Virus record (IMG/VR): IMGVR_UViG_2914923772_000011
Span: 1-64,000 of that record
Direction: 5' to 3' (one strand)
Source of the DNA: a virus
Taxonomy: Duplodnaviria > Caudoviricetes
Length of the DNA: 64,000 bases
The number at the start of each line of letters is the position of its first letter. Position 1 is the first letter of the stretch. This document shows, piece by piece, positions 1 through 64,000 of the stretch. A model generated the notes under the pieces. That model made no database searches. It saw only the letters and a list, made by a program, of their open reading frames with translations, and was not told the origin of the DNA. A program made the translations under genes and the position numbers.

Positions 1-243
1 ATGAGAGAACGATTTGAACAACGGTTATTCCGTATCTTTGCCCAGGCGGGATATTCGCTGGTGCAGCTTTTAACGATCACCCCGGAAGAAATGGTGGAGA
101 TTCCCGGTATCACCGTCCCCAATATCCGGGCGGTGCTTTGTGTTCAGAACAAAGTGCTTGCGGATCGGAACAAGGTTCGCAGTGGCAAGCTGGTAGAGGC
201 ACTTTTGAAGGAGGCAGAGGAAAGCGGGTGTTGCCATGAGTGA
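1..243 (+). CDS. Hypothetical protein (start may lie upstream of window)
   Basis: 80-aa ORF overlapping the next gene start by 8 nt. Confidence 0.5.
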   Translation: MRERFEQRLFRIFAQAGYSLVQLLTITPEEMVEIPGITVPNIRAVLCVQNKVLADRNKVRSGKLVEALLKEAEESGCCHE

Positions 244-472
244 ACTGCATCTGCTGGACATCCTTGCAGCACGGCGAGGGTGCTTTATCTCAGACCTGAA
301 TCTTTCTCCTATTCTGCGGAGGGCGGCCCTTTTAGACCTGTGCAGGATGGAAACAAACAAATTTCCTCTCTCTCAATGGCAGGATACCGTGCGATACCTG
401 ACGGGTATTGAGAAGGACTTTGCATCCATCGAGGAAATCAAAGCATTTTTGCGAAATGAGGTGAAGTTATGA
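236..472 (+). CDS. Hypothetical protein
   Basis: 78-aa ORF; ATGA-type overlap with next gene. Confidence 0.6.
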   Translation: MSELHLLDILAARRGCFISDLNLSPILRRAALLDLCRMETNKFPLSQWQDTVRYLTGIEKDFASIEEIKAFLRNEVKL

Positions 473-1095
473 AAGATGAAACACATAGGCGTATGGCTGG
501 TGACTATGAGATCATCCAGGCCATCCACATCGGTGACAGAGAAATCGTTTTGGGAGAAAAAATCCAGGATGAAAGCGTTGAGAAATATATGTGTGCCTTC
601 TGTCAGCAGAATGAGTTATTTGCGGCATACAGCGAGGTCATGTGCAGCGACAACTATGCGGAGATAGTAAAGATGTTCGGTGAGCGCGTCACCGAGCAGG
701 CCGAGAAAACCCGTGTGGCAATGAACAAGCCGAAAATACAGGGCATTGATGACCGCCCTATCACAGCCAGCGATTGTACCGTAGCGTCCTACGAGGACGA
801 CTTGAATAACAAGATCGTGGTCATCAAGCCGGAAGTGCTGCGCCGGGAGTACCGCAGGGCCACTTGCCAGTTAAAGCTCTGCACAGGCGGCTTTGGTGCT
901 TACCCTCGCAGCCGTGGTTCAGCCTGCTTCTGCATCGACCTCTATACCGGAAAAGAGAGCCGGTATGAGCGGATGGACATTCTCGGCATCATGGAACCGG
1001 AGAAACTGCCCGGATGGGCAAAACACGGGCTGCTGACTGTTCAGCAGGAACGGGCGAAAAAAGAACAGCACAAAGGCGAAAAGGAGGCACGATGA
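469..1095 (+). CDS. Hypothetical ICE protein
   Basis: 208-aa ORF, translationally coupled, basic C-terminal tail (KKEQHKGEKEAR). Confidence 0.75.
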   Translation: MKDETHRRMAGDYEIIQAIHIGDREIVLGEKIQDESVEKYMCAFCQQNELFAAYSEVMCSDNYAEIVKMFGERVTEQAEKTRVAMNKPKIQGIDDRPITASDCTVASYEDDLNNKIVVIKPEVLRREYRRATCQLKLCTGGFGAYPRSRGSACFCIDLYTGKESRYERMDILGIMEPEKLPGWAKHGLLTVQQERAKKEQHKGEKEAR

Positions 1096-1098
1096 ACG

Positions 1099-1743
1099 AT
1101 GGATGTTCGTATCAATCAAGGATATGTCATCACGGATTCCTGTCATGTAGGTGATAGTGAATTTGTTCTGGGGGTTCATTCAACAGCACCCCAGCAGTTT
1201 GTAACCTGGAAATGCAAAGATCAGACAGATTACTATTGGGGTCACTATTTCAGCACCCTATTTGATGCACAGAAAGATTTAGTAGCACGGGCGCAAGAGG
1301 AAGTTCAATGCCTGGAGGAACAACGGCAGAATACCAGTGTGTATGAAGCACCGGATTATTCCCCCTGGGGAGAAATCCAGACCTGTGAAACCCTCTGCCC
1401 TGGCGCGTATTCCGTCAGCACAGCGGGACATGGCGGCGTTATGGTGCGTCAGGAGCTGGCGGGAAAGGAGTTCCGAAAAGCAGCGCGGGATTGCAGCTTT
1501 GTGGAGGGAGCGTGGCTCTGCTACGAAGAGGATTGTGACGGGCCGCTAGCCCTGCGAGAACTGATGGACAAAAAGATGTATCAGGCTCCCGTCAACCAGT
1601 ATTTCCGCCCTGGTGAATATGAAGCAGTCATCAACCGCAGCTTACAGACCTATCATCCCGAATACTGGCAGGCACGGGCAAAGGATTTGAAGGAAAAAGG
1701 CCAGCCTTCTATCCAACGAAAAAAGAATGAGCGTGAACGATAA
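1099..1743 (+). CDS. Hypothetical ICE protein (SPWG...STAGHGG motif, DUF7007-like)
   Basis: 214-aa ORF, AAGGAGG RBS upstream; family label from recall. Confidence 0.7.
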   Translation: MDVRINQGYVITDSCHVGDSEFVLGVHSTAPQQFVTWKCKDQTDYYWGHYFSTLFDAQKDLVARAQEEVQCLEEQRQNTSVYEAPDYSPWGEIQTCETLCPGAYSVSTAGHGGVMVRQELAGKEFRKAARDCSFVEGAWLCYEEDCDGPLALRELMDKKMYQAPVNQYFRPGEYEAVINRSLQTYHPEYWQARAKDLKEKGQPSIQRKKNERER

Positions 1744-2693
1744 TGGAACTGGAAATCATCAGTATGACCCCGCAGGAACGGATGTACTCTTACAGCCAGA
1801 GCAGCCAGATCGAGGCCCAGACCGGCTGTATCGGCCACCTGCGCGGTGATTTTGGTGCTGGCCAAGAGTTTTTCAGCTCATGGTTTGACCACCGTGGAGA
1901 GTATAAGACCGACGAGTTCAAAGCGGAGTTTGATGAAGTGGTCAACAGCCTGCGGAAGAAGGACGGGCTGCTTTTCAGCCGGGACAGCATGACCCGCTAT
2001 TGTCGGCAACGCCCGGAAGCCGAGATGGTGGGCAACTACTGTACCGAGTACGGCTTTAAGCTGAAAACCGACCAGCACACCTATATGTTGCGGTGCAATC
2101 CCAATTATGGGGATTATAATTTCTACCTCTATGCCTATGTTGGTCGGTTCCTGGAACACCACATGGAAAAGGCCAAGCAGGGCATCCGATTTATCACTCC
2201 CGGCTACAAGGAGATTTTTCGCATTCCGGACGGCGATAGCATCCGCATTTTCACAGGCGGAGGAGGAACCCGTGACCGAACCTGCCGGTTTATCGACGAA
2301 ACACACTTTGAAACCAGCGGCGACTATCCCAGCGCCCTCTATCATATCTGCGAGTTTGCGGAACGTCTGGAGAAAACCCACGGAAGTGTCATTCCTCTGC
2401 GTTCTTCTCTACCGCCCAACTGTTTGAGTATTCTCCCTTCCAGCGGAGAGCTGATTATCATCACACGGGGCGAAAAAGGATATTTGCTCTCGGATATGCA
2501 AATTAAAGGAAAATCCAATCAGGAGGTGGCGGAGATCGCAAACCATGCTGCTGGTGTTACCAAAGCACAGGAAGCTGCAATGCTGGCAGGCTCCATGTTT
2601 GGCTGGCAAACGCCCGCCGCTGATCCTAAAAACTACGATGAGCAGGGCCAGCCCATCCGTCCAAAGCAAAAAGACCGGGGTGATGCCCGATGA
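1743..2693 (+). CDS. Hypothetical ICE protein
   Basis: 316-aa ORF, TAATG overlap with previous gene. Confidence 0.75.
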   Translation: MELEIISMTPQERMYSYSQSSQIEAQTGCIGHLRGDFGAGQEFFSSWFDHRGEYKTDEFKAEFDEVVNSLRKKDGLLFSRDSMTRYCRQRPEAEMVGNYCTEYGFKLKTDQHTYMLRCNPNYGDYNFYLYAYVGRFLEHHMEKAKQGIRFITPGYKEIFRIPDGDSIRIFTGGGGTRDRTCRFIDETHFETSGDYPSALYHICEFAERLEKTHGSVIPLRSSLPPNCLSILPSSGELIIITRGEKGYLLSDMQIKGKSNQEVAEIANHAAGVTKAQEAAMLAGSMFGWQTPAADPKNYDEQGQPIRPKQKDRGDAR

Positions 2694-3235
2694 ACGAGGA
2701 TAAACACATTATCTGGAGTAACTATGATCTGGATTATGAGGACTGGCGCGGTGATCTGGAAGCAGAATACCCGGAGCTGTCCGAGGATGAGCGTATCTCT
2801 CTGATGTATGAAATCAATGGGCATTATCTGGATGATGAGCGCATGAACCTCAATGTGCAGCTTTCCCAGCCTATTTTGGTAATCGGTGATCTGGGCTTAT
2901 GGAACGGACGCCGCATGGGATACAAGGAGATTCCCAGCGGCAATATCCGTGACTGCCTTTACGGAGATACGGACTACTCCACATGGTATGTAGACCGCCT
3001 GGGCGATCTGCGGTGTGATGCCATCCACCATGACGGCACCAACCATTATCTCTATCGAGTTTATAAGGATGGTGTGCGAGATTCCCAGATTGAACTTCTG
3101 AAAGAAAAACTGTATCGCGGCACAGCGACCCGCGCCGATATAACGAGAGTGACCCGCAGGCTGGGCGACGACATCGCCAAAGTCTACGGGTTTTCCATTC
3201 CCCGGCAGCGGCAGGCCGCTACAATCGAAAGGTAA
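2690..3235 (+). CDS. Hypothetical ICE protein
   Basis: 181-aa ORF, ATGA overlap. Confidence 0.75.
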   Translation: MNEDKHIIWSNYDLDYEDWRGDLEAEYPELSEDERISLMYEINGHYLDDERMNLNVQLSQPILVIGDLGLWNGRRMGYKEIPSGNIRDCLYGDTDYSTWYVDRLGDLRCDAIHHDGTNHYLYRVYKDGVRDSQIELLKEKLYRGTATRADITRVTRRLGDDIAKVYGFSIPRQRQAATIER

Positions 3236-3247
3236 GGTGAATACGCA

Positions 3248-3562
3248 ATGGCATATCTGCCACCAGTAAAGTTGGAAACCCATACAAGCTGGTTTGACAT
3301 TCTGCTTACGGTTCTGCATGAACACGCGGAAAGCGATCCCTATGAAGAATATCGGGAGATGGCGCAGCGGCTGATCCAACACTTTATGGCACATGGGCGC
3401 TCGTTTACAGACGGCTACCAGAAAGAATGTGTGAATCTTCGGATGTATCCCAACGAGGCCGCAGACACAATCTGGCTGCTTCTGCTGTCGCTCTCTGGTC
3501 ATTATTCGGCAGATAAGAACTATCACGCCGATTTGCAGCCATACAGAAAGAATAACGAATAA
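3248..3562 (+). CDS. Hypothetical protein
   Basis: 104-aa ORF with AAGGTG RBS. Confidence 0.65.
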   Translation: MAYLPPVKLETHTSWFDILLTVLHEHAESDPYEEYREMAQRLIQHFMAHGRSFTDGYQKECVNLRMYPNEAADTIWLLLLSLSGHYSADKNYHADLQPYRKNNE

Positions 3563-3576
3563 AGGAGGTGCGCCGG

Positions 3577-6500
3577 ATGGCGATTCGATATAAAGCCTTG
3601 ACGGAGCTGTACCAGGAAACACAGCGCAAGGTTACAGCTCCGGCAGAATGGCAGCAATTTCTTACGTCTGCTTGCCGTAACTACCGGCTTTCATTTGACG
3701 AACAACTGCTTGTCTATGCCCAGCGCCCGGACGCTACCGCCGTCCTGGAGATCGAGCGATGGAACAAGCGGTTCGGACGCTGGGTGAACCGGGGCGCAAA
3801 CGGAATTGCCGTATTTGACGGTGAGCATAGTGGCAAACAGCGACTGAAATACTATTTTGATGTTTCCGATACCCATGAAGGCCGGTTCTCCCGGCCTGTT
3901 CCCCTGTGGACGGTACGCTCGGAATATGCGCCGGACATTATCGAGGCATTGGAAAACAGCTTCGGAGAACTGGAGCAGAAGGACAATCTGGGTGCGGCAC
4001 TTCTCTCTGCGGCAAAAAATGCGGTAGAGGATAATATCCACGATTATCTTTCTGAGTTGTCCCATCTGACCGAAGGCAGTTTTCTGGAGGAATTGGACGA
4101 ATACAATGTGGAAGTGATGTACCGGCGGGCATTGCAGACCAGCATCGGATATATGCTGGTGGTACGCTGCGGCCTTGATCCGTCCGAATACTTTGAGGAT
4201 GACGATTTTCGGGATGTGCTGAATTTCAATACACCCGAAACATTGAACGCCCTGGGCGTGGCCGCTGGGGACATCTCTCAGATGTGTCTTTCTGAAATTG
4301 CCCGCACGACCCTTGCCCTGCAAAGACAACCTCAAAAAGAAAATCGCACGTTTGAAACCGCACAGGAAAACCAGTATCCTGTAACTGAACAGAAAATCAA
4401 GCAGCCGGAAAGGAGCATTGAATATGACCGAGATCACATACAGCAGACAGGGCAGCTACAACCTGCCGAATCTTCTGCCCCCGCAGGAGCCGGAAGTGGC
4501 TCTTGGGAAATACGCATTACTTCGCCGGAAGTTCCTGAAGGAGAATCGCAGGATCACCTACACCAATCTGCTGACCAGCGGCAAGCTGAACGGCCATCTG
4601 GCAGAGATCGAGCAGACGGCACTCTCCCGGATGGATCAGATGGTGGCGCAGATGGCCAAAACCGAGGGCGTGACGGAGGAACTGAAAGCCCGCGATCCGA
4701 TGAAGTGGGTGCAACTCATGAACAACCTTCGGAACGCAGCGGAGGAAACGATCCTCACGGAGCTGATTTACAGTTAAGCGATACGGAGCAAGCGGACAGC
4801 CAGGAGCTGCCCGCTTTTCTTGATGAAGCGCAGATCATGGCTGTTATCGCCAACAAGGACGACAACCTCAAATACAAAAAGCAGCAGATCGAGCTGTTCT
4901 TTTCCGTTCACACCGACCAGCGGGAACGGGCGGATTATCTCAAATCCGCCTATCAGGACAGATACACCGAGATCATCGCAGACGGTCAGCGCCTGGGCTA
5001 TAAGCCGCAGGAGGACGGGCTTCTCATGTGGGAGGGTTCCTACCTTTCCCGCACAAAAGAATCGGTGTTCTCCTGGGACTTGGTGGCCGGATGGACAGCA
5101 CAGCTTATTGACAAAAAGGAATATTTCATTCAGACGGACATCCGCCAGCTTCCGACCCAGGAGAGCCAGCAGATGTCCCTTTTTGATTTCCCTTCCTTTG
5201 GAAGTTCTACTCCATCCGAGGGCGAGCCGCAGCGTTCTCTCTTTTCGCGTCCGGCGCTTTCTCAGCAGGTCATTGACGAGGCGCTGTGCATTGGAGCCAA
5301 CGATCAGAACAGCCGCCTTATCATTTGCGCTTATTTCAAAAAGGATAAGCCGCTGGAGGACAACACCCGGTTCCTGATGGAACACTATGGTGAAAATGGT
5401 GCTGGCTTTTATCTGGATAGCCGGAAGTATTCCATTTGGTACAACACCGAAGGTATCCATGTGGCAGAGGGCGAAACCGCGCAGCGCACAGCAGCCACGC
5501 TGATTCCCTGGGAACAGGCAGCCAAGCGCATCCGGGAATTGCTGGATTTGGGCCGGTATATGCCTCAGAGTGAACTTGACCGGGTAGACGGGTACGAGCG
5601 CCAGCAACGAGCCGCCCAGCTATGGTATCTCAGGCAGGATTTTGCAGAAGGAACCGCCAATGCGGGGTTCCTTCCTACTATTAACGCGATTTACAGCCGT
5701 CATAAGGGTTTCCCTGATGAAAGCGCCGCCATTGAAGAACTGTTAAATAGCCCGGATACGCTCCAAACCGTGAGAGATGAACTGGAGGGATTTATAAAGG
5801 CGTATGAGTACGATAAGGAACTTTTACGCTTCCGTTTCCATCGTCCTCAAAAGTTGCTGGAACAGATTTCCGACCTGCAACGGGAACCGCTGCACTTTAC
5901 CGCCGCCGAGGGATATGATCCCCAGCGGCGTTTCTTTATCTCCGGCGACGAGATCGACAATCTCCTGCGTGGTGGAAAGCGCAGCACGGACTACCGGCTG
6001 GCAGTGTACTCCTTTTATCGCAACCACTCTGACCGAAAGGAACGAGAAGATTTTTTAAAGCACTATCACGGAGAATACAGCGGATACAGCAGCGGCAACG
6101 ATGATGTGACCTATCAGCTCAGTAAAGGTGTCCATTTCAGCCACGGCAGCATGACAGAACCCTATGCTAAGGTGGAGCTGAAATGGAATGCGGTGGAAAA
6201 GCGCGTGAGCGCCATGATCGCCCAGGGGCGGTTTCTGAGTGATGAAGATCGGGCCGCCATGCCTCAATACGAAAAGCACCAGCTCGCACAAAACATCCGA
6301 GCCTTCTTTGAGAATGTTCCCCAGGAGCAGGCCCACCCTTACCCTTATGGCTTCGATTATTGGGATGCAGTAAAGCTCATCGAGCCGCAGCTCGACGACC
6401 CGGCCCGCGTGGAAGAAATCTATCAGATGATGGTTCCAGTCTGGGAGGCCACGCCGCAGGATGATCGGATGTACGCGCTTCGGCAGCGAGCATTTGAGAA

Positions 6501-9500
6501 TTTGACCGCATACCGGCAAGGCACATTTACCCTGTTTGCAGAGAAAAAGGAGCCGGTATCACCGCAGGCTGTGCAGGAACCGAAGAAAGCCTACGATTTA
6601 GGATTCGGGCATCTGGGAAATGGGCTGACCGTTTGGAACCGGCTGGAAGAAGTGGATGGGGACTACCGCACGGTTGCCCATATTGCGCCGGATCGCACGG
6701 TGCAGATTTACGACGAGGAAATGCCCCAGGAGGTTCGGGACAGGATTCAGCAGGTGGCCGACACTTCGGAGATGACGGTTTCCACCACACAGAACGCGCC
6801 CGTATTCTCGGTGCCGCCCAGAGAGGAACCACCGCAAAAAGAAGAAACAGCCGACCTCTACCCTGTATTGGCCGCCCAGGTACTGCACCTCATGGGGGAA
6901 TTTGACGGCTCCCGTATGGGCTACGGAGAGGACGATGCTCAGGCGGTGGAAAATATCGCCCAGCAGCTCCAAAATACAACACAGAGGCAGGAAATCCATG
7001 CGTTGCTGCAATCCTTCCTCGACCATGCAGACCCGGAAGAAGAAATCGCGGCAGATGTTGCACTCTGCATTGAGCGAATCGAGGAGCTGCCCCAGCCCTT
7101 CACCCAAGATCAGGCCCTGTTGGAGCAGGCAAAAGAACTGATCGACCAGTTCTGCCAAGAAGAATATGATAGCTATGCCGATTTCAGCGATCTGGAGAAG
7201 GTAGGAATCGCCTATACCACGGTCACAGACGAAGAAATTCCCATCCAGGTGAACGTGGATTTGGTGAATTACCGTGTAGAGCGGTATCTGGACGGACAGT
7301 TTTTGGAGCGCAGGCAGTATGAGAGTCTGGAGGCACTCATTCAAAACGAGTTGACAGACCTCGACTTTGACAACCTCACTGCTGTATCGGAAGATGAGAT
7401 GGAATCCATCGGCGTGACCCAAGACGATTATCGCCTGTTGAGCCGTCTGAAAGCGGATTGCGACTACTATCTGGGTGCTGGCGGACGTGCGGAAAAACAC
7501 CTGTGGGCTGGAAGCGTAGAAGCGCAGATTACCAAAATGCGGGAACTGTACGACGCTTTGCCGGAAAAACCGGAATGGCTTACTGAGCAGGACATTGACC
7601 GCTACGAAAGCCAGATGACAGACGGCCCGGAGCTGTCACACCCCCCCAAAAAAGAACCGGTTCCGCTGGCTCCGAAACGGATTCGCCGTGAGCGCGTCAC
7701 CTTTGCGCCTCTGCATCCTGAAATACCACGAGAACAGCGCCATGATTTCCACATCACGGATGATGAGCTGGGTCACGGCACACCAGGCGAAAAGTTTGCC
7801 GCCAACGTCAGAGCCATCCGCTGCTTGAAACGGATCGAAGCGGAAGAACGCCTTGCCACACCGGAGGAACAGGAAATCCTTTCCCGCTATGTGGGATGGG
7901 GTGGGCTGCCGCAATGCTTTGAGGAAACACACAGCAAGTATGCGGAACTCAAATCCCTTTTGGATGAGGACGAGTATGCAGCAGCCAGAGCCAGTTCCCT
8001 CACCGCATTCTACACGCCACCTGTGGTCATTCGGGGGATTTACAAGGCGCTGGCGCAGATGGGTTTCCAGCAAGGCAACATCTTGGAACCGGCCTGCGGC
8101 ACCGGCAATTTTATCGGTTTGCTTCCGGCTGATATGGCAGGCAGCAAAGCCTATGGCGTGGAGATTGACAGTATCAGCGGCAGAATTGCCCAGCAGCTCT
8201 ATCAAAATGCCAGCATTTCCGTCAATGGATTTGAAACGGTGCAGATGCCGGACAGCTTTTTTGATGTAGCCATCGGCAACGTCCCCTTTGGGGATTTCAA
8301 GGTGGTAGACAGGCGGTACGACAAGCACCATTGGCTGATCCATGATTATTTCTTTGGGAAGGCCCTGGACAAAGTAAGACCCGGCGGCATTGTTGCGTTC
8401 ATCACATCGAAAGGCACGATGGACAAAGAAAACTCGGCTGTTCGCCGCTATCTCGCCCAGCGCGCCGACCTGATCGGAGCCATTCGTTTACCTTACAACA
8501 CATTCAAGCAGAATGCCGGAACGGAAGTCACCAGCGATATTCTGTTCCTGCAAAAAAGAGATCACATCACCGATCTGGAGCAGGATTGGGTGCAACTGGA
8601 CACCGATGAAAATGGCATCCGCATGAACCGCTACTTTGTGCAGCACCCGGAAATGGTTCTGGGCGATATGGTGATGGAATCCACACGATTCGGAATGGAC
8701 AGCGCCTGCAAAGCCCGCGAAGGTGCTGACCTGTCGGAGCAGCTTGCCGAGGCCATCCAGTTTCTTCAGGCCGAGATCAAGCCCTATGAACAGGAAGAAC
8801 CGGACGAGGAGGAAGATCGTTCCATCCCCGCAGACCCTACTGTTCGGAATTTCAGCTACACGATTGTGGACGGTCAGGTGTACTACCGTGAAAACAGCCT
8901 CATGTACCCGATGGAGGTTTCTGTTACAGCGGAAAACCGTATCCGGGGTATGATCGAGCTGCGGGAATGTGTCCGCAGACTGATTGAGTATCAAACCGAA
9001 GGATACCCGGACGAGGACATCCAGGCGGAGCAGAAAAAGCTGAACTCCCTCTATGACAGCTTTACGGCCAAATATGGGCTTATCAGCAGCCGAGGCAACA
9101 AACTGGCCTTTTCCGAGGACTCCAGCTACTGCCTCTTGTGTTCGCTGGAGGTGCTGGATGAGCAAGGCAACCTAAAAAGAAAAGCCGATATGTTCTCCAA
9201 GCGCACCATCCGCCCTCATGTGGCCGTCACCAGCGTGGATACTGCCAGCGAAGCATTGGCGGTGTCTATCTCTGAAAAAGCCTGCGTGGATATGGACTAT
9301 ATGGCCGAGCTGTCCGGCAAATCCCCGGAGGAACTGGAGAGCGAGCTTGCCGGCGTGATCTTCCGCAATATTGAAGGCCCGGAAAGCCCGGATGAACTGC
9401 GGGGAAATCCCCTCAGCCTGCAAGCCTTTTCCCTTGTGACGGCGGACGAGTACCTTTCAGGGAATGTGCGCCGGAAATTGCGGATGGCAAAAGCCTTTTT

Positions 9501-12500
9501 GGAAACTGCCTCAGACAGCCAGAAGGAAGCGGCCCGCAGGCAGGTAGAGGCGCTGGAAGCGGTACAGCCCGCAGATTTGGGCGCTGGGGAAATCGGCGTC
9601 CGCATCGGTGCCAACTGGGTGCCTATCGACATCTACCAGCAGTTCATGGTGGAGCTGCTTACCCCTGGATATTACGCCCAGAACCGCATCAAAATCCTTC
9701 GCTCTGAAGTTACCGGCCAGTGGGCCATCACGGAAAAGAACTCTGACCGAGGCAATGTAAAGGTACTCACCACCTACGGCACCAAGCGCATGAGCGCCTA
9801 TCACATCCTGGAGCAGACCTTGAATCAGAAGGATGTGCGGGTATTCTACTATATCGAGGATGAAAACGGCAATAAAAAAGCTGTCCTCAACAAGAAGGAA
9901 ACCGCCATTGCCCAGGACAGGCAGGAACTCATCAAGCAGAAATTCTCGGAGTGGATATGGCGGGACATTGACCGCAGAGAACGCCTGTGCCACATCTACA
10001 ACGAAACCTTCAACAGCATCCGTCCCCGTGAATATGACGGACGGCATATTCGCTTTGAGGGGATGAACCCGGAAATCTCCCTGCGGCCCCATCAAATCAA
10101 TGCAATCGCGCACATTTTGTACGGTGGAAACACCTTGCTTGCCCACGAAGTGGGGGCCGGGAAAACGTATGAGATGGTTGCGGCGGCAATGGAAATGAAG
10201 CGGCTGGGGCTTTGTACCAAGTCGCTGATTGTGGTTCCCAACCACATCACAGAGCAATGGGCGGCTGAATTTTTGCAGCTCTATCCCAGCGCCAATATCT
10301 TAGTTGCCACAAAGAAGGACTTTGAGAAGCAGAACCGGAAGAAGTTTTGCAGCCGTATCTCCACCGGGGATTATGACGCCATCATCATCGGCCACTCGCA
10401 GTTTGAAAAAATCCCCATGAGCGCCGAGCGCCAGCAGGCCATTCTCCAGCAGCAGATCGACGAGATTCTGTTCGGCATTGAACAGGCCAAGTCACAAAAA
10501 GCGGAACGCTACACCATCAAACAGATGGAGCGCACCCGTAAATCTCTGGAGGCGAAACTGGCGAAACTCAACGACCAAAGCCGGAAAGACGATGTTGTGA
10601 CATTTGAGGAATTGGGTGTTGACCGCATCTTCATTGATGAGAGCCATTATTTTAAGAACCTCTTTTTGATGACGAAAATGCGGAATGTGGGCGGCATCGC
10701 CCAGACCGAGGCGCAGAAAAGTTCTGACCTCTTTATGAAGTGTCAGTATCTGGACGAGCTGACCGGCGGGCGCGGTGTGATCTTTGCCACCGGCACCCCT
10801 ATATCAAACTCTATGGTGGAGCTTTACACCATCCAGCGGTACTTGCAGTACCGCACCTTGCAGGAAATGGGCCTGATCCACTTCGACGATTGGGCGTCCA
10901 ACTTTGGAGAAACTGTCACAGCCATTGAGCTGTCGCCGGAAGGCAGCGGCTACCGCGCCAAGACCCGGTTCGCAAAGTTTTACAACTTACCGGAACTTAT
11001 GAGCGTATTCAAACAGGTAGCCGATATTCAGACGGCAGATATGCTGCATCTTCCCGTACCAAAAGCCAATTTCCACACCGAGGTTATCAAGCCTTCGGAA
11101 ATCCAACAGGAGATGATAAAAGGGCTGGCGGAACGGGCGGAAAAAATCCGTGGCGGCGGCGTCGATCCCCATGTGGACAATATGCTCCGCATCACAAATG
11201 ACGGCAGAAAGTTGGCTCTGGATATGCGGCTCATCCAACCGCTTGCCCCGGATGACCCGGACGGCAAGGTAGCTGTCTGCGCCCGCAATATTTACCGCAT
11301 CTGGGAACAGACGAAAGAGAATCGCTCTGCGCAGCTTGTGTTCTGCGACCTGTCCACACCCGAAAAGCGTAGACCCATAGAAATGACGGTTGATAATGAG
11401 GGAACAGCCCACATGGCGGATTTCCAAAATGTTTACGATGATTTGTTAAAAAAGCTGATCGACCTGGGGATTTCGTGGGAAGAGATTGCTTTTATCCATG
11501 ATGCAGATTCCGAGGCAAAGAAGAAAGAGCTGTTTGCGAAGGTGCGCGCCGGTCAGGTGCGTGTTCTTATGGGCAGCACACAGAAAATGGGGGCTGGAAC
11601 CAATGTTCAGGACAGGCTCATTGCCCTGCACGATCTGGATTGCCCTTGGAGGCCAAGCGACCTTCAGCAGCGGCTTGGAAGAATTGTCCGTCAGGGCAAC
11701 GAAAATGAGGAGGTGGAGATTTTCCGCTATGTAACAGAGGGAACATTCGACGCTTATCTATACCAGCTTGTAGAGAACAAGCAAAAATTTATCGCTCAAA
11801 TCATGACCAGCAAAGCCCCTGTCCGCGTGGCGGATGATGTGGATGAAACCGCCCTGAGCTATTCCGAGATCAAGGCGCTTGCCACCGGCAATCCCCTTAT
11901 TATCGAAAAATGCAATCTGGATATGGAGGTAGCAAGGTTGAATATGCTCAAGGCCAGCCACTTGAATCAGGTGTATTCTTTGGAAGAACTGGTACACCGC
12001 AAATATCCGGCAGAGATCACCCGATTGACAGAGAGAATTGCGGGCTATGAAAGAGATGTGGAGCTGGCGAAAGCCCATCCGAAAGCGCAGGAGGGATTCT
12101 GCGGCATGGAGGTGGACGGCAAACACTACACCGAAAAAGAGGATGCAGGAAAGGCGATCATCGACGTCTGCACAAAGATGACCGGCTCCGATGCTGTCCT
12201 TTTGGGGCAGTACCGGGGCTTCTCTATGGTGCTGGCCTATGACGGGATGAGCAACGAGTACCGCATCACTCTGAAAGGCACCCTATCCCATACGGTGACG
12301 CTGGGCGCGGATGTGTTCGGCAACATCACCCGTCTGGACAACGCGCTGGAGAATCTGTCAGGAAACCTTGACGCGGAACGGGCCAAGCTGGAAGAAGCCA
12401 AGGTACAGCTTGAAAATGCCCGCACCGAACTGGCTACACCGTTTGCCCGCGAGGAGGAGCTGGCCGAGAAAACCGCACGTTTGAAAGAACTGAACATCCT

Positions 12501-12597
12501 GCTTAATATGGATGAGAAAGACAAAACGCTGATCGATGAGGCTCCCGATGAGGGTGAGGAACCGCCCATGCGAAAAGTTGTAGGTCTGGAGCGATAA
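3577..12597 (+). CDS. Giant polyvalent protein: ArdC-like N-terminus, LPD11-like segment, N6-adenine methyltransferase, SNF2-family helicase (DarB-like)
   Basis: AAAGGAGG RBS before ATG 3577. MTase motif I ILEPACGTGNF and motif IV GNVPF. Helicase Walker A LAHEVGAGKT, DESH, ATGTP, motif VI QRLGRIVRQGN. Confidence 0.9.
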   Translation: MAIRYKALTELYQETQRKVTAPAEWQQFLTSACRNYRLSFDEQLLVYAQRPDATAVLEIERWNKRFGRWVNRGANGIAVFDGEHSGKQRLKYYFDVSDTHEGRFSRPVPLWTVRSEYAPDIIEALENSFGELEQKDNLGAALLSAAKNAVEDNIHDYLSELSHLTEGSFLEELDEYNVEVMYRRALQTSIGYMLVVRCGLDPSEYFEDDDFRDVLNFNTPETLNALGVAAGDISQMCLSEIARTTLALQRQPQKENRTFETAQENQYPVTEQKIKQPERSIEYDRDHIQQTGQLQPAESSAPAGAGSGSWEIRITSPEVPEGESQDHLHQSADQRQAERPSGRDRADGTLPDGSDGGADGQNRGRDGGTESPRSDEVGATHEQPSERSGGNDPHGADLQLSDTEQADSQELPAFLDEAQIMAVIANKDDNLKYKKQQIELFFSVHTDQRERADYLKSAYQDRYTEIIADGQRLGYKPQEDGLLMWEGSYLSRTKESVFSWDLVAGWTAQLIDKKEYFIQTDIRQLPTQESQQMSLFDFPSFGSSTPSEGEPQRSLFSRPALSQQVIDEALCIGANDQNSRLIICAYFKKDKPLEDNTRFLMEHYGENGAGFYLDSRKYSIWYNTEGIHVAEGETAQRTAATLIPWEQAAKRIRELLDLGRYMPQSELDRVDGYERQQRAAQLWYLRQDFAEGTANAGFLPTINAIYSRHKGFPDESAAIEELLNSPDTLQTVRDELEGFIKAYEYDKELLRFRFHRPQKLLEQISDLQREPLHFTAAEGYDPQRRFFISGDEIDNLLRGGKRSTDYRLAVYSFYRNHSDRKEREDFLKHYHGEYSGYSSGNDDVTYQLSKGVHFSHGSMTEPYAKVELKWNAVEKRVSAMIAQGRFLSDEDRAAMPQYEKHQLAQNIRAFFENVPQEQAHPYPYGFDYWDAVKLIEPQLDDPARVEEIYQMMVPVWEATPQDDRMYALRQRAFENLTAYRQGTFTLFAEKKEPVSPQAVQEPKKAYDLGFGHLGNGLTVWNRLEEVDGDYRTVAHIAPDRTVQIYDEEMPQEVRDRIQQVADTSEMTVSTTQNAPVFSVPPREEPPQKEETADLYPVLAAQVLHLMGEFDGSRMGYGEDDAQAVENIAQQLQNTTQRQEIHALLQSFLDHADPEEEIAADVALCIERIEELPQPFTQDQALLEQAKELIDQFCQEEYDSYADFSDLEKVGIAYTTVTDEEIPIQVNVDLVNYRVERYLDGQFLERRQYESLEALIQNELTDLDFDNLTAVSEDEMESIGVTQDDYRLLSRLKADCDYYLGAGGRAEKHLWAGSVEAQITKMRELYDALPEKPEWLTEQDIDRYESQMTDGPELSHPPKKEPVPLAPKRIRRERVTFAPLHPEIPREQRHDFHITDDELGHGTPGEKFAANVRAIRCLKRIEAEERLATPEEQEILSRYVGWGGLPQCFEETHSKYAELKSLLDEDEYAAARASSLTAFYTPPVVIRGIYKALAQMGFQQGNILEPACGTGNFIGLLPADMAGSKAYGVEIDSISGRIAQQLYQNASISVNGFETVQMPDSFFDVAIGNVPFGDFKVVDRRYDKHHWLIHDYFFGKALDKVRPGGIVAFITSKGTMDKENSAVRRYLAQRADLIGAIRLPYNTFKQNAGTEVTSDILFLQKRDHITDLEQDWVQLDTDENGIRMNRYFVQHPEMVLGDMVMESTRFGMDSACKAREGADLSEQLAEAIQFLQAEIKPYEQEEPDEEEDRSIPADPTVRNFSYTIVDGQVYYRENSLMYPMEVSVTAENRIRGMIELRECVRRLIEYQTEGYPDEDIQAEQKKLNSLYDSFTAKYGLISSRGNKLAFSEDSSYCLLCSLEVLDEQGNLKRKADMFSKRTIRPHVAVTSVDTASEALAVSISEKACVDMDYMAELSGKSPEELESELAGVIFRNIEGPESPDELRGNPLSLQAFSLVTADEYLSGNVRRKLRMAKAFLETASDSQKEAARRQVEALEAVQPADLGAGEIGVRIGANWVPIDIYQQFMVELLTPGYYAQNRIKILRSEVTGQWAITEKNSDRGNVKVLTTYGTKRMSAYHILEQTLNQKDVRVFYYIEDENGNKKAVLNKKETAIAQDRQELIKQKFSEWIWRDIDRRERLCHIYNETFNSIRPREYDGRHIRFEGMNPEISLRPHQINAIAHILYGGNTLLAHEVGAGKTYEMVAAAMEMKRLGLCTKSLIVVPNHITEQWAAEFLQLYPSANILVATKKDFEKQNRKKFCSRISTGDYDAIIIGHSQFEKIPMSAERQQAILQQQIDEILFGIEQAKSQKAERYTIKQMERTRKSLEAKLAKLNDQSRKDDVVTFEELGVDRIFIDESHYFKNLFLMTKMRNVGGIAQTEAQKSSDLFMKCQYLDELTGGRGVIFATGTPISNSMVELYTIQRYLQYRTLQEMGLIHFDDWASNFGETVTAIELSPEGSGYRAKTRFAKFYNLPELMSVFKQVADIQTADMLHLPVPKANFHTEVIKPSEIQQEMIKGLAERAEKIRGGGVDPHVDNMLRITNDGRKLALDMRLIQPLAPDDPDGKVAVCARNIYRIWEQTKENRSAQLVFCDLSTPEKRRPIEMTVDNEGTAHMADFQNVYDDLLKKLIDLGISWEEIAFIHDADSEAKKKELFAKVRAGQVRVLMGSTQKMGAGTNVQDRLIALHDLDCPWRPSDLQQRLGRIVRQGNENEEVEIFRYVTEGTFDAYLYQLVENKQKFIAQIMTSKAPVRVADDVDETALSYSEIKALATGNPLIIEKCNLDMEVARLNMLKASHLNQVYSLEELVHRKYPAEITRLTERIAGYERDVELAKAHPKAQEGFCGMEVDGKHYTEKEDAGKAIIDVCTKMTGSDAVLLGQYRGFSMVLAYDGMSNEYRITLKGTLSHTVTLGADVFGNITRLDNALENLSGNLDAERAKLEEAKVQLENARTELATPFAREEELAEKTARLKELNILLNMDEKDKTLIDEAPDEGEEPPMRKVVGLER
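4424..4777 (+). CDS. tnpV: TnpV-family protein nested in the +1 frame of the giant gene
   Basis: Own RBS GAAAGGAG (4408-4415). Sequence MTEITYSRQGSYNLPNL...LGKYALLRRKFLKE...GVTEELKARDPMKWVQLMNNLRNAAEE.IL.ELIYS matches the TnpV pattern I recognise. Confidence 0.75.
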   Translation: MTEITYSRQGSYNLPNLLPPQEPEVALGKYALLRRKFLKENRRITYTNLLTSGKLNGHLAEIEQTALSRMDQMVAQMAKTEGVTEELKARDPMKWVQLMNNLRNAAEETILTELIYS

Positions 12598-12608
12598 GCT
12601 CATCCCCG

Positions 12609-12637
12609 GCACCGATTGGAACTGTTCCAATCGGTGC
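12609..12637. terminator. Perfect palindrome between convergent genes (likely terminator)
   Basis: GCACCGATTGGAAC-T-GTTCCAATCGGTGC, 14-bp arms; a second imperfect stem follows at ~12656-12700. Confidence 0.6.
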
Positions 12638-12727
12638 ATACATAAAGAAAGCCCCCTTACATAGCCGGTTCCCACAGGAATAATCTTTGGCTATATAAGG
12701 AGGGTGTTTTATGATGCTGTTGTTGTT

Positions 12728-13096
12728 TTAGTGGATTTTTCTATCTGCCGTGCGGAGGTTTGCATCCCGGCGCAGGGTATCTTTCAAAGAACCGATCATA
12801 TCTTTGATGATACGGATTTCATACTCGTCGCAATCTTCCAGCAACAGCGCAATATCCTTTTCAAACTGCACTTTTGCCATGACGATGTTGTCACAGAGAA
12901 GATCATCACCGGTGACAGACAGTGCATTTGCAATACTGATAATCGTGTTCAGGCTAACGCGGGTGGTGCCGGTTTCAATGTTACTCAGATGTGTCGGAGA
13001 GATGTCAATGAGTTCGGCAAGGCGCTCCTGCGTTAAATCTGCCTTGATACGGGCAATCTTGATTCGTTTGCCGATTGCTTTATAATCAAGTTCCAT
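12728..13096 (-). CDS. XRE-family HTH transcriptional regulator
   Basis: IGKRIKIARIKADLTQERLAELIDISPTHLSNIETG, a canonical XRE HTH. Confidence 0.9.
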   Translation of the reverse strand: MELDYKAIGKRIKIARIKADLTQERLAELIDISPTHLSNIETGTTRVSLNTIISIANALSVTGDDLLCDNIVMAKVQFEKDIALLLEDCDEYEIRIIKDMIGSLKDTLRRDANLRTADRKIH

Positions 13097-13212
13097 ATCG
13101 CGCCCCCTTCGCTTCAATAATTTACACAATGATATTGTAACCACGGAGGGAACGCATTATAATAACTTATATCCGTATACTACGGATATAAGCCAAGAGT
13201 TTAAGAAAATAG

Positions 13213-13683
13213 GTGATATTTTTGACTGTTTGTACCTTTGCTGGTCATCGGGAGGTGTTTTCCTCAACAGTTGAATCGGAGATAGATAAAGCACTGATTG
13301 AGATCATTGAGGCAGATAAAGAATGTGTTTTTTACTCTGGTGGAATGGGTGATTTCGATAAAAAGTGTGAATCTGCTGTGCGAGGGATGAAAAGAAAGTA
13401 TCCAGAACGAAGTATTCGCCTTGTGCGGGTTCTCCCCTATCTGACCCATGAGATTAACCGTGACAAGGAATATTTTGAATCCTATTATGATGATATTGTG
13501 GTTCCGATGGAATTGATGGGTGTCCATTACAAGGCGGCCATCAAGAAGCGGAACCGCTGGATGGTTGACCAAGCAGACAAAATACTGGCCTATATTTATC
13601 GTGATTTCGGAGGTGCCTTTGACACCATAAAATATGCTTACCGCATGGGGAAGCCGGTTCTGAACTTTGCAGTGAAAGAATGA
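13213..13683 (+). CDS. SLOG-superfamily (YspA/DUF1273-like) protein
   Basis: CTFAGHR, SGGMG.FD, RNRWMVD, GGAFDTIKYA...GKPV motifs; GTG start. Confidence 0.75.
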   Translation: MIFLTVCTFAGHREVFSSTVESEIDKALIEIIEADKECVFYSGGMGDFDKKCESAVRGMKRKYPERSIRLVRVLPYLTHEINRDKEYFESYYDDIVVPMELMGVHYKAAIKKRNRWMVDQADKILAYIYRDFGGAFDTIKYAYRMGKPVLNFAVKE

Positions 13684-13739
13684 AATCGCACATTTGATAT
13701 TATTTTTGTGGGTGGGTATAGTATAGAAACTTATCACGG

Positions 13740-13864
13740 TCTAACCACTTCTAAACCCCTGCAATTACGCTGTTTTCAGAGTGGTTAGAAGTGGGTAAAT
13801 GCCGAGAAATGTAGGTAACTCGTGCATTATTTCTACACTACTCCTACATCTATATTCCTACACA
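13740..13864. repeat. Candidate prophage att junction region with inverted and arm-like repeats
   Basis: TCTAACCACT(TCTAA) at 13740 inverted against AGTGGTTAGA(AGTGG) at 13780; CCTACA-type repeats at 13810(-), 13831, 13842, 13856, just downstream of the integrase stop. Core not identifiable without the other att site. Confidence 0.45.
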
Positions 13865-13940
13865 AAGTCAGCCTCCTCGTTGTGCTGAGTGCCTTTGTTG
13901 GTGCTCCCACTTCGGGGAGGCTTTTCTTTGTTTTTACAAG

Positions 13941-15173
13941 CTATTTTATTTTTTCGATTTCATCTTTCAACCACTCAAATTCTCTCTGGGTGTAAACCTT
14001 TTCGGTGATGTCAGAGATCTTGTGACCGACCATATATTTGATTGCGTACTCGTCAACGCCGTACTTCTTAGCCATCGTCACAAAATGTTTACGACCATCA
14101 TGCGGTCTATGCTCAGGGTTCAAATTCAATTCGTCTCGAATCATACCAAAGCCTTTTTGGTATCGAGCATAAGTAAGTGCAGTGTTTTTGCTACGAGCAT
14201 TCGAATTAACATAGTTGAGCAGGTACAGACTTCCAAGTTCCTGAGCCTCTTTATATTTTCGCTCAACCAAATGACGAATCTTCGAGTGAATTGGAACCAC
14301 ACGATCTGTACCGGCATCTGTTTTGATACCGCCTCGGAAAGTCCAGTTTTCCAAATCCACATTCTTTAATTCCAGCAAACCAAGTTCCTGGGGTCGCCAA
14401 CCAGAATAGCACTGAATGAGCAGGACATCTACAAGCATTTTATCATCAGCGTGTTTCCAAAGCAAGTCCATCTCTTCGTCCGTAAAAGGAATATGCTCAT
14501 TCTTAACTGTGACGATTTCTTTGATGGTTTCCTCACTGAGGTTAAAAGTTCGCGAATAGTTCCGGTCAACAAGCTCGTACTCCAAGGCATAATCCAACAT
14601 CAAGTTAAACAAAGACTTGATTTGGTTCTTCATGGATGCACTTGGTGTCTTCTCTTCGCCTCGAACCTTCGATATGCCTTCGTCCATACAACCTTTTACA
14701 TGACGAGCGCGGACATCTTTGACTCGCATATCATATACGGCCGAGCAATACCCCCATGCTGAAGCTACCGAACGAGTGCTTTTAACTGTCTTCTCGTATT
14801 CGGCAAGCCATTTCTCGTAAAGTTCCCTCATGGTGATAGATGGTTCGAGGTCGTAAGGGTTCTTATTGTACTCGACGAGAGCAGCATATGCCTCGTTGTA
14901 TGTTGGAAAATAGGACTCCGGTTTAAGAGGCTTGCAGATAGGTCGTCCGTTCGAATCCTTTCCGACACTTATCATAGCTCTAAATGGGTTGCGGAGATTC
15001 CGATTCTTGATCTCACTGATCTGCCCGAAACCGTTTGGCAGTCTACGGCGTTTATTGTTCTTATTTCGAGGTTTTCTTGGTTTTATATTTGGTTGCAATG
15101 GAAATCCGCAGTGAGGACAAGAAATTGCTTTGTCACTTACTTGTAGTTCACATTCAGGGCATTTTATCAGCAT
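13941..15173 (-). CDS. int: Tyrosine integrase with N-terminal zinc ribbon
   Basis: CPEC...CPHC N-terminus; catalytic R (SGWRPQE), K (IKTDAG), HDGR, VGH, VY; GGAAGGTG RBS before ATG 15173. Confidence 0.92.
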   Translation of the reverse strand: MLIKCPECELQVSDKAISCPHCGFPLQPNIKPRKPRNKNNKRRRLPNGFGQISEIKNRNLRNPFRAMISVGKDSNGRPICKPLKPESYFPTYNEAYAALVEYNKNPYDLEPSITMRELYEKWLAEYEKTVKSTRSVASAWGYCSAVYDMRVKDVRARHVKGCMDEGISKVRGEEKTPSASMKNQIKSLFNLMLDYALEYELVDRNYSRTFNLSEETIKEIVTVKNEHIPFTDEEMDLLWKHADDKMLVDVLLIQCYSGWRPQELGLLELKNVDLENWTFRGGIKTDAGTDRVVPIHSKIRHLVERKYKEAQELGSLYLLNYVNSNARSKNTALTYARYQKGFGMIRDELNLNPEHRPHDGRKHFVTMAKKYGVDEYAIKYMVGHKISDITEKVYTQREFEWLKDEIEKIK

Positions 15174-15207
15174 TATTATCACCTTCCCCATTGATTTGCT
15201 ATTAGTA

Positions 15208-15246
15208 ATCATATATCATAAGTGTAGGAATGTCAACTCCTACACT
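15208..15246 (-). promoter_or_regulatory. SigmaA promoter for integrase with operator-like inverted repeat around -35
   Basis: Minus strand TTGACA (15236-15231), 17 nt, TATGAT (15213-15208); AGTGTAGGA-N8-TCCTACACT palindrome at 15221-15246. Confidence 0.75.
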
Positions 15247-15280
15247 AAACTTTTTAATCAGAGAAAAGAGAAATCAATAT

Positions 15281-15619
15281 ATGATTAGTGATAACCAATC
15301 AATCTGCCCCAAATGTGGAGGGCAGCTTAAATACTACGATCACGTTCGAAGATTGGTACGGACGAAATTCGGCAACAAAAAATGGGTAGCTATCAGAAGA
15401 CTTCGGTGCTGTAACTGCCATGCAGTCCACCGGGAGCTTCCTGACTTTATATTTCCGTATAAACAGTATGAAGCAGACATTATTATCGGCGTGCTCGAAG
15501 GTCTTATTACTTGTGAGACTTTTGGATTTGAAGATTATCCTTGCGAAATGACTATGATTCGCTGGCGCTTGTTTCCACCGAGGTTGTTTTTACTAACAGC
15601 CATTCCTAACCTAAAATAG
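15281..15619 (+). CDS. Zn-finger protein (DUF6431-like)
   Basis: CPKC...RRLRCCNCHAVHRELP...PYKQY pattern; start uncertain. Confidence 0.55.
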   Translation: MISDNQSICPKCGGQLKYYDHVRRLVRTKFGNKKWVAIRRLRCCNCHAVHRELPDFIFPYKQYEADIIIGVLEGLITCETFGFEDYPCEMTMIRWRLFPPRLFLLTAIPNLK

Positions 15620-15642
15620 CGATTGAAAGGAGGCAAACGCCA

Positions 15643-15894
15643 ATGGAAGAAATTATATTTGCATCGGGGTCTGTCCCGGTGGCAGTCGCAGCACGAGTCT
15701 ACGGGAAAGACGCATCCTGGGTTCGAGCCGGCATCGTATCTGGGTGGCTACCAATCGGAAAAGCTACTCGGAGTGGAAAGCTCGTTACGAACTTAGAGGA
15801 AATGAACTCTAAGTATGGACGCATCAACTTTTATATTTCGCCTAAGCTCCTCTGGCAGGAGACCGGCTATATATGGAGGGGTGAACGCGCATGA
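15643..15894 (+). CDS. Small DNA-binding protein, excisionase/Cox-like
   Basis: 83 aa, VPVAVAARVYGKDASWVRAGI winged-HTH-like; strong RBS; located next to integrase. Confidence 0.55.
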   Translation: MEEIIFASGSVPVAVAARVYGKDASWVRAGIVSGWLPIGKATRSGKLVTNLEEMNSKYGRINFYISPKLLWQETGYIWRGERA

Positions 15895-16310
15895 GTACAT
15901 TGATACGACCAGAACTTTCCGAGACTAATCGTTACTGGATCGAGAAACACCGCTATTACGAATTGAAGCATTTCTGCTTACAGTACCCGTTGTGGCGTCA
16001 TGCGTACAATTCGTTGATAGACTATCCGGGTTCATGGCCGCAGTTAGTTCCACCCTGTAAAACAAATGTTGTTAGTGATCCCGTTACCAAGCACATTGAT
16101 GAGAGGCTGTACTATGCCGATCGTATGAAGATGGTGGAACGGGTTGCAAAAGAAACGGACGAAGAGCTTTCGTGTTATATTTTGGAAGCTATAACGGAGG
16201 GTATTTCATACGACCATCTGAAAGCCAGAACCGGTATCCCATGTTGTAAGGATGTTTATTACGACCTGTACAGACGGTTTTTCTGGCTGCTTAATAAGGA
16301 GAGACAGTAA
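15891..16310 (+). CDS. Putative transcriptional regulator (ArpU/RinA-like C-terminal HTH)
   Basis: 139 aa; YILEAITEGISYDHL...KDVYYDLYRRFFWLL resembles RinA/ArpU C-termini. Confidence 0.5.
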   Translation: MSTLIRPELSETNRYWIEKHRYYELKHFCLQYPLWRHAYNSLIDYPGSWPQLVPPCKTNVVSDPVTKHIDERLYYADRMKMVERVAKETDEELSCYILEAITEGISYDHLKARTGIPCCKDVYYDLYRRFFWLLNKERQ

Positions 16311-16513
16311 TGAAGATTGTAGATATTGCAGTAAAAAAAGTCTATCGTTTCAACTGCCCGAATTGCCAGAGTAGGCTTGAGGCCGACAGCAGTGAGCTGA
16401 CAGACATCGGAGGCAAAGTAAGCAAGTTTTATTGCCCCGTATGCCGTAAAGACCGATATATAACTTGGTCTGACTTACGGAAAAAGATCGTCTACGAGGG
16501 TTCGCAGGAATAA
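16310..16513 (+). CDS. Small zinc-ribbon protein
   Basis: CPNC...CPVC. Confidence 0.7.
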   Translation: MKIVDIAVKKVYRFNCPNCQSRLEADSSELTDIGGKVSKFYCPVCRKDRYITWSDLRKKIVYEGSQE

Positions 16514-16530
16514 CAAGCTCCTTTATGAAA
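16503..16530 (+). promoter_or_regulatory. Phage motif copy 1 (putative phage-RNAP promoter)
   Basis: CGC AGGAATAACA AGCTCCT TTATG AAA. Confidence 0.6.
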
Positions 16531-16543
16531 GGAGTGATATTTC

Positions 16544-16771
16544 ATGGAAAAAGAAAACAAAGTTTTAACCTATGCAACAGCATTTGCTGTAGTATCAGGA
16601 GGCATCTTGATGTTGTCTATTGTACCTGCTGCACTCGGCATTAGACAAACGCAAAAAGCGCAGGCGTTTAATCTGATGGCAGATGGATATAGAGCAATGT
16701 CACTTGCTAAAACTTACGATGCAAAAGCAGCAGCGGAAGCGTTAAAACTGACAATTAAAGAAGTGATGTAA
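16544..16771 (+). CDS. Small membrane protein
   Basis: 75 aa with one hydrophobic segment; GAAAGGAG RBS. Confidence 0.7.
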   Translation: MEKENKVLTYATAFAVVSGGILMLSIVPAALGIRQTQKAQAFNLMADGYRAMSLAKTYDAKAAAEALKLTIKEVM

Positions 16772-16786
16772 CTGCTGAAGGATATT

Positions 16787-16805
16787 GAGCCGCTAACAAC
16801 GGCTC
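16787..16805 (+). terminator. Conserved-loop hairpin terminator
   Basis: GAGCCG-CTAACAA-CGGCTC followed by T-rich tract. Confidence 0.7.
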
Positions 16806-16930
16806 TTTATCTTTTCTTTTTCTAACTTAGATTAAAACCCGGACGAAGGTGACAGGTATCTGTGTTAAATTAGTATCTGGAAAAATCCCCGGGTTGAAAT
16901 TTTTGAAAAACAATTTGAAAGGAGATCGTT

Positions 16931-17146
16931 ATGGAAGTCGTTTATGTAGTTGTCGGAATCTTGATTGGGTATGTCGTCTCATCTATCATTCGCCGAAAGC
17001 ATCCTGTCGGTTTTCTGCGTATTGACAAGTCTGATCCGGACGGACCCTATCTTTTTCTTGAACTGAAAAAGAACGTTAATGAAATTATAGCTCAAAGAAC
17101 TGTCCTATTAGAAGTGAAGCGTGAAGACTTTATTCCGCACAAATAA
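16931..17146 (+). CDS. Small protein with N-terminal membrane anchor
   Basis: 71 aa, MEVVYVVVGILIGYVVSSII; strong RBS. Confidence 0.7.
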   Translation: MEVVYVVVGILIGYVVSSIIRRKHPVGFLRIDKSDPDGPYLFLELKKNVNEIIAQRTVLLEVKREDFIPHK

Positions 17147-17163
17147 CACTTCCTTTTATGGAA
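17136..17163 (+). promoter_or_regulatory. Phage motif copy 2
   Basis: CGC ACAAATAACA CTTCCTT TTATG GAA. Confidence 0.6.
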
Positions 17164-17191
17164 CCCTATTAAAACGAAAGGAGAAACGAAT

Positions 17192-17584
17192 ATGGGTGAA
17201 GAAAACAGAAGTTTGTTGGAAGAGGAGATCAAAGCCGAAATTAAGCGCTTGGGATCTCTCGAATCCGGAAGTCAGGAGCATACCACAGCAGTGGATAGTT
17301 TGACGAAGCTGTACAAACTGAAGCTCGAAGAGGATAAGAATGCCTATGAGCGTCTGGACAAGATCGAGAACCGTGAAATCGATCAGGAGTCTAAGACGGC
17401 TCAAATGGCAGAGTCTGTCAAAGATCGATACTTCAGATTTGGTATGGCTGCCGCTGAGCTGGTGCTGCCGTTGATGTTCTACGGCGTTTGGATGAGACGA
17501 GGTTTCAAGTTCGAACAGGACGGAACTTTCACCTCCCAGACATTCAGAGGTTTATTCAGTCGATTCAGACCGACTAAGAAATAA
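17192..17584 (+). CDS. Coiled-coil protein with C-terminal hydrophobic segment
   Basis: 130 aa; GAAAGGAGAAA RBS. Confidence 0.75.
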   Translation: MGEENRSLLEEEIKAEIKRLGSLESGSQEHTTAVDSLTKLYKLKLEEDKNAYERLDKIENREIDQESKTAQMAESVKDRYFRFGMAAAELVLPLMFYGVWMRRGFKFEQDGTFTSQTFRGLFSRFRPTKK

Positions 17585-17598
17585 ACCGGTTCCAAAAG

Positions 17599-17631
17599 CG
17601 GAGAGTTCGTGTATACAACACGTTCTCTTCG
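17599..17631 (+). terminator. Hairpin terminator (loop TATACAA)
   Basis: Imperfect 13-bp stem then TTTTT. Confidence 0.5.
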
Positions 17632-17642
17632 TTTTTCTCCTG

Positions 17643-17670
17643 CTCGAAATTTACAAGGGCTATTGTGAGA
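17643..17670 (+). promoter_or_regulatory. Phage motif copy 3 (variant)
   Basis: CTC GAAATTTACA AGGGCTA TTGTG AGA. Confidence 0.5.
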
Positions 17671-17693
17671 GATGTAAAAGTGCTTTTTATCTC

Positions 17694-17738
17694 TTGATAA
17701 AATACTGATGGCCGCTATACTTAATAGTGCCACACAAT
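17694..17738 (+). promoter_or_regulatory. SigmaA-like promoter with GCCACACAAT downstream element
   Basis: TTGATA (17694), 16 nt, TATACT (17716), GCCACACAAT at 17729. Confidence 0.5.
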
Positions 17739-17757
17739 ATCAAGGAGGTAATTTGCA

Positions 17758-17973
17758 ATGAGCTTTTTTAACGACGCGCAGAGAGACGGTTTACTTACTG
17801 GACGGTATATTTGCAGTGAATGCGGAGGACTTATGGAATTTGAAGACGAGTGGGAAGATACTTTAGTATGTCCTGCTTGCGGTCACTCCGTCGATTTAGA
17901 GCATTATGGTATGGAGAACGATGAAGAATATGATGCTCTATATCCGACCAGAGATCAAATCTGCGACGACTAA
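17758..17973 (+). CDS. Small acidic zinc-ribbon protein
   Basis: CSEC...CPAC; AAGGAGG RBS. Confidence 0.75.
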   Translation: MSFFNDAQRDGLLTGRYICSECGGLMEFEDEWEDTLVCPACGHSVDLEHYGMENDEEYDALYPTRDQICDD

Positions 17974-17997
17974 TTAAGACTATTAGCAAAGGGGAAG

Positions 17998-18015
17998 GAG
18001 TCCTGACGAGGGCTC
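17998..18015 (+). terminator. Conserved-loop hairpin terminator
   Basis: GAGTCC-TGACGA-GGGCTC then T-rich tract. Confidence 0.65.
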
Positions 18016-18044
18016 TTTCTCTTTTCTTTTTATAGGTGATTGAT

Positions 18045-18404
18045 ATGCGATACCACTTTGACAAACCGGAAATTTACTTGTCCTTGTATGGCGAGCGTTA
18101 TATTTGCGAGCATCCGGTTTACAATAGCTGCACTCTCTACAGAATTGAGAAAAGAGGTTTAGCAGTAATTCAGCAACGATTTGACTCCGAGACGAAAAGT
18201 ACATGGTGGAGCGAAGTTGACCCTTGGATTACTGACGCTTTATATTTGCACCCTGATTTTCGAGAATACTTTGAAATGAGGGCTGGGGTGTGTACGGACG
18301 GAATATACCCTACTGTAACGGTTCGCCAAATTATGTGGGCATTAAAAATGAAACCAATTCAGAAAGAACGATGGGAAACCGTATTCGATAGACGGGATAT
18401 CTAA
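18045..18404 (+). CDS. Hypothetical phage protein
   Basis: ~119 aa, AGGTGA RBS. Confidence 0.7.
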   Translation: MRYHFDKPEIYLSLYGERYICEHPVYNSCTLYRIEKRGLAVIQQRFDSETKSTWWSEVDPWITDALYLHPDFREYFEMRAGVCTDGIYPTVTVRQIMWALKMKPIQKERWETVFDRRDI

Positions 18405-18405
18405 G

Positions 18406-18433
18406 CGCAAAAAACGCATCTCCCTTTATGAAA
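18406..18433 (+). promoter_or_regulatory. Phage motif copy 4
   Basis: CGC AAAAAACGCA TCTCCCT TTATG AAA. Confidence 0.55.
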
Positions 18434-18463
18434 ACCATTGAATTTTGAAGGGAGACATGGATT

Positions 18464-18613
18464 ATGAAAACACTAAAGAACAAGCTATATGCTGTAGTAT
18501 TACTTATTTGTGGGTACTTACCGGTACTTATTGACAAAGATGCAACAGCGTTAGTATTCTTTGCGTTTATCGCAATACCGTTGTTCTTTGCAAAAGAAAA
18601 CTGGATTTATTGA
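18464..18613 (+). CDS. 49-aa two-TM membrane protein (not in ORF track)
   Basis: MKTLKNKLYAVVLLICGYLPVLIDKDATALVFFAFIAIPLFFAKENWIY; AGGGAG RBS; lies between motif and terminator. Confidence 0.65.
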   Translation: MKTLKNKLYAVVLLICGYLPVLIDKDATALVFFAFIAIPLFFAKENWIY

Positions 18614-18618
18614 GGATT

Positions 18619-18637
18619 GAGCCGCTAACAACGGCTC
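18619..18637 (+). terminator. Conserved-loop hairpin terminator
   Basis: GAGCCG-CTAACAA-CGGCTC, identical to 16787. Confidence 0.7.
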
Positions 18638-18646
18638 TTTTCTTTT

Positions 18647-18674
18647 CGCCAAAATTACAGCTCCTGTTATGGAA
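18647..18674 (+). promoter_or_regulatory. Phage motif copy 5
   Basis: CGC CAAAATTACA GCTCCTG TTATG GAA. Confidence 0.6.
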
Positions 18675-18705
18675 AACGATGCTATTTGAAAGGAGTAAAA
18701 GGAGC

Positions 18706-18921
18706 ATGGACGAAATGAAAATTGGTTCTAAATTCACTACGAGCATTATCTCGAAATTGGCGAGTTTGGCAATCCGAAAGAAATTTGGTTATGATGTAAA
18801 ACTGAATTTGAATGAGGTAAAAGCCACAGTCGTTGACGGAAAGACGCATGTTCATCTGGATATAGATGCCGATCTTGAGAAAGATGAACTTACTAAAATC
18901 CTGAAAAGTATTGGTTTGTAA
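18706..18921 (+). CDS. Hypothetical phage protein (71 aa)
   Basis: AAAGGAG RBS before ATG 18706. Confidence 0.7.
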   Translation: MDEMKIGSKFTTSIISKLASLAIRKKFGYDVKLNLNEVKATVVDGKTHVHLDIDADLEKDELTKILKSIGL

Positions 18922-18931
18922 AATCTGAAAG

Positions 18932-18950
18932 GAGCTGCTAACAACGGCTC
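18932..18950 (+). terminator. Conserved-loop hairpin terminator
   Basis: GAGCTG-CTAACAA-CGGCTC then TTTTCTTTT. Confidence 0.7.
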
Positions 18951-18963
18951 TTTTCTTTTGCCG

Positions 18964-18991
18964 CGCGAAATTTACAAGTCTTATTATGAGA
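18964..18991 (+). promoter_or_regulatory. Phage motif copy 6
   Basis: CGC GAAATTTACA AGTCTTA TTATG AGA. Confidence 0.6.
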
Positions 18992-19063
18992 GACGGGTTA
19001 GCTCAGTTGGTAGAGCGCCACACTTCCGTGGAGGTCGTCGGTTCGAATCCGATACAGTCTCTC
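18988..19063 (+). ncRNA. tRNA-like RNA with aberrant anticodon and acceptor arms
   Basis: Canonical D arm (TAGCTCAGTTGGTAGAGC) and T arm (GTCGG-TTCGAAT-CCGAT). Anticodon arm is only CCAC-ACTTCC-GTGG. Closing stem GAGAGAC/GTCTCTC; no CCA. Confidence 0.7.
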
Positions 19064-19097
19064 TTGCTTTTTATTTTCGCATGAAAGGAGAAAAGAC

Positions 19098-19418
19098 ATG
19101 AGCATCGATCAGCTTGATCTAATCTTGTATGACATGTACCGCATGGACGCTTGGCTGCCGCCTTTGTTTGGTAAATGGACGGAAGATTATAAAAAAGCGA
19201 GTTACTCACAATGGGCTGTCGACGAGCTCAGAGATTTTATCGCCGAACGGATTTACCCTCGAAAAGAAGGGTCTATTGATGAATTCTGTAAGCTCACGCA
19301 CGAATTCATGATGAAGACAGCTAAGTATGCGAGGGTGAATCCAAACACAAGTCTTATGTTCCGATCTGCCAGTGAAATGGCAGCGAACATTTTAGACCTT
19401 CTAAGGGCTATGGAATAA
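19098..19418 (+). CDS. Hypothetical phage protein
   Basis: 106 aa; GAAAGGAGAAAAGAC RBS. Confidence 0.75.
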   Translation: MSIDQLDLILYDMYRMDAWLPPLFGKWTEDYKKASYSQWAVDELRDFIAERIYPRKEGSIDEFCKLTHEFMMKTAKYARVNPNTSLMFRSASEMAANILDLLRAME

Positions 19419-19442
19419 CAAAAGCATGAAAGGAGAAAAGAC

Positions 19443-20267
19443 ATGAACAAAAACCAAGCAATTCAAAAGTTGCTGCATAAGTCAGGGCTTTGTATCAGGA
19501 AATACTCACCTGTTGCATTGTCTTGTGTAGCATCAGCCGGCGTGGTAGTCACGGCAATTGCAGCAGCCAAAGCGACCCCACGAGCAGTAGCGTTAGTTTA
19601 TGCAGACAGTCGCAAAAAGCATGATGGCGATCCATATGCGTACACCAAGAAAGAGGCGTTCATCGCTGCATGGAAATGTTATATTCCGGCAGTGGCATTT
19701 GGAGCTTCTACTATCGCTTGCATTATGGGTGCCAATGCCTTAAATCGACGCCAACAGGCAGCACTAACAAGTGCGTATGCTCTCGTCCAAAGTTCTTATA
19801 AGGAATATAAGGACAAGCTGAAAGAACTCTATGGAGAAGAAGCACATAATGCAATCATGGATTCCATCATCAAGGAAAAGTGCAAGGACATCAGCATCTC
19901 TGCTAATGGAGGTTGGTACGATTCTTCTCTTGACTTTGGCGAAGGCATGGAGCCTGAGGTTACTCGTACTTTCTACGATAGTTTTTCACAAAGATATTTT
20001 GTGTCAACAATCGAGAAAGTTATCCAGGCTGAGTACCATCTGAACCGCAATTTTATGTTCGCAGGGGTTATCCCACTTAATGACTTTTACGAGTTTCTTG
20101 GGCTTGAAAAGACGGAACTCGGAGATGCCGTAGGATGGTCAAGCTGTAATGGCGATATTTATTGGATCGACTTTAACCATCACCGACTCACTTTGGATGA
20201 CGGCATGGAGATATATGTTATTGACATGGTTTTTGAGCCTACAGCTGAGTGGATGGAAGATCTGTAA
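19443..20267 (+). CDS. DUF6353-like membrane-anchored protein, paralog 1
   Basis: KYSPVAL...TAIAAAKATP hydrophobic segment; C-terminal FYDSFSQRYF...LNDFYEFLGL...GW. Confidence 0.75.
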   Translation: MNKNQAIQKLLHKSGLCIRKYSPVALSCVASAGVVVTAIAAAKATPRAVALVYADSRKKHDGDPYAYTKKEAFIAAWKCYIPAVAFGASTIACIMGANALNRRQQAALTSAYALVQSSYKEYKDKLKELYGEEAHNAIMDSIIKEKCKDISISANGGWYDSSLDFGEGMEPEVTRTFYDSFSQRYFVSTIEKVIQAEYHLNRNFMFAGVIPLNDFYEFLGLEKTELGDAVGWSSCNGDIYWIDFNHHRLTLDDGMEIYVIDMVFEPTAEWMEDL

Positions 20268-20270
20268 GTT

Positions 20271-20298
20271 CGCAAAAAATACATTTCACTTTATGAAA
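20271..20298 (+). promoter_or_regulatory. Phage motif copy 7
   Basis: CGC AAAAAATACA TTTCACT TTATG AAA. Confidence 0.6.
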
Positions 20299-20319
20299 AC
20301 GAAAAGGAGGTTTCGCTTT

Positions 20320-20490
20320 ATGAATAATGCAAAATTGGTTAAAATCCTGGGTCTTGTCGCTACCGCAGTAGGTATGGGGGCTACGCTCCTCACTGACTGG
20401 GTGAACGAGAAGAAGATGGAAGAAAAAATTGATGAACGCATCAATGAGAAGCTTGCCGCACTTAGCGATGAAGAAGATGAGGAGTCCTAA
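20320..20490 (+). CDS. 56-aa membrane-anchored protein
   Basis: MNNAKLVKILGLVATAVGMGATLL...; AAGGAGG RBS. Confidence 0.7.
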   Translation: MNNAKLVKILGLVATAVGMGATLLTDWVNEKKMEEKIDERINEKLAALSDEEDEES

Positions 20491-20499
20491 CAAGGGCTC
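20482..20499 (+). terminator. Conserved-loop hairpin terminator (stop codon lies in loop)
   Basis: GAGTCC-TAACAA-GGGCTC then T-rich tract. Confidence 0.65.
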
Positions 20500-20510
20500 T
20501 TCTTCTTTAT

Positions 20511-20816
20511 TTGAACGATATGTGTGATGCAAGCACGGCTGTTTCGATCATCCAACGATATGTTGGTGAGCATCTGTTCAGCCCATCCTTCACATGGCCA
20601 AAGTATGAATTCAGAAAAAGGTCATATCAGCAATGGGCTGCATATGAAATCTGTGATCGAATCATGGACAAGCCTTTCGACGATCCAATCACCATCATCG
20701 AAAACTTCATGTTCGAGATGGCTATGTATGCTTGTTACGGCGAGGATGAGCAGCGTAGCTTTATATTTCAGAATGCGGTCGAAACAGCTGAAGAATTAAG
20801 TCTACTATTTGTTTAA
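20511..20816 (+). CDS. Hypothetical phage protein
   Basis: ~100-aa ORF filling the gap; weak RBS, start uncertain. Confidence 0.55.
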   Translation: MNDMCDASTAVSIIQRYVGEHLFSPSFTWPKYEFRKRSYQQWAAYEICDRIMDKPFDDPITIIENFMFEMAMYACYGEDEQRSFIFQNAVETAEELSLLFV

Positions 20817-20832
20817 CCGAAAGGAGAAAATC

Positions 20833-21594
20833 ATGCCTAAACAAAGTTTAGCAAGCATTGCCAAAGGTGTACGGACGGCAATGAAAAAACATAGTCCTGA
20901 AATTCTCACCGGTATCGGAATTGCCGGCATGATTACCACCACTGTTATGGCGGTAAAAGCAACCCCAAAAGCTCTGATTCTGCTTGAAGAGAAAAAAGAT
21001 GAGTTGGATACGGACAGACTTGAGCCGAAGGACATCATCAAGACAGCTTGGCCTTGTTATATTCCGGCGGCTGTCGTAGGCTCCATCTCTGTATTCTGCC
21101 TGATTGGGGCAAGCTCGACTAATCTTCGTCGAAATGCTGCGCTGGCAACGGCATATACCCTTTCGGAGTCGACTCTCAAAGAGTATCAGGAAAAAGTCGT
21201 TGAGACAATCGGTGAGAAAAAGGAACAGTCCATTCGAGACTCTGTGTCGAAAGACAAGATGGTTAAGAACCCTGTTCGAGAAATTATTCTCACCGAAAGC
21301 GGCGGGAACACAATCTGTTACGATGTCTTATCCGGACGATATTTCAAGTCTGACAGAGATAAGATTACCAGAGTCATGAATGAACTGAATCGGCAGATGC
21401 GTGACGAAATGTATGTCACACTAAACGATTTCTACTATGAACTCGGTTTAGACGGAACCAAGATGGGCGATATGCTCGGATGGAACATTGATAAGGGTTA
21501 CATTGACCTTGCTTTCTCGTCCCAGCTGGATGCAAATGGCACCCCTTGCCTGGTGATCGACTATCAGGTAGCACCAGTTTACGACTATCAGTAA
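20833..21594 (+). CDS. DUF6353-like protein, paralog 2
   Basis: KKHSPEILTGIGIAGMITTTVMAVKATPK; CYDVLSGRYFKS...LNDFYYELGL...GW. Confidence 0.8.
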   Translation: MPKQSLASIAKGVRTAMKKHSPEILTGIGIAGMITTTVMAVKATPKALILLEEKKDELDTDRLEPKDIIKTAWPCYIPAAVVGSISVFCLIGASSTNLRRNAALATAYTLSESTLKEYQEKVVETIGEKKEQSIRDSVSKDKMVKNPVREIILTESGGNTICYDVLSGRYFKSDRDKITRVMNELNRQMRDEMYVTLNDFYYELGLDGTKMGDMLGWNIDKGYIDLAFSSQLDANGTPCLVIDYQVAPVYDYQ

Positions 21595-21602
21595 ATTTGC
21601 CG

Positions 21603-21630
21603 CGCGAAATTTACAACTTATTTAATGGAA
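21603..21630 (+). promoter_or_regulatory. Phage motif copy 8
   Basis: CGC GAAATTTACA ACTTATT TAATG GAA. Confidence 0.55.
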
Positions 21631-21671
21631 GAACATTCCACAATTTCACACATTTGAAAGGAGATTTCACA

Positions 21672-21926
21672 ATGAACAACAATGAGATTATGAACAACGA
21701 GATCGTTGAAGCTACCGAAGAGGTTATCGAGAACGCTGGTTTGAGCAAGGGCGTAAAGATTGCTGCGGGTATCGGCTTGAGCGTAGTTGTAGGCGTGGTC
21801 GTCTACAAGTATGTAGCAAAGCCGGTGATCGCAAACATCAAAGCCCAGATCGAGCAGAAGAAGATGGCTGCTGAGGAGAAGACGGTTATCTTAGAAGAAT
21901 CTGATGTTGTCACTGAAGACAACTGA
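21672..21926 (+). CDS. 84-aa single-TM protein
   Basis: IAAGIGLSVVVGVVVY segment; GAAAGGAG RBS. Confidence 0.7.
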   Translation: MNNNEIMNNEIVEATEEVIENAGLSKGVKIAAGIGLSVVVGVVVYKYVAKPVIANIKAQIEQKKMAAEEKTVILEESDVVTEDN

Positions 21927-21952
21927 AAATGCGAATTTGAGAAGTTCGGATA

Positions 21953-21984
21953 AGGGAGAGTACCTGTAACAAGGTGCTTTCCCT
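21953..21984 (+). terminator. Conserved-loop hairpin terminator
   Basis: AGGGAGAGTACC-TGTAACAA-GGTGCTTTCCCT then TTTT. Confidence 0.65.
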
Positions 21985-22015
21985 TTTTCTTTATCTCTCG
22001 AAAGGAGAAAAAAAT

Positions 22016-22204
22016 ATGCAGCAGTATCAATATGACGGTCCTGTTATGCGATTCGATGATTGCGTTCAGCATCGTTGGAAAGCAACTACTGTTGCTCCGA
22101 CGGAAGCGAAAGCGAAGAGCAATCTCGCCTATCGATATAAAAAAGAAAACGGCTTGATGCCGAACACAAAAATTACTCTGCCCGGTAAGCTGATTCCGGC
22201 ATAA
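22016..22204 (+). CDS. Hypothetical phage protein (62 aa)
   Basis: GAAAGGAGAAAA RBS before ATG 22016. Confidence 0.7.
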   Translation: MQQYQYDGPVMRFDDCVQHRWKATTVAPTEAKAKSNLAYRYKKENGLMPNTKITLPGKLIPA

Positions 22205-22220
22205 GAAAGGAGATTACCCA

Positions 22221-22826
22221 GTGGAAGATTACAAGTCTAATTCTGATAAAGCTCGTCAGGAGCAGCAGTCAGAAAAGAAAGTTGAGGCGGTTATTACCGG
22301 GGCTGCAAAAACTCGAAAAAAAGGTGAGATGCAAAAATTTGCAGATGTATTTATTGCCGAGGATGCAAACAATGTCAAATCTTATATTTTGATGGAGGTC
22401 ATTGTGCCTGCTGTCAAGAAAGCGATTTCTGACATTGTCACTACCGGTATCGATATGATCCTGTACGGCGAGGCAGGTCGAAGCAAGAAAAACGGAACGG
22501 CGTCTAAGGTGTCTTACCGAAACTATTATGAACGGGACGCGGACAGAGTGCGTGCAGGTTCCGTTGGCAACAGACGCAATACACCTGATTATGATGATAT
22601 TCTCTTCGATACCCGTGGAGATGCGGAAGCGGTTCTCGATGCAATGAACGATATCATCAGTCAGTATGGAACGGTGAGCGTGTCCGATTTCTATGATCTC
22701 GCTCGTGTTCCCAATGATAATTTCACTATGAACCGCTACGGTTGGACAAACATTGGCGGTGCAACTGCGGTACGAGTTCGAGATGGTTATATTCTGAAAC
22801 TGCCTCGTGCTATCCCGCTGAATTGA
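22221..22826 (+). CDS. Hypothetical phage protein
   Basis: 201 aa, GTG start; C-terminus VSVSDFYDL...YGW resembles the DUF6353 paralog C-termini. Confidence 0.75.
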   Translation: MEDYKSNSDKARQEQQSEKKVEAVITGAAKTRKKGEMQKFADVFIAEDANNVKSYILMEVIVPAVKKAISDIVTTGIDMILYGEAGRSKKNGTASKVSYRNYYERDADRVRAGSVGNRRNTPDYDDILFDTRGDAEAVLDAMNDIISQYGTVSVSDFYDLARVPNDNFTMNRYGWTNIGGATAVRVRDGYILKLPRAIPLN

Positions 22827-22839
22827 AAGGAGAAAAATA

Positions 22840-23079
22840 ATGCTTGAATGCAAAATTTGTGGCACTAAATTCAATGCCATTATCGAGAGACATTATATTG
22901 CTCGTGATAACGGAAAGACTGGTTTGGCAGTTGCCTTTGGCTCTACTGCCGAAGAAGGTTTATATGACACATTTGATTGCCCGATGTGCGGCTGTCAGGT
23001 AATTGCTAAGGAGCGTAAGCGTAACTATATTCCGTTTATTTCTACAGATGAGGAGGATGCAGATGATGACCAGATCTGA
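22840..23079 (+). CDS. Zinc-ribbon protein
   Basis: CKIC...CPMC. Confidence 0.7.
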   Translation: MLECKICGTKFNAIIERHYIARDNGKTGLAVAFGSTAEEGLYDTFDCPMCGCQVIAKERKRNYIPFISTDEEDADDDQI

Positions 23080-23332
23080 GACTCTCGATAAAGCAAAGGC
23101 TTGCGTATGTGGGCAGAGAGAGAACGAATACGGCTCTCCGGAAGATAACTTCACTGCTATTGCAGGCTTCTGGAGCGTCTATAAAGGCGTTGAATTTACC
23201 GCAAATGATGTTGCCATGATGATGGCACTTCTTAAGATCGCACGAATCAGGACAGGAACGGCTACGGACGACAGCTATGTCGATTTGGCTGGATACGCTG
23301 CCTGTGGTGCTGAAATCAATTCCAACAAATAA
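23063..23332 (+). CDS. DUF6378-like protein (putative nucleotide hydrolase)
   Basis: QRENEYGSPEDNF..IA.FW...DVAMMM.LLKIAR...DSYVDLAGYAACG pattern. Confidence 0.7.
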   Translation: MMTRSETLDKAKACVCGQRENEYGSPEDNFTAIAGFWSVYKGVEFTANDVAMMMALLKIARIRTGTATDDSYVDLAGYAACGAEINSNK

Positions 23333-23353
23333 TGAAAAGGAGATTTTATAAAC

Positions 23354-24271
23354 ATGAAAAATAAGACTGAAATCATGAAGAGCGTGAGCGGTGTGGCTTC
23401 CAAGACCGTTATGAAGCTCAAGAAACACAGCCCCGAGATTCTCGTTGTGGCTGGTATTGCCGGTACGGTCGTAAGTGCCGTTCTCGCTTGCAAGGCCACC
23501 ACTAAGGTAGCAGAGATTCTCGATGAAACTAAGGGTACTCTCGACACCATTCATGAAGGTGTGGAAACCGGTGCAATCAACGGTCAGGAGTATACGACTG
23601 AGGACGGCAAGAAGGACACGGTTGTTGTCTATGCCCAGACCGGAATGAAGCTCGCAAAGCTTTATGCTCCTGCTATTATTCTCGGCACTCTGTCCATCAC
23701 CAGCATTCTGGCATCCAACAATATTCTTCGCAAGCGCAATGTAGCTCTTGGCGCTGCCTATGCCGCTATTGATAAGAGCTTCAAGGAATATCGCGGTCGT
23801 GTCATCGAGCGCTTCGGAGAGCAGGTCGATACCGAACTGAAGTATGGCATCAAGGCGAAGAAGTTCGAGGAAATCGAGGTTGATCCCGAGACCGGCAAGG
23901 AGAAGAAGGTTAAAAAGACTGTGATGGTCGCTGATCCTAATCTCCAGAGCGATTACGCTGTATATTTCGACAGCAAGAGCCGCAACTATGAGACTAACCC
24001 CGATTACAACCGCATGTTCCTCAAGGCACAGCAGGCATTTGCAAATGACAAGCTTCAGACCCGTGGTCACCTCTTCCTGAATGAGGTTCTGGACGATCTG
24101 GATCTTCCTCGTACCCCTGCTGGTCAGATTGTCGGTTGGACAAAGGATGGTCCGGATGGCTATGTTAATTTCCGCATCGTTGAGGTAGAGCGCGAGACCG
24201 AAGACGGTCGTCATGAGCCGGCACTTCTGCTCGACTTCAATGTTGAGGGCAACATCTGGGAAAAGATGTAA
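23354..24271 (+). CDS. DUF6353-like protein, paralog 3
   Basis: KKHSPEILVVAGIAGTVVSAVLACKATTK; LFLNEVLDDL...GW. Confidence 0.8.
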   Translation: MKNKTEIMKSVSGVASKTVMKLKKHSPEILVVAGIAGTVVSAVLACKATTKVAEILDETKGTLDTIHEGVETGAINGQEYTTEDGKKDTVVVYAQTGMKLAKLYAPAIILGTLSITSILASNNILRKRNVALGAAYAAIDKSFKEYRGRVIERFGEQVDTELKYGIKAKKFEEIEVDPETGKEKKVKKTVMVADPNLQSDYAVYFDSKSRNYETNPDYNRMFLKAQQAFANDKLQTRGHLFLNEVLDDLDLPRTPAGQIVGWTKDGPDGYVNFRIVEVERETEDGRHEPALLLDFNVEGNIWEKM

Positions 24272-24274
24272 TCA

Positions 24275-24303
24275 ATCACCTTCAGACTTGGACTGGGGGT
24301 GAT
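24275..24303 (+). terminator. Hairpin terminator
   Basis: ATCACCTTCAG-ACTTGGA-CTGGGGGTGAT then ATTTT. Confidence 0.45.
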
Positions 24304-24328
24304 ATTTTATTGTAAAGGAGTTTTAGCA

Positions 24329-24892
24329 ATGCACATCAAACCACGAGCGATAGCTACCGTTCTCTGCATGATATTTTTCATCGGTTTTGCGGTATGCGGC
24401 GTTGTTCGCTCTACAGATAAAGAAACATCGGAGATTAGGCAATCCTATCCGGTTCTTGCAGAGGCAGAGCCGATGATTATGGCTGATCTTCTGATGGAAT
24501 CTCCTAACTTAACGCCTGAGGTTGAGAAAGAGCCAGACTACCCTCTTACACAAGAGGAAATCGACCTCATAGCACTCGTAACCATGGGTGAAGCTGAAGG
24601 AGAAACAGAACTGGGAAAACGCTTAGTCATTGATACAATTCTTAACCGTATTGACCATACATCTTTCCCGGATACTGTGTACGATGTTGTTTATCAACCC
24701 AATCAGTTCAGCGTAATGTGGAACAGCAGGATTGACCGTTGTTATGTCATGCCTGAGATTGTTGAGTTGGTAAAGGAAGAACTTTTGGAACGGACAAATT
24801 ACGATTGTGTGTTCTTCATGGCCGGAGGATACAGTAAGTATGGTGAGCCTTTGTTTCAGGAGTGTTGTCACTACTTTTCGAGTTATGACTGA
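24329..24892 (+). CDS. SleB-like cell wall hydrolase (Hydrolase_2) with N-terminal membrane anchor
   Basis: LIALVTMGEAEGE...VIDTILNR...FPDTVYDVVYQPNQFS. Confidence 0.85.
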   Translation: MHIKPRAIATVLCMIFFIGFAVCGVVRSTDKETSEIRQSYPVLAEAEPMIMADLLMESPNLTPEVEKEPDYPLTQEEIDLIALVTMGEAEGETELGKRLVIDTILNRIDHTSFPDTVYDVVYQPNQFSVMWNSRIDRCYVMPEIVELVKEELLERTNYDCVFFMAGGYSKYGEPLFQECCHYFSSYD

Positions 24893-24906
24893 AAGGAGAA
24901 CATAAA

Positions 24907-24996
24907 ATGAAAGCTTTGTTTTCGTACATTCTTTCCACTATGGCAGGGCTTTGTCTCGTAGGAGGCATTGCTGTTCTCTCTGGTGGAAAGGAGTAA
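24907..24996 (+). CDS. 29-aa hydrophobic peptide (not in ORF track)
   Basis: MKALFSYILSTMAGLCLVGGIAVLSGGKE; GAAAGGAG RBS. Confidence 0.5.
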   Translation: MKALFSYILSTMAGLCLVGGIAVLSGGKE

Positions 24997-25167
24997 ATGA
25001 TGGATATTTTGGATGATTTCATCTCAACCGTCGACGCCATGCTGGACAGTCGGCGGAAAAGACACATTACTGGCGGGATTCTCCTGAGTGCAGCATTGCT
25101 GTTCGGAGGTCTCGCCATTACTGTTGTCACAATTCAAACTGACGAGGAGGAATACGAAGATGAGTAA
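24997..25167 (+). CDS. 56-aa single-TM protein (not in ORF track)
   Basis: MMDILDDFIS...GGILLSAALLFGGLAITVVTI...; starts right after previous stop. Confidence 0.6.
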   Translation: MMDILDDFISTVDAMLDSRRKRHITGGILLSAALLFGGLAITVVTIQTDEEEYEDE

Positions 25168-25768
25168 AACCGGTTTTGCCATGTTCTTAGCTGGGGCTAC
25201 AGTAGGCGCCGCAGCGACATGGCTTTGTCTTAGACGGTATTACGAGCAGATCACGCAGGAAGAGATTGATTCTGTGAAGGCAGCATTTGCCGAAAGAAAG
25301 CCCGTAATCGCTAATATTGCCAAGGACGAAAAGAGCAATGAAAAGCAGGAGGAGAATCAGCATAAGGCAGATATTGCCAAGCTGAAACCCGACCTGGTGA
25401 ACTATGCAGCTAAGCTCCAGGAAGAGGGTTATACCAATTACACGGAGCATAGCAAGAAAAATACTGAAGAAAAAAAGGATGAGCCTATGCCCAATGAACC
25501 TTATGTCATCTCTCCGGACGACTACGGTGAGAATGACAATTACACGCAGATCAGTCTGGTCTATTATGCTGGTGACGGAGTCCTTGCCGACGATGAAGAT
25601 GAAGTCGTCGAGGATATCGAGGACACTGTTGGCGAGGACTTTGCTGAACATTTCGGAGAGTATGAGGATGATTCGGTCTTTATTCGTAACGATCGCCTGA
25701 GATGTGACTATGAAATTCTCAGAGACAATCGTTCTTTCTCCGATGTGGCGGAAGGCTCCAACTACTAA
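25160..25768 (+). CDS. Acidic membrane-anchored phage protein
   Basis: MSKTGFAMFLAGATVGAAATWL then acidic domain; GAGGAGG RBS. Confidence 0.75.
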   Translation: MSKTGFAMFLAGATVGAAATWLCLRRYYEQITQEEIDSVKAAFAERKPVIANIAKDEKSNEKQEENQHKADIAKLKPDLVNYAAKLQEEGYTNYTEHSKKNTEEKKDEPMPNEPYVISPDDYGENDNYTQISLVYYAGDGVLADDEDEVVEDIEDTVGEDFAEHFGEYEDDSVFIRNDRLRCDYEILRDNRSFSDVAEGSNY

Positions 25769-25780
25769 TAGGAGGATCGA

Positions 25781-26329
25781 ATGACTGAAATTGAGCTGAA
25801 CAATGAATATTTTGAGTGGATGTGTCAGCTCGTATGTAACGAACGATATAGCCGGAGGCTGTCTTATCAGAAGCTTCTTCGTCATCTGCATAATATTGAT
25901 TTTCAATATATGCTGCCGATGGACGGAAATCGAGCAGAAGATGGGATAGACCTCCGGTATCGTTTTGGTTATGAAAAAGAATACGAGGGTCCTATGATTG
26001 CCAGTTATCTGGATAACCGCCCTTGCAGTGTATTGGAGATGCTTATTGCCTTAGCGTTTCGTTGTGAAGAACATATTATGACCGACCCAGATATCGGCAA
26101 TCGCATGGGACAGTGGTTCTGGAACATGATTGTCAGTCTGGGTTTAGGGTCGATGAGTGATTCTCGATTTGATGCGGCGTATACGGACGACGTAATATCT
26201 CGATTTATGAACCGCAAATACAAGCGAAATGGCGAAGGCGGTTTGTTTACCGTCGAACGCTGCAAGTATGACATGAGAACTGTCGAAATCTGGTGGCAGA
26301 TGAATTGGTATTTGGACAGCATCCTATAA
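25781..26329 (+). CDS. Hypothetical phage protein
   Basis: 182 aa; AGGAGG RBS. Confidence 0.75.
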   Translation: MTEIELNNEYFEWMCQLVCNERYSRRLSYQKLLRHLHNIDFQYMLPMDGNRAEDGIDLRYRFGYEKEYEGPMIASYLDNRPCSVLEMLIALAFRCEEHIMTDPDIGNRMGQWFWNMIVSLGLGSMSDSRFDAAYTDDVISRFMNRKYKRNGEGGLFTVERCKYDMRTVEIWWQMNWYLDSIL

Positions 26330-26341
26330 GGGAGAATTACC

Positions 26342-26557
26342 ATGATTCATACGCAAGTGTACGGGTTTTTTCAGACATGCTTACCCGACCAGGCAAAGGA
26401 GGTAAAAGAATACTTCCCAAATGGTAAAAACAGCATTCGAATTCGCAAAACCAACGGACAGAAATTTATATTTTCGTTGAGAGAGCCGAAGGCTTGGAAG
26501 TTTGAAACGATCGAACAATTTCTTGCCGACATGAAAGGAGAAAAGAAACATGGATGA
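26342..26557 (+). CDS. Hypothetical phage protein
   Basis: 71 aa; AGGGAG RBS. Confidence 0.65.
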   Translation: MIHTQVYGFFQTCLPDQAKEVKEYFPNGKNSIRIRKTNGQKFIFSLREPKAWKFETIEQFLADMKGEKKHG

Positions 26558-26783
26558 AATGATTCGTTATATTTTCGGAAGTCTTCGCTGCTCCGAAACT
26601 GCGATGCGTGTGTTTGCTAAGACGCTCAGAAAACAGAGGTCTTTCAATCGCAGCACCATCATGGTCGCCACGGTTATGACTGTGCACATGCTTATCCAGG
26701 ACTTGGAGATTCGCAGTATGCGTGACGAGATCGGGAACCTTAAAAACGAAATCAAGGAGCTTAGAAAAACGGAAGGAGACTAA
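26550..26783 (+). CDS. Small protein with hydrophobic segment and C-terminal coiled coil
   Basis: 77 aa; GAAAGGAGAAAAGAAAC RBS. Confidence 0.7.
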   Translation: MDEMIRYIFGSLRCSETAMRVFAKTLRKQRSFNRSTIMVATVMTVHMLIQDLEIRSMRDEIGNLKNEIKELRKTEGD

Positions 26784-26792
26784 AGAACTTCG

Positions 26793-29700
26793 ATGATCGA
26801 CTTTTTAATGATTTCGACCCGTAGTACGAAGCGTGGTGTAATAGAAATCTATCCGAAGTTCATCATTAAGAAAAGCTCCGACCTGATGATTAGAGGCGGT
26901 GACTTCTATGCCATTTGGTTAGAAGACCGAGGTTTATGGTCTACGGATGAGCAAGATGCGCTCCAGCTTATTGACCGGGAACTTGACAAGTATGCAGAGG
27001 AAAACCGCAAAAACTTTGATTCGAGTATTAAAGTTCTGCACATGTGGGATTCCGAATCTGGAATGATCGATTCATGGCATAAATACTGTCAAAAGCAGAT
27101 GCGAGACTCTTTCCACATGCTTGATGAGAAACTTATATTCTCCAATACACCGACGAACAAAAAAGACTACGCAAGTAAGCGGCTGAACTATCCTCTTGAA
27201 GAAGGGGCCACGGATGCATGGAATAAGCTGATGTCCACAATTTACTCTAAAGAAGAGCGAACGAAAATTGAATGGGCTATTGGTTCTATTGTCTGTGGAG
27301 AGTCGAAGAAATTGCAGAAATTTATGGTTCTGTACGGTGCAGCAGGTACGGGTAAGTCTACGGTTCTGAACATTGTTCAGCAGCTCTTTGAAGGATATTA
27401 TTCTGTCTTCGATGCGAAAGCACTGGGTTCGTCCAGTAATTCCTTTGCATTAGAGGCATTCAAGACGAATCCACTTGTGGCAATTCAGCATGACGGTGAC
27501 TTATCTCGCATCGAGGACAACACCCGACTGAACAGTTTGGTTTCTCACGAGCTGATGACAGTAAATGAAAAGTTCAAATCGACCTACGCAAACCGCTTCA
27601 AGTGCTTCCTGTTCATGGGCACCAATAAACCGGTCAAGATTACGGACGCAAAGTCAGGTCTTATCAGACGATTGATCGATGTGTCCCCTTCCGGAAACAA
27701 ATTGAGTCCCAAGGAATACAAGGCGGTGACAAAGCAAATCGAATTTGAACTCGGTGCAATTGCTTATCATTGCCAGGAAGTCTATCTGGAGAATCCGGGC
27801 AGATACGATGATTATATTCCCGTGACGATGCTCGGTGCATCTAATGATTTCTATAACTTCATTATTGATTCTTACCATGTCTTCAAGAAAGAAGACGGGA
27901 CAACTCTCAAAGCCTCATGGGAGATGTATAAAACCTATTGCGATGAGGCAAAAGTTACCTTCCCGTTCTCTCAGAGGATATTTAAGGAGGAACTGAAAAA
28001 CTACTTCCGGGATTACAAGGAGAGATTCAATCTTGATGACGGAACTCGTGTGCGAAGCTATTACATTGGCTTTCGAACCGAAAAATTCGAGGATAAGGCA
28101 CTTACCGAGCAAGACGAGCCTGAGCATAAACTGATCGAATTCTTAAAACAGAAATCGGTCTTCGATAGAGAATGCGCAGATTGTCCTGCTCAGTATGCTT
28201 CGGCTAAAGAGACACCAACTTCCAAATGGGATGAAGTTTCAACTAAGCTAAGCAACTTGACGACATCAAGATTGCATTATGTGAAAGTCCCGGAGAACCA
28301 CATTGTTATCGACTTTGATATTCAGGATAAGGACGGCAATAAGTCGTATGAACTGAATCTCAAAGAAGCGAGTAAATGGCCGCCGACCTATGCTGAACTC
28401 AGCAAAAGCGGTCAGGGCATCCACCTTCATTATATTTATGCTGGTGATGTCAGCAAGCTCAGCCGAGTGTATGACGATCATATTGAAGTGAAGGTCTTCA
28501 CCGGTAAAAGCTCGCTGCGCAGAAAGCTGACAAAGTGTAATGATCTGCCTATCGCAACGATCAACTCGGGTTTACCACTGAAAGGAGAAAAACAAGTGAT
28601 AAATTTTGAAGGAGTGAAGAGCGAGAAAGGGCTTAGAACGCAAATCAAGCGAAATCTGAACAAGGAGTACCATCCGGCAACAAAGCCCAGTATCGACTTC
28701 ATTTACAAGATTCTTGAGGATGCTTATGCAAGCGGACTCAATTATGACGTGACTGATATGCGCAATGCTGTCTTGGCATTTGCAGCGAGCAGCACACATC
28801 AGGCGGATTACTGTATCAAGTTAGTCAACAAGATGCAGTTTAAGTCCGCAGACCAGTCAGCAGGAGCAAAAAATGATGATGCCAAGCTCGTGTTCTATGA
28901 TGTTGAGGTATTTCCGAACCTGTTCTTGGTGAACTGGAAAATCGAGGGCGAGGGTAAGCCGGTGGTTCGTATGATTAACCCTACCCCGACTGAGATTGAA
29001 GAGCTGATGCGATTCCGTCTGGTTGGCTTCAACTGCCGTCGATACGACAACCATATTCTCTATGCTCGGCTGATGGGGTATACGAACGAACAGCTTTATA
29101 ATCTCTCGACAAAGATCATCAACGGCAGCGCAAATTGCTTCTTTGGCGAAGCCTATAATGTGTCGTATACGGATGTGTATGACTTTTCCAGTAAGAAGCA
29201 GTCCCTTAAGAAGTTCGAGATTGAACTGGGTATTCACCATCAGGAACTTGGTCTGCCTTGGGACAAGCCTGTGCCGGAGGAGCTTTGGACTAAGGTTGCT
29301 GAGTATTGCGACAACGATGTCATTGCGACAGAAGCAACCTTTAATGCTCGTAAGGCGGACTTCACGGCTCGTCAGATTCTGGCAGATGTGGCGGGGATGT
29401 CCGTCAATGATACAACGAACTCGCTGACTACCAGAATTATATTTGGTAACAACCGCAAGCCTCAGGATCAGTTCAATTACCGTTTCATGGGTGACGAGAG
29501 TCAAATCTTCGACCCTAATGCGGATCTTCCGTTTACAATGGGGCTTGAAGACTACGACGAGTTCACACAGTTCGATAAAAACCATCGTCCCATCTTTCCT
29601 GGCTACACATTCGAGGGCGGCAAGTCTGTCTACAGAGGTGAAGAAGTCGGTGAGGGCGGCTATGTATATTCTGAACCCGGTATGTACAGTAACATTGCTC

Positions 29701-30944
29701 TGTTGGATATTGCCTCTATGCATCCGAGCAGTATTGTAGCAGAAGAACTCTTCGGACCGGAATACACAAAGCGATTCGACGAAATTCTTCAGGCTCGTAT
29801 TGCTATCAAGCATAAGGATTTTGACAAAGCAAAGAAGATGCTGGGTGGTGCATTGGCTAAGTACCTGACTGACGAGAATGCTGCGGCTGACTTGGCACAG
29901 GCTCTGAAAATTGCAATTAACTCCGTGTACGGTCTGACCTCAGCCGGATTTGAAAACCCGTTCCGGGATAACCGTAACAAGGATAACATCGTTGCGAAGC
30001 GTGGAGCTCTGTTTATGGTCAATCTCAAGCACGCTGTTCAGAGTCAGGGCTTTACTGTGGCACACATCAAAACCGACTCCATCAAGATTCCGGATGCAAC
30101 GCCTGAGATCATCAAGTTTGTAACTGAATACGGCAAGCTGTATGGGTACAACTTTGAACACGAAGCAACCTACGACCGTATGTGTCTGGTAAACGACGCA
30201 GTTTATATTGCTCGTTATGCTACAGTCGAGAAGTGCTGTGACCTGTACGGGAAAAAGTACATCGACTCTGCAAAGGATATTTGCAAGGAGAACAAGAAGC
30301 ATCCGTATGCGTGGACAGCAACCGGTACACAGTTCCAGATTCCTTATGTTTTCAAGACGCTCTTCAGCAAGGAGAACATCGAGTTCGAGGATATGTGCGA
30401 GACGAAATCTGTAACTTCCTCGCTCTATCTTGACATGAACGAGGCTCTGCCGGATGTAAGTGCCCTTGAAGCGGAAAGAGATAAACTGTGGAAACAGATT
30501 ACCGATTCTAAACGCATGACTGAGCCGATGTCCACTGAATGTAAGCGTGTCGAAGAATTAACGGACGAAATTGCCAAGGGTCATAACTACCACTTTATCG
30601 GAAAAGTTGGTCAGTTCTGCCCGATTAAGCCTGGCTGCGGAGGCGGCATCCTGCTTCGTGAAACAGAAAACAAGAAGACTGGTGAAAAGGGTTACGCTGC
30701 TGCTACGGGTTCTAAGGGCTTCCGCTGGCTTGAGTCCGAGATGGTCAAGCAGCTGGACAAACAGGGTGACATTGACCGTGGTTATTACAACAACATGGTA
30801 GACGAAGCAGTCAAGTCTCTGTCTGTTTATGGTGACTTCGAACGCTTTGCGGCGGACGAACCGTATGTTTCGGATAACACACCACCGTGGTTCGGAGCTG
30901 GCGAGCCTCATGAGGACGATACTACGCCGTTTGATGTGAGGTAA
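26793..30944 (+). CDS. Fused SF3 helicase - AEP primase - 3'-5' exonuclease - family B DNA polymerase
   Basis: Walker A GAAGTGKS; prim-pol VIDFD...SKSGQGIHLHY; exo FYDVE, GFN..RYD, YCDND; PolB DIASMHPS, KIAINSVYG, HIKTDS. Confidence 0.88.
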   Translation: MIDFLMISTRSTKRGVIEIYPKFIIKKSSDLMIRGGDFYAIWLEDRGLWSTDEQDALQLIDRELDKYAEENRKNFDSSIKVLHMWDSESGMIDSWHKYCQKQMRDSFHMLDEKLIFSNTPTNKKDYASKRLNYPLEEGATDAWNKLMSTIYSKEERTKIEWAIGSIVCGESKKLQKFMVLYGAAGTGKSTVLNIVQQLFEGYYSVFDAKALGSSSNSFALEAFKTNPLVAIQHDGDLSRIEDNTRLNSLVSHELMTVNEKFKSTYANRFKCFLFMGTNKPVKITDAKSGLIRRLIDVSPSGNKLSPKEYKAVTKQIEFELGAIAYHCQEVYLENPGRYDDYIPVTMLGASNDFYNFIIDSYHVFKKEDGTTLKASWEMYKTYCDEAKVTFPFSQRIFKEELKNYFRDYKERFNLDDGTRVRSYYIGFRTEKFEDKALTEQDEPEHKLIEFLKQKSVFDRECADCPAQYASAKETPTSKWDEVSTKLSNLTTSRLHYVKVPENHIVIDFDIQDKDGNKSYELNLKEASKWPPTYAELSKSGQGIHLHYIYAGDVSKLSRVYDDHIEVKVFTGKSSLRRKLTKCNDLPIATINSGLPLKGEKQVINFEGVKSEKGLRTQIKRNLNKEYHPATKPSIDFIYKILEDAYASGLNYDVTDMRNAVLAFAASSTHQADYCIKLVNKMQFKSADQSAGAKNDDAKLVFYDVEVFPNLFLVNWKIEGEGKPVVRMINPTPTEIEELMRFRLVGFNCRRYDNHILYARLMGYTNEQLYNLSTKIINGSANCFFGEAYNVSYTDVYDFSSKKQSLKKFEIELGIHHQELGLPWDKPVPEELWTKVAEYCDNDVIATEATFNARKADFTARQILADVAGMSVNDTTNSLTTRIIFGNNRKPQDQFNYRFMGDESQIFDPNADLPFTMGLEDYDEFTQFDKNHRPIFPGYTFEGGKSVYRGEEVGEGGYVYSEPGMYSNIALLDIASMHPSSIVAEELFGPEYTKRFDEILQARIAIKHKDFDKAKKMLGGALAKYLTDENAAADLAQALKIAINSVYGLTSAGFENPFRDNRNKDNIVAKRGALFMVNLKHAVQSQGFTVAHIKTDSIKIPDATPEIIKFVTEYGKLYGYNFEHEATYDRMCLVNDAVYIARYATVEKCCDLYGKKYIDSAKDICKENKKHPYAWTATGTQFQIPYVFKTLFSKENIEFEDMCETKSVTSSLYLDMNEALPDVSALEAERDKLWKQITDSKRMTEPMSTECKRVEELTDEIAKGHNYHFIGKVGQFCPIKPGCGGGILLRETENKKTGEKGYAAATGSKGFRWLESEMVKQLDKQGDIDRGYYNNMVDEAVKSLSVYGDFERFAADEPYVSDNTPPWFGAGEPHEDDTTPFDVR

Positions 30945-30949
30945 TGCTT

Positions 30950-31075
30950 ATGATTTTAATTCTGTTAATTGCTGTGTTCATTTATATTTTGTGCACGGCT
31001 GATTCTACCGAGTCCTGTATTCCCAATGAGGAGTGCAGGACTTGCCCATTTCCATGCGACAAACGCAAAAATTGA
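30950..31075 (+). CDS. 41-aa membrane/Cys-rich peptide (not in ORF track)
   Basis: MILILLIAVFIYILC...CRTCPFPC; GAGGT RBS. Confidence 0.5.
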   Translation: MILILLIAVFIYILCTADSTESCIPNEECRTCPFPCDKRKN

Positions 31076-31090
31076 AAGGAGAAACTAATT

Positions 31091-31573
31091 ATGGCTTATA
31101 AAGCAGTAGACAACATCATCATCGAGAATGCTCGAATTATCTTCCGCAACTTTAAGGGTGAGGAGTCCAAGTACAATCGTGCTGGCTCCCGCAATTTCTG
31201 CGTGGTCATTGAAGATCCCGATATGGCGCAGAAGCTTATTGAGGATGGCTGGAATGTTCGTGTTTTGGCTCCTCGTGATGAGGACGAGGCTCCTCGCCAT
31301 TATATTCAGGTGGCGGTCAGCTTCGACAACATCCCCCCGAAGGTTATTATGATTACTCGTCGAGCTAAGACTCAGCTGGATGAGGAGTCTATCGGAACTC
31401 TGGACTTCGCAGAGATCCGCAATGTCGACCTGACTATCCGTCCCTACAACTGGGAGGTCAATGGTAAGACTGGCGTCAAGGCATACCTTAAGACGATGTA
31501 TGTCACCATTGAAGAAGACGAATTCGCTGAAAAGTATGCCGAAACTGAGGGTCCTGAGGAGATGCCCTTCTAA
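31091..31573 (+). CDS. Putative single-stranded DNA-binding protein
   Basis: 160 aa, beta-rich, acidic tail ending in Phe, next to polymerase. Confidence 0.65.
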
Positions 31574-31680
31574 AGGTGAATAGGTGCCAGCTTAGTACAT
31601 GTCTGGTTAAATGTCCAGTAAGGTCTCGATTAGGTGTGCACGCCTATGATGGTAAGAGGAAACAGCCTATTCCCCTTTAG
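31570..31680 (+). ncRNA. Candidate structured RNA (multi-stem)
   Basis: Closing stem CTAAAGGTGAATAGG / CCTATTCCCCTTTAG (14 of 15 bp) enclosing TGCCA/TGGTA, CTTA/TAAG, CTGG/CCAG and TAGGTG/CGCCTA stems. Confidence 0.45.
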
Positions 31681-31701
31681 TAACCGAAAGGAGGTAAAGC
31701 C

Positions 31702-32571
31702 ATGTTGTGGCAGAAAAAGAAGAAACGCAAAAAGGCTACCAAGCCTAAAGCAGTTACTTTAGTTGCTCCTCAGCAGCCGGTGGAAGAGATTCCGCAAACG
31801 ACTGAGCCTGAGGAAAAAGAAGAAACGCCAAAGCAAAAAAAGCCCGCTGGGGAAAAATACAAAAAGGTTTTGTCCCCGGAAAAAGCTTTCTTAGATGCAT
31901 TCGGACGATTGACTAACCGACATCGGGCTTGGGATGTTTGGCGTGACTTCATCACTATGTTCGCTTGTTCGCTATCTAATCCTCTCGATAAGGAGCACCG
32001 GGATAAGCGAGAAGCGTTATATTTGGAAATCATCAAAAAGTACAATAAGCAGGAACAAGAGGTGTTTCCTGAACTGGCTGCTCAGACTGTCTTGGCTTTG
32101 GAAGAAAATCCGGAGCAGGACTTTCTGGGCAGCATTTTCATGTCCCTTAAGCTCGGTGACGAGCATAACGGTCAGATCTTCACACCGTATCATGTCTGTG
32201 AACTAATGGCTGAAATGACGATGGATGATGTTGTAAAAAAGGTAGAACAGGACGGTTATATTTCAATTAACGATCCGTGCTGCGGAGCTGGGGCCACATT
32301 GATTGCCGGAATCCACACTGCAAGGAAGCAGTTGGAAAAAGTAAACTTGAACTACCAAAATCATCTTCTCGTCGTTGCACAGGATATCGATGAAACGGTG
32401 GCGCTTATGTGTTATATTCAGCTTTCACTTTTGGGGGTAGCAGGATATGTAAAGGTCGGAAACTCTCTGACAGAACCGATGACAGACAACGACAATAAAG
32501 AGAACTACTGGTTCACGCCAATGTATTATTCTAATGTCTGGGTGCTGCGTCGGATCTTCGGAGGGCGCTGA
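31702..32571 (+). CDS. N6-adenine DNA methyltransferase-like protein lacking a canonical NPPY motif
   Basis: QIFTPYHV, SAM motif INDPCCGAG, AQDID; ends YWFTPMY. Confidence 0.7.
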   Translation: MLWQKKKKRKKATKPKAVTLVAPQQPVEEIPQTTEPEEKEETPKQKKPAGEKYKKVLSPEKAFLDAFGRLTNRHRAWDVWRDFITMFACSLSNPLDKEHRDKREALYLEIIKKYNKQEQEVFPELAAQTVLALEENPEQDFLGSIFMSLKLGDEHNGQIFTPYHVCELMAEMTMDDVVKKVEQDGYISINDPCCGAGATLIAGIHTARKQLEKVNLNYQNHLLVVAQDIDETVALMCYIQLSLLGVAGYVKVGNSLTEPMTDNDNKENYWFTPMYYSNVWVLRRIFGGR

Positions 32572-33809
32572 TGGCAGGTATATCACTTCGAGACTATCAA
32601 ACAGATGCCGTTGAGAGAATGAAAAACGGCTGCATTCTCTGTGGCGGTGTCGGTAGTGGCAAATCCAGAACAGCTTTAGCCTATTACTACAAACAGAATG
32701 GTGGTAAGCTCGGCACAAAAAGTTATATTCGGATGCCGGGTACGCCAAAAGACCTGTACATCATCACCACGGCGAGAAAGAGAGATACTTTGGAATGGGA
32801 GGGTGAGCTTTCGCCCTTCCTTCTCTCTGTTCACGCGGAAGTCAATACCTATAAAAATAAGGTCGTCGTTGATTCCTGGAACAATATCGGGAAGTATGCA
32901 ACGGTTACGGATGCGTTCTTTATATTTGACGAGCAGCGTGTTGTTGGTTCAGGAGCATGGGTTAAGGCATTCCTGAAAATTGCCAAGTTTAACGAATGGA
33001 TTCTACTATCTGCCACCCCAGGAGACACATGGGAGGATTATATTCCTGTTTTTGTTGCAAACGGCTTTTATAAAAACCGGACTGCCTTCAAAGAAGAACA
33101 CATGGTCATGACTTGGGTAAACGGAAAGTATCCAAAAGTAGACAGATATTTAGGGGTAGGACGACTCATCCGACTTCGCAATCGCATTCTTGTGGATATG
33201 GATTTTAAGCGGGAAACCTGTTCGCACCATGAGGATGTTTATGTCAATTATGATGTTGCGAAGTATAAAGAGACAAGTCGTCTTCGCTGGAACCCATATA
33301 AAAACGAGCCGATTGTCAACGCCGGAGAACTCTGCTATGTATGGCGACGCATCGTAAATGAGGACGAGTCCAGGCAAATCGCTCTAATGGAGCTGTTTGA
33401 GAAACATCCTAAAATGATCGTCTTCTACAATTTCGACTACGAGCTTGATATTCTGAAAAATCTCTACTATGGAGAAAATGTTGAGATTGCAGAATGGAAC
33501 GGTCACAAGCATCAACCGATCCCGACTTGCGACAGTTGGGTGTATCTGGTTCAGTATACTGCTGGAGCCGAAGGTTGGAACTGCATTAGCACAGACACCA
33601 TTGTGTTCTACTCGCAGAATTACTCCTACAAAATTATGAAGCAGTCAGCTGGGCGAACCGATCGCTTAAATACTCCGTTCAAAGATTTATATTACTACCA
33701 TTTGAAATCCCGTTCCGGCATTGATTTGGCTATCAGTCGAGCGTTAAGCGAAAAGCGGAATTTCAACGAAACCAAGTATGTCGGCAGCTATAAACCCAAA
33801 GCTGCCTGA
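32571..33809 (+). CDS. SF2 (SNF2-like) DNA helicase
   Basis: LRDYQ, GGVGSGKS, FIFDEQ, LSATP, QSAGRTDR. Confidence 0.85.
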   Translation: MAGISLRDYQTDAVERMKNGCILCGGVGSGKSRTALAYYYKQNGGKLGTKSYIRMPGTPKDLYIITTARKRDTLEWEGELSPFLLSVHAEVNTYKNKVVVDSWNNIGKYATVTDAFFIFDEQRVVGSGAWVKAFLKIAKFNEWILLSATPGDTWEDYIPVFVANGFYKNRTAFKEEHMVMTWVNGKYPKVDRYLGVGRLIRLRNRILVDMDFKRETCSHHEDVYVNYDVAKYKETSRLRWNPYKNEPIVNAGELCYVWRRIVNEDESRQIALMELFEKHPKMIVFYNFDYELDILKNLYYGENVEIAEWNGHKHQPIPTCDSWVYLVQYTAGAEGWNCISTDTIVFYSQNYSYKIMKQSAGRTDRLNTPFKDLYYYHLKSRSGIDLAISRALSEKRNFNETKYVGSYKPKAA

Positions 33810-33822
33810 GAAAGGAGAAAAG

Positions 33823-34041
33823 ATGATAACAATTGATGTCGCGGAGTATTGCTCTGCTTGCATGGACTTCGACCCAGATGTTCAACGACCGCAAAAAGCA
33901 TACGGAATGAGTGAAGAGATCGTCATATCCGACACGGTCATTCGATGCTCAAATCGAAATCGGTGCAAAAACATTGAGCGATACCTGAGAAAGAAGGTGA
34001 CGAACGATGGCGTTGGCAAGACTGACGAAGCAATGCCGTGA
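33823..34041 (+). CDS. Small Cys-containing hypothetical protein
   Basis: GAAAGGAGAAAAG RBS; CSAC...C. Confidence 0.65.
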   Translation: MITIDVAEYCSACMDFDPDVQRPQKAYGMSEEIVISDTVIRCSNRNRCKNIERYLRKKVTNDGVGKTDEAMP

Positions 34042-34276
34042 ATGTCCTTTTGTCGAGACCTGTGAGCACAAGGAAGTGGAAGCATTGGGATATTTACCAG
34101 AACCGATTATGACAGATGCCAAAGTCCCGGTTACTGCTGATATAGCAGCTCCCATTTTGAGAGAAACCGTAAGCCGTGTAGTAGACGGCAAAGTAGCAAC
34201 AATGTATAAGGACGAGTTGGAGAAGGTCCTTTATAAAGATTTATATTCTCATCTCGGACTTCAGTTTGGAGGATGA
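34007..34276 (+). CDS. Hypothetical phage protein
   Basis: 89 aa; CRECPF...C. Confidence 0.6.
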   Translation: MALARLTKQCRECPFVETCEHKEVEALGYLPEPIMTDAKVPVTADIAAPILRETVSRVVDGKVATMYKDELEKVLYKDLYSHLGLQFGG

Positions 34277-34278
34277 AT

Positions 34279-34419
34279 ATGCATAACAATACCAACAATT
34301 CAGACAGAATGAATACTGTCGCTTATAAAATCGGGCAGGCTATCGCGCTGGTAGCTTGTCTTTGTGTTTCTGCCATCGTCATTGCTTTAACTGTGAAGTG
34401 CATCCTGTGGATTTTGTAA
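34279..34419 (+). CDS. 46-aa single-TM protein (not in ORF track)
   Basis: GGAGG RBS; hydrophobic C-terminal half. Confidence 0.55.
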   Translation: MHNNTNNSDRMNTVAYKIGQAIALVACLCVSAIVIALTVKCILWIL

Positions 34420-34432
34420 GGAGTTTTTGCAG

Positions 34433-34591
34433 ATGAATGAAGAAAAGGAAGTCTATTTTGACCAGTATTGCAAATCTTGCAAATACCACGGTCTTGAAGA
34501 GTCCAAAGACCCGTGCAATGACTGTCTCGCAGAACCCAGCAATACAAATTCCCACAAACCGATGAACTATGAAAGCAAAAACAATTCTTGA
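34433..34591 (+). CDS. 52-aa Cys-rich protein (not in ORF track)
   Basis: CKSCKY...PCNDCL; AAGGAG RBS. Confidence 0.55.
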   Translation: MNEEKEVYFDQYCKSCKYHGLEESKDPCNDCLAEPSNTNSHKPMNYESKNNS

Positions 34592-34727
34592 TGCCGAGAA
34601 AAAGGATGCGATTGATATTGCAACGGAACTTTGCTATAGCGAAGAAGTCAAGAGAAAAATTGCACAGGCAAAATCTGTTTACGAAATTGGTCGCATCCTT
34701 AAACAAGCACGGCTCGATCAAGAGTGA
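34569..34727 (+). CDS. 52-aa hypothetical protein (not in ORF track)
   Basis: Fills gap, overlaps previous gene end. Confidence 0.45.
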   Translation: MKAKTILDAEKKDAIDIATELCYSEEVKRKIAQAKSVYEIGRILKQARLDQE

Positions 34728-34751
34728 TATTTCTGAAAGGAGAAAAGAAAC

Positions 34752-35051
34752 ATGAATCTTGAGGAGTTCAGAAAGGCACTTTCGTCAGATGCTACTGAAG
34801 AGAATGCACAACTGAAAAGACAGTTGTCAGACCTTCAGACTGAATACCATGAAAAGCTTTCAAAACTCGAAAATGAAAACGATTCACTTAAAGAAAGTTG
34901 TCGGGTTTTATGCAATCGATGCTTTACTCTTACGAGAGGTGTTACTTGTCTATTTTGTGGTCTCGATTACCCCTGCCCTCATATGCCGGGGCTTGAGGAA
35001 CAGGTGGCTATGGCTCATAAATTGAGAAAGGAGATCGAAAAAAATGGCTAA
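34752..35051 (+). CDS. Coiled-coil / Cys-cluster protein
   Basis: 99 aa; GAAAGGAGAAAAGAAAC RBS. Confidence 0.7.
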   Translation: MNLEEFRKALSSDATEENAQLKRQLSDLQTEYHEKLSKLENENDSLKESCRVLCNRCFTLTRGVTCLFCGLDYPCPHMPGLEEQVAMAHKLRKEIEKNG

Positions 35052-35283
35052 TGGGTATCGTAATGCTCTTGTTCAGCAAATAAAAGACGCAGGTCAAGAA
35101 CTTATCAACCGAGCTGAATCGATGGTGCATCCCGAAAATGATTTAATCACTGATTTTTCCATAGTAATCCATTTCGAGCAGCATGAGGTACCTACAATCG
35201 ACTACACAACCAGCGTGGTAAACAAAGTTGCTTGCGATCGGGTTATCTATCAGAAAGGAGAATCCAATGTCTCAAAAATATGA
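35044..35283 (+). CDS. Hypothetical phage protein
   Basis: 79 aa; AAGGAG RBS. Confidence 0.65.
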   Translation: MANGYRNALVQQIKDAGQELINRAESMVHPENDLITDFSIVIHFEQHEVPTIDYTTSVVNKVACDRVIYQKGESNVSKI

Positions 35284-35780
35284 TGAATATCTGGAAAAAC
35301 ACAGGCAAGCTGTAAAAAAGGCTTATCAGTGGATTGCTGCTTATATTCCTGAACTGACAGATGTGGAGGCGACTCGAAATATTGAGTTCCATGATATGTC
35401 GAAGAATACGCCAGATGAGTACACGCCTTATGACAACTATTTCTATGGGGGAGCAAACCCCAGCAATCATCGAGGCGTTTAACCGGGCATGGCTTATGCA
35501 TATCCACCGAAACCCCCATCATTGGCAGTATTGGGTCTTAATCAACGACGAACCTAAAGAAGGAACTATCCTTATCGAAATGCCGTATCCATACATTATT
35601 GAGATGATCTGTGACTGGTGGGCATTCAGCTGGATTAAAGGTGACCTTTCCGAAATGTTTGCCTGGTATAAAGACCATGCCGATTATATTAAGATGCACA
35701 ATAATACTCGTTCGATTGTGGAAGAGATTCTGGAAATGATTCGGACGAAGCTTACGGAGGTAGAAAATGCTGAAAATTGA
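35267..35780 (+). pseudogene. HD-domain protein (DUF5662-like) split by +1 frameshift in a G5 run
   Basis: 5' part has H...HDMSK...EY; 3' part has AWLMHIHRNPHHWQYW...MP..Y..EMICDW. Deleting one G at 35447-35451 joins them (FYGEQTPA). Confidence 0.7.
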
Positions 35781-36534
35781 AAACACCGAGGTTATGGGCT
35801 GGGAGCACGCCATTCGTGGTATGCGAAACCCTAAGAACTCTTGGGAGAAGACAGACTCATATCCTGCTGTTGACTGTGGAAAGTGCGGTAAAATCGAGAG
35901 AGAGGATATTTGCAAAAAAGAGGACCGTAATTGTACGGGTTTTGAATGCTTTGAAGTGGGCCCGAATGACCTGAAGCTTATGACGACCCTTCGCAACGCA
36001 GGCACAGACCATCGTAAGTTCATGCGGATGATTACGGTCTATCTTGACATCACCGCCCCGCTGTATTGGTGGAAGGAGTTCGATACTTACAAGGTTGGTA
36101 CGGTTGCCAATTCCTGTTCCACGATGCATAAGATTGCGGATAAGGAGTTTACGCTGGCGGATTTTAGTTGCGAGCATCTGGATCGCGAACCTTATCATCG
36201 CAACTGGATCGAGAGCGTAATCGTCGATGAAGATATCACTTCGCCACACAAGGTATGGATGACACCATTTGATGTTCTTAGATGCACGATCGAGATGCTA
36301 AACGCATATCGTGAAAACTACCTTGAAACCAAGGATAAACAGGATTGGTGGCAGATGATCCAGCTTCTCCCGAGCTCTTACAACCAGCGCCGGACAGTTA
36401 TGCTAAACTACGAGGTTCTGGCGAACATCTATAAGTCCCGTCGGAACCACAAGCTCGACGAGTGGCATACGTTCTGTGACTGGATTGAGAGCCTGCCTTA
36501 TTCTGAGCTTATTACTGGCGAAAAGAAAGGATGA
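35767..36534 (+). CDS. Divergent ThyX/Thy1-like protein
   Basis: DHRKFMRMITVYLDI...EFDTYKV...SCSTMH...QLLPSS...NYEVL..IY..R...DEW aligns by eye to the ThyX fold, but RHR is replaced. Confidence 0.55.
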   Translation: MLKIENTEVMGWEHAIRGMRNPKNSWEKTDSYPAVDCGKCGKIEREDICKKEDRNCTGFECFEVGPNDLKLMTTLRNAGTDHRKFMRMITVYLDITAPLYWWKEFDTYKVGTVANSCSTMHKIADKEFTLADFSCEHLDREPYHRNWIESVIVDEDITSPHKVWMTPFDVLRCTIEMLNAYRENYLETKDKQDWWQMIQLLPSSYNQRRTVMLNYEVLANIYKSRRNHKLDEWHTFCDWIESLPYSELITGEKKG

Positions 36535-36537
36535 AAG

Positions 36538-36714
36538 ATGATAAAATTCGTAGTCAATCAGCTTCCTTATTACGGAGAGCTGTGTCCTCTATGGACGATG
36601 TGCAGTAAAAATGCAAAGGAACATGAATGCCCGAGATACTGGGATAAATATAAAGTCTGCTTAGATGAAAACCCACATGAATGTGAGCACCTTATTGAGA
36701 CAGGGAAACTCTAA
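36538..36714 (+). CDS. 58-aa Cys-rich protein (not in ORF track)
   Basis: AAAGGA RBS; several Cys. Confidence 0.5.
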   Translation: MIKFVVNQLPYYGELCPLWTMCSKNAKEHECPRYWDKYKVCLDENPHECEHLIETGKL

Positions 36715-36726
36715 TAAATGTTCCTG

Positions 36727-36754
36727 CACGAAAAAAACACCCCCTATTATGAAA
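36727..36754 (+). promoter_or_regulatory. Phage motif copy 9
   Basis: CAC GAAAAAAACA CCCCCTA TTATG AAA. Confidence 0.55.
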
Positions 36755-36768
36755 GGAGGTAACGCACA

Positions 36769-36960
36769 ATGAATTATTTTCTGGCAGTTAATGATCGGCA
36801 ACTTGGAACTTGCTTGAGAATGCTGTTTGCTGAAAAACTTCAACCTGCTGTCCAAACCGTGTTGAACGAAAAGGGCAAGATTGAGTTTCATATTAGCATT
36901 GCAGCAGATCAGGAAGTGTTCGAAGAGCTGAACGAACGCTACAAGATCATGATTTCGTAA
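36769..36960 (+). CDS. Hypothetical protein (63 aa) in a motif-gene-terminator unit
   Basis: GAAAGGAGG RBS. Confidence 0.7.
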   Translation: MNYFLAVNDRQLGTCLRMLFAEKLQPAVQTVLNEKGKIEFHISIAADQEVFEELNERYKIMIS

Positions 36961-36977
36961 GTTACTCGATTTCGAAG

Positions 36978-37005
36978 GTAAAGGGGCCGTAACAAGCCCT
37001 TTTAC
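36978..37005 (+). terminator. Conserved-loop hairpin terminator
   Basis: GTAAAGGGGC-CGTAACAA-GCCCTTTTAC then TTTT. Confidence 0.65.
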
Positions 37006-37047
37006 TTTTGTTATATTTGTGGTAACATACTGTAAGGAGGTCATCAA

Positions 37048-37176
37048 ATGAGAATTATTCGAGACATATTTTGGATATTGTTGATTATTACTGTGCCGGT
37101 AGCAATCTTTGATAAATTCTTTAGACCTTATTGCATGACCGTTATCGAAAGGATGTGTAACAAGGATGAAAGTTAA
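37048..37176 (+). CDS. 42-aa single-TM protein (not in ORF track)
   Basis: MRIIRDIFWILLIITVPVAIF...; AAGGAGG RBS. Confidence 0.55.
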   Translation: MRIIRDIFWILLIITVPVAIFDKFFRPYCMTVIERMCNKDES

Positions 37177-37363
37177 ATCCAGAATGTCCTGTCCGGTTCG
37201 AAGAAAAGACGGCACATGGACAACTGTTATCAAAGAATTTGAAGAAGATATTCCGGATCTCGGACGAGAAGAGCTTATCTGCAACAAATGCGGACGCCCT
37301 GATTATCCGAAATGCAAGGAAACGGTTTGTGAAGCCTGGAAATACCACAAATCAAAAAAATAA
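37166..37363 (+). CDS. Small Cys-rich protein
   Basis: 65 aa; CNKC...C...C. Confidence 0.55.
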   Translation: MKVKSRMSCPVRRKDGTWTTVIKEFEEDIPDLGREELICNKCGRPDYPKCKETVCEAWKYHKSKK

Positions 37364-37373
37364 CATTTTATGT

Positions 37374-37400
37374 AAGAGCTGAGGTTAAACCTTGGCTCTT
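37374..37400 (+). terminator. Hairpin terminator
   Basis: AAGAGCTGAGG-TTAAA-CCTTGGCTCTT then ATTTTTT. Confidence 0.6.
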
Positions 37401-37424
37401 ATTTTTTGTGTAAAGGAGAAAACA

Positions 37425-37625
37425 ATGCTTGCCAGAGAAGCGACAAAAGCGGATATTCAGGCTGTTTGTGACCGCCTTCGGGAAGCTAAGGAACAACGTC
37501 AGCTTGATATTCAAATAAACCAGGCTATTGCACTGGTGAATCGTAATCACAGGAGGAAAAAATATGACGCCGAACGACTATCAGCAGGCAGCTCTTCGCA
37601 CTGCTCCAAAAGATTTACCGCCTGA
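37425..37625 (+). CDS. Hypothetical protein
   Basis: AAAGGAGAAAA RBS; long overlap with next gene lowers confidence in the 3' end. Confidence 0.5.
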   Translation: MLAREATKADIQAVCDRLREAKEQRQLDIQINQAIALVNRNHRRKKYDAERLSAGSSSHCSKRFTA

Positions 37626-37899
37626 CCGGCTTCTGCTCAATGGCTTAATGGGTCTGAACGGAGAAGCCGGCGAAGCAATTGATATTTTGAAAAAGCATCT
37701 GTTTCAGGGGCACGAACTGGACACTGCACATATGGCTAAAGAGCTTGGAGATGTGGCTTGGTATCTCGCTGTAAGTGCAAACGCCATTGGGTATGACCTT
37801 GAAACCATCATGCAGATGAATGTGGATAAACTGAAAGCCAGGTATCCAGACGGTTTCGACGCTGAACACAGTCTGCATCGCGATCAGGATGATATTTAA
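37564..37899 (+). CDS. MazG-like nucleotide pyrophosphohydrolase
   Basis: GLNGEAGE..D..KK...ELGDVAWY...N..KL..RYP. Confidence 0.85.
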   Translation: MTPNDYQQAALRTAPKDLPPDRLLLNGLMGLNGEAGEAIDILKKHLFQGHELDTAHMAKELGDVAWYLAVSANAIGYDLETIMQMNVDKLKARYPDGFDAEHSLHRDQDDI

Positions 37900-37911
37900 G
37901 GAGGGTTTTCT

Positions 37912-39822
37912 ATGAATGAACAATTCGGAGAAAAGGTAAAAGCTATTTTTGATAGCATTACCGTTCTTCAGGCAAAAGATAGCGATTTGAAACGAGATAA
38001 CGCCAACATCAACGGTGACTCCCCTATGGGGGCTATGCTGCAATATGGTGCCAATACTGCCAAGGAGTACAATTTGGAGTATTTAATTAAACCTGCAATT
38101 GCGGAACTCCACCGTGATGGTTGGATTCATATACACGATCTTGACTTCTATGCATGGACGACGACCTGCACGCAGATTGAGCTTCGCAAGCTCTTCAAGA
38201 ATGGATTCAATACCGGTCATGGTCATCTGAGAGCACCAAAAAGCATTGGCTCGTATGCTGCTCTGGCTGCTATTGCCATTCAGTCTAATCAAAATGACCA
38301 GCATGGCGGACAGAGTGTTGTGGACTTCGATTACGCAATGGCCGATGGTGTCCGTTATACCTATCAAAAGTACCTGAAAGAGGGTTACGCGATTTGCGAA
38401 CGCCTCAATGACCTAAAAGACAAAGCATGGATTCTCGACTATGCTATGGAAAAGACTACTCGTGATACTTATCAGGCTATGGAGGGGTTCATTCATAATC
38501 TGAATACCATGCATTCCCGTGCCGGCGCTCAAGTTCCATTCAGCTCTATTAACTATGGCACTGATACTTCTTGGGAAGGGCGTCTTGCTATTGAGCAGCT
38601 TCTACTTGCTACAGAAGCAGGACTCGGTCATGGCGAAACACCTATCTTCCCGATTCAGATTTTCCGTGTCAAAGAGGGAATCAACTATAATCCCGATGAC
38701 CCAAACTATGACCTGTTCAAACTGGCGATGAAGGTCAGTGCAAAGCGTCTGTTTCCTAACTTCGCTTTTATTGACGCACCTTTCAATCTCCAGTATTACA
38801 AGCCCGGTCATCCTGAAACGGAGGTTGCCTACATGGGTTGCCGTACTCGTGTAATGGGTAATGTTTATGACCCGTCTCGTGAGATCGCTCCCGGAAGAGG
38901 TAATCTGAGTTTCACTTCTATCAATCTTCCGAGGCTTGCTATTGTGGTTGATGGCGATATTCCTCAGTTTTTCAAACTGCTTGACGGAATGCTCGACAAA
39001 ACCATGCAGCAGCTTCTCGATCGATATGAGATTCAAGCGTCAAGAGTAGTTAGAAACTTTCCGTTCCTCATGGGAGAAGGCGTATGGATGGACTCTGACA
39101 AGCTTGGGCCGGATGACGAAGTTGGAGAGGTATTGAAACACGGAACCCTCTCTATTGGTTTCTGTGGGCTTGCAGAGTGTCTTGTGGCTTTGACAGGGCA
39201 TCATCATGGTGAAGATGAAGCATCCCAGGAACTCGGCTTACGCATTGTCGGTTATATTCGGAACTATTGTGATGAGAAAAGCAAGCAGTTTGGTATGAAT
39301 GTAACCTGTCTTGCTACTCCTGCTGAAAGCTTAGCCGGACGCTTACTTAGAGCTGACCGAAAAGAATTTGGTATTATTAAGGGAGTTACCGATCGTGACT
39401 ACTACACCAACAGTTTTCATGTTCCGGTCTATTATCATCTCCCGGCTCTTAAGAAGATCGACATTGAAGCTCCATACCATGCTCTTACCAATGCCGGTCA
39501 TATTTCCTATGTAGAACTGGACGGTGATCCGACCAAAAACCTGGCTGCTTTTGAGCGTGTTGTAAGACACATGAAAGAAGCTGGTATTGGTTACGGAAGC
39601 ATCAATCATCCTGTAGACCGAGATCCTGTCTGCGGTTATAACGGAATTATCAATGATACATGCCCCTGCTGCGGACGGAGCGAAGCCGATGGAGTTCCGT
39701 TCGAACGCATTCGTCGTATCACTGGATATTTGGTCGGAACTCTTGATAAGTGGAATGACGCTAAGCGTGCGGAGGAGCGAGATCGTGTCAAGCATGAAGT
39801 TGATTCGAATTTCGGGGATTGA
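37912..39822 (+). CDS. nrdD: Anaerobic (class III) ribonucleoside-triphosphate reductase, no ATP cone
   Basis: IHIHDLD, TTTC, MGCRT, GNLSFTSINLPR, TPAES, YYTNS, glycyl-radical RRITGYL. Confidence 0.93.
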   Translation: MNEQFGEKVKAIFDSITVLQAKDSDLKRDNANINGDSPMGAMLQYGANTAKEYNLEYLIKPAIAELHRDGWIHIHDLDFYAWTTTCTQIELRKLFKNGFNTGHGHLRAPKSIGSYAALAAIAIQSNQNDQHGGQSVVDFDYAMADGVRYTYQKYLKEGYAICERLNDLKDKAWILDYAMEKTTRDTYQAMEGFIHNLNTMHSRAGAQVPFSSINYGTDTSWEGRLAIEQLLLATEAGLGHGETPIFPIQIFRVKEGINYNPDDPNYDLFKLAMKVSAKRLFPNFAFIDAPFNLQYYKPGHPETEVAYMGCRTRVMGNVYDPSREIAPGRGNLSFTSINLPRLAIVVDGDIPQFFKLLDGMLDKTMQQLLDRYEIQASRVVRNFPFLMGEGVWMDSDKLGPDDEVGEVLKHGTLSIGFCGLAECLVALTGHHHGEDEASQELGLRIVGYIRNYCDEKSKQFGMNVTCLATPAESLAGRLLRADRKEFGIIKGVTDRDYYTNSFHVPVYYHLPALKKIDIEAPYHALTNAGHISYVELDGDPTKNLAAFERVVRHMKEAGIGYGSINHPVDRDPVCGYNGIINDTCPCCGRSEADGVPFERIRRITGYLVGTLDKWNDAKRAEERDRVKHEVDSNFGD

Positions 39823-40285
39823 ACCGGAATCCATTGTTGACGGGGAAGGAATCCGGTATGTGATATTCGCACAGGGTTGTCCGCATCATTGCCCCGGCTG
39901 CCACAATCCTCAAACTCACCCGTTCGGTGGGGGAAAACTCGTGTCGATCGAAGATATACTCGATGATATTTCAAAAAGAAAAAATTGGATAGACGGCATC
40001 ACCATTTCCGGAGGCGAGCCGTTCTGTCAGATTTACCAGTGTGCTCTGATCGCTGAAAAAGCTCATCAAATGGGGCTCAGCGTTTGGTGCTACACTGGTT
40101 ATCTTTTTGAAGACTTGTACAAGCAAGGCATCGAGCTTCTTAAACATATTGATGTACTCGTTGACGGCCCGTTCGTACAGGCTGAAAAATCGTTGGAGCT
40201 TGATTTCAGAGGAAGCCGTAACCAGCGAGTAATTGATATCCCGGAAAGCTTGAAAGAAGGCGTAGCAATCTTGAAACAAACTTAG
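39794..40285 (+). CDS. nrdG: Class III RNR activating protein (radical SAM)
   Basis: SIVDGEGIR, CPHHCPGCHN, SGGEPF, VLVDGPF, FRGSRNQR. Confidence 0.93.
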   Translation: MKLIRISGIEPESIVDGEGIRYVIFAQGCPHHCPGCHNPQTHPFGGGKLVSIEDILDDISKRKNWIDGITISGGEPFCQIYQCALIAEKAHQMGLSVWCYTGYLFEDLYKQGIELLKHIDVLVDGPFVQAEKSLELDFRGSRNQRVIDIPESLKEGVAILKQT

Positions 40286-40305
40286 AAGAAAGGAGTACCT
40301 GCATC

Positions 40306-40512
40306 ATGGCGAACACTACTAATCCTCGACGAAATGCCGAAGGATATTCTGACCCGACCGCTTACGAAGCCCTTAAGAACATTGAGCGTGAAGAAGACGA
40401 AAGATTTCATAGGCTGCTGCATACACTGTTTTACTTGTGTGAATTGGCTGACTTCGAGATCGAAGGTCGGATTATTCTGGTTGATAAACGGAACGGACGG
40501 GTTTGGAGATAA
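40306..40512 (+). CDS. Hypothetical phage protein
   Basis: 68 aa, RRNAEGYSDPTAYEAL; GAAAGGAG RBS. Confidence 0.7.
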   Translation: MANTTNPRRNAEGYSDPTAYEALKNIEREEDERFHRLLHTLFYLCELADFEIEGRIILVDKRNGRVWR

Positions 40513-40577
40513 GAGAAATGAGTCCGTATATACTTGAAAATTGTGTGAATTTTAGCCCGGTTTTGTTTGGCGGATTC

Positions 40578-40866
40578 GGGCAAAAGCCCACTTTTGAAAA
40601 ATTTTTGAGCGTGTACGGACAATTTTCTTGAAAAAAGCCCAGAAAAAGTGGGCAAAAGCCCGGTTTTGAAAACCAAAAGTGGGCAGAAAAATTCGGAGGC
40701 ATTTTCTGAAAATGGCACTTTTTAGGCGTTTTTTGCCCCAAAATGGCCGATTTGCGCCGATTTGAAATTTTTTTTGTGAAAAAAAGCCCACTTTCCCACT
40801 TTTATTTCTTATTTAATTGCGATAAAAAGTTTTAATAAATATATAAATAGGGCGAGAAAAGTGGGC
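40578..40866. repeat. Iteron-like repeat cluster with AT-rich core (candidate replication origin)
   Basis: AAAGTGGGC at 40645, 40676, 40858 and its complement GCCCACTTT at 40586, 40786; the last two inverted copies flank an AT-rich stretch. Confidence 0.6.
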
Positions 40867-40950
40867 ATTTGGCCAAAAGCCAAAATACATAGCACAAGTC
40901 GATGGAAATGTCAAGACTTTTTGCCGAAAGTTCTTCCTTTTTCTTTCAAG

Positions 40951-40977
40951 CTGTGCTATACTATAAGAGCCACACAA
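40951..40977 (+). promoter_or_regulatory. Extended -10 sigmaA-type promoter with GCCACACAAT element
   Basis: TGTG-C-TATACT (40951-40961), GCCACACAAT at 40968. Confidence 0.55.
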
Positions 40978-41081
40978 TCTAATATGTTCAAGTCGTTTAG
41001 GGAAAACTGCTTTGGTAAAAAGTGTTTTCTCTCTTTACTCATTTCATTTGTCCCTTTGCGGCTTGATTGAGATTGTGTGGC
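40968..41081 (+). ncRNA. Structured leader or sRNA upstream of lipoprotein gene
   Basis: GCCACACAATCT/AGATTGTGTGGC 12-bp closing stem; inner TCAAGTCG/CGGCTTGA and AGGGAAAAC/GTTTTCTCT stems. Confidence 0.45.
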
Positions 41082-41167
41082 AACAATGAGGGTTGACACT
41101 TTTTCGGTGCGTCTCTCGTTGTGGGGGCGCACTTTTTTAATGCCCTCGGAAAGGATGGGATAATGAG

Positions 41168-41938
41168 ATGAGAAAGTTCTTGGCAGCGTGCATGGCGATT
41201 GTCATGATATTTACGATTGCAGGTTGCAGTTCAGAGGGGCATGAAGGAGAAGCTAAAACTCCATCGGGTTCCAGTATTCAAAAAGGCAAGGATTATCAAA
41301 AAGTAGTTGACGAATTTGAAAGTAGTGGTTTCACAAACATCAAACTTGAAAAACTTGACGACCTTGTTACTGGTTGGCTTACAAAAGACGGTGAGGTTGA
41401 ATCTGTTTCCGTGGATGGCGATACTGGATACTCTGCTGATGCTTGGTATCCGGCTGATGTCGAGGTTATAATCACATATCACACATTCCCGGAAAAAGAA
41501 ACTTCTAAAACAGATAGCGAATCCGTTTCAACCGAAGAGCCTGCCGTTGATATTTTGACAGTAGATAATTCTCCAGAATTGGCAGCAATACTTTCTCTTA
41601 AAGCAGATATGGATCAATCGTATGCCGATTTTGCAGAGGCTCATAAGAACCAGGTTATTGAGTTTAATGGCTGCATTACATATCTTACAAACCACGATAA
41701 CTACGACACTCGATATGATTTGCTAATCAGTGCAGGAGACTATGTGGATGAAAATACTGCAAACCCTGGTCCAACTTTTAAGTTTAAGGATGTTGGGGTA
41801 TATGATTTAGGAGACGGGTTTACGCTTGCTGATTATATCAAAGTCGGCAGCAATGTAAAAATACAGGCTAAAGTGCGGAGCTACAATTCTGATACAGGTC
41901 TCTTTGAACTTGATCCAGTAAGTGTAGAAGCTCGATAA
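41168..41938 (+). CDS. Lipoprotein moron (DUF4839-like)
   Basis: Signal peptide with lipobox IAGC; own promoter and terminator; family label from recall. Confidence 0.75.
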   Translation: MRKFLAACMAIVMIFTIAGCSSEGHEGEAKTPSGSSIQKGKDYQKVVDEFESSGFTNIKLEKLDDLVTGWLTKDGEVESVSVDGDTGYSADAWYPADVEVIITYHTFPEKETSKTDSESVSTEEPAVDILTVDNSPELAAILSLKADMDQSYADFAEAHKNQVIEFNGCITYLTNHDNYDTRYDLLISAGDYVDENTANPGPTFKFKDVGVYDLGDGFTLADYIKVGSNVKIQAKVRSYNSDTGLFELDPVSVEAR

Positions 41939-41955
41939 CAAACAACTTTATATTT

Positions 41956-41984
41956 GACCGAGATGCTTAAACGGTGTCTCGGTC
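41956..41984 (+). terminator. Rho-independent terminator
   Basis: GACCGAGATGC-TTAAACG-GTGTCTCGGTC then T8. Confidence 0.8.
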
Positions 41985-42008
41985 TTTTTTTTATGTCTTT
42001 TTCCGCCG

Positions 42009-42036
42009 CGCGAAAAATACATTCTCTTTTATGAAG
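42009..42036 (+). promoter_or_regulatory. Phage motif copy 10, upstream of the nuclease-RNAP operon
   Basis: CGC GAAAAATACA TTCTCTT TTATG AAG. Confidence 0.6.
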
Positions 42037-42118
42037 AGAGGAGTAAAAAAGCTATTTTTAAGAATAGACATTCTCTTTTCAGTTTTGAAAAACTACATGA
42101 AAGGAGGCTCATTTGCTA

Positions 42119-42409
42119 ATGCTCGAAAGTCAATTTCAAGCGAAGCTCATTAAGGAGCTCAAGAAACTTTTTCCAGGTTGCATCGTGATGAAAAGCGACT
42201 CTGGATATTTGCAAGGCATTCCCGATCTGCTTATTTTGTTCAATGACAAATGGGCTGCTCTGGAATGTAAACAACACGCTGGTGCAAAAAAGCAACCAAA
42301 CCAAGAATATTATGTGGGTAAAATGGATGAGATGTCTTTCTCCAGATTCATTTGTCCCGAGAACAAGGAGGAAGTGCTGCATGATCTTCAACAATCATTC
42401 CAATCTTGA
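42119..42409 (+). CDS. VRR-NUC endonuclease
   Basis: ESQFQ...GIPDLL...ECK...QPNQ. Confidence 0.85.
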   Translation: MLESQFQAKLIKELKKLFPGCIVMKSDSGYLQGIPDLLILFNDKWAALECKQHAGAKKQPNQEYYVGKMDEMSFSRFICPENKEEVLHDLQQSFQS

Positions 42410-42938
42410 AGGGCAACACGCTTTTCTTGGTGCCAGCAAGTATCATTGGATTAACTATGACGAAACAAAAGTAGCTGATGCTTATTCAAAGTTTTTGGCC
42501 ACACAGCGAGGGACCGTTCTACATGACTTTGCATGTCAATGTATCACTTTGGGGCAAAAACTCCCCAAGTCACAGAAAACATTGAACATGTATGTCAATG
42601 ACGCAATTAGTTTTCGTATGGTGCCTGAACAGATTCTGTTCTATTCAGAAAATTGCTTTGGCACCGCCGATACGATTGTATTTCGGAATGGTACGCTTCG
42701 TATTCACGATTTGAAGACCGGTGTCGTTCCGGCGCACATGGAGCAGCTTGAAATATACGCTGCTCTTTTTTGTTTGGAATACAAGGTGAAACCATCGGAA
42801 ATCGAGATGGAACTTCGTCTGTATCAGAACAACGAAATTCTGTATCACACACCTACTGCCGAAGATATTGTTCCAATCATGGACAAGATTATTACTTTTG
42901 ACAAGGTTATTAGAAAAATCAGAGAACAGGAGGGTTAA
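42381..42938 (+). CDS. PD-(D/E)xK Cas4-like exonuclease
   Basis: GTVLH...FGTAD...DLKTG...QLEIY. Confidence 0.75.
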   Translation: MIFNNHSNLEGQHAFLGASKYHWINYDETKVADAYSKFLATQRGTVLHDFACQCITLGQKLPKSQKTLNMYVNDAISFRMVPEQILFYSENCFGTADTIVFRNGTLRIHDLKTGVVPAHMEQLEIYAALFCLEYKVKPSEIEMELRLYQNNEILYHTPTAEDIVPIMDKIITFDKVIRKIREQEG

Positions 42939-42941
42939 ACC

Positions 42942-45662
42942 ATGAGTCTCACGGATGATATTTTAATGCATTACGGTATGCCCAGAAGGTCTGGTCGTTA
43001 TCCTTGGGGTTCGGGTGATAACCCTTATCAGCACAGCGGTGATTTTCTTTCCCGTGTAGAGGAACTGAAAAAGTCCAATTTCACCTTTACCGATAAAGAT
43101 GGAAAAACTTACACAGGAGAAGTAGCCATTGCAAAATCTATGGGCTTGAGTACAACCCAATTTCGTACCCAGATGAGCCTTGCAAAGGATGAACGCCGTT
43201 CTGCTGATGTCGCTACGGCTAAGGCTCTTCGTGCTAAGGGTTATAGTTTGAATGAAATCGCTGATAAGATGGGCTTTGCTAACGATTCTTCGGTTCGCTC
43301 GCTTTTGAATGAGAGTTCCGAAGCTCGTATGAATCAGGCAAAGCAGACCGCTGAATTTCTGAAAAAACAGATTTCGGAAAAAGGCATGATCGATGTCGGA
43401 ACCGGAGTCGAAAGAGAGCTTGGTATTTCGAAAGAGAAAATGAACCAGGCTCTTTATATTTTGGAAATGGAAGGCTATCCCATCTATGGCGGCGGTGTCC
43501 CTCAGGTAACAAACCCGGGTAAGCAAACAAACATCAAGGTTCTCTGCCCTCCAGGAACAGAGCATAAAGAGATTTATAATTTCGAGAATGTCCATTCCGT
43601 CAGAGACTATGTGTCTCATGATGACGGCGAGACATTCGACAAGTTTGTCTATCCTAAAAGTATGGATTCAAGCCGCTTGAAAATCCGTTATGCGGAAGAT
43701 GGCGGTATTCAGAAAGATGGTGTCATTGAAATTCGTCGTGGTGTAGACGACTTATCTCTCGGTGATTCCCATTATGCTCAGGTTCGCATCTTGGTCGACG
43801 GCAATAGATATCTGAAAGGAATGGCTGTTTATTCTGATGATCTTCCTGATGGTGTGGATGTAATGTTCAACACCAATAAGAAAAAGGGCACTCCGACATC
43901 GGATGTTCTGAAGAAGGTAAAGGATGACCCCGATAATCCGTTTGGTTCCCTTATCAAAGCCGGTGGGCAGAGCTATTATATCGATGCTGATGGTAAACGA
44001 CAGCTCTCCCTTATCAATAAGCGTGCTGAAGAGGGCGATTGGGGTGAATGGGCGGATAAACTCCCCTCCCAGTTTCTTTCTAAACAGAGTTTGAGTCTTG
44101 TCAATAAACAGCTGAATTTGGCGGCATCTGATAAGATGGCTGAATTTGATGAAATCTGCTCACTGACAAATCCGACGGTCAAAAAATCATTACTGAAATC
44201 CTTTGCGGATGATTGTGACTCTGCTGCTGTGCACCTTCAGGCAGCTGCTCTTCCTCGTCAGAAATATCAGGTGATCCTACCTATCACTTCGATGAAAGAC
44301 AATGAAGTGTATGCCCCGAATTACAAGAATGGTGAAACAGTAGCTCTGGTTCGTTACCCACATGGCGGAACTTTTGAGATTCCTATCCTTACAGTGAATA
44401 ACAAGCAGGCAGAGGCTCGTCGAATCCTTGGCAACACACCTAAAGATGCAATCGGTATTAACAGTAAGGTTGCGGAACGGCTTTCAGGTGCTGACTTTGA
44501 TGGTGATACTGTCATGGTCATCCCCTGTAACTCTGGTAAAAGCAAGGTCAAGATTACTTCCACTCCTCCTCTGAAGGGACTTGAAGGATTTGACCCAAAA
44601 TTGGAGTATGGTGGAAAACCGGCTGGCACTTTCAAGCCTATGAAGAACACACAGAAAGAGATGGGTGTCATTTCTAATCTGATTACCGATATGACTTTGA
44701 AGGGTGCCACGCAGGATGAGCTTGCAAGAGCCGTTCGCCATAGCATGGTAGTTATCGATGCCGAAAAACACAAGCTGGACTATAAGCAAAGTGAGATCGA
44801 CAATGGCATCAGCTCTTTGAAAAAGAAGTATCAGGGCACGGTTGACGAAGACGGAAGATACCACGAGGGTGCTTCGACTCTGATTTCCCGTGCTAAATCG
44901 GAGACTTCTGTCACTAAGAGGCAAGGTAGTCCGAAAATCGATGAAAAGACAGGCGAATACATATGGAAAGATGTGGATGACCCTGTTTATGTCGATAAGC
45001 GAACTGGCAAGGTCAAAGAGCGTACTCAGCCCAGCACTAAGATGGCTGAGGCAAAGGACGCCTATACCCTGGTTTCCGAAGCTGATACCCCCGTGGAGCG
45101 TGCTTATGCTAACTATGCCAACAAAATGAAAGCCCTGGGCAACCAGGCTCGTCTTGAGATCCTCTCCACTGGGAAAGTACCCTACTCCGCCACTGCAAAA
45201 GAGGCCTATCAAGCTGAGGTCGATTCTCTGAATGCTAAGCTCAATGTAGCTCTGAAGAATGCACCCAGAGAAAGGCAGGCTCAGACTATGGCTAATGCGG
45301 TAGTGGCTGCTAAAAAGCAGGACAATCCGGATATGACAAAGGGCGAGCTCAAGAAAGCAAGCCAGCAGGCGCTTACTCAGGCTCGTGCCTCTGTTGGTGC
45401 AAAGCGAGAGACCATCAAGATTACAGATCGTGAATGGGAAGCAATTCAAGCTGGCGCTATTAGCGAGAATAAGCTTACCCAAATCATCGACAATGTGGAC
45501 ATTGACAGTCTTAGACAGCGTGCAACACCGAGAGCGACAACAACTCTCAGCACTGCAAAGCAGAATAAGATCGCTTCGATGAATGCTTCTGGTTACAGCA
45601 CATCGGAAATTGCTGAAGCTCTTGGCATTTCTACGAGCACAGTGTCCAATTACTTGAATTGA
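42942..45662 (+). CDS. Single-chain two-barrel (DPBB) RNA polymerase with fused HTH domains
   Basis: AQVR-x7-LKGM (cellular RdRP-type barrel motif), VRYPH (R471), GADFDGD (D518-D522); HTH-like segments near N-terminus and at C-terminus. Confidence 0.8.
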   Translation: MSLTDDILMHYGMPRRSGRYPWGSGDNPYQHSGDFLSRVEELKKSNFTFTDKDGKTYTGEVAIAKSMGLSTTQFRTQMSLAKDERRSADVATAKALRAKGYSLNEIADKMGFANDSSVRSLLNESSEARMNQAKQTAEFLKKQISEKGMIDVGTGVERELGISKEKMNQALYILEMEGYPIYGGGVPQVTNPGKQTNIKVLCPPGTEHKEIYNFENVHSVRDYVSHDDGETFDKFVYPKSMDSSRLKIRYAEDGGIQKDGVIEIRRGVDDLSLGDSHYAQVRILVDGNRYLKGMAVYSDDLPDGVDVMFNTNKKKGTPTSDVLKKVKDDPDNPFGSLIKAGGQSYYIDADGKRQLSLINKRAEEGDWGEWADKLPSQFLSKQSLSLVNKQLNLAASDKMAEFDEICSLTNPTVKKSLLKSFADDCDSAAVHLQAAALPRQKYQVILPITSMKDNEVYAPNYKNGETVALVRYPHGGTFEIPILTVNNKQAEARRILGNTPKDAIGINSKVAERLSGADFDGDTVMVIPCNSGKSKVKITSTPPLKGLEGFDPKLEYGGKPAGTFKPMKNTQKEMGVISNLITDMTLKGATQDELARAVRHSMVVIDAEKHKLDYKQSEIDNGISSLKKKYQGTVDEDGRYHEGASTLISRAKSETSVTKRQGSPKIDEKTGEYIWKDVDDPVYVDKRTGKVKERTQPSTKMAEAKDAYTLVSEADTPVERAYANYANKMKALGNQARLEILSTGKVPYSATAKEAYQAEVDSLNAKLNVALKNAPRERQAQTMANAVVAAKKQDNPDMTKGELKKASQQALTQARASVGAKRETIKITDREWEAIQAGAISENKLTQIIDNVDIDSLRQRATPRATTTLSTAKQNKIASMNASGYSTSEIAEALGISTSTVSNYLN

Positions 45663-45676
45663 AAGGAGTGACTGGT

Positions 45677-45940
45677 ATGAATGGTTCTTGTGCCCTTACC
45701 ACATTTGACAACCCTTACAATCCATTTGAACAGTTCTCCGATTGGTTCCTGTTTGATGTAGAAAAGGGTTACAACACTTGCGCTTATCTCGATCGAATTG
45801 CTCACACTTCTGACCAATTCTCTGAAGAAGAGAACAATCAAGAGATTGAAAGAGCGATTGACGAGATCATTCGTTACGACTTCATGAACATTTACAAGAA
45901 AGTTAAGAGAACGAAAACAACAAAAGCAGACAAGGCTTGA
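45677..45940 (+). CDS. Hypothetical phage protein
   Basis: 87 aa, LTTFDNPYNPF; GAAAGGAG RBS. Confidence 0.75.
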   Translation: MNGSCALTTFDNPYNPFEQFSDWFLFDVEKGYNTCAYLDRIAHTSDQFSEEENNQEIERAIDEIIRYDFMNIYKKVKRTKTTKADKA

Positions 45941-46068
45941 ACTATAGGTTGAGGTCTAATGCTCTTTGAATAAAGTTTTTGTTTTCTTCTCTGAAAACAT
46001 TTGAACTTGAAGCCAACACAAACAAATAATCACTTGATCTGCACTGCTGCCGCAGGGCTTAAAGACAT

Positions 46069-46140
46069 GGGGAGGGGGTCTCCAAAATCGCACCCCCTAC
46101 CTCATCGCGGTGGTCTTAAAAAAATCTCCGGAGGGATATT
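46069..46140. other. Candidate cos / packaging initiation region
   Basis: GGGGAGGGGGT...ACCCCCTACC inverted tract then CGCGGTGGT and AAAAAAATCTCCGGAGGG, upstream of HNH and terminase genes; exact cut not determinable. Confidence 0.45.
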
Positions 46141-46163
46141 TTGGAAATGGGGTTTACCCCACG

Positions 46164-46295
46164 GGTGCAGTATTTGAACGAGCTTACAGGGTTGAGACAT
46201 TTTCCATAAAGTGTGAACATCTCCTTTCATGTTTCTTTTCTCCTTTCGGTGATTGGTGGAAATTCAACTCTGTAAGTTCTTTCAAATACTGCACC
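46164..46295 (+). ncRNA. Long-hairpin RNA displaying two anti-Shine-Dalgarno sequences
   Basis: 33-bp stem (46164-46196 with 46263-46295: 1 mismatch, 3 G-U) plus 7-bp inner stem. CUCCUUUC in an 8-nt loop (46221-46228) and again at 46240-46247. Confidence 0.65.
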
Positions 46296-46346
46296 TATTC
46301 TCACCTAAAAGAGCATCGGTTCAGATAAAAAGTGCAGTACAAGTAT

Positions 46347-46434
46347 GCGGATATGGCGGAACTGGCAGACGCAATAGACTCAGAATTTATTGGAGGTTAT
46401 CTCCGTGCAGGTTCAACTCCTGTTATCCGCACCA
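46347..46434 (+). tRNA. tRNA-Leu(CAG)
   Basis: GCGGATA/TATCCGC acceptor stem, anticodon loop CTCAGAA, long variable arm, TTCAACT T-loop, encoded ACCA end. Confidence 0.9.
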
Positions 46435-46461
46435 AATTTTTTAAGAGAGGAGGCAGTGCCA

Positions 46462-46803
46462 ATGCCAAAAGGTAAAGCTGCAAGCTCTTCCGACTCAAAC
46501 AGCCCATTGAGACCACCGACATCTCTCGAAGCGCAAGAGAACTTAATGATTTCTTTGGCGGTTCAATGTGCTGAAAAGCAGCTCAGAGACGGAACTGCTT
46601 CTTCTCAGGTCATAACACATTATTTGAAGCTCGGTTCCAGTAAGGAACGAATTGAAAAGGAGATTCTGGAGAAGCAGAAAGAGCTTATCGAAGCGAAGAC
46701 CAAGAATCTAAATTCCAACAGTGAAGCCAAGGAGTTGTACAACAAGGCTCTCGAAGCGTTTAGGAGATATTCCGGTGCAGGCGGTGAAGACGATGAGTAT
46801 TAA
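46462..46803 (+). CDS. Putative terminase small subunit
   Basis: 113 aa, helical; position between cos-like region and HNH/TerL; assigned mainly by position. Confidence 0.5.
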   Translation: MPKGKAASSSDSNSPLRPPTSLEAQENLMISLAVQCAEKQLRDGTASSQVITHYLKLGSSKERIEKEILEKQKELIEAKTKNLNSNSEAKELYNKALEAFRRYSGAGGEDDEY

Positions 46804-47212
46804 AACCTATTCGGAGTTAATTACATTGCCGACATTTGAAGAACGATTTCTCTACTTAAAGCTTGATGGTTCCGTTGGAAAAGAAACTTTCGGTTTTAAG
46901 CGATGGTTGAACCAAGAGTTTTATCATTCGGATCAATGGCTGCAATTCCGAGATGAAATTATCATTCGGGATGAAGGTTGTGATCTTGGTATGCCGGGTT
47001 ATGAAATCTTTGGTTCCGTATTGATCCATCATCTGAATCCGATTACTTATGAAGATATCTTAAATCAGAGCCCCTGCGTTTTCGATCCGGAGAATGCAGT
47101 TTGCACCAAGTTGAATACACACAATGCGATTCACTATGGTGATGAAAGCTTACTGGTTCTTCCACCTGTTCAACGCACACAAAATGATACATGCCCCTGG
47201 CGAAAACAATGA
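46793..47212 (+). CDS. HNH endonuclease (packaging-associated)
   Basis: RDEGCDLG...IHHLNP...N...THNAIH. Confidence 0.8.
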   Translation: MSIKTYSELITLPTFEERFLYLKLDGSVGKETFGFKRWLNQEFYHSDQWLQFRDEIIIRDEGCDLGMPGYEIFGSVLIHHLNPITYEDILNQSPCVFDPENAVCTKLNTHNAIHYGDESLLVLPPVQRTQNDTCPWRKQ

Positions 47213-47227
47213 AAGGAGAAAATTCCA

Positions 47228-47524
47228 ATGACAAAGGAAATCTATGAAAACTCTGTTCTTAATGATTCGACTGAAGCCATCGAGGAACAGGAAACGGAGT
47301 TTTGCGAAGACGCTGCTCGAAATGTGATCGGTGTTGTTACTGATTGCCTGAAGCTGAACATTCGTGAAAAGCCGAGTAAGGATTCCAGAGTAGTAACGGT
47401 TGTGACATGTCTTGACGAATTGGAAATTGACATGGGCGATTCCAATGATGATTGGTACGCTGTCTGTACTGCTACCGGTATCGAAGGATTCTGCATGAAG
47501 AAATTTGTAGCCGTCAGGCAGTAA
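47228..47524 (+). CDS. SH3b-domain protein
   Basis: KLNIREKPS...WYAV...GIEGFC. Confidence 0.65.
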   Translation: MTKEIYENSVLNDSTEAIEEQETEFCEDAARNVIGVVTDCLKLNIREKPSKDSRVVTVVTCLDELEIDMGDSNDDWYAVCTATGIEGFCMKKFVAVRQ

Positions 47525-47536
47525 GGAGAAAACGAT

Positions 47537-47872
47537 ATGGACAGTATACTGACATCGATTAAAAAGCTGCTCGGAATTGCTGAAGAGTATGAGCACTTTG
47601 ACCCGGACATCGTCATGTACATCAATTCGGCATTCTCAGTCTTGACGCAGCTTGGTGTTGGTCCCGAAGAAGGATTCCGTATCGAAGATGCAAGTAAGAC
47701 CTGGTCTGAATTCCTGTACGATGATCCTCGTCTTGAATTTGTAAAAACCTTTATCTACCTGAAGGTAAGACTGGCGTTCGACCCGCCGTTGAGTTCGGCA
47801 GTGATGGAAGCAATTAACCGACAGATCAGCGAGCTTGAATGGCGAATCAATGTGACAGTCGACCCTGATTAA
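47537..47872 (+). CDS. Putative head-tail connector protein
   Basis: 111 aa, SILTSIKKLLG...ELEWRIN; assigned by position and recall. Confidence 0.5.
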   Translation: MDSILTSIKKLLGIAEEYEHFDPDIVMYINSAFSVLTQLGVGPEEGFRIEDASKTWSEFLYDDPRLEFVKTFIYLKVRLAFDPPLSSAVMEAINRQISELEWRINVTVDPD

Positions 47873-47893
47873 AAACGAGAGGAGGATTTCAAA

Positions 47894-48295
47894 ATGGATA
47901 ATACAACACTTGCCCATCACGGCATCATCGGCATGAAATGGGGAGTCCGGCGCTATCAGAATAAAGATGGCACTCGTACCGCAGCCGGAAAGAAAAGAGA
48001 AAGTTCTTCTAAGTCTGATGCTCCTGCTCACGAGGACTATGCTAAAGCTCATAACAGTAAGAGCGTTAAGTCTATGAGTGATGCAGAGCTTCGCAACCGA
48101 CTGAATCGTCTTCAGATGGAGAAACAGTATAGTCAATTGTCTTCGACTGATGTGAATCGTGGAAAGGAATATGTATCGAAAACTCTAAAAGTCGCCGGAA
48201 CAATTGCAACCGCTACTTCGACCGCCTTAACCATTTACAATAACTATGGCAAGATCAAAGAAATTGTAAACGGTATGGCTAAGAAGGCTGGCTAA
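47894..48295 (+). CDS. HHG..G.KWGVRR-motif protein 1 (DUF7211-like)
   Basis: LAHHGIIGMKWGVRRYQNKDGT. Confidence 0.75.
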   Translation: MDNTTLAHHGIIGMKWGVRRYQNKDGTRTAAGKKRESSSKSDAPAHEDYAKAHNSKSVKSMSDAELRNRLNRLQMEKQYSQLSSTDVNRGKEYVSKTLKVAGTIATATSTALTIYNNYGKIKEIVNGMAKKAG

Positions 48296-48305
48296 GGAGG
48301 TACTT

Positions 48306-50051
48306 ATGGCATTATCAAACACTGCCGTTCCCAAGTATTATGGCATGTTTCGTGATGCCGTAATTCGAGGGGAGATTCCGGTTTGCAAAGAGATCTCCAT
48401 GGAGATGAACCGTATTGATGATCTCATCGCTAATCCGGGTGTGTACTATGACGACCAAGCTGTTGAGGGATGGATCGCTTATTGCGAATCCGAGCTTACC
48501 TTGACAGATGGCTCTGACCTTAGCCTTTTGGATAGCTTCAAACTTTGGGGTGAACAGATCTTTGGTTGGTACTATTTTGTTGAGCGAAGTGTGTATCAAC
48601 CGAATCCAGATGGTCACGGTGGGCACTATGTTCGCAAGAATGTGAAAAAAAGGCTGATTAACAAACAGTATTTGATCGTTGCACGAGGCGCCGCTAAATC
48701 AATGTACGGCTCAACCTTGCAGGGTTACTTTCTGAATGTTGATACCTCTACTACTCATCAGATCACCACCGCCCCCACAATGAAGCAAGCGGAGGAGGTT
48801 ATGTCCCCTCTTCGCACCGCTATCACTCGTTCAAGAGGACCGCTGTTTCAGTTCCTGACAGAAGGCTCTTTACAAAATACAACTGGTTCAAAAGCGAATC
48901 GTACAAAGTTAGCCTCTACAAAAAAGGGCGTTGAAAACTTCCTTACTGGTTCTCTTCTTGAGGTCAGACCCATGAGCATCAATAAGCTCCAGGGTCTACA
49001 AATCAAGGTCGCAACCGTTGATGAGTGGCTTTCAGGTGACATTAGAGAGGACGTTATCGGTGCAATTGAACAGGGTGCATCTAAGGTGAACGACTACATC
49101 ATCGTTGCAATCAGCTCGGAAGGTACAGTTCGTAACGGAAGCGGCGACACTATCAAAATGGAGTTGATGGACATCCTTAAGGGTGACTACATCAATCCCC
49201 ACGTTTCGATTTGGTGGTACAAGCTTGACTCCATTGACGAAGTCGGAGACCCGGAAATGTGGCTCAAGGCTAATCCAAATCTTGGAAAAACCGTAAGCTA
49301 TGAAACTTATCAGCTTGATGTTGAAAGAGCTGAAAAAGCTCCAGCTGCCCGAAACGATATTCTTGCGAAGAGATTTGGACTGCCTATGGAGGGTTACACC
49401 TATTACTTCACTTACGAAGAAACTCTTCCGCATCGAAAGAGGGATTACTGGCAGATGCCTTGCTCCCTCGGTGCAGACTTATCACAGGGCGATGACTTCT
49501 GTGCATTTACATTCTTGTTCCCTCTGCCAAACGGTTCTTTTGGTATCAAGACACGAAACTATATTACCTCTACCACTTTAATGAAGCTGCCTGCTGCTAT
49601 GCGGATCAAATACGATCAATTCATGGCTGAGGGCAGTTTAATTGTTTTAGAGGGTGCCGTACTTAACATGATGGATGTCTATGAAGATTTGGATAACCAT
49701 ATTCAGGAGTGCGGATACGATGTTCGATGCCTTGGGTTTGACCCTTATAACGCAAAAGAATTTGTAGCGAGATGGGAATCTGAAAATGGCCCGTTTGGAA
49801 TTGAGAAAGTTATCCAAGGCGCTAAAACTGAGTCGGTTCCACTTGGAGAACTGAAAAAGCTTTCTGAAGAAAGAATGCTTATCTTCGATGAGGACCTTAT
49901 GACCTTTGCTATGGGTAACTGCATTACCCTTGAAGATACAAACGGAAACCGTAAACTTTTGAAGAAGCGATATGAGCAGAAAATTGATGCTGTTGCGGCA
50001 ATGATGGATGCTTATATTGCTTATAAACTCAATCGAGACGCATTTGAATAA
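48306..50051 (+). CDS. terL: Terminase large subunit
   Basis: VARGAAKS, VATVDEW, GADLS, KIDAVAAMMDA. Confidence 0.9.
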   Translation: MALSNTAVPKYYGMFRDAVIRGEIPVCKEISMEMNRIDDLIANPGVYYDDQAVEGWIAYCESELTLTDGSDLSLLDSFKLWGEQIFGWYYFVERSVYQPNPDGHGGHYVRKNVKKRLINKQYLIVARGAAKSMYGSTLQGYFLNVDTSTTHQITTAPTMKQAEEVMSPLRTAITRSRGPLFQFLTEGSLQNTTGSKANRTKLASTKKGVENFLTGSLLEVRPMSINKLQGLQIKVATVDEWLSGDIREDVIGAIEQGASKVNDYIIVAISSEGTVRNGSGDTIKMELMDILKGDYINPHVSIWWYKLDSIDEVGDPEMWLKANPNLGKTVSYETYQLDVERAEKAPAARNDILAKRFGLPMEGYTYYFTYEETLPHRKRDYWQMPCSLGADLSQGDDFCAFTFLFPLPNGSFGIKTRNYITSTTLMKLPAAMRIKYDQFMAEGSLIVLEGAVLNMMDVYEDLDNHIQECGYDVRCLGFDPYNAKEFVARWESENGPFGIEKVIQGAKTESVPLGELKKLSEERMLIFDEDLMTFAMGNCITLEDTNGNRKLLKKRYEQKIDAVAAMMDAYIAYKLNRDAFE

Positions 50052-50064
50052 GGAGGTGGTCAAG

Positions 50065-50538
50065 TTGGATGAGATGTACCATCACGGTATTCTCGGTCAG
50101 AAATGGGGCGTTCGTCGTTTCCAGAACAAAGACGGAACTTTGACCGCAGCAGGTCAAAAGCGTTTGGAAAAGAAAGACGCAAAGTGGGCTCATAAAAATC
50201 ACAACAAAATCGTGACTAAAGCTCGCAAAGAAGTTTCCAAAGAACTCGATCAGTATGCCAATCAACTATTGAAAAATCTTTCTTCTGTGACATCGAAAGG
50301 TAAGATCAGTTCTTCGGCTATCAATTCCTATAATCGGAAGATGGCGGAACTGATGAATGAGTCTGTCAAGAATGTTACAGCACCTTCGGGGCGTGTCGTT
50401 CAATTCGTTGCAAAACGAGGAGAAGTTGGTGTGCATATGGCTCTGGCTGACAGAGGGTATGATATGCAGCAGCTGAAGAACGGCATCTGGGCTTCCGGTC
50501 GAGTTGCCTATAAGAAGAAAAATGTTGATATGGTTTAA
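50065..50538 (+). CDS. HHG..G.KWGVRR-motif protein 2 (DUF7211-like)
   Basis: TTG start after AAGGAGG; YHHGILGQKWGVRRFQNKDGT. Confidence 0.75.
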   Translation: MDEMYHHGILGQKWGVRRFQNKDGTLTAAGQKRLEKKDAKWAHKNHNKIVTKARKEVSKELDQYANQLLKNLSSVTSKGKISSSAINSYNRKMAELMNESVKNVTAPSGRVVQFVAKRGEVGVHMALADRGYDMQQLKNGIWASGRVAYKKKNVDMV

Positions 50539-50555
50539 GGAGGTGATGATTCAAA

Positions 50556-51845
50556 ATGGAGATGTCTTTTGGTTCCAGATTGAAACATGCTTGGAATGCG
50601 TTTACTGGCAATGTTCAAATGAACTACCGGGATTTGGGTATGAGTTATTCATATCGAGCTGACAGACCAAGAATGTCCAGAGGCAATGAAAGATCAATCG
50701 TCACATCGGTTTATAACCGAATTGCGCTTGATGTTGCTGCACTGAATGTTCAGCATGTTCGGTTGGACGAAAATGGGCGTTTTCTTTCGGTCATCGATGA
50801 CGGATTGAATAATTGCCTCACTTTGGAAGCGAATGTCGATCAGACGGCACGGTCATTCGTTCAGGATGTAGTTATCTCTATGTTTGATGAAGGAAGCGTG
50901 GCTATTGTTCCGGTCGACACCACGACTGACCCAAATGTGTCCGGTTCGTATGATATACAGTCTCTGCGTGTCGGACAGATTTTAGACTGGTATCCTCAGT
51001 ATATTCGTGCTCGTGTGTACAATGAACAAACGGGCAGAAAAGAAGATATTGTGGTGCCGAAAAGTGCAGTGGCTATCATTGAAAATCCACTGTACGCAGT
51101 TATCAATGAGCCGAACTCAACTATGCAGCGGCTCATTCGTAAACTTAACCTACTTGATGTCATTGATGAGCAAAGCGGATCTGGAAAACTCGATTTGATT
51201 ATTCAGCTCCCTTATGTAATCAAGACAGAAGCAAAGCGTCAACAAGCCGAAAATCGGCGTAAAGATATAGAAAACCAGTTGTCAGGTTCAAAGTATGGTA
51301 TTGCTTACACTGATGGTACTGAGCATATCACACAGTTGAATCGTTCCGTGAACAACAACCTAATGTCCCAGATTGAATACTTGACGAGTATGCTATACAG
51401 CCAGTTGGGAATCACTCAGAGCATTTTGGATGGAACAGCGGACGAGAAGACAATGCTGAACTATAACAACCGGACAATCGAGCCGATCATTTCCGCTATT
51501 GTTGATGAGATGAAACGAAAGTTTCTGACCAAAACTGCCCGATCACAACACCAGTCAATTTCATTCTTCAGAGACCCGTTCAAGCTGGTTCCTGTTAATG
51601 ACATTGCTGAAATTGCTGACAAGTTTACAAGAAATGAAATCATGACTTCGAATGAAATTCGTCAGGTAGTCGGTATGAAACCCTCCGAGGACCCGAGAGC
51701 AGATGAACTCAGAAATAAGAACCTGAGTGCGCCGTCCGGTTCCAATCAGCAGTCGGAAGAAATGCCTATTGCCGAAGTTGATTCAGTTGGAGACTCAGCA
51801 AGTGATTTGGACGACAAAATCTCTAAGCAAAAATCGAAAAAGTAA
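50556..51845 (+). CDS. Portal protein
   Basis: 429 aa between terminase and protease/capsid; HK97-like C-terminal T.NE.R...G. Confidence 0.85.
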   Translation: MEMSFGSRLKHAWNAFTGNVQMNYRDLGMSYSYRADRPRMSRGNERSIVTSVYNRIALDVAALNVQHVRLDENGRFLSVIDDGLNNCLTLEANVDQTARSFVQDVVISMFDEGSVAIVPVDTTTDPNVSGSYDIQSLRVGQILDWYPQYIRARVYNEQTGRKEDIVVPKSAVAIIENPLYAVINEPNSTMQRLIRKLNLLDVIDEQSGSGKLDLIIQLPYVIKTEAKRQQAENRRKDIENQLSGSKYGIAYTDGTEHITQLNRSVNNNLMSQIEYLTSMLYSQLGITQSILDGTADEKTMLNYNNRTIEPIISAIVDEMKRKFLTKTARSQHQSISFFRDPFKLVPVNDIAEIADKFTRNEIMTSNEIRQVVGMKPSEDPRADELRNKNLSAPSGSNQQSEEMPIAEVDSVGDSASDLDDKISKQKSKK

Positions 51846-51859
51846 GGAGGAAATTCAAA

Positions 51860-53737
51860 ATGAGTAGACCTTTTTCGGTTGAGGCTTGTGATTTCAGCGG
51901 CTGGGCAACCCGAAACGACCTTAAGTGTTCTGATGGACGAGTAATTCGTCGGGACGCCTTTAAGAATAACGACGGTATTAAAGTCCCGCTGGTCTGGAAT
52001 CATCAGCACAACAGTCCTCGTGATGTTCTCGGTCATGCATGGCTTGAGAACCGTGAGGAAGGTGTTTACACCTATGGCTTTCTCAATGACACCGCTGATG
52101 GTGAAATTGCGAAAGTCCTTATCAAGCACGGTGACATCTGTGCTCTGTCCATTTACGCCAATCAGCTCCAGCAGGCTGGTCCCGATGTGCTGCATGGCTG
52201 TATTTGCGAGGTGAGCCTGGTGCATAAGGGCGCTAACCCCGGTGCATTTATTGATTCTATGCTGAAGCACGGCGAAATGTCCGACGATGAAGCCATCATC
52301 TATACCGGAATGCCTCTCTGTCTTTCTCATTCTTCCGAGTCTAAGGATGCGCAGAAAGAAGAGGAAAAGAAGGAGGATACCAAAGAGGACAAGTCTGCTG
52401 AAAACAAGGAAGAGAAGAAGGACAATGAAGAGACGATCGCTGATGTGATCGATTCCATGTCTGAGAAGCAGCAGAATGTCATGTATGCGCTTATCACACA
52501 GGCTCTCGAAGGCGAACCCGAAAAGGAATCCAAGGATGATTCCGACAACAAATCTGAATCCAATAAGGAGGATAACACAATGAAACATAATGTCTTTGAT
52601 AACGATCAGCAGAAGAAGACCGAGGTTCTGTCTCATGCTGACCAGGCAAGCATCATTTCTATGGCCAAGTCCAACAGCGTCGGCAGTCTCCGTACTGCTA
52701 TGGACATTTATGCAGAGCAGAATCCTGACAGTGTTCTGGCTCATGGTATCGACGGTATTGAAACCCTGTTCCCTGAGTACAAGGATGTCCGTCCCGGTGC
52801 TCCTGAACTGCTTACCACTGACCAGGGTTGGGTGAATGAGGTTCTGAAGAAGGTTCACAAGAGCCCTATTTCCCGTATCCGTACTCGTCAGGCTGACCTG
52901 CGTAACATTGAGGCTCTTCGTGCTAAGGGTTACAAGAAGGGTGCCCAGAAGGGTTATGTCGGCAACATTCAGCTGCTCCACAGAACGACTGATCCTCAGA
53001 CCGTGTATGTAAAGAGTAAGCTTGACCGTGATGACATCATCGATATTCAGGACTTCGATGTGGTGCAGTATCTGTACGGCATCGACCGTATGAATCTGAA
53101 CGAGGAACTGGCTACGGCTATCATGATCGGTGACGGTCGCGAGGTCGGTGCTGATGGTAAGATCGCCGAGGATAAGATCCGCCCGATTTGGTTGGATGAC
53201 GAGCTGTATACCATCCATGCTGACGTTGACATTGCCGGCATGAAGGCTACTCTCCAGGGCACCAATACTTCCGCTAATTTCGGCGAGAATTACATTTATG
53301 CAGAAGCCGTGATTCAGTCTCTGCTGTATGCTCGTGAGAAGTATAAGGGTTCCGGCACTCCCGACTTCTACTGCACGCCCCATTTGGTCAATGTCATGCT
53401 GCTTGCCCGTGACCTGAATGGCCGTCGCATCTATGACAAGGTTAGCGATCTGGCTGCGGCTTTGAATGTTGGACAGATCATCACCGCCGAACAGTTCGAG
53501 GGTAAGACTCGTACTACCACGGACAGCAAGACCAAGAAGCTTCTAGGACTGATGGTCAATCTGGCTGATTATTCTCTGGGCGCTACCAAGGGCGGCGAAA
53601 TCACTCACTTCACCGATTTCGATATCGACTTCAACCAGGAGAAGAGCCTGCTGGAGACTCGTTGCTCCGGCGCCAACACTCGTGTCATGTCTGCTATCGC
53701 TCTGGAAGAGGATGTCACTGCCAATATTGGCGGCTAA
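51860..53737 (+). CDS. Prohead protease - scaffold - major capsid polyprotein
   Basis: HK97-type protease WNHQH, LSIYA, EVSLV..GANP; acidic linker; capsid-sized C-terminal domain. Confidence 0.85.
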   Translation: MSRPFSVEACDFSGWATRNDLKCSDGRVIRRDAFKNNDGIKVPLVWNHQHNSPRDVLGHAWLENREEGVYTYGFLNDTADGEIAKVLIKHGDICALSIYANQLQQAGPDVLHGCICEVSLVHKGANPGAFIDSMLKHGEMSDDEAIIYTGMPLCLSHSSESKDAQKEEEKKEDTKEDKSAENKEEKKDNEETIADVIDSMSEKQQNVMYALITQALEGEPEKESKDDSDNKSESNKEDNTMKHNVFDNDQQKKTEVLSHADQASIISMAKSNSVGSLRTAMDIYAEQNPDSVLAHGIDGIETLFPEYKDVRPGAPELLTTDQGWVNEVLKKVHKSPISRIRTRQADLRNIEALRAKGYKKGAQKGYVGNIQLLHRTTDPQTVYVKSKLDRDDIIDIQDFDVVQYLYGIDRMNLNEELATAIMIGDGREVGADGKIAEDKIRPIWLDDELYTIHADVDIAGMKATLQGTNTSANFGENYIYAEAVIQSLLYAREKYKGSGTPDFYCTPHLVNVMLLARDLNGRRIYDKVSDLAAALNVGQIITAEQFEGKTRTTTDSKTKKLLGLMVNLADYSLGATKGGEITHFTDFDIDFNQEKSLLETRCSGANTRVMSAIALEEDVTANIGG

Positions 53738-53762
53738 ATTCAGCGAGGAGTGAAAATTCAAA

Positions 53763-54086
53763 ATGGCTAAATTTTATGGAGTAATCGGCTACGCTGTAAC
53801 AGAAGAGACTAAGCCGGGCGTTTGGGCAGAGAAGATCATCGAGCGTATGTACTATGGTGATTTAACCCGTAACACCCGTAGGCTTCAGTCTGCGGAACAA
53901 CTCAACGACAACATCAATGTTGCGAATGAGATCAGTATCGTAGCCGATCCATTTGCCAATGAGAATTTTCATTCGATGAGGTATGTTGAGTTTATGGGTG
54001 CTAAATGGAAAGTCACAAGTGTCGAAGTTCAGTACCCAAGACTTATACTGACTATGGGAGGTGTATACAATGGCGAGCAGGCTTAA
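53763..54086 (+). CDS. Head closure / head-tail adaptor
   Basis: 107 aa directly after capsid gene. Confidence 0.6.
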   Translation: MAKFYGVIGYAVTEETKPGVWAEKIIERMYYGDLTRNTRRLQSAEQLNDNINVANEISIVADPFANENFHSMRYVEFMGAKWKVTSVEVQYPRLILTMGGVYNGEQA

Positions 54087-54375
54087 TCTGCAAACTTTCC
54101 TTGAAGAAATCCTTGAAAGCAGAAATGTGTATTTTCAACCTCCTGAGTCGGTAAAAATGAAATACCCCGCTATCGTTTATGCACTTGATGATATCGAAAA
54201 TGTGCACGCCGATAACGGGGTTTATTCATCTCACAGGCACTATTCAGTCACTGTTATTGACTCTGACCCGGATAGTGAGCTTGTCGGTAAGATGGTTTCT
54301 ATACCTACTTGCCGATTTGAACGATATTATGCAAGCGAGAATCTGAATCACTGGAATTTCTCGCTCTATTTCTGA
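54070..54375 (+). CDS. Tail terminator-like protein
   Basis: RNVYFQPP...YPAIVY; directly before major tail gene. Confidence 0.6.
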   Translation: MASRLNLQTFLEEILESRNVYFQPPESVKMKYPAIVYALDDIENVHADNGVYSSHRHYSVTVIDSDPDSELVGKMVSIPTCRFERYYASENLNHWNFSLYF

Positions 54376-54392
54376 TAAGGAGGAATATCTTT

Positions 54393-55106
54393 ATGTCCAA
54401 AATCATTTGGGATAAAACTGGCGAGCGCCTGTACGAAACCGGCTGTGACCATGGCGTTCTCTATCCGATGCAGACCGGCGGCGTTTATAACAAGGGCGTC
54501 GCATGGAATGGTCTGACTGCCGTTACCGAGAGTCCTTCCGGGGCCGAGGCTTCCCCGATTTACGCTGACAACATCAAGTATGTCAACCTGGTTTCAAACG
54601 AGGAATTCGGTGCTACCGTCGAGGCGTATATGTATCCTGACGAGTTTGCCGAGTGTGATGGTTCTGTTGAGATCATGCCCGGTATGTACGCCGGTCAGCA
54701 ATCCCGTAAGACTTTCGGCCTGGCATATCGTACCATTCTGGGTAATGATACCGATCTGAACGATTACGGTTATAAGCTGCATCTGGTTTATGGCTGCCTG
54801 GCAGCACCTTCTGAAAAGGGTTACAGCACAGTCAACGACAGTCCTGAGGCGGCTACTCTGTCCTGGGAGATCAGCACCACACCGGTCTCTATCAACAAGC
54901 TGGTCAACGGTAAGAAGTTGAAGCCGACAGCCACGCTGACCTTTGACTCCACCAAGTTTAGTGCCGAGTTCATGACTAAGCTGGAAGAGATCCTGTACGG
55001 TAAGGACCCGACCACCGATGGCGGTAACGATGGTGTCGAGCCTCGTCTGCCTCTGCCTGATGAGATCATTGAACTGTTCGATGAGACTCAGAATCCGCAG
55101 GGTTAA
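54393..55106 (+). CDS. Major tail protein
   Basis: 237 aa, GVAWNGLTAVTESPSGAE...YADNIKY; followed by terminator. Confidence 0.8.
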   Translation: MSKIIWDKTGERLYETGCDHGVLYPMQTGGVYNKGVAWNGLTAVTESPSGAEASPIYADNIKYVNLVSNEEFGATVEAYMYPDEFAECDGSVEIMPGMYAGQQSRKTFGLAYRTILGNDTDLNDYGYKLHLVYGCLAAPSEKGYSTVNDSPEAATLSWEISTTPVSINKLVNGKKLKPTATLTFDSTKFSAEFMTKLEEILYGKDPTTDGGNDGVEPRLPLPDEIIELFDETQNPQG

Positions 55107-55120
55107 TCTGTAAAAATTAT

Positions 55121-55150
55121 GGAGCCGTATTCAGGTAAGCTGGCGGCTCC
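55121..55150 (+). terminator. Rho-independent terminator
   Basis: GGAGCCG...CGGCTCC then TACTTTTTTT. Confidence 0.7.
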
Positions 55151-55183
55151 TACTTTTTTTAATTTGAAAGGAGAAAAATTTCA

Positions 55184-55576
55184 ATGACTAAGGAAACTAT
55201 CACTTATACCGATCTGAATGGCATTCAGAGAACTGAAGATTTTTACTTCGATCTGTCCAAGCCTGAAATCGTAAAAATGCAGGCGAGCGCAAAGGGTGGC
55301 TACGATGTCCAGCTTAAGAGTATCGCTGCCAGTCCGAATGGGGCGCTTATTATGGAGTTCTTCGAGAACTTTATTAAGACCGCCTATGGCGAGAAGAGCG
55401 ATGATGGCAGACGCTTCATGAAGTCTGAGGAAATTTCCAGAGGCTTTATGGAAACTCCCGCTTATGAGGTCCTGTTTGAGAAGCTTGTCACCGATGCCGG
55501 CGCTGCATCCGAATTTGTCAACCGTGTGATGCGTGCCAACGGCAATAAGCAGGCTGCGCCCATCGCATCTAATTAA
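55184..55576 (+). CDS. Tail assembly chaperone
   Basis: 130 aa after major tail gene. Confidence 0.6.
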   Translation: MTKETITYTDLNGIQRTEDFYFDLSKPEIVKMQASAKGGYDVQLKSIAASPNGALIMEFFENFIKTAYGEKSDDGRRFMKSEEISRGFMETPAYEVLFEKLVTDAGAASEFVNRVMRANGNKQAAPIASN

Positions 55577-55598
55577 AGAAAGCTCGGAGGGCTAAGGA

Positions 55599-56141
55599 AT
55601 GCTGAAAATTACTGTGCCGGCTGCCGAGTTTTGGGATGAAATTCATGAAGAATTTGTCTACAAGAAAGAGCAGGCTTTGCAGTTGGAGCATTCCTTAGTC
55701 TCTCTTTCAAAATGGGAAAGCAAATGGAATAAGGCATTTCTCGGAAAACAAGAAAAAACCGATGAGGAAATTCTTGATTATGTACGATGTATGACCTTAA
55801 CCCAGAATGTCGATCCCGAAGTATATACTCGGCTGTCTGCTGAAAACTACGCCGCCATCAATGCGTACATCGAAGCACCTATGACTGCTACTTGCCTTAT
55901 CGAGGACAAGCAGACAAGAGGTAATAAAGAAACGGTTACATCTGAGCTTATTTACTACTGGATGATTTCCTATAACATCCCTGTGGAGTTTCAAAAATGG
56001 CATTTGAACAGACTGCTGACCCTCATACGGGTATGTAATGTCAAGAACTCTCCGCCTAAGCGAAGAAGTAAGCGTGAAATGTGGAATCGGAACGCAGCTA
56101 TCAACGCTGCCAATCGAAAACGCTTTGGCTCTAAGGGGTGA
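55599..56141 (+). CDS. Second tail assembly chaperone-like protein
   Basis: 180 aa; position in tail module. Confidence 0.55.
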   Translation: MLKITVPAAEFWDEIHEEFVYKKEQALQLEHSLVSLSKWESKWNKAFLGKQEKTDEEILDYVRCMTLTQNVDPEVYTRLSAENYAAINAYIEAPMTATCLIEDKQTRGNKETVTSELIYYWMISYNIPVEFQKWHLNRLLTLIRVCNVKNSPPKRRSKREMWNRNAAINAANRKRFGSKG

Positions 56142-56145
56142 TTGA

Positions 56146-56472
56146 ATGAACAGACGATGCCGAAAATGCCTGTTAAGGCGAGTTTGCCATAAAAAGCAGC
56201 CTTACAATAACTGGCTTAAAACTTTTACCAAAAAAGCAGTAGCAATCATTCTGGTGGTTTCTCTGGTTGATTTGCAACTGTCTTATGTGCTTGCATTTAT
56301 GGGGCAAGTACAAATTGCGGAATCGCTTTCCAGCACAATAGCGTCGACCGTTGTCGGGGTTATGCTTGGCTACTTCTTCAAAGCCCTTTTCGAAACATTC
56401 TTCGAAAGGCGTGAAGAACGGCTCAAGCAGGAAAGTGAACCGGAAGAAAATACGAATTATGAGGAGGTTTAG
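56146..56472 (+). CDS. Two-TM membrane protein (holin/antiholin candidate)
   Basis: Two hydrophobic segments; upstream of endolysin. Confidence 0.55.
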   Translation: MNRRCRKCLLRRVCHKKQPYNNWLKTFTKKAVAIILVVSLVDLQLSYVLAFMGQVQIAESLSSTIASTVVGVMLGYFFKALFETFFERREERLKQESEPEENTNYEEV

Positions 56473-56474
56473 TT

Positions 56475-56798
56475 ATGCCTATCAGTTTTTTGACTACAGC
56501 ACTGTTGATCGTATCCGTCATCACGAATCTGACAGTGGAGGGCATTAAGAAGCTGCTTGACGGAACGAAGGTCAAGTATTCTTCTAACGTTCTTGCGGCA
56601 GTTTTGTCCGTCCTGATCGCCTGTGCTGTTAGCGTGATTTACCTTATTATGACTGACACGATCTTTACTATGAAGATTGGGGTTGAGATCGTCGTTCTGA
56701 TGTATCTGGGCTTCCTGATCTCTACGGTTGGTTATGACAAGGTTATTCAGATGCTGAAACAGATCCAGAGCGTGAAGGAGGAAACGAAAAATGAGTAA
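56475..56798 (+). CDS. Holin candidate (three TM)
   Basis: Three hydrophobic segments, overlaps endolysin start. Confidence 0.65.
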   Translation: MPISFLTTALLIVSVITNLTVEGIKKLLDGTKVKYSSNVLAAVLSVLIACAVSVIYLIMTDTIFTMKIGVEIVVLMYLGFLISTVGYDKVIQMLKQIQSVKEETKNE

Positions 56799-57744
56799 CA
56801 GTCCTCTGGTATCTTATACCAAGTTAAGCCCTAATCATTCCGGGCAGAGAACCCATGTCGTTGACCGTATCACGCCTCATTGTGTGGTCGGTCAGTGCTC
56901 TGTAGAGACTTTGGGTAATATTTTTGCTCCGACTTCCCGACAGGCTTCCTGTCAGTATGGTATCGGCGTGGATGGTCGAGTGGGCATGTATGTGGAAGAA
57001 AAGAACCGTTCCTGGTGTTCTTCCTCTAATGCGAATGACCAGCGTGCGATTACAATCGAGTGTGCCAGCGATGCCACACATCCTTATGCATTCAACGACA
57101 CTGTATATGCTAAACTGATCGAGCTTTGCACAGACATTTGCAAGCGTTACGGAAAAACAAAGCTACTCTGGTTCGGCGATAAGACGAAGACTCTGAACTA
57201 TGAGCCGGCTTCCAATGAAATGGTTCTGACCGTACATCGTTGGTTCGCCAACAAGAGTTGCCCTGGTGACTGGATGTATGCTCGAATGGGAGATCTTGCG
57301 TCCAAAGTTACGGCTAAGCTTGGAGGCTCTGCTGGCGGAACTGAGAAGCCTGCCGATAATCAGGTGCTTTATCGGGTGCAGACAGGAGCTTTCAGCAACA
57401 AGGCGAATGCAGATGCAATGCTTCAGAAGGTGAAAGCCGCCGGTTTCGATACCTACATGGTTAAGGTCGATAACCTTTACAAGATTCAGGTCGGCGCATT
57501 CAGCAAGAAAGCAAATGCTGACGCTATGGCTGCAAAGCTGAAAGCTGCTGGTTTTGACACCTATATAACAACCAAAAGCGGGACGGCAGTCTCTGCATCT
57601 TCTGCGAAGAAAAGCACTGACCAGATCGCTCGTGAAGTAATTCAGGGGCTGTGGGGTAACGGTGTGGACAGGACTAATCGGCTGAAGGCAGCTGGTTACA
57701 ATCCTTCCGCAATACAGAATCGGGTGAATCAGCTTCTTAAATAA
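56791..57744 (+). CDS. Endolysin: amidase_2 + 2x SPOR + CW_7
   Basis: ITPHCVVG, ITIECA, HRWF..KSCPG; YRVQTGAF and YKIQVGAF repeats; IAREVIQGLWGNG..R..RL. Confidence 0.9.
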   Translation: MSNSPLVSYTKLSPNHSGQRTHVVDRITPHCVVGQCSVETLGNIFAPTSRQASCQYGIGVDGRVGMYVEEKNRSWCSSSNANDQRAITIECASDATHPYAFNDTVYAKLIELCTDICKRYGKTKLLWFGDKTKTLNYEPASNEMVLTVHRWFANKSCPGDWMYARMGDLASKVTAKLGGSAGGTEKPADNQVLYRVQTGAFSNKANADAMLQKVKAAGFDTYMVKVDNLYKIQVGAFSKKANADAMAAKLKAAGFDTYITTKSGTAVSASSAKKSTDQIAREVIQGLWGNGVDRTNRLKAAGYNPSAIQNRVNQLLK

Positions 57745-57756
57745 GGAGGTCCGTGA

Positions 57757-58134
57757 ATGATAAGGTTCAGTCACAAGGGAGACTTCTCTAAGGTTACACG
57801 CTTTTTGGAGAGGGCAAAGGAAGTGGTCCATCTCGGAGACCTCGACAAGTATGGCCGAGAAGGGGTCGCTGCTCTTGCGTCTGCAACGCCTGTCGATTCC
57901 GGTTTGACCGCCAGTTCATGGTATTACGAGATCGTAAACCGAAATGGATCTGCAAAGATCACCTTTTACAACTCAAATATTCAAAATGGGGTTCCGATAG
58001 CGATCATTCTGCAATATGGGCATGGAACCCGTAACGGAGGCTGGGTACAGGGTCGAGACTACATCAATCCTGCTATCCAGCCTATTTTTGACAAAATCGC
58101 AAACGAAGCATGGAAGGAGGTTACGAAGCTATGA
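57757..58134 (+). CDS. Tail completion (HK97 gp10-like) protein
   Basis: TPVDSGLTASSW...ILQYGHGT...YINPA. Confidence 0.7.
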   Translation: MIRFSHKGDFSKVTRFLERAKEVVHLGDLDKYGREGVAALASATPVDSGLTASSWYYEIVNRNGSAKITFYNSNIQNGVPIAIILQYGHGTRNGGWVQGRDYINPAIQPIFDKIANEAWKEVTKL

Positions 58135-61100
58135 GTAAAACCATCGACGAAAGAGTCGTAGAAATGCGGTTTGACAATAAGCAGTTTGAGAGCAATGTTC
58201 AAACCAGTTTGTCCACCATTGAAAAATTAAAGAAAAGTTTGGATATGGACGGCGCTACAAAAGGTCTTGAAAGCATTGACAGTGCTGCTAAGAAAGTCGA
58301 TATGTCGGGGCTTGGCTCTGCGGTTGAAACAGTAAAGACTCGATTCTCGGCATTGGAAGTCATGGCTGTAACCGCCCTTGCAAACATCACCAACTCGGTT
58401 GTAAACACCGGTAAACAGATGCTCCATTCCTTGACGATTGAACCTATCAGTCAGGGTTTTGAGGAATACGAGCTGAAGATGGGGTCAATTCAGACCATCA
58501 TGATGAGCACCGGCGCCTCTCTTGAAGAAGTTAATAAGTATCTTCAGGAATTGAACACTTACTCGGATAAGACCATTTACTCCTTCCAGGATATGACTTC
58601 CAACATCGGTAAATTTACCAATGCTGGTGTCGGTCTTGAGGATGCAGTAATGGCTATTCAGGGTGTGTCGAATGTTGCCGCTGTGTCCGGTGCCAATGCA
58701 AATGAGGCATCTCGTGCCATGTATAACTTTGCGCAGGCACTGTCTGCCGGTTATGTTAAGCTGATCGACTGGAAATCAATTGAGAATGCTAATATGGCGA
58801 CCGTTGAATTCAAGACTCAGCTTCTTGAGTCGGCTGTTGCCTGTGGCACCTTGACTAAAACTGCCGACGGCATGTATAAAACGGTTAAGGGTAATGTCAT
58901 CGATGCTACACATGGCTTCAATGATTCTTTGCAGGATCAGTGGATGACCACGGAAGCTCTTGTCGGCACGCTTCGTAATTACGCCGATGAAACAACTGAA
59001 ATTGGTGCGAAAGCATTTGCTGCTGCGCAGGATGTTAAAACATTTACCCAGTTAATGGATACCCTGAAGGAAGCCGTAGGCTCCGGATGGGCAAATACAT
59101 GGGAAATTCTGTTTGGTGATTTCGAGGAAGCCAAAGAACTTTGGACTGGACTCAGTCAGGTTATCGGTGGATTTATCGACGCCCAAGCAGATGCTCGCAA
59201 TGAGATGTTGCAAGGGTGGAAAGATCTTGGCGGAAGAACCAAACTGATTGAGGCACTTAAAAATGCTTTTGAAGGTGTTCAGAGTGTTATCAAACCAATT
59301 TATGAGGCATTCCGTGAGATATTTCCTCCCACCACAGCCCAACAGCTTTATGATATTACTGAGAATTTGCGAAAATTCACAGCAAATTTGAAGCTCAGTG
59401 ATACAGCTTCAGCTAATCTAAAATCCACTTTCAAAGGCTTGTTTGCGATCTTGGACATCGTTAAACAAGCCTTTTCTGCTATATTTACGGCAATTAAACC
59501 GTTGTTTGGCGGGTTTGGAACACTCGGAGATGGAATTCTTGGTTTCACTGGCGGGATTGGCGATGCTATTGTTGCGTTTGATGAGTTTATCAAAACCAGC
59601 GGAGCATTCCAGAAAGTCGGTGAGGGTATTGCTACGGTAATTCAGACAATTATGACTGCTTTATCCACACTGAAGAACAAGATCAAAGAGAAATTCGAAT
59701 CCGCCAATTTCGAATTGTTTCATTCTCTTCTTGAGCGAATCCATGAGAGAATGGCTCAAGTCGGAGAAGCAGCCGGTGAGATGAAATCCGGGATTATCGT
59801 TGCCTTTGAGGTCATTGGTGAAACTCTTGCTAATTGTCAGTTTGTTCAGCTTCTTTCTGCTGTGTGGAACGCCGTTAAGACAATCGGAAGTGGCATCATT
59901 AAAATCCTTGGCGAACTCGGCAGCTCCTTAGCAAAGAATCTCGGTGAAGCTAATTTCAGCGGAATTATCGATCTGCTGAATGGTATCTCGTTCGGTGCTA
60001 TTGCTGTCGGTATCACAAAGTTTGTCGGCACCTTCCGAAAAGCTATTGAAGATATCGGCAGTTTCAAGGAATCTTTTATCGGAATTCTTGACAGTGTTCG
60101 AGGATGCTTTGAAGCTTACCAGACTCAGTTGCAGGCTGGTACATTGCTGAAGATCGCGTCGGCTATTGCTATTCTTACTGCATCTTTGATTGCGCTTAGT
60201 CTTGTGGACAGCGAAAAGCTGAATGTAGCCCTTGGAGCAATCACTGTGCTATTCGCTGAACTTCTTGCTTCGATGGCTGTATTCAACAAAATCAGCGGTC
60301 AGGCAACTGGTGTGATGAAGAGTGTAACTGCTATGCTCGGAATTGCTACGGCAGTGCTGATTTTAGCGAGCGCACTTAAAAAGATTGCTGATCTGGATGC
60401 AAAGCAGCTTACTACTGGTCTGATTGGCGTTGCAGGTTTGACGACTATGATGGTTGTCGCAGCCAAAGCTATGAGTTCCAACAGTAAAACCATCATCAAG
60501 GGTGCTACTCAAATGGTGATCTTTGCAGCCGCAATCAAGATTCTTGCTTCTGTTTGTGAGCAACTTGCTAAATTGGACTGGAACCAGCTTGCGAAAGGTC
60601 TTGTCGGCGTTGGTGTATTGCTTGCCGAGGTTTCTCTGTTCCTGAGAACCGCAAAATTCAGCGGTAAATCCATTACTACGGCTACAGGTATTGTAATTCT
60701 TTCAGCAGCAATCAAGGTGTTGGCCTCTGCCTGCAAAGATTTCGGCGAAATGAAATGGGAAGACATCGGTAAGGGGCTTGCATCTATTGCAGTGCTTCTT
60801 GCTGAGGTTACCGCTTTCACCAAGCTTACTGGTAACGCTAAACATGTAATCTCTACAGGTGTAGCGCTCATTGCTATCGGAGCAGCCATGAAGATATTCG
60901 CATCGGCTGTAAAAGACTTCTCTGGAATGCAGTGGGACGAAATTGCAAGAGGTCTTGTTGCTATGGCCGGGGCTTTGGCGGCGGTTACAATTGCTGTCAA
61001 CTTCATGCCGAAAAACATGATCGGCATCGGCACTGGTCTTATTGCTGTCTCTGCGGCTTTGCTTATACTTGCCAATGCTCTTAACCAGATGGGTTCAATG

Positions 61101-64000
61101 TCTTGGGAGGAAATCGCCAAAGGTCTTATCACTCTGGGCGGCGCAATGGCCATTCTTGCAATCGGTCTGAATGCCATGACAGGCACTCTTGCAGGTTCTG
61201 CGGCGCTTCTTGTTGCTGCAAGTGCCCTCTTGGTGCTTACTCCGGTACTGGCTATTCTCGGCGCCATGAGTTGGAGTTCCATCGTGAAAGGTCTCGTTAC
61301 CCTGGCAGGTGCATTTGCTATCCTCGGTGTTGCAGGTGCTGTATTGACTCCGTTGGTTCCTTCCATTCTCGCTTTGAGTGGCTCGCTGGCACTAATCGGG
61401 GTAGCAGTTGTCGGTATTGGTGCCGGGCTTGCTCTGGCAGGTGCCGGTTTGTCCGCCTTGGCAGTAGGCTTAACAGCTCTTGCTGCTGCGGGGACTGCCG
61501 GTGCTACAGCCATCGTCGCTTCTTTGACTGTTATCATCACTGGTGTCGCAGCCCTTATTCCTGCAATTGTAGCCAAGATCGGTGAGGCAATTGTCGAATT
61601 CTGCAAAGTTATCGCTGATAGTGCAGGAGCCATTGGTGAAGCAGTCAAGGCAGTTGTCCTTATGCTGGTGGATGTACTTGTTGAGTGCGTTCCCGCTATC
61701 GCTGATGGGGCATTGAAGCTCATTGCAGGTGTTCTTGAAGCGTTGGTAGAATATACCCCGTCTATCGTTGATTCCATCTTCCAATTCCTTATCGCAGTTC
61801 TTGAGGGCGTCGCTAAGAATCTTCCCAGTTTGATTCAGGCTGCGGTGGATGTATTGATGGCGTTCTTCTCAGGCATTGTGGATGCACTTAAGGGTATTGA
61901 TACAGAAACTCTTCTTCAGGGAATTGCCGGTATTGGTCTGCTTGCAGCAATTATGGCTGCTTTGAGCGCAGTGGCTGCTCTGGTTCCAGGTGCAATGCTG
62001 GGTGTTCTCGGTATGGGTGCTGTCATCGCTGAGCTTGCTCTTGTACTTGCGGCGGTCGGTGCCCTGGCACAAATTCCTGGCTTGAACTGGCTTATCAATG
62101 AAGGCGGTAATCTGCTTCAGGGAATTGGTACGGCAATCGGTAAATTTGTTGGCGGTATCGTCGGCGGTTTTATGAGTGGCGTATCCAGTCAATTCCCGCA
62201 AATTGGTTCTGACCTTTCCGGGTTTATGACCAATGTCCAGCCGTTCCTTGACGGTGCAGCTTCCATAGATCCGGCTATGCTGGATGGTGTTAAGGCTCTT
62301 GCAGAAACGATTCTTATCCTGACAGCCGCAAATATTTTGGATGGACTGACCTCGTGGTTCACCGGCGGAAGCTCACTCTCCGGCTTTGCTGAAGAGATGG
62401 TTCCGTTTGGAAAAGCTATGAAGCAATTTTCTGATGAAATCAGCGGTATTGATGGAGAAGCAGTTTCCAATGCTGCAATCGCAGGTAAGACTCTTGCAGA
62501 GATGGCTGATACACTTCCTAATACTGGCGGTGTCGTTGGTTTCTTTGCCGGAGAGAACGATATGAATGCCTTCGGTGAACAGCTTATTCCATTTGGTCGT
62601 GCCATGCGTAACTTTGCAAACGAAGTCGCCGGAATTGACGCCAGTGTTATTACTGAAGCAGCTACCGCTGGTAAGGCACTTGCAGAGATGGCAAGCACCG
62701 TTCCGAACAGCGGCGGCGTAGTTGGCTTCTTTGCTGGTGAAAACGATATGGATGACTTTGGCGAACAGCTTGTTCCTTTCGGCAGAGCAATGAAGGATTT
62801 CTCTGACGCTGTTTCCGGACTGAAAGCCGATGTCATTCAAAATAGCGTTACCGCAGGTCAGGCTTTGCTTGAGCTTGCGAATACGGTGCCGAATACTGGC
62901 GGTGTTGTATCCTGGTTTACGGGCGATAACGACCTTGAAACCTTCGGTGAACAGCTTGTCCCGTTTGGTACAGCGATGAAAAACTATTCTTTGGCTGTTA
63001 CAGGATTGGATGCATCTGTCGTCACAAACTCCGCAAATGCAGCTAAAGCTCTGGTTGAGCTTTCAAACAATTTGCCGAATAGTGGCGGTATCGTATCCTG
63101 GTTTACGGGCGATAACGATATTGCAAGCTTCGGCGAGCAGCTGGTATCTTTCGGTCAGTCATTTGCTGCGTATTACAACAGCGTTAGCGGAGTGGATGTG
63201 GCTAAGTTAAGTGGTGTGGTTGTCGAGTTCAGAAATCTTATGGATTTGGCAAACGGCATTAAGAGCGTTGATACAAGTGGAATGTCTACATTTGCTCAGA
63301 ATCTTACGAATTTGGGTAATGCAGGCATTGACGGCTTTATCAATGCCTTTACAAATGCTAATTCCCGTGTGAGCACAGCCGCAAACACGATGGTCACTAC
63401 ATTTATCAATGCCGCCAAAGCACAGCAAGGAAATCTGACAAGCACTTTTACCACCATGATTAACGGTATTGTCACTGCTTTTACAAGCAAGTACAGTCAG
63501 TTCACAGTTATGGGGCAGACGATGATGACCAACTTTATCTCTGGTATTCGTACCGGCGACGCATCTGCTCGGTCGGCATTTGTCACAATCGTATCCGGTT
63601 GCCTGACCGCAATCCGAAATAAGTTCTACGAGTTTAACACCGTTGGACAGACTACGATGACAAATCTTATTGCCGGTATTCGAGCAAAGAACCAGCTTGC
63701 GAAAGACGCCTTTGTTCAGATCATTAACAGTTGCCTGACCGCAATCCGAAATAAATACACCGATTTCTATAACGCCGGTAAGTATCTCGTTGAAGGGTTT
63801 GCCGCTGGCATAACTGCCAACACATACATGGCTGAAGCGAGAGCAAGAGCTATGGCAAGAGCAGCGGCAGCGGCAGCAGAAGCGGAACTCGATATCAATT
63901 CGCCGTCTAAAGTTGGCTATCGAATTGGCGGATTCTTTGGTATGGGCTTCGTCAATTCCCTGATCGACTACGCCGATAAGTCTTACGATGCCGGTGCATC
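58131..64000 (+). CDS. Tape measure protein (3' truncated by window)
   Basis: ATG at 58131 after GGAGG RBS; frame reads as protein at the stretches I checked and at the window end; Ala/Gly-rich helical, hydrophobic middle; absent from ORF track, presumably because no stop is present. Confidence 0.88.
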   Translation, partial: MSKTIDERVVEMRFDNKQFESNVQTSLSTIEKLKKSLDMDGATKGLESIDSAAKKVDMSGLGSAVETVKTRFSALEVMAVTALANITNSVVNTGKQMLHSLTIEPISQGFEEYELKMGSIQTIMMSTGASLEEVNKYLQELNTYSDKTIYSFQDMTSNIGKFTNAGVGLEDAVMAIQGVSNVAAVSGANANEASRAMYNFAQALSAGYVKLIDWKSIENANMATVEFKTQLLESAVACGTLTKTADGMYKTVKGNVIDATHGFNDSLQDQWMTTEALVGTLRNYADETTEIGAKAFAAAQDVKTFTQLMDTLKEAVGSGWANTWEILFGDFEEAKELWTGLSQVIGGFIDAQADARNEMLQGWKDLGGRTKLIEALKNAFEGVQSVIKPIYEAFREIFPPTTAQQLYDITENLRKFTANLKLSDTASANLKSTFKGLFAILDIVKQAFSAIFTAIKPLFGGFGTLGDGILGFTGGIGDAIVAFDEFIKTSGAFQKVGEGIATVIQTIMTALSTLKNKIKEKFESANFELFHSLLERIHERMAQVGEAAGEMKSGIIVAFEVIGETLANCQFVQLLSAVWNAVKTIGSGIIKILGELGSSLAKNLGEANFSGIIDLLNGISFGAIAVGITKFVGTFRKAIEDIGSFKESFIGILDSVRGCFEAYQTQLQAGTLLKIASAIAILTASLIALSLVDSEKLNVALGAITVLFAELLASMAVFNKISGQATGVMKSVTAMLGIATAVLILASALKKIADLDAKQLTTGLIGVAGLTTMMVVAAKAMSSNSKTIIKGATQMVIFAAAIKILASVCEQLAKLDWNQLAKGLVGVGVLLAEVSLFLRTAKFSGKSITTATGIVILSAAIKVLASACKDFGEMKWEDIGKGLASIAVLLAEVTAFTKLTGNAKHVISTGVALIAIGAAMKIFASAVKDFSGMQWDEIARGLVAMAGALAAVTIAVNFMPKNMIGIGTGLIAVSAALLILANALNQMGSMSWEEIAKGLITLGGAMAILAIGLNAMTGTLAGSAALLVAASALLVLTPVLAILGAMSWSSIVKGLVTLAGAFAILGVAGAVLTPLVPSILALSGSLALIGVAVVGIGAGLALAGAGLSALAVGLTALAAAGTAGATAIVASLTVIITGVAALIPAIVAKIGEAIVEFCKVIADSAGAIGEAVKAVVLMLVDVLVECVPAIADGALKLIAGVLEALVEYTPSIVDSIFQFLIAVLEGVAKNLPSLIQAAVDVLMAFFSGIVDALKGIDTETLLQGIAGIGLLAAIMAALSAVAALVPGAMLGVLGMGAVIAELALVLAAVGALAQIPGLNWLINEGGNLLQGIGTAIGKFVGGIVGGFMSGVSSQFPQIGSDLSGFMTNVQPFLDGAASIDPAMLDGVKALAETILILTAANILDGLTSWFTGGSSLSGFAEEMVPFGKAMKQFSDEISGIDGEAVSNAAIAGKTLAEMADTLPNTGGVVGFFAGENDMNAFGEQLIPFGRAMRNFANEVAGIDASVITEAATAGKALAEMASTVPNSGGVVGFFAGENDMDDFGEQLVPFGRAMKDFSDAVSGLKADVIQNSVTAGQALLELANTVPNTGGVVSWFTGDNDLETFGEQLVPFGTAMKNYSLAVTGLDASVVTNSANAAKALVELSNNLPNSGGIVSWFTGDNDIASFGEQLVSFGQSFAAYYNSVSGVDVAKLSGVVVEFRNLMDLANGIKSVDTSGMSTFAQNLTNLGNAGIDGFINAFTNANSRVSTAANTMVTTFINAAKAQQGNLTSTFTTMINGIVTAFTSKYSQFTVMGQTMMTNFISGIRTGDASARSAFVTIVSGCLTAIRNKFYEFNTVGQTTMTNLIAGIRAKNQLAKDAFVQIINSCLTAIRNKYTDFYNAGKYLVEGFAAGITANTYMAEARARAMARAAAAAAEAELDINSPSKVGYRIGGFFGMGFVNSLIDYADKSYDAGA
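62517..63260 (+). repeat. Four 186-nt (62-aa) tandem repeats in tape measure
   Basis: PN(T/S)GG(V/I)V(G/S)(F/W)F(A/T)G(E/D)ND starts at 62517, 62703, 62889, 63075. Confidence 0.85.

What the first reader, a model, noticed from the sequence alone, without database searches (positions are those of the whole stretch)
16503..42036. Ten copies of a fixed-spacing non-sigmaA motif: candidate promoter for the phage RNAP
Seen: consensus CGC-RAAAWWWACA-N7-TTATG-RAA at 16503, 17136, 17643, 18406, 18647, 18964, 20271, 21603, 36727 and 42009. All are on the + strand, at gene junctions, with invariant spacing, and several directly follow a terminator. I saw none in the ICE part or the morphogenesis region. 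The TTTACA-like and TATGAA-like hexamers are only 8 nt apart, which does not fit sigmaA. One copy precedes the operon containing the RNAP itself, implying positive feedback. Inference: cognate promoter of the 906-aa RNAP, or an operator of a phage regulator.
Basis: partly seen in the sequence, partly recalled or inferred. Interest (0 to 1): 0.8.

Follow-up and report, generated by a model that had tools for sequence, protein, structure and literature searches.

The report
Promoter motif of a phage's own polymerase
Ten copies of a 28-base signal in this prophage are almost certainly the promoters read by the phage's own one-chain RNA polymerase; the same signal travels with that polymerase in phages of very different bacteria, so an enzyme family whose promoter recognition is unknown can now be tested directly.

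Summary
All ten sites sit at the stated coordinates, all on the + strand (0.06 expected by chance). They score 24-41 bits against 8.8 for the next best place in the 74-kb record.

The 906-aa ORF is a single-chain two-barrel RNA polymerase of the Lactococcus 1706 / FP_oengus / actinophage family (PHROG 4291). It has an invariant GADFDGD loop, its modelled core matches QDE-1 and the P23-45 gp64 polymerase, and it carries HTH modules at both ends.

The motif recurs in the same register and always on the coding strand in every polymerase-bearing relative I examined: Faecalibacterium, Lactococcus, Streptomyces, Arthrobacter and Gordonia phages, plus 117 IMG/VR loci with 709 sites. Nine of ten large motif-bearing contigs encode the polymerase, and the tenth ends before the gene's expected position. 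A copy lies about 1 kb upstream of the polymerase gene in 9 of 9 loci.

The motif fits neither sigma-A spacing nor an operator's dyad symmetry. The best reading is the polymerase's own promoter, starting at the conserved G (confidence 0.7).

No RNA data exist, so the start site and polymerase dependence are inferred. I found no paper describing this promoter. Earlier AI notes of this scan report the same association on other genomes.

The parts
16503..16530 (+). motif copy 1 (overlaps the end of the upstream ORF); predicted start G at 16527; 17 nt to the ATG of a 75-aa membrane peptide
   Evidence: (30.6 bits)
17136..17163 (+). motif copy 2; predicted start G at 17160; 32 nt to the ATG of a 130-aa ORF
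   Evidence: (27.8 bits)
17643..17670 (+). motif copy 3, degenerate at two near-invariant positions (G2 to T, A23 to G); followed by a small hairpin (17667-17695) and a sigma-A-like site at 17694-17721
   Evidence: (23.9 bits)
18406..18433 (+). motif copy 4; 27 nt to a 25-aa ORF
   Evidence: (33.3 bits)
18647..18674 (+). motif copy 5, 10 nt after terminator 18619-18637
   Evidence: 33.2 bits
18964..18991 (+). motif copy 6, just after terminator 18932-18959; its G at 18988 is the first base of the extended stem of the tRNA-like RNA
   Evidence: (30.2 bits)
18992..19060 (+). tRNA-like gene driven by copy 6; the outer stem GAGAGAC/GUCUCUC (18988-19063) is followed by a U-run
   Evidence: Rfam tRNA 39.6 bits against a gathering score of 29; not called by ARAGORN; fold
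   Evidence: (31.1 bits)
21603..21630 (+). motif copy 8; 45 nt to an 84-aa membrane protein, closed by terminator 21952-21985
   Evidence: (33.0 bits)
36727..36754 (+). motif copy 9; 18 nt to a 63-aa ORF, closed by terminator 36973-37010
   Evidence: (38.4 bits)
41956..41984 (+). strong intrinsic terminator (12-bp stem plus T8) that insulates the polymerase operon from upstream transcription
42009..42036 (+). motif copy 10 (best score), 933 nt upstream of the polymerase start; candidate promoter of the nuclease-polymerase operon and possibly of the whole late module
   Evidence: (40.6 bits)
42113..42409 (+). VRR-NUC-like endonuclease, first gene after copy 10
   Evidence: phrog_93 at 3e-16; same gene order in Moozy and Arcadia
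42243..42938 (+). Cas4/RecB-type exonuclease
   Evidence: phrog_3953 at 6e-84, DUF2800
42942..45662 (+). 906-aa single-chain two-barrel RNA polymerase with two N-terminal HTH modules (about aa 43-125) and one C-terminal sigma-region-4/GerE-like HTH (aa 869-905); proposed reader of the motif
45659..45940 (+). 93-aa conserved hypothetical protein that always follows the polymerase gene (possible accessory factor)
   Evidence: phrog_4303 at 3e-37; listed as conserved across the lineage by Koert et al.

Best explanation
The 28-bp element (consensus CGCGAAAwwwACA-N7-TTATG-RAA) is the promoter of the prophage's own single-chain two-barrel RNA polymerase, encoded at 42942-45662.

Proposed mechanism (inferred):
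- The polymerase's fused HTH modules, two N-terminal and one C-terminal and sigma-region-4-like, dock on the invariant upstream blocks CGC (about -24 to -22) and ACA (about -14 to -12).
- The A/T-rich T-W-A-T stretch just upstream of the start is melted.
- RNA starts at the invariant purine G25, or the next base, and is followed by purines.

Proposed transcription units:
- Short cassettes of promoter, small gene and terminator in the early arm (16.5-22 kb), including one tRNA-like RNA.
- One cassette at 36.7 kb.
- From 42009, the endonuclease-exonuclease-polymerase operon. This is an autocatalytic loop. Because no terminator follows, it probably continues into the packaging and morphogenesis genes.

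Shown here: the sites are real, and they are conserved in position, orientation and register across the whole polymerase-bearing phage lineage. The ORF has the fold and catalytic residues of a two-barrel polymerase.

Inferred: that this polymerase, rather than another factor, reads the motif; the start site; and the role of the HTH modules.
For: (1) Non-random and strictly directional. There are 10 sites against 0.06 expected, all on the + strand. They stand 15 or more bits above background.

(2) The same motif, in the same register (C1, C3, A11-C12-A13, T24, purines at 25-28), recurs on the coding strand in every polymerase-bearing genome examined:
- FP_oengus: about 15 copies.
- Arthrobacter phage Arcadia and Gordonia phage Secretariat: 7-9 copies each.
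- Lactococcus 1706: 10 copies; Streptomyces phage Moozy: about 7.
- One relaxed expression gives 45 sites on the coding strand and 0 on the other strand in 7 genomes from two phyla with G+C of 33-61%.

(3) IMG/VR. At least 117 contigs hold exact matches. Their loci hold 709 sites, never on both strands of one locus, with C1, G2, C3, C12, T21, A23, T24 and G25 more than 96% invariant.

(4) Motif predicts polymerase. Nine of 10 large motif-bearing contigs encode the polymerase. The tenth belongs to the lineage but ends about 9 kb before the expected gene position.

(5) Promoter-like placement. 90% of 696 sites have an SD plus start codon within 60 nt (median 33), against 29% for random positions. 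49% have a T-run just upstream, against 10%.

(6) A copy lies 0.5-1.1 kb upstream of the polymerase gene in 9 of 9 IMG/VR loci. The same holds in FP_oengus, MT835495, Moozy, Arcadia and Secretariat.

(7) The ORF is a two-barrel polymerase with HTH domains above Pfam thresholds (HTH_38, GerE, Sigma70_r4_2).

(8) According to Koert et al. (bioRxiv 10.1101/842583), this is the only HTH-bearing protein among the roughly 11 lineage-wide genes.

(9) Geometry excludes sigma-A. The hexamer-like parts are 5-8 bp apart, and the Firmicute form lacks the final T of a -10 element.

(10) Four transcripts would begin with a stem exactly at G25. One is a tRNA-like RNA whose outer stem starts at that G.
Against: - There is no transcript evidence. 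No RNA run holds this sequence, so neither the start site nor polymerase dependence is shown.
- The polymerase has never been assayed in this family. Only the distant YonO has been tested (PMC5467207).
- Co-occurrence cannot separate the polymerase from other lineage-wide genes. The DNA primase-polymerase has the same phyletic spread, and I found no polymerase-less relatives to use as a negative control.
- In the actinophage variants the downstream block reads TATAAT, a perfect host -10 hexamer. Actinobacterial sigma-A can work with a -10 element alone, so host polymerase use is not excluded there.
- If the polymerase is not carried in the virion, something else must first transcribe its gene. 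In this prophage the only promoter-like element ahead of it is the motif itself.
- Lactococcus 1706 shows no clear copy directly upstream of its polymerase gene.
Confidence: 0.7

Rival explanations
1. The motif is read by the host RNA polymerase, either through an unusual promoter architecture or together with a phage-encoded activator or sigma-like factor. That factor could be the HTH domains of the 906-aa protein acting only as a transcription factor. The two-barrel enzyme would then do something else, for example priming or late transcription only.
For: - The actinophage variants contain a perfect TATAAT, and the upstream part resembles TTTACA.
- The 906-aa protein carries a sigma-region-4/GerE-type HTH.
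- The small zinc-ribbon proteins at 16310 and 17758 show weak similarity to Ogr/Delta-type and TFIIB-type fingers.
- YonO, the only tested relative, transcribes late genes from one start site, not arrays of early cassettes.
Against: - The spacing between the hexamer-like parts is 5-8 bp, not 16-18 bp.
- The Firmicute form (TTATGRAA, invariant G25) lacks the conserved last T of a -10 element.
- The same 28-bp register is kept in hosts from two phyla with 33-61% G+C phage genomes. That points to a phage-borne reader.
- The zinc-ribbon genes are not conserved at this position in FP_oengus.
- Sigma-A-like sites are not enriched in the phage.
Confidence: 0.15
2. The motif is an operator: the binding site of a phage repressor or another DNA-binding regulator, overlapping promoters that are defined by other sequence.
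For: Temperate members need some way to silence these cassettes, and no classical CI-type repressor gene is evident next to the integrase.
Against: - There is no dyad symmetry: 40% self-complementarity in full register, with arms of 5 nt or less.
- All 709 + 45 sites are in one orientation relative to the genes.
- No other conserved promoter element accompanies the motif (logo flanks carry under 0.5 bit).
- The motif is equally present in virulent members such as 1706, Arcadia and Secretariat, which need no lysogeny operator.
Confidence: 0.08
3. The motif acts at the RNA level, as a leader, processing or translation signal. Alternatively it is mainly a recombination boundary that allows cassettes to be exchanged.
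For: The distance to the start codon is short and fixed, exactly 24 nt in most Secretariat copies. The pyrimidine-rich N7 segment can pair with the SD in some copies (hairpin 16517-16535). The cassette arrays look modular.
Against: Half of the copies sit directly after a terminator, so they would rarely be transcribed. The N7 segment varies without any conserved pairing. The strongest conservation (CGC, ACA) lies farthest from the ribosome site. One copy drives a non-coding tRNA-like gene. A role as a recombination boundary could be a by-product of being a promoter.
Confidence: 0.04

Closest known systems
Phage-polymerase-specific promoters of T7-like single-subunit polymerases (about 23 bp, -17 to +6, TATA just before a +1 G)
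   Same: Both are long, highly conserved elements repeated on the coding strand ahead of gene blocks and specific to a phage-encoded polymerase. Both have an A/T-rich stretch immediately before a purine start followed by purines. In both, a promoter lies ahead of the polymerase region.
   Different: The polymerase here has an unrelated fold (two double-psi beta-barrels, not the right-hand Pol I-like fold). The motif has a variable 7-bp centre. Recognition is probably by fused HTH modules, not by a specificity loop and AT-rich recognition loop.
YonO of Bacillus prophage SPbeta (single-chain two-barrel RNA polymerase; Forrest et al. 2017, PMC5467207)
   Same: Both are single-polypeptide two-barrel polymerases of a temperate Firmicute phage. 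[quoted passage not shown] Here, likewise, one site (42009) heads a terminator-free stretch that includes the late genes.
   Different: YonO is only distantly related; it belongs to a different one of the five YonO-like families (PMC2919709). YonO's promoter sequence is unknown, and the paper leaves open whether it needs factors. In this family the motif also heads many early-arm cassettes.
gp64 non-virion and gp96 virion two-barrel polymerases of Thermus phage P23-45 (Chaban et al., bioRxiv 10.1101/2022.12.01.518664)
   Same: These are single-chain two-barrel phage polymerases, each tied to its own conserved DNA motif upstream of gene sets. That paper also used presence or absence of the motif among relatives as evidence. 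gp64 and P74-26 gp62 are structural matches of the model here (E 5e-8).
   Different: There is no detectable sequence similarity, and the motifs differ (GC-rich or AT-rich). The text passages I searched in that paper do not mention helix-turn-helix modules. Start sites were mapped experimentally there, not here.
The HTH-flanked 'RdRP-like' signature protein of the actinophage supercluster (AM, AU, AW, BI, CC, DJ, EL) plus Lactococcus 1706 and FP_oengus (Koert et al., bioRxiv 10.1101/842583); PHROG 4291
   Same: This is the same protein family. The window's protein is 51-57% identical over its full length to these proteins and matches PHROG 4291 end to end.
   Different: That paper predicts polymerase activity and the HTH domains but never mentions a promoter; the word does not occur in it. 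The motif and its lineage-wide conservation are the addition here.
Bacterial sigma-70/sigma-A promoters
   Same: Both are bipartite or tripartite DNA signals read, at least in part, by HTH domains of the sigma-region-4 type, with an A/T-rich element that melts near the start.
   Different: The element spacing does not fit sigma-A, and no separate sigma is needed in the proposed model because the HTH modules are part of the catalytic chain.

Membership tests
Promoter of a phage-encoded RNA polymerase | A conserved sequence of at least 20 bp, repeated on the coding strand just upstream of genes, far above chance | tested here: met
   10 sites against 0.06 expected, all on the + strand; 17-45 nt to the start codon for most; 90% of 696 related sites have an SD plus start within 60 nt
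Promoter of a phage-encoded RNA polymerase | Co-occurs with the polymerase gene across genomes | tested here: met
   Present in all 7 polymerase-bearing genomes examined. Nine of 10 motif-bearing IMG/VR contigs encode the polymerase, and the tenth is truncated before the gene. Limitation: no polymerase-less relatives exist for the converse test.
Promoter of a phage-encoded RNA polymerase | Primary transcripts start at a fixed position of the motif | not testable with these tools
   No RNA runs hold the sequence. The only evidence is indirect: predicted RNA stems begin at G25.
Promoter of a phage-encoded RNA polymerase | Initiation depends on the phage polymerase and is insensitive to inhibitors of the host enzyme | not testable with these tools
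   Needs in vitro transcription or genetics
Sigma-A (sigma-70 type) promoter | -35-like and -10-like hexamers 16-18 bp apart, with the -10 ending in T | tested here: not met
   Hexamer-like parts are 8 bp apart (Firmicute form) or 5 bp apart (actinophage form). Position 27 is A or G in 695 of 707 sites.
Operator of a dimeric HTH regulator | Dyad symmetry; function independent of orientation | tested here: not met
   40% self-complementarity in register, arms of 5 nt or less; all sites in one orientation
Two-barrel (double-psi beta-barrel) RNA polymerase, YonO-like '1706' family (applies to the ORF at 42942-45662) | DxDGD metal loop, plus the upstream R-x-P and conserved Lys/Asp residues of the first barrel | tested here: met
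   S515-GADFDGD-522, R471, P473, K292, D306, K313 and K324 are invariant in 72 homologues at 47-62% identity
Two-barrel (double-psi beta-barrel) RNA polymerase, YonO-like '1706' family (applies to the ORF at 42942-45662) | Fold similarity to solved single-chain two-barrel polymerases | tested here: met
   Model of aa 201-720 (pLDDT 87.8, pTM 0.82). Foldseek matches: QDE-1 4e-11, P74-26 gp62 / P23-45 gp64 5e-8, RDR2 5e-8, gp96 5e-4, then bacterial beta-prime. Sequence profiles alone find only the HTH parts.
Two-barrel (double-psi beta-barrel) RNA polymerase, YonO-like '1706' family (applies to the ORF at 42942-45662) | DNA-dependent RNA synthesis | not testable with these tools
   Shown only for the distant YonO (PMC5467207); no assay of this family was found

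The most novel reading that the evidence does not exclude
This family is a self-contained transcription machine. A single chain of about 900 aa unites a minimal two-barrel catalytic core with three HTH modules that do the job of sigma, and it recognises a tripartite promoter of about 28 bp with no host or phage cofactor. It may be carried in the capsid, because its invariant N-terminal HYG...SGRYPWGSG segment resembles the N-termini of two head-module proteins. Injected enzyme could then fire the early cassettes and afterwards amplify itself from its own promoter. That would make it the simplest known promoter-specific relative of cellular RNA polymerases, spread with one promoter code across Actinobacteria and Firmicutes.
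Probability: 0.4. Interest if true: 0.85.

Novelty: new variant of a known kind. Interest (0 to 1): 0.72.

Why it matters
How single-chain two-barrel polymerases of the YonO type find promoters was left explicitly open when YonO was characterised (PMC5467207). For the 1706 / FP_oengus / actinophage family, even enzymatic activity is untested.

A 28-bp consensus with eight near-invariant positions gives an immediate, cheap experiment: purified protein plus an oligonucleotide template. The consensus is shared by more than a thousand protein clusters' worth of phages, including easily grown Lactococcus, Arthrobacter, Gordonia and Streptomyces phages.

If the fused HTH modules do the reading, this is a natural 'core plus sigma in one chain' enzyme. 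That bears on the evolution of transcription initiation, and the enzyme could serve as a compact orthogonal expression system for Gram-positive bacteria.

The motif also improves annotation. It marks transcription units in hundreds of deposited phage genomes and in abundant gut prophages.

Tried and rejected
- RNA evidence: no RNA holder is listed for window:16400-22100. I therefore did not use read laying, because contigs cannot show transcript starts.
- Negative control with polymerase-less relatives: not possible. The DNA primase-polymerase has the same distribution as the RNA polymerase in the phage collection.
- The apparent counterexample G006 (motif present, no polymerase) is a contig that ends about 2 kb past the helicase gene, before the polymerase position.
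- Sequence searches of the polymerase against Pfam, NCBIfam and PDB sequences find only the HTH parts. The fold had to be shown from a model. The first full-length AlphaFold job failed, so only the core (aa 201-720) was modelled, and the HTH modules were not folded.
- Literature: searches by motif strings, by cluster names and by phage names found no description of this promoter. Garneau et al. 2008 on phage 1706 is not held, so I cannot exclude that it lists these repeats.
- The original pattern missed 1706 and Moozy at up to 4 mismatches. De novo k-mer counting found their variants.
- The ESM Atlas gave only a weak lead to RdRP-family clusters (score 0.87).
- A capsid-targeting role for the polymerase N-terminus rests only on a sub-threshold DUF7211 match (E 0.06). 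I treat it as a lead, not a finding.
- I did not compare the motif with the SPbeta YonO start-site region.

Full report
OBSERVATION

All are on the + strand, against 0.06 expected from shuffles. I built a weight matrix from these sites and from those of FP_oengus and ran it over the whole 74,053-base record. The window covers bases 1-64000 of this IMG/VR virus record. The ten sites score 24-41 bits. The next best position (18066, +) scores 8.8, and nothing on the - strand reaches 8.

Every copy is followed within 17-110 nt by a ribosome site and start codon, or by a tRNA-like gene. Four copies (17643, 18647, 18964, 42009) sit within about 25 nt of a hairpin plus T-run. The small genes they head are mostly closed by terminators at 17988, 20479, 21952 and 36973. 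The early arm is therefore an array of motif, small gene and terminator cassettes. The copy at 17643 departs from two near-invariant positions and is followed by a sigma-A-like TTGATA-16-TATACT, so it may be decaying.

THE POLYMERASE

The ORF at 42942-45662 matches PHROG 4291 ('RNA-dependent RNA polymerase') end to end and contains GADFDGD at residues 516-522. In 72 homologues of 47-62% identity, S515-G-A-D-F-D-G-D522, R471-x-P473 and several Lys/Asp residues of an upstream barrel are invariant. So is an N-terminal H10-Y-G ... S17-G-R-Y-P-W-G-S-G25 segment.

Sequence searches against Pfam, NCBIfam and PDB see only the helix-turn-helix parts. HTH_38, GerE and Sigma70_r4_2 pass their thresholds at residues 869-905. 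Two weaker HTH units lie at about residues 43-125.

An AlphaFold model of residues 201-720 is confident (pLDDT 87.8, pTM 0.82). Foldseek matches it over about 500 columns to the following:
- the Neurospora RNAi polymerase QDE-1 (E 4e-11);
- P74-26 gp62 and P23-45 gp64 (5e-8);
- plant RDR2;
- P23-45 gp96 (5e-4);
- bacterial beta-prime, more weakly.

The family is large: 1008 clusters at 50% identity with E of 1e-30 or better. In print it is one of five 'YonO-like' families (Ruprich-Robert and Thuriaux 2010, PMC2919709). It is also the HTH-flanked signature protein of an actinophage supercluster plus Lactococcus 1706 and FP_oengus (Koert et al., bioRxiv 10.1101/842583). That paper predicts polymerase activity, but the word 'promoter' does not occur in it.

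THE MOTIF TRAVELS WITH THE POLYMERASE

In the phage collection, 251 records encode a full-length homologue at about 51% identity. They include Arthrobacter, Gordonia, Streptomyces, Lactococcus and Faecalibacterium phages. I examined seven genomes.
- FP_oengus carries about 15 copies of CGCGAAAAAwnCA-N7-TTTATGGAA. All are on the coding strand: in the arm next to the integrase, at 22540, and at 27684 ahead of the nuclease-polymerase operon.
- Arcadia and Secretariat carry 7-9 copies each of CGCrnnAwTTACA-N5-CTATAATGAGA.
- Lactococcus 1706 has ten copies of C(G/A)CAwGTTTTACA-N5-C-TATAGTAGAA, and Streptomyces phage Moozy has about seven of CGCACGTTTTACA-N5-TTATAATGAGA. The original pattern missed these, and k-mer counting found them.

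All variants share one register: C1, C3, A11-C12-A13, T24 and purines at 25-28. A single relaxed expression finds 45 sites on coding strands and none on the other strand.

In IMG/VR, the stringent Firmicute-type pattern hits at least 117 contigs. Their loci (1.07 Mb) hold 709 sites at 16 bits or more. No locus has sites on both strands, and C1, G2, C3, C12, T21, A23, T24 and G25 are more than 96% invariant. Of 696 of these sites, 90% have an SD plus start codon within 60 nt (median 33), against 29% at random positions. 49% have a T-run within 20 nt upstream, against 10%.

Nine of ten large motif-bearing contigs encode the polymerase at 54-78% identity. The tenth belongs to the lineage (primase-polymerase 70% identical, nine motif copies on one strand). 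However, it ends about 2 kb beyond the helicase gene, roughly 9 kb short of where the polymerase lies in the window. It is not a counterexample.

In 9 of 9 IMG/VR loci that contain the polymerase start, a site lies 0.5-1.1 kb upstream. In the window the distance is 933 nt. The same arrangement holds in FP_oengus, MT835495, Moozy, Arcadia and Secretariat.

WHAT IT IS NOT

The TTTACA-like and TATGAA/TATAAT-like parts are 8 bp apart in the Firmicute form and 5 bp apart in the actinophage form, not 16-18 bp. In the Firmicute form the last position of the would-be -10 element is a purine in 695 of 707 sites. The motif is therefore not a sigma-A promoter.

It has no dyad symmetry and is strictly oriented, which argues against a repressor operator. 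It also occurs in virulent members. Half of the copies follow terminators, and the best-conserved bases are the farthest from the ribosome site. Both points argue against an RNA-level signal.

A 28-bp signal kept in register across two phyla, in phage genomes of 33-61% G+C, needs a reader that travels with the phage. Among the roughly eleven lineage-wide genes listed by Koert et al., the polymerase-like protein is the only one with sequence-specific DNA-binding domains.

MECHANISM PROPOSED

Inferred: the three HTH modules dock on the CGC and ACA blocks. The T-W-A-T stretch melts, and RNA starts at G25 or the next purine.

Indirect support for the start site is that predicted stems begin exactly at that G in four copies. 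One belongs to the tRNA-like RNA at 18992-19060. Rfam scores it as tRNA at 39.6 bits against a gathering score of 29, while ARAGORN does not call it. Its outer stem GAGAGAC/GUCUCUC starts at 18988 and is followed by a U-run.

From 42037 to 62000, neither + strand terminators nor sigma-A-like sites exceed shuffle levels, whereas a strong terminator precedes 42009. The 42009 copy therefore probably drives the endonuclease-exonuclease-polymerase operon and runs on into the packaging and head-tail genes. This combines positive feedback with late transcription. It recalls YonO, which transcribes the SPbeta late genes as one operon from one start.

What first transcribes the polymerase gene is open. 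Possibilities are read-through, a weak host promoter, or enzyme delivered in the virion. The virion idea rests only on a sub-threshold resemblance of the invariant N-terminus to the DUF7211 N-termini of two head-module proteins.

LIMITS

- There is no RNA evidence, no biochemical test of this family in the literature held here, and no polymerase-less relatives for a converse control.
- In actinophages, the TATAAT block leaves room for some use by host polymerase.
- The 2008 paper on phage 1706 is not held.

PRIOR NOTES OF THIS SCAN

Several earlier follow-ups on other genomes report the same polymerase family travelling with a promoter-like motif of about 30 bases across host phyla. First-stage notes on this record cover the polymerase, the tRNA mimic, the stems at G25 and possible virion packaging. 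They agree with what I found independently, but they are not independent evidence.

VERDICT

- Observation: confirmed.
- Interpretation as the cognate promoter of the phage polymerase: supported by comparative evidence, confidence 0.7.
- Kind: phage-polymerase-specific promoter, which is already known. The variant is new: a two-barrel single-chain enzyme with fused HTH readers and a cross-phylum promoter code. I found no published description of it.

Noticed in passing
window 18988-19075: A tRNA-like gene (Rfam tRNA 39.6 bits; ARAGORN silent). It has good D and T arms and a short anticodon arm with a 6-nt loop. A 7-bp outer stem starts at the motif's G and is followed by a U-run, so it forms its own promoter-RNA-terminator cassette. 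Lactococcus 1706 also has a tRNA-like start (GGATATAGCTCAG) about 22 nt after its copy at 31069.
   Followed up: partly
window 42942-43020, 47894-47960, 50065-50130: The polymerase N-terminus (L-x-H-Y-G ... SGRYPWGSG) is invariant in 72 homologues. It resembles the DUF7211 N-termini (L-x-H-H-G-I-x-G-x-K-W-G-V-R-R) of two small proteins that flank the terminase and portal genes. The Pfam match of the polymerase segment is only E 0.06. This is a possible capsid-targeting or protease-processing signal, which would mean the polymerase is packaged.
   Followed up: partly
window 17643-17760: The weakest motif copy has substitutions at two near-invariant positions. It is followed by a small hairpin starting at its G and then by a sigma-A-like TTGATA-16-TATACT (17694-17721) ahead of a zinc-ribbon gene (17758-17973). 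The cassette may have switched to host transcription.
   Followed up: no
window 42037-62000: There are no + strand intrinsic terminators or sigma-A-like sites above shuffle level across the polymerase, tRNA-Leu (46347-46434), HNH, terminase, portal, protease-capsid and tail genes. It looks like a single very long transcription unit.
   Followed up: partly
L005:2640-3050 (Lactococcus 1706, record 51640-52050) and L008:32896-33200 (Gordonia phage Secretariat): The non-coding stretch near the polymerase gene holds other direct repeats. In 1706, CTATCACGAAAAAACTTCGGGAAAACTTCGGGATT occurs about three times. In Secretariat, AATCTTGACGAATCTGA-like units repeat. They could be iterons, or an origin or packaging site. 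They are unrelated to the promoter motif.
   Followed up: no
L008 (Gordonia phage Secretariat) 10527-17661: In most copies the distance from the motif's G to the start codon is exactly 24 nt, with a conserved leader GAGACCCCTAyGAAAGGAAc. In that phage the promoter and leader move as one unit.
   Followed up: no
window 19443-20267, 20809-21594, 23354-24271: Three paralogues of phrog_2152 (261-305 aa, unknown function) sit within 5 kb of the early arm. The same family is duplicated in FP_oengus.
   Followed up: no
window 18066-18093: A degenerate motif-like sequence (CCGGAAATTTACTTGTCCTTGTATGGCG, 8.8 bits) lies inside the early arm. It is possibly a dead copy.
   Followed up: no
window 16310-16513 and 17758-17973: Two small zinc-ribbon proteins lie in the early arm. 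They show weak similarity to Ogr/Delta-type and TFIIB-type fingers (E about 0.004-0.02). They are candidate accessory transcription factors but are not conserved at this position in FP_oengus.
   Followed up: partly

Follow-up and report, generated by a model that had tools for sequence, protein, structure and literature searches.

Background

RNA polymerases that carry both barrels on a single chain offer one of the few views of how the transcription machinery of cells may have originated. Their signature is a DxDGD loop, the R-x-P motif of the same barrel corresponds to R446 and P448 of Rpb1, and the beta-like double-psi beta-barrel (DPBB) of the superfamily bears two conserved basic residues equivalent to K979 and K987 of Rpb2; switch-2 and funnel elements are said to be characteristic of the DNA-dependent enzymes (PMC2919709). 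Among phage representatives, YonO of the Bacillus prophage SPbeta, the best studied of them, is a proven DNA-dependent enzyme that transcribes late genes (PMC5467207), and DNA-dependent RNA synthesis is likewise proven for the P23-45 gp64 family, the closest phage structural relative of the protein described here (bioRxiv 10.1101/2022.12.01.518664). Lactococcus phage 1706 heads one of five YonO-like families (PMC2919709), and polymerases of the RdRP/YonO type with terminal helix-turn-helix (HTH) domains were predicted as a family in 2010 and 2021 (PMC2919709; bioRxiv 10.1101/842583). The polymerase family considered below is thus already known, and the published work on it is sequence prediction; the searched literature yielded no biochemistry on any member, and the searched papers on the family contained neither fold evidence nor an associated promoter motif.

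The polymerase gene and its neighborhood

We analyzed a window of 64,000 nucleotides from a tailed virus (Caudoviricetes), for which a preliminary description had proposed a temperate phage encoding a two-barrel RNA polymerase with built-in HTH modules. The temperate lifestyle is borne out by an integrase gene, directly upstream of which lies a near-consensus sigma70-type promoter (15236-15208), and by prophages in isolate genomes, including a 95%-identical one in Clostridium leptum DSM 753. A comparison of the first 12 kb of the window with the last 14 kb found no repeat that would indicate a circular wrap. The polymerase gene lies where the replication module meets the packaging module, immediately preceded by a Cas4-like exonuclease gene, and this pair is annotated likewise in phages of Streptomyces, Gordonia, Arthrobacter, and Faecalibacterium.

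13941-15212, minus strand: tyrosine integrase (phrog_1, E 1e-40)
42243-42938, plus strand: Cas4-like exonuclease (phrog_3953), immediately upstream of the polymerase gene
42942-45662, plus strand: predicted single-chain two-barrel RNA polymerase, 906 aa (PHROG 4291 family; from ORF, profile, and model)

The frame at 42942-45662 is open over 906 codons and starts with ATG. Its product matches the phrog_4291 profile almost end to end (residues 4-906 against positions 8-906 of 909; 1373 bits), and the family is large, with 1008 clusters of homologues (50% identity) at E <= 1e-30, 251 sequenced phages whose members are 40-57% identical to the 906-aa protein over 99% of its length, and prophages in cultured gut Clostridia. 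Its names in public records diverge: databases label PHROG 4291 "RNA-dependent RNA polymerase," and GenBank entries for relatives mostly read just "helix-turn-helix DNA-binding domain protein." The sequence motifs on which the polymerase assignment had been founded are present, namely AQVR (279-282), LKGM (291-294), VRYPH (470-474), and GADFDGD (516-522, providing D518, D520, and D522), with one correction: the spacer between the first two is 8 residues rather than the 7 originally given. In an alignment of 78 homologues with 47-62% identity, Q280, R282, K292, G293, M294, R471, P473, H474, D518, D520, G521, and D522 are invariant; the motif matches are not due to chance.

Sequence searches beyond the family reach little else. 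The Pfam model of the QDE-1/RDR-type RdRPs (PF05183) scores 14.8 bits against a gathering threshold of 23.8 (E 0.012) and covers residues 509-612 only; HTHs are the sole Pfam matches above threshold in the protein, and PDB searches with both the sequence and the family profile returned HTH proteins only and no polymerases. Structure prediction reaches further. The AlphaFold model (pLDDT 89, pTM 0.82) supports the two DPBB barrels that had been predicted, and its residues 236-743 align with RDR2, QDE-1, and P74-26 gp62. In the VIA structure comparison of residues 234-743, these three score Z 15.4, 14.2, and 11.3, respectively, and Foldseek retrieves QDE-1 at E 2e-8, P74-26 gp62/P23-45 gp64 at 4e-6, and RDR2 at 2e-5. 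Judging from the model, kinship to QDE-1, RDR2, and gp62 is detectable at the fold level only.

43641-44057, plus strand: predicted first (beta-like) DPBB, residues 234-372, with QVR-x9-KGM (invariant residues; within the QDE-1/RDR2 alignment)
44247-44576, plus strand: second (beta-prime-like) DPBB, residues 436-545, with RYPH (R471, P473, and H474 invariant) and the catalytic loop
44487-44507, plus strand: GADFDGD, residues 516-522, predicted metal-binding loop (D518, D520, G521, and D522 invariant in 78 sequences)

In the second barrel, the stretch 439-542 is matched by isolated DPBB domains (Z 8.5-9.3) and by the largest RNAP subunits, cellular as well as viral (Z 8.6-9.8), and the R-x-P feature of the superfamily is represented by R471 and P473, followed by H474, invariant in all 78 sequences. 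The first barrel, when folded alone (pLDDT 91), finds mostly DPBB folds as its best matches, among them the RDR2, QDE-1, and gp62 first barrels, at weak scores (Z <= 4.0; Foldseek E 0.03); its R282 and K292 are invariant, and in the full-length comparison, the region is covered by the alignments to QDE-1 and RDR2 (Z 14-15). D259, E263, and D270, each conserved in at least 90% of the sequences, are candidates for a fourth acidic residue equivalent to D837 of Rpb2. Taken with the model, these features support a gene product that is a single-polypeptide, two-DPBB RNA polymerase of the QDE-1/RdRP-like branch, its activity being predicted. The core would span residues ~234-745, and its two barrels, one beta-like with QVR...KGM and one beta-prime-like with RYPH and GADFDGD, would jointly make the active site.

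DNA-binding modules and an N-terminal peptide

The built-in HTH modules are real and more numerous than had been recognized. HTH-like segments had been noted at both ends of the protein, and they are located at residues 95-122 and 882-905; to these, a winged HTH and a further HTH-like unit can be added.

42942-43040, plus strand: N-terminal peptide, residues 1-33, LxHYG...SGRYPWGSG, conserved yet disordered
43116-43307, plus strand: two tandem HTH-like units, residues 59-122 (59-78 and 95-122), from model helices and weak profile matches
43332-43562, plus strand: GntR-type winged HTH, residues 131-207, from structure comparison
45537-45656, plus strand: C-terminal HTH of the sigma-region-4/LuxR/HTH_38 type, residues 866-905, matched by five Pfam HTH families

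The support for these modules differs in kind. At the C terminus, all five Pfam families exceed their gathering thresholds over residues 869-905 (HTH_38, 34.6 against 27; GerE, 30.1 against 23.5; HTH_23, 29.0 against 24.6; Sigma70_r4_2, 26.9 against 25.7; HTH_7, 25.8 against 23.8), and the model places helices at 871-882, 887-894, and 898-905. The winged HTH is matched by nine chains of the GntR family or similar winged HTHs, at Z 6.4-7.3 over 60-67 aligned residues with an rmsd of 1.8-2.6. In the N-terminal region, the model has helices at 59-66, 71-98, 103-110, and 115-121, the LsrR HTH matches residues 82-131 at Z 6.4, and weak profile matches to lambda-CI-type HTHs and a CAP repeat are seen, with every Pfam match in this region below its cutoff.

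Ahead of these modules lies a peptide in which G12, S17, G18, R19, G23, and G25 are invariant even though its pLDDT is 45-55. It bears a weak likeness (Pfam E 0.02-0.12) to the N-terminal motif of DUF7211, found in the window in an ORF upstream of the large terminase gene.

47894-48295, plus strand: ORF of 133 aa with the DUF7211 N-terminal motif LAHHGIIGMKWGVRR (Pfam PF23847, E 1.3e-9), upstream of the large terminase

A comparison with hhalign gives 88.5% over 13 columns, a value that is partly circular as the DUF7211 set was picked by a pattern with the H-Y/H-G core. The likeness is a hint only. The DUF7211 peptide itself, LxH[HY]GxxGMKWGVRR, forms the N termini of ORFs, most of which lie within or close to the head-gene region of polymerase-bearing phages. 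In the related loci and phages, 49 distinct N termini of this type occur; most are located downstream of the polymerase gene or, in complete phage genomes, in the left arm.

A promoter-like motif accompanying the polymerase gene

Repeat families and a PWM scan identified a motif of ~30 nt, with the consensus CGCGAAAWWTACA-N5-CTWTTATGARAG, in 10 copies in the window, all of them on the plus strand and all ahead of genes.

16503-21632, plus strand: eight copies in the early region, starting at 16503, 17136, 17643, 18406, 18647, 18964, 20271, and 21603 (repeat families D2, D3, and D9; PWM scan)
36727-36756, plus strand: copy before the NrdD/NrdG block (repeat families; PWM scan)
42009-42038, plus strand: copy heading the exonuclease-RNAP transcription unit, with a strong terminator just before it (41956-41984)

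The copy at 18964 is directly adjoined by a tRNA (18992-19060), and this abutment places the putative RNA start at the 3' end of the motif. Beyond the window, a match to the motif lies at the position corresponding to the 42009 copy, ~0.93 kb upstream of the polymerase gene, in most of 42 bacterial genome loci; in two of the 42, no match was found on the plus strand. Related motifs, again all on the plus strand, occur in Lactococcus phage P092 (9 copies), Streptomyces phage Bing (10), and Gordonia phage Crocheter (8). In FP_oengus and MT835495, k-mer counting returned only RBS-ATG strings and did not recover the motif, and a looser pattern gave one copy in the former and two in the latter, upstream of the polymerase gene. 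The motif is phage specific and non-sigmaA, and in two phyla it accompanies the polymerase gene in phages. What ties it to the polymerase is co-occurrence only, and the relatives have many other genes in common, a point against assigning the motif to the polymerase. Searches of the accessible literature on the motif, on virion proteomes of relatives, and on actinophage repeats turned up no account of the motif or of polymerase packaging.

A probable sigma-free transcriptase and its alternatives

We infer from these observations, with a probability of roughly 65%, that the protein is an HTH-fused, DNA-dependent transcriptase that starts at the phage's own ~30-nt promoters without a host sigma factor. 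RNA synthesis, the DNA template, the reading of the motif by the polymerase rather than by another factor, and the part of the HTH modules in that reading would all belong to this inference. A sigma-independent enzyme with its own promoters had been proposed earlier, and the co-occurring phage-specific, non-sigmaA motif lends indirect support to such an enzyme. The polymerase would initiate at promoters that follow terminators and lead into the early cassettes, the nucleotide-reductase genes, and the block that runs from exonuclease and RNAP to packaging and structural genes. Promoter contacts would be available to two HTH-like units and a winged HTH on the N-terminal side of the core and to a sigma-region-4/LuxR-type HTH at its C-terminal end.

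An unlikely alternative is that the enzyme is an active, YonO-like two-barrel RNAP that serves the late (packaging and structural) operon only, from a different start site, with the ten-copy motif being read by the host RNAP through a TATAAT/TTATG core, perhaps with the help of a phage activator. The position of the gene at the replication/packaging junction would suit such a role, and the motif versions of P092, Bing, and Crocheter include a perfect TATAAT that host RNAP might use in the actinophages and the lactococcal phage, which also counts against a sigma-free reading of the motif. However, the -10-like element is poor in the clostridial phages (TTTTATGA), no -35 element was found 16-18 nt from it, and the TTTACA that is present lies just 5 nt off, a spacing that is not sigma70-like and differs from the canonical TTGACA-17-TATGAT of the integrase promoter. 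Moreover, ~20 further motif positions show conservation between phyla with differing host promoters, and the matches are confined largely to prophages rather than spread over host chromosomes: all 8 in C. leptum DSM 753 (3.3 Mb) lie in one 26-kb prophage stretch, as do 6 of 7 in Hungatella hathewayi (6.9 Mb) within its prophage. Nor does the region of 40.2-48.4 kb contain a second candidate motif or an above-chance sigma70 site from which a separate late start could be made.

This alternative would nevertheless remove one difficulty of the sigma-free transcriptase: as the polymerase gene stands behind a terminator and its own putative promoter, a source of the first enzyme molecules is missing. 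Delivery of the polymerase inside the virion is possible, and from the N-terminal peptide and the genome position, we advance its packaging as a hypothesis. In the fullest form of this scenario, which we regard as doubtful, the polymerase would be packed in the capsid and injected with the DNA; a single HTH-fused two-barrel enzyme would run the whole program from one promoter class in temperate and lytic siphoviruses of Firmicutes and Actinobacteria, and LxHYG...SGRYPWGSG would be a capsid-targeting signal related to the DUF7211 peptide.

Another reading, which we judge quite improbable, takes the protein to be an RNA-templated or priming enzyme, either an RdRP making dsRNA or antisense RNA or a primase-like factor for replication, with the HTHs targeting it to DNA sites. 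The database label and the placement of the gene at the end of the replication module, beside a Cas4-like exonuclease, would be in keeping with this, and RNA-dependent polymerases provide the top fold matches; both QDE-1 and RDR2 belong to the RNA-dependent or dual enzymes, an observation that weighs against a DNA-dependent transcriptase, and QDE-1 makes RNA on ssDNA (PMC9508822). On the other side, the phage already encodes a primase-polymerase fusion, and transcription is the better fit for a protein with several modules that bind DNA sequence-specifically, in a phage with ten oriented motifs close to genes and a tRNA just downstream of one of them. To our knowledge, every characterized phage enzyme of the two-barrel fold is a DNA-dependent transcriptase. 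Finally, that the protein is a multi-HTH transcription regulator built on a catalytically dead polymerase-like scaffold, as the prevailing GenBank annotation and the restriction of above-threshold Pfam matches to HTHs might suggest, is highly improbable because the three aspartates, the RxPH motif, and the first-barrel K/R, residues of a kind that dead enzymes lose, stay unchanged throughout 78 sequences, even though these differ from one another at roughly half of their positions.

The family couples its own DNA-binding modules with a defined 30-nt candidate promoter conserved in two phyla, so that a single protein and a short piece of DNA would suffice for a direct test of sigma-free promoter recognition by a two-barrel enzyme. 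Polymerase-bearing phages infect tractable hosts, such as Lactococcus, Streptomyces, Gordonia, and Arthrobacter, and the polymerase and its motif could provide Gram-positive bacteria with an orthogonal transcription system of compact size.

Comparison with known systems

The virion RNAPs of phages phi14:2 (crAss-like; gp66), N4, and P23-45 (gp96) start infection from phage-specific promoters, and gp66 and gp96 are two-barrel enzymes related to the present protein at Z ~7. They are large virion proteins, whereas packaging of the 906-aa protein is hypothetical. YonO (phrog_8308), comparable in size with its 839 aa, also has two barrels on one chain and comes from a temperate phage of Firmicutes, yet its similarity amounts to one local match of 79 residues around the catalytic barrel (449-527; E 1.4e-4, 21.5 bits), and no HTH modules are described in it, in contrast to the HTH-fused protein here. 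YonO itself matches phrog_8308 over its full length and the 906-aa protein does not; since hhalign found no match between the family profile and YonO, we rejected the assignment of the protein to the YonO family and view YonO as a marginal local relative.

Structurally, the protein is matched best by the cellular RdRPs of PF05183, Neurospora QDE-1 and plant RDR2; the alignments take in both barrels and the helices that connect them (~360-370 aligned residues), and the single-chain organization, the order of the barrels, and the DxDGD loop are shared. However, the identity is 12-14%, and the two enzymes serve silencing in eukaryotes, work on RNA or ssDNA, and lack HTH modules and promoters. Among phage enzymes, P23-45 gp64/P74-26 gp62 (PDB 8f72 and 8f5m) is a DNA-dependent RNAP with two barrels on a single chain, and it recognizes a DNA motif specific to the phage; gp62 matches at Z 11.3 over 348 residues. 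These proteins differ from the one in the window in their size (~590 residues) and in lacking fused HTHs, their sequence similarity to it is not detectable, and P23-45 has a separate virion RNAP besides the nonvirion gp64.

The same family as that of the present protein is represented by the signature gene of the actinophage-Lactococcus-Faecalibacterium supercluster, described as an "HTH protein/putative RNA polymerase" (FP_oengus AUV56548.1; PHROG 4291; bioRxiv 10.1101/842583). The present protein matches the profile over its full length and has in common with this signature gene the DxDGD loop, HTHs at the termini, and a Cas4-like exonuclease encoded upstream. The copy described here belongs to a temperate clostridial prophage; in the five isolated relatives examined, the gene lies at one end of the linear genome record, with FP_oengus having it in the middle.

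Fold and domain architecture of the predicted polymerase

The reading frame at 42942-45662 (plus strand) contains the 906 open codons claimed for it, and its protein (a predicted RNA polymerase, hereafter the polymerase) carries all the motifs quoted in the preliminary description, namely AQVR (residues 279-282), LKGM (291-294), VRYPH (470-474), and GADFDGD (516-522), along with the two quoted HTH-like strings (95-122 and 882-905). The sole error among these strings was the AQVR-LKGM spacer, which has 8 residues rather than 7. Searches against 1.84 billion cluster representatives recovered 1008 relatives at E <= 1e-30; when 78 of these, sharing 47-62% identity with the query, are aligned, Q280, R282, K292, G293, M294, R471, P473, H474, D518, D520, G521, and D522 are invariant. 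Thus, the motifs are not chance occurrences. Over its whole length, the polymerase matches phrog_4291 (1373 bits), a family labeled 'RNA-dependent RNA polymerase' in PHROGs and likewise in GenBank; the Pfam RdRP match falls below threshold (14.8 versus 23.8 bits).

Confidence is high for the AlphaFold2 model built from the 78-sequence alignment (pLDDT 89, pTM 0.82). Its top PDB match in Foldseek is the Neurospora RdRP QDE-1 (E 2e-8), followed by the Thermus phage (P74-26/P23-45) non-virion RNAP (E 4e-6) and the plant RdRP RDR2 (E 2e-5), with P23-45 gp96, crAss gp66, and cellular beta-prime subunits ranking lower. A second structural aligner, independent of Foldseek, agrees: RDR2 aligns with residues 236-743 (Z 15.4, 361 residues), QDE-1 with Z 14.2 (372 residues), gp62, the P74-26 non-virion RNAP, with Z 11.3 (348 residues), the largest RNAP subunits, cellular and viral, over about residues 431-726 (Z 8.6-9.8), and single domains of the double-psi beta-barrel (DPBB) fold with residues 439-542 (Z 8.5-9.3). 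As two barrels had been set as the test of the proposed fold, the first barrel (residues 228-375) was also modeled by itself (pLDDT 91). DPBB folds predominate among its best matches, and the first barrels of RDR2 (515-619), gp62 (93-188), and QDE-1 (677-787) are in this set, yet the scores are low (Z <= 4.0; Foldseek E 0.03). The models therefore argue well for the entire core and for its second barrel, whereas the first barrel alone is consistent with the two-barrel reading but weak.

The proposed HTH modules are indeed present, but the pair first listed, at the two termini, was incomplete:

DNA-binding modules of the polymerase
Residues 59-78 and 95-122: two HTH-like units (model helices; LsrR HTH, Z 6.4 on 82-131; lambda-CI-type profile matches)
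Residues 131-207: GntR-type winged HTH (nine chains, Z 6.4-7.3, rmsd 1.8-2.6)
Residues 866-905: sigma-r4/LuxR-type HTH (Pfam)

The C-terminal HTH gives the sole Pfam match above threshold (HTH_38, GerE, HTH_23, Sigma70_r4_2, HTH_7), and every module is kept in the family consensus of the 78-sequence alignment.

Genomic setting and distribution

The IMG/VR record is a provirus, with the following gene order:

13941-15212, minus strand: tyrosine integrase
Then small early genes; primase-PolA fusion, SSAP, helicase; NrdD and NrdG
42243-42938: Cas4-like exonuclease, directly before the polymerase gene
42942-45662, plus strand: polymerase
Then tRNA-Leu, HNH, large terminase, portal, protease/capsid, and tail genes

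The full length of a 1383-aa protein (26793-30944, plus strand) aligns with a phage DNA polymerase family, and its N-terminal third also with primase families; it is a primase-polymerase fusion common to relatives. Upstream of the integrase, the record opens with 13.9 kb that include a 3009-aa ORF (3568-12597, plus strand) and may belong to the prophage, to a different mobile element, or to host DNA. An endolysin/amidase gene (56791-57744, plus strand) sits between the major tail protein and tape-measure genes, a position usually occupied by tail chaperone genes.

That the phage is temperate is borne out by polymerase-bearing prophages in bacterial isolate genomes: the prophage of Clostridium leptum DSM 753 encodes an identical polymerase (95.3% nucleotide identity over 22.7 kb), and further copies are found in chromosomes of Hungatella hathewayi, Cuneatibacter, Enterocloster, and Lachnospira isolates. 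The gene also occurs in 251 sequenced-phage records (Arthrobacter 95, Gordonia 55, Streptomyces 54, Lactococcus 13, with Faecalibacterium phages and gut viromes among the remainder). In most of the phage records listed it lies at most a few hundred bases from one record end, and the exonuclease gene precedes it wherever annotated.

A phage-owned promoter-like motif

Ten copies of a ~30-nt motif, with the consensus CGCGAAAWWTACA-N5-CTWTTATGARAG, lie in the window (between 16503 and 42038), in every case on the coding strand and often preceded by a terminator hairpin:

Motif copy starts, plus strand: 16503, 17136, 17643, 18406, 18647, 18964, 20271, 21603, 36727, 42009

The motif is not sigmaA-like, since 5 nt separate its TTTACA box from a TATAAT-like box and a -35 element is missing at 16-18 nt. 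By contrast, a near-consensus sigma70-type promoter (TTGACA-17-TATGAT; 15208-15236, minus strand) lies directly upstream of the integrase. A tRNA at 18992-19060 (plus strand; Rfam 39.6 bits, not detected by ARAGORN) begins where copy 18964 ends; hence, RNA must start at the 3' end of the motif. Copy 42009, preceded by a strong terminator (41956-41984), heads a unit comprising the exonuclease, the polymerase, and then the packaging and structural genes, and the motif scan found no copy downstream of it in the window. Terminator-like sites are enriched in the early region (17 found, 6.6 expected), where the hairpins at 16787-16805, 18619-18637, 18932-18950, and 20479-20502 have a common CTAACAA loop on differing stems.

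Among 42 bacterial loci whose polymerases are 46-100% identical to the query, most have a motif match ~0.93 kb upstream of the polymerase gene, and two have no plus-strand match. In distant phages that carry the polymerase, motifs of clear homology are found again, all of them on the plus strand and in the non-structural arm:

Motifs in distant phages
Lactococcus P092: TTTTACATACCCTATAATGA, plus strand, 9 copies (two directly before a tRNA-like sequence)
Streptomyces Bing: TCGCA-N3-TTTACACGGCCTATAATGAGACCCCTAC, plus strand, 10 copies
Gordonia Crocheter: TCGCA-N4-TTACACGTCCTATAATGAGACCCC, plus strand, 8 copies

In the C. leptum genome (3.3 Mb), all eight pattern matches fall inside one 26-kb prophage stretch, and of the seven in the H. 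hathewayi chromosome (6.9 Mb) six lie in the prophage; the reversed pattern gave 0 and 1 matches, respectively. Given its position, its non-sigmaA form, its recurrence in relatives, and its near-confinement to prophages, the motif is a promoter-like signal belonging to the phage and not the host. It accompanies the polymerase gene across hosts with phage G+C from 33% to about 60%, a co-occurrence for which the HTH-bearing polymerase is the obvious candidate reader.

Supply of the first polymerase molecules

Because the polymerase gene lies behind one of its own putative promoters, it is in question how the first molecules of the enzyme arise. Terminator read-through from host-driven transcription is one possible source, and weak host use of the motif's -10-like core is another. 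Delivery in the virion is a third, though an unlikely one, and the N-terminal peptide offers a hint of it. Few parts of the family are as well conserved as this peptide (residues 8-25, LxHYG...SGRYPWGSG), although it is disordered in the model, and it resembles the DUF7211 N-terminal motif LxH[HY]GxxGMKWGVRR, with the LxHYG part common to both. Such a start opens one ORF in the window:

47894-48295, plus strand: 133-aa ORF beginning LAHHGIIGMKWGVRR (DUF7211, Pfam E 1.3e-9), before the large terminase

Across related loci and phages, 49 distinct ORF N-termini open with the DUF7211 motif; most of these lie downstream of the polymerase gene or, in complete phage genomes, in the left arm. A single related phage can carry as many as five such ORFs, for the most part within or close to the head-gene region. 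DUF7211 matches polymerase N-termini weakly (Pfam E 0.02-0.12 in three of six), and hhalign of the polymerase N-terminus against the DUF7211 set gave 88.5% over 13 columns, a value partly circular through the selection of the set. The LxHYG part common to the 133-aa ORF and the polymerase N-terminus (42942-43040, plus strand) may be a shared capsid-targeting or processing signal.

Relation to known systems

Overall, a two-barrel RNAP with HTHs in a temperate phage is supported for fold, domains, and lifestyle, and sigma-independent transcription from phage promoters is plausible, with a concrete candidate promoter. At the protein level this is a rediscovery: the family is not new, and the gene is a further member of an already predicted one. 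Ruprich-Robert and Thuriaux (PMC2919709) placed the Lactococcus phage 1706 family among 'YonO-like' two-barrel proteins, whose active site has eight invariant residues. In their account of the same family, Koert et al. (bioRxiv 10.1101/842583) named it the signature gene of a supercluster of actinophages with Lactococcus and Faecalibacterium phages, and reported an HHpred match to PF05183 (95.7%), the DxDGD loop, and an HTH at either end. Our literature search turned up neither biochemical nor structural work on the family, nor any description of the ten-copy motif; the family is large, uncharacterized, and unusually easy to test.

For YonO, the single-chain RNAP of Bacillus prophage SPbeta, promoter recognition is still an open question (PMC5467207). 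Its PHROG 8308 matches the polymerase only in the region of the catalytic barrel (79 residues, E 1.4e-4), and the profile of the polymerase family gave no match to the YonO sequence. YonO is a functional analogue of the polymerase rather than a close relative.

What the first reader, a model, noticed from the sequence alone, without database searches (positions are those of the whole stretch)
46164..46295. Anti-Shine-Dalgarno hairpin RNA antisense to the phage's own early-gene start sites
Seen: 46164-46196 pairs with 46263-46295 over 33 bp with one mismatch and three G-U pairs. Those pairs work only on the + strand (C-A on the - strand), so the folded molecule should be + strand RNA. A small inner stem (GAACAT/ATGTTT) presents CUCCUUUC as its exact 8-nt loop, and a second UUUUCUCCUUUC lies unpaired at 46236-46247. 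The 20-mer 46228-46247 is the perfect reverse complement of GAAAGGAGAAAAGAAACATG, the RBS plus start codon of two early genes (26533-26552 and 34735-34754). It nearly matches the starts at 19098, 19443 and 33823. Established: CUCCUUUC is the Firmicutes 16S rRNA 3' anti-SD. Inference: a trans-acting RNA with a toehold that blocks GAAAGGAG-type ribosome binding sites, shutting off early phage (and possibly host) translation late in infection or in the lysogen. I do not recognise it as a described RNA family.
Basis: partly seen in the sequence, partly recalled or inferred. Interest (0 to 1): 0.9.

Follow-up and report, generated by a model that had tools for sequence, protein, structure and literature searches.

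The report
Phage leader RNA with anti-RBS loop
Just inside the left end of this Clostridium leptum prophage's DNA lies a conserved, undescribed hairpin RNA whose loop is the exact antisense of the ribosome-binding sites of the phage's own early genes, so it probably acts as a phage-made brake on early-gene translation, though no RNA or repression has been observed.

Summary
The stem has 33 bp, with one C.U mismatch and three G.U pairs. The loop carries two CUCCUUUC motifs. A 20-mer in the loop is antisense to two early-gene start sites.

The element is real and conserved. About 50 distinct relatives carry a 25-40 bp stem between the genome end (cos, 46114-46124) and the first late gene. These include Firmicutes prophages, Faecalibacterium phage FP_oengus and Arthrobacter phage Tokki. 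Arm sequences differ but stay paired: 24 of 32 pairs show compensatory changes, and 0 of 500 shuffles match this.

The fold belongs to the + strand. Stems hold 217 G.U against 19 A.C, and the + strand is more stable in 48 of 50 elements. The loop always carries UUCUCCUUUC.

The minus-strand 42-aa ORF is not conserved. The element is single-copy and has no Rfam match.

In several lineages the loop flanks track that phage's own phage-specific SD-plus-spacer, with exact matches of 14-38 nt. In other lineages only the 10-12 nt core matches. Matching start sites are enriched on the early side (57/361 vs 9/146).

Best reading, about 0.55: a leader RNA of the late operon that masks early ribosome-binding sites in trans, analogous to c4 RNA of P1/P7. 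Expression and repression are untested. This scan noted a similar leader RNA in another genome (e1-3504167).

The parts
46164..46196 (+). 5' arm of the long stem
   Evidence: Pairs with 46263-46295. In a 17-sequence alignment, 24 of 32 stem pairs show compensatory changes.
46263..46295 (+). 3' arm of the long stem
   Evidence: Same calls as the 5' arm. The G.U pairs work only on the + strand.
46197..46262 (+). 66-nt loop carrying the antisense (anti-RBS) sequences
   Evidence: The core CATCTCCTTTCATGTTTCTTTTCTCCTTTCGGTGATTGG is almost invariant in relatives, while the flanks outside the stem vary.
46221..46228 (+). CUCCUUUC motif 1, in the 8-nt apical loop of a clade-specific mini-hairpin (46215-46234)
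   Evidence: Unpaired probability 0.92. The mini-hairpin is found only in the closest clade.
46236..46247 (+). UUUUCUCCUUUC, motif 2. This is the motif conserved across the whole family as UUCUCCUUUC.
   Evidence: Present in about 50 distinct relatives. Unpaired probability 0.50 here.
46228..46247 (+). 20-mer exactly antisense to the SD, spacer and AUG of two early genes
26533..26552 (+). Predicted target: start region of a 77-aa early gene (phrog_16856)
   Evidence: 20-nt exact complement and duplex energy -42 kcal/mol. Orthologues in G020 and G019 keep the match.
34735..34756 (+). Predicted target: start region of a 99-aa early gene
   Evidence: 22-nt exact complement and duplex energy -37.7 kcal/mol.
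19083..19100 (+). Predicted target: start region of a 106-aa early gene (phrog_10740)
   Evidence: 14-nt exact match, -34.4 kcal/mol.
19428..19445 (+). Predicted target: start region of a 274-aa early gene (phrog_2152)
   Evidence: 14 nt here. Orthologues in G019, G020 and G023 carry the full 20-mer.
31683..31704 (+). 'Site X' upstream of the phrog_5696 and helicase genes. A weak match here, but the longest match in relatives.
   Evidence: 11 nt here, 38 nt in G021, 28 nt in G019 and 17 nt in G022 at the orthologous place.
46114..46124 (.). Physical genome end (cos cleavage region), 40 nt left of the hairpin
   Evidence: A 100%-complete linear relative, G014, has ends that overlap by these 11 nt. 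Many contigs from several lineages start here.
46066..46150 (.). Conserved cos block: a GGGGG..ACCCCC hairpin, CATCGCGGyGGTCTT, an A/T run and TCTCCGGrGGnATATTTTGG
   Evidence: Conserved in all lineages inspected and unique in the record.
46347..46434 (+). tRNA-Leu(CAG), 51 nt downstream. tRNA processing would free the hairpin-bearing leader.
   Evidence: ARAGORN and Rfam. Processing is inference.
46462..46803 (+). First late-operon gene (phrog_4259, unknown function, in the small-terminase position). Its own RBS is GAGAGGAGGCAG.
   Evidence: Its start region does not match the loop: longest shared stretch 5 nt here, mean 6.8 over 50 relatives.
42942..45662 (+). Phage single-chain two-barrel RNA polymerase candidate (ADFDGD motif, C-terminal HTH). 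Possible transcriber of the late operon.
   Evidence: phrog_4291, bit score 1373. Pfam HTH and sigma region 4 hits. Preprint 10.1101/842583. Its role here is inferred.

Best explanation
The element is a structured + strand RNA encoded 40 nt inside the left end of the mature phage genome. It sits in the untranslated leader of the late (packaging and structural) operon.

A 33-bp stem holds out a 66-nt loop. The pyrimidine motifs in that loop (UUCUCCUUUC plus flanks) are antisense to the Shine-Dalgarno sequence, spacer and start codon of a set of the phage's own early genes.

Proposed mechanism, all inferred:
- When rightward transcription crosses cos into the late operon, the leader accumulates. 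The phage's own YonO-like RNA polymerase may do this transcription. The neighbouring tRNA-Leu processing, or RNase III cutting of the long stem, may free the leader.
- The exposed loop pairs with GAAAGGAGAA-type start regions. Pairing covers 12 nt at minimum and 20-38 nt at the best targets. The 16S rRNA tail can offer only about 8 nt there, so 30S binding is blocked and the duplex may be cut.
- The result is shut-off of a subset of early genes once late expression begins.

Late genes, notably the first one (GAGAGGAGGCAG), use start regions that the loop does not match.

Shown here: the structure, its strand, its conservation, its position, and the complementarity with its partial co-variation.
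Inferred: transcription, timing, trans action and repression.
For: 1. Structure under selection. Of 32 stem pairs, 24 have compensatory changes and 97.5% of cells are paired. None of 500 shuffles reach this, and slid controls give 30-44% paired. About 50 distinct relatives have 25-40 bp stems with quite different arm sequences.

2. Strand. Stems hold 217 G.U against 19 A.C. The + strand is more stable in 48 of 50 elements, by 13.4 kcal/mol on average. This argues against duplex DNA or a cruciform.

3. The loop motif UUCUCCUUUC is retained in every lineage in the same orientation relative to the late genes, in Faecalibacterium phage FP_oengus as a near variant, UGUUCUCCUUUAUAC, and as CUCCUUUC in Arthrobacter phage Tokki.

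4. The loop tracks each phage's own start sites.
- The own loop has 6 exact matches of 14 nt or more in its own phage and 0-1 in eight other phages. The Bacilli-clade loops have 5-9 within their clade and 0-1 outside it.
- The reverse complement of the Bacilli-clade loop hits 4-8 sites on the gene strand of the same phage contig and almost nowhere else in genomes of 0.8-2.5 Mb.
- Phage G021 has a 38-nt perfect match, and G019 a 28-nt match that carries that lineage's own variant of the flank.
- In G021 the loop and two start regions share the same C-to-T change.
- Orthologous genes keep the match across phages.

5. Matching start regions are enriched on the early side: 57/361 against 9/146, p = 0.0018. 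In this phage GAAAGGAGA is found at 17/52 early against 3/33 late starts, p = 0.010. Duplex energy is -24.0 against -21.2 kcal/mol (p = 0.018), while binding to the generic 16S tail is equal.

6. The first late gene's start region avoids the loop.

7. The minus-strand ORF is not conserved. The element is single-copy per genome.
Against: - No RNA evidence of any kind.
- No promoter or terminator is recognisable next to the element, so it is not a classic stand-alone sRNA gene.
- Long complementarity is not universal. G024 and G025 carry the T-variant loop with no start region within 2 mismatches of the 20-mer. Five of nine lineages show no own-phage excess beyond the 11-13 nt core. The striking long matches could therefore come partly from sequence copying between start regions and the loop rather than from selection for pairing.
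- The core motif is simply the complement of a good SD, so some matching to any SD-rich genome is expected.
- Gene starts in my early/late counts were called by a crude ORF-plus-SD rule, and 'early side' includes some host flank in two prophages.
- In Arthrobacter phage Tokki the hairpin shows no strand asymmetry (-82.1 vs -86.5 kcal/mol) and the best matches are only 12 nt.
- The second motif is only half exposed.
Confidence: 0.55

Rival explanations
1. A purely cis-acting leader structure of the late mRNA. It could be a 5' stabiliser against RNase J1/Y, an RNase III processing site separating early from late message, or a put-like element that modifies the transcribing polymerase. The pyrimidine loop would then serve as a protein or polymerase contact rather than an antisense.
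For: - Its position is fixed, 30-165 nt upstream of the first late gene.
- It has no promoter or terminator of its own.
- A 30-bp perfect stem is a textbook RNase III substrate (own knowledge).
- In SPbeta the YonO-driven late operon also begins with an unannotated non-coding RNA (PMC5467207).
- Long target matches are absent in some relatives.
Against: - It does not explain why the loop flanks follow each phage's own SD-plus-spacer.
- It does not explain why the motif is exactly an SD complement in two phyla.
- It does not explain why early start regions match better than late ones.
- It is not exclusive of the main reading, since processing could be the maturation step.
Confidence: 0.2
2. 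The anti-SD loop acts in cis on the same transcript. It would sequester the ribosome-binding site of the first late gene through a loop-to-3'-flank pseudoknot and so gate late translation.
For: - The hairpin lies 30-165 nt upstream of that gene.
- In the Bacilli clade the first gene's start region does match the loop over 9-11 nt (L115, L124, L126, L130).
Against: - In most lineages the first late gene uses GAGAGGAGGCAG. This differs from the loop's complement at the two diagnostic positions.
- The longest shared stretch averages 6.8 nt over 50 relatives and is 5 nt here.
- In this phage a tRNA gene lies between the hairpin and that gene.
Confidence: 0.07
3. A DNA-level signal. It could be a cosB-like terminase assembly site, a cruciform next to cos, or a single-stranded + strand DNA hairpin used in replication or by the phage polymerase as a promoter.
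For: - It lies 40 nt from the cos cleavage region, between cos and the packaging genes, where lambda has cosB.
- In Arthrobacter phage Tokki both strands fold equally well.
- N4-type polymerases use DNA hairpin promoters (own knowledge).
Against: - The 217:19 excess of G.U over A.C and the 13 kcal/mol + strand advantage are not expected for duplex DNA or a cruciform.
- Arm sequences are not conserved, so they are not fixed protein sites.
- The spacing from cos varies from about 35 nt to more than 110 nt.
- Streptomyces phage Madamato has the same cos block, first gene and HNH gene but no hairpin, so homologous packaging works without it.
- A DNA signal need not mirror the phage's ribosome-binding sites.
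- A + strand ssDNA hairpin is not formally excluded.
Confidence: 0.1
4. A minus-strand coding or leader function. The GAAAGGAG in the loop would be a real ribosome-binding site for the 42-aa ORF (46102-46230) or for a mini-ORF.
For: In this phage the minus strand has a perfect SD, an 8-9 nt spacer and an ATG opening a 42-codon frame.
Against: - In relatives the frame is broken by 2- and 5-nt indels. Products range from 8 to 49 aa with no similarity.
- 9 of the 23 relatives checked have no start codon 4-11 nt after the SD.
- There is no family match.
- The ORF would run across the cos cut.
- The stem is selected on the opposite strand.
Confidence: 0.03

Closest known systems
c4 antisense RNA of phages P1 and P7 (Rfam RF01695)
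   Same: Both are phage-encoded structured RNAs whose exposed loop sequences are complementary to the ribosome-binding region of the phage's own mRNA and block its translation. In both, the loops carry the specificity and differ between related phages (described in PMC12197685).
   Different: - No sequence or structure match to the Rfam model.
- c4 is about 77 nt, belongs to the immunity operon, and acts on one target downstream in its own transcript to hold lysogeny.
- This element is about 130 nt with a 33-bp stem. It sits in the late-operon leader beside cos and matches many early start regions.
- The host range is Firmicutes and Actinobacteria rather than enterobacteria.
C-rich anti-SD small RNAs of Firmicutes (RsaE/RoxS, S. 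aureus RNAIII)
   Same: Unpaired pyrimidine motifs in loops pair with G-rich Shine-Dalgarno sequences of several mRNAs (own knowledge; also named in earlier scan note e1-5666134).
   Different: - Those are chromosomal, stand-alone genes with their own promoter and terminator. Their motifs are CCCC or UCCC.
- Here no promoter or terminator was found.
- The motif is UUCUCCUUUC, which equals the 16S tail except at one base and matches the phage consensus GAAAGGAGAA better than 16S does.
T4 RegB endoribonuclease
   Same: The proposed outcome is the same: a phage inactivates the Shine-Dalgarno sequences (GGAG) of its own early mRNAs to end early expression (PMC1702504).
   Different: RegB is a protein nuclease helped by ribosomal protein S1. 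The agent proposed here is an antisense RNA.
SPbeta YonO late operon
   Same: Both phages encode a single-chain two-barrel RNA polymerase. In SPbeta it starts the late operon upstream of 'an unannotated non-coding RNA' (PMC5467207). Here the RNA sits at the head of the late operon, downstream of a YonO-like polymerase gene.
   Different: The SPbeta RNA has not been characterised and I did not compare sequences. That this phage's polymerase transcribes the element is inference.
Lambda cosB
   Same: Same map position, between the cos cut and the first packaging gene.
   Different: cosB is a set of fixed protein-binding sites in duplex DNA. This element keeps pairing rather than sequence, is strand-asymmetric, and is absent from a relative with the same packaging genes.

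Membership tests
Any Rfam 15 family | Covariance-model match at the gathering score | tested here: not met
   Only the two tRNAs pass in the window. At E up to 10 the hairpin gives only a spurious plant miRNA-precursor hit, 21.5 bits against a cut-off of 211.
c4 antisense RNA (P1/P7) | Sequence and structure similarity to RF01695 | tested here: not met
   No hit in the permissive scan.
c4 antisense RNA (P1/P7) | Loop sequences complementary to the ribosome-binding region of the phage's own mRNA | tested here: met
   20-22 nt exact matches here and up to 38 nt in relatives.
c4 antisense RNA (P1/P7) | Encoded in the immunity operon, with its target downstream in the same transcript | tested here: not met
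   The element sits in the late leader and its matches lie in early genes 12-27 kb upstream. The adjacent downstream gene does not match.
Stand-alone trans-acting sRNA gene | Own promoter and intrinsic terminator | tested here: not met
   No sigma-70-like promoter within 130 nt upstream and no terminator-like site in 45600-46600. Promoters of the phage polymerase are unknown.
Stand-alone trans-acting sRNA gene | A detectable discrete transcript | not testable with these tools
Intrinsic terminator | A GC-rich short stem followed by a U tract | tested here: not met
   The stem is followed by CCUAUUCUCACC. The scan finds none.
Lambda-type cosB / terminase binding site | Conserved duplex-DNA protein sites at fixed spacing from the cut, needed wherever the terminase is homologous | tested here: not met
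   The arms vary in sequence, the fold is strand-asymmetric, the spacing varies, and the element is absent in Streptomyces phage Madamato.
MITE / small transposable element | Multiple copies per genome with target-site duplication | tested here: not met
   One copy in the record and one per host genome. There is no duplication at the flanks.
Invertible DNA switch (inverton) | Both orientations recurring in populations, with a nearby recombinase | tested here: not met
   Only one IMG/VR contig has the element inverted. No recombinase gene adjoins it.
Small protein gene (42-aa minus-strand ORF) | Reading frame and peptide conserved in relatives | tested here: not met
   Frames are broken or absent and the peptides are dissimilar.

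The most novel reading that the evidence does not exclude
A large phage supercluster spanning Firmicutes and Actinobacteria runs a sequence-addressed translational switch. Its early genes share a phage-private 'SD plus spacer' code. The leader RNA of the late operon carries the antisense of that code on a long stem and out-competes the 16S rRNA tail for it, so the onset of late transcription itself turns early translation off. The loop is kept in step with the code by repeatedly copying start regions into it in inverted orientation, much as plant miRNA genes arise from inverted copies of their targets. This would explain the 20-38 nt perfect matches that come and go between close relatives.
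Probability: 0.3. Interest if true: 0.85.

Novelty: new variant of a known kind. Interest (0 to 1): 0.75.

Why it matters
If this reading is right, the element is a widespread and so far undescribed RNA family. It occurs in gut Firmicutes prophages and in cultured phages of Faecalibacterium and Arthrobacter. It would give a simple RNA-only mechanism for the early-to-late switch at the level of translation, the RNA counterpart of T4 RegB.

It would also explain why these phages keep an unusually uniform, phage-specific ribosome-binding sequence on many early genes.

It would add a regulatory element to the little-studied phage group that carries YonO-like RNA polymerases.

The idea is directly testable because culturable systems exist: the C. 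leptum DSM 753 lysogen, FP_oengus, and SEA-PHAGES Arthrobacter phages.

The stem-and-loop design is also a natural template for programmable RBS-masking RNAs in Gram-positive bacteria.

Tried and rejected
- blastn of 45940-46350 against the phage collection found nothing. Relatives had to be reached through the neighbouring protein.
- The MITE idea is rejected: the element is single-copy.
- The terminator idea is rejected.
- The minus-strand ORF is rejected.
- Invertible-switch idea. My first diagnostic pattern was mis-specified and found nothing. The corrected pattern found only the one contig already known.
- Three-way compensatory change in G021. I first read this as decisive. Two other phages with the same loop variant lack matching start regions, so it counts as a single lineage event and could be sequence copying.
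- Own-phage excess of long matches is absent in G003, G004, G010, G011 and G012.
- A search of solved structures with the polymerase candidate gave only a chance hit. Its identity rests on the PHROG match, the ADFDGD motif and preprint 10.1101/842583.
- The 16-nt arm match at record position 65411 lies in coding sequence and looks like chance.
- The conserved cos block is not repeated elsewhere in the record, so it gives no lead to a phage-polymerase promoter motif.
- No paper describing this element was found.

Full report
**Observation.**
- Positions 46164-46196 pair with 46263-46295 over 33 positions, with one C.U mismatch and three G.U pairs.
- The + strand folds at -64.6 kcal/mol (z -7.75) and the - strand at -51.0.
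- The 66-nt loop holds CUCCUUUC twice. The first copy (46221-46228) sits in the 8-nt loop of a GAACAU/AUGUUU mini-hairpin, with unpaired probability 0.92. The second (46240-47) is half exposed.
- The 20-mer GAAAGGAGAAAAGAAACATG occurs exactly at 26533 (+), 34735 (+) and 46228-46247 (-), against 0.01 expected.
- In the 3.3-Mb genome of Clostridium leptum DSM 753, which carries an identical prophage, it occurs at those three places only.

**Setting.**
- The window is an IMG/VR provirus record of 74 kb.
- The integrase is at 13941-15212 (-). Early and replication genes follow on the + strand.
- Next come an exonuclease and a 906-aa protein (42942-45662). That protein matches phrog_4291 end to end, carries ADFDGD, and has a C-terminal HTH or sigma-region-4-like domain. 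A preprint identifies this family as YonO/crAss-like RNA polymerase candidates and as the signature of a phage supercluster shared by Actinobacteria and Firmicutes (10.1101/842583).
- After a 93-aa gene comes a 520-nt gap holding the hairpin and tRNA-Leu(CAG).
- Then follow the late genes: phrog_4259, HNH, connector and large terminase.
- The physical genome end lies in this gap. A 100%-complete linear relative has ends overlapping by 11 nt, equal to window 46114-46124. Contigs from several lineages start at GGT|CTTTAAAAA.
- A cos block is conserved in every lineage: a GGGGG..ACCCCC hairpin, CATCGCGGCGGTCTT, an A/T run and TCTCCGGGGGnATTTTTGG.
- The hairpin therefore starts 40 nt inside the left end of the virion DNA, at the head of the late operon.

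**Is it a real, selected element?** Yes.
- I used the first late protein as a handle and collected 80 IMG/VR loci and 55 loci from named genomes.
- Close relatives keep the arms and the loop core almost unchanged, while the sequence just outside the stem varies.
- Distant relatives (45-88% protein identity) come from Lachnospiraceae, Ruminococcus, Blautia, Hungatella and Bacilli MAGs. They have a 25-40 bp stem at the same place with quite different arm sequences.
- In a 17-sequence MAFFT alignment, 24 of 32 pairs show compensatory changes and 97.5% of cells pair. None of 500 shuffles reach this, and slid controls pair at 30-44%.
- A covariance model finds one copy per locus and one per host genome.
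- The model also finds the element in MT835495.1, just after the polymerase homologue, and in Arthrobacter phage Tokki at 401-525. A fold of the same gap in Faecalibacterium phage FP_oengus shows a 21-bp stem and a 125-nt loop containing UGUUCUCCUUUAUAC; the model scores that site at only 7.7 bits, E about 1.
- Rfam has nothing like it, and I found no paper on it.

**Which strand, and RNA or DNA?**
- Across 50 distinct elements the stems hold 217 G.U pairs and only 19 A.C juxtapositions on the + strand. Independent folds favour the + strand in 48 of 50, by 13.4 kcal/mol on average.
- Both mismatch types arise from transitions, so duplex DNA or a cruciform should show no such bias.
- The arms are not conserved in sequence. 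The spacing from cos varies from about 35 nt to more than 110 nt.
- Streptomyces phage Madamato has the cos block, the same first gene and the HNH gene but no hairpin.
- A packaging site is therefore unlikely. A + strand ssDNA hairpin is not formally excluded.
- The minus-strand 42-aa ORF fails. Relatives have 2- and 5-nt indels just after the ATG. Products range from 8 to 49 aa with no similarity, and many lineages have no start codon at all.

**What does the loop do?** Every lineage keeps UUCUCCUUUC on the + strand, often with a second CCUCCU or CUCCUUUC 15-40 nt upstream. This is the 16S tail sequence except for U in place of C before CUCC. It is therefore the perfect complement of GAAAGGAGAA, the form of ribosome-binding site these phages use on many genes.
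- In this phage 17 of 52 early-side starts carry GAAAGGAGA, against 3 of 33 late-side starts (p = 0.010).
- Pooled over eight phages, start regions sharing 11 nt or more with their own loop number 57/361 on the early side and 9/146 on the late side (p = 0.0018).
- Duplex energies favour early starts (-24.0 against -21.2 kcal/mol, p = 0.018), while binding to the generic 16S tail is equal.
- The first late gene uses GAGAGGAGGCAG in most lineages. This differs from the loop's complement at both diagnostic positions, and the longest shared stretch averages 6.8 nt. That argues against cis sequestration and fits avoidance of self-inhibition.

**Co-variation with targets.**
- In the Bacilli-type relatives the loop reads GUUUAUUCUCCUUUCUAAUU. 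Its complement, at up to 3 mismatches, hits 4-8 sites on the gene strand of the same phage contig and almost nothing else in genomes of 0.8-2.5 Mb.
- In a loop-by-phage matrix, the own loop has 6 exact matches of 14 nt or more in its own phage and 0-1 elsewhere. The Bacilli clade has 5-9 within the clade and 0-1 outside it.
- Orthologous genes (phrog_16856, phrog_2152) keep the match across phages.
- One place upstream of the phrog_5696 and helicase genes matches the loop over 38 nt in G021 and 28 nt in G019, each with its own lineage's version of the flank. It matches over only 11 nt here.
- In G021 the loop and two start regions share a C-to-T change.

**Limits.**
- Two other phages with that same loop variant have no such start regions.
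- Five of nine lineages show no own-phage excess beyond the 11-13 nt core.
- In Tokki the matches are 12 nt, found only at the first early genes, and the hairpin is not strand-biased.
- So the universal feature is the core complementarity. The long matches come and go, and may partly reflect copying of start regions into the loop.
- No transcript has been seen and no promoter or terminator flanks the element.

**Verdict.** The most likely reading (about 0.55) is a leader RNA of the late operon that masks GAAAGGAGAA-type early start regions in trans. The nearest analogue in mechanism is c4 RNA of P1/P7 (PMC12197685), and in outcome T4 RegB (PMC1702504). It is not a member of either family.

The main rival is a cis-acting leader role in stability, processing or antitermination, which could coexist with the main reading. 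I could not compare the sequences.

Noticed in passing
L058:51-182 (IMGVR_UViG_3300045988_009983), equivalent to window 46164-46295: One relative carries the whole element inverted. The arms are swapped, including their mismatch positions, and the covariance model scores 131 bits on the opposite strand. It is the only such contig found in IMG/VR. It could be a rare real inversion between the arms or an assembly flip.
   Followed up: yes
L043 and L062 (left arm); L055 and L066 (loop); window 46179-46182 and 46220-46239: In two relatives the left arm is converted towards a perfect complement of the right arm, which looks like template switching in a quasi-palindrome. Two others have lost exactly 20 nt between the two CTCCTTTC direct repeats, leaving a single motif.
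   Followed up: partly
window 46066-46150: The cos region is mapped. There is an 11-nt terminal overlap at 46114-46124. A strongly conserved block, with a G5/C5 hairpin and the palindromic TCCCCGGGGGA, is shared from Firmicutes prophages to Streptomyces and Arthrobacter phages.
   Followed up: partly
window 42942-45662: A 906-aa single-chain RNA polymerase candidate with ADFDGD and a C-terminal sigma-region-4-like HTH. It shares about 51% identity with proteins at the right genome end of Gordonia and Arthrobacter phages. No solved structure matches it by sequence.
   Followed up: partly
window 18992-19060: A second tRNA-like sequence passes the Rfam tRNA gathering score (39.6 bits) but is not called by ARAGORN.
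   Followed up: no
window 28580-28598: An early-type RBS (GAAAGGAGAAAA) plus an in-frame GTG lies inside the 1383-aa helicase-primase-polymerase gene. It also matches the hairpin loop over 12 nt, so an internal start, if real, would belong to the same predicted target set.
   Followed up: no
L182:40-530 (Arthrobacter phage Tokki, OK310503.1): The 600-nt left-end leader of Tokki holds three long hairpins (about 46-145, 146-248 and 401-525). Only the last carries CUCCUUUC in its loop.
   Followed up: partly
G001:C9, G007:C18, G002:C2 (Bacilli-type relatives): These phages use a highly uniform, phage-specific start region, TTAGAAAGGAGAATAAAC, on many genes. It is nearly absent from the rest of the host MAGs.
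   Followed up: partly
G000 record 65411-65427 (beyond the window): A 16-nt copy of the outer arm sequence, TGCAGTATTTGAAAGA, lies inside coding sequence. It is probably chance (E about 0.01).
   Followed up: partly
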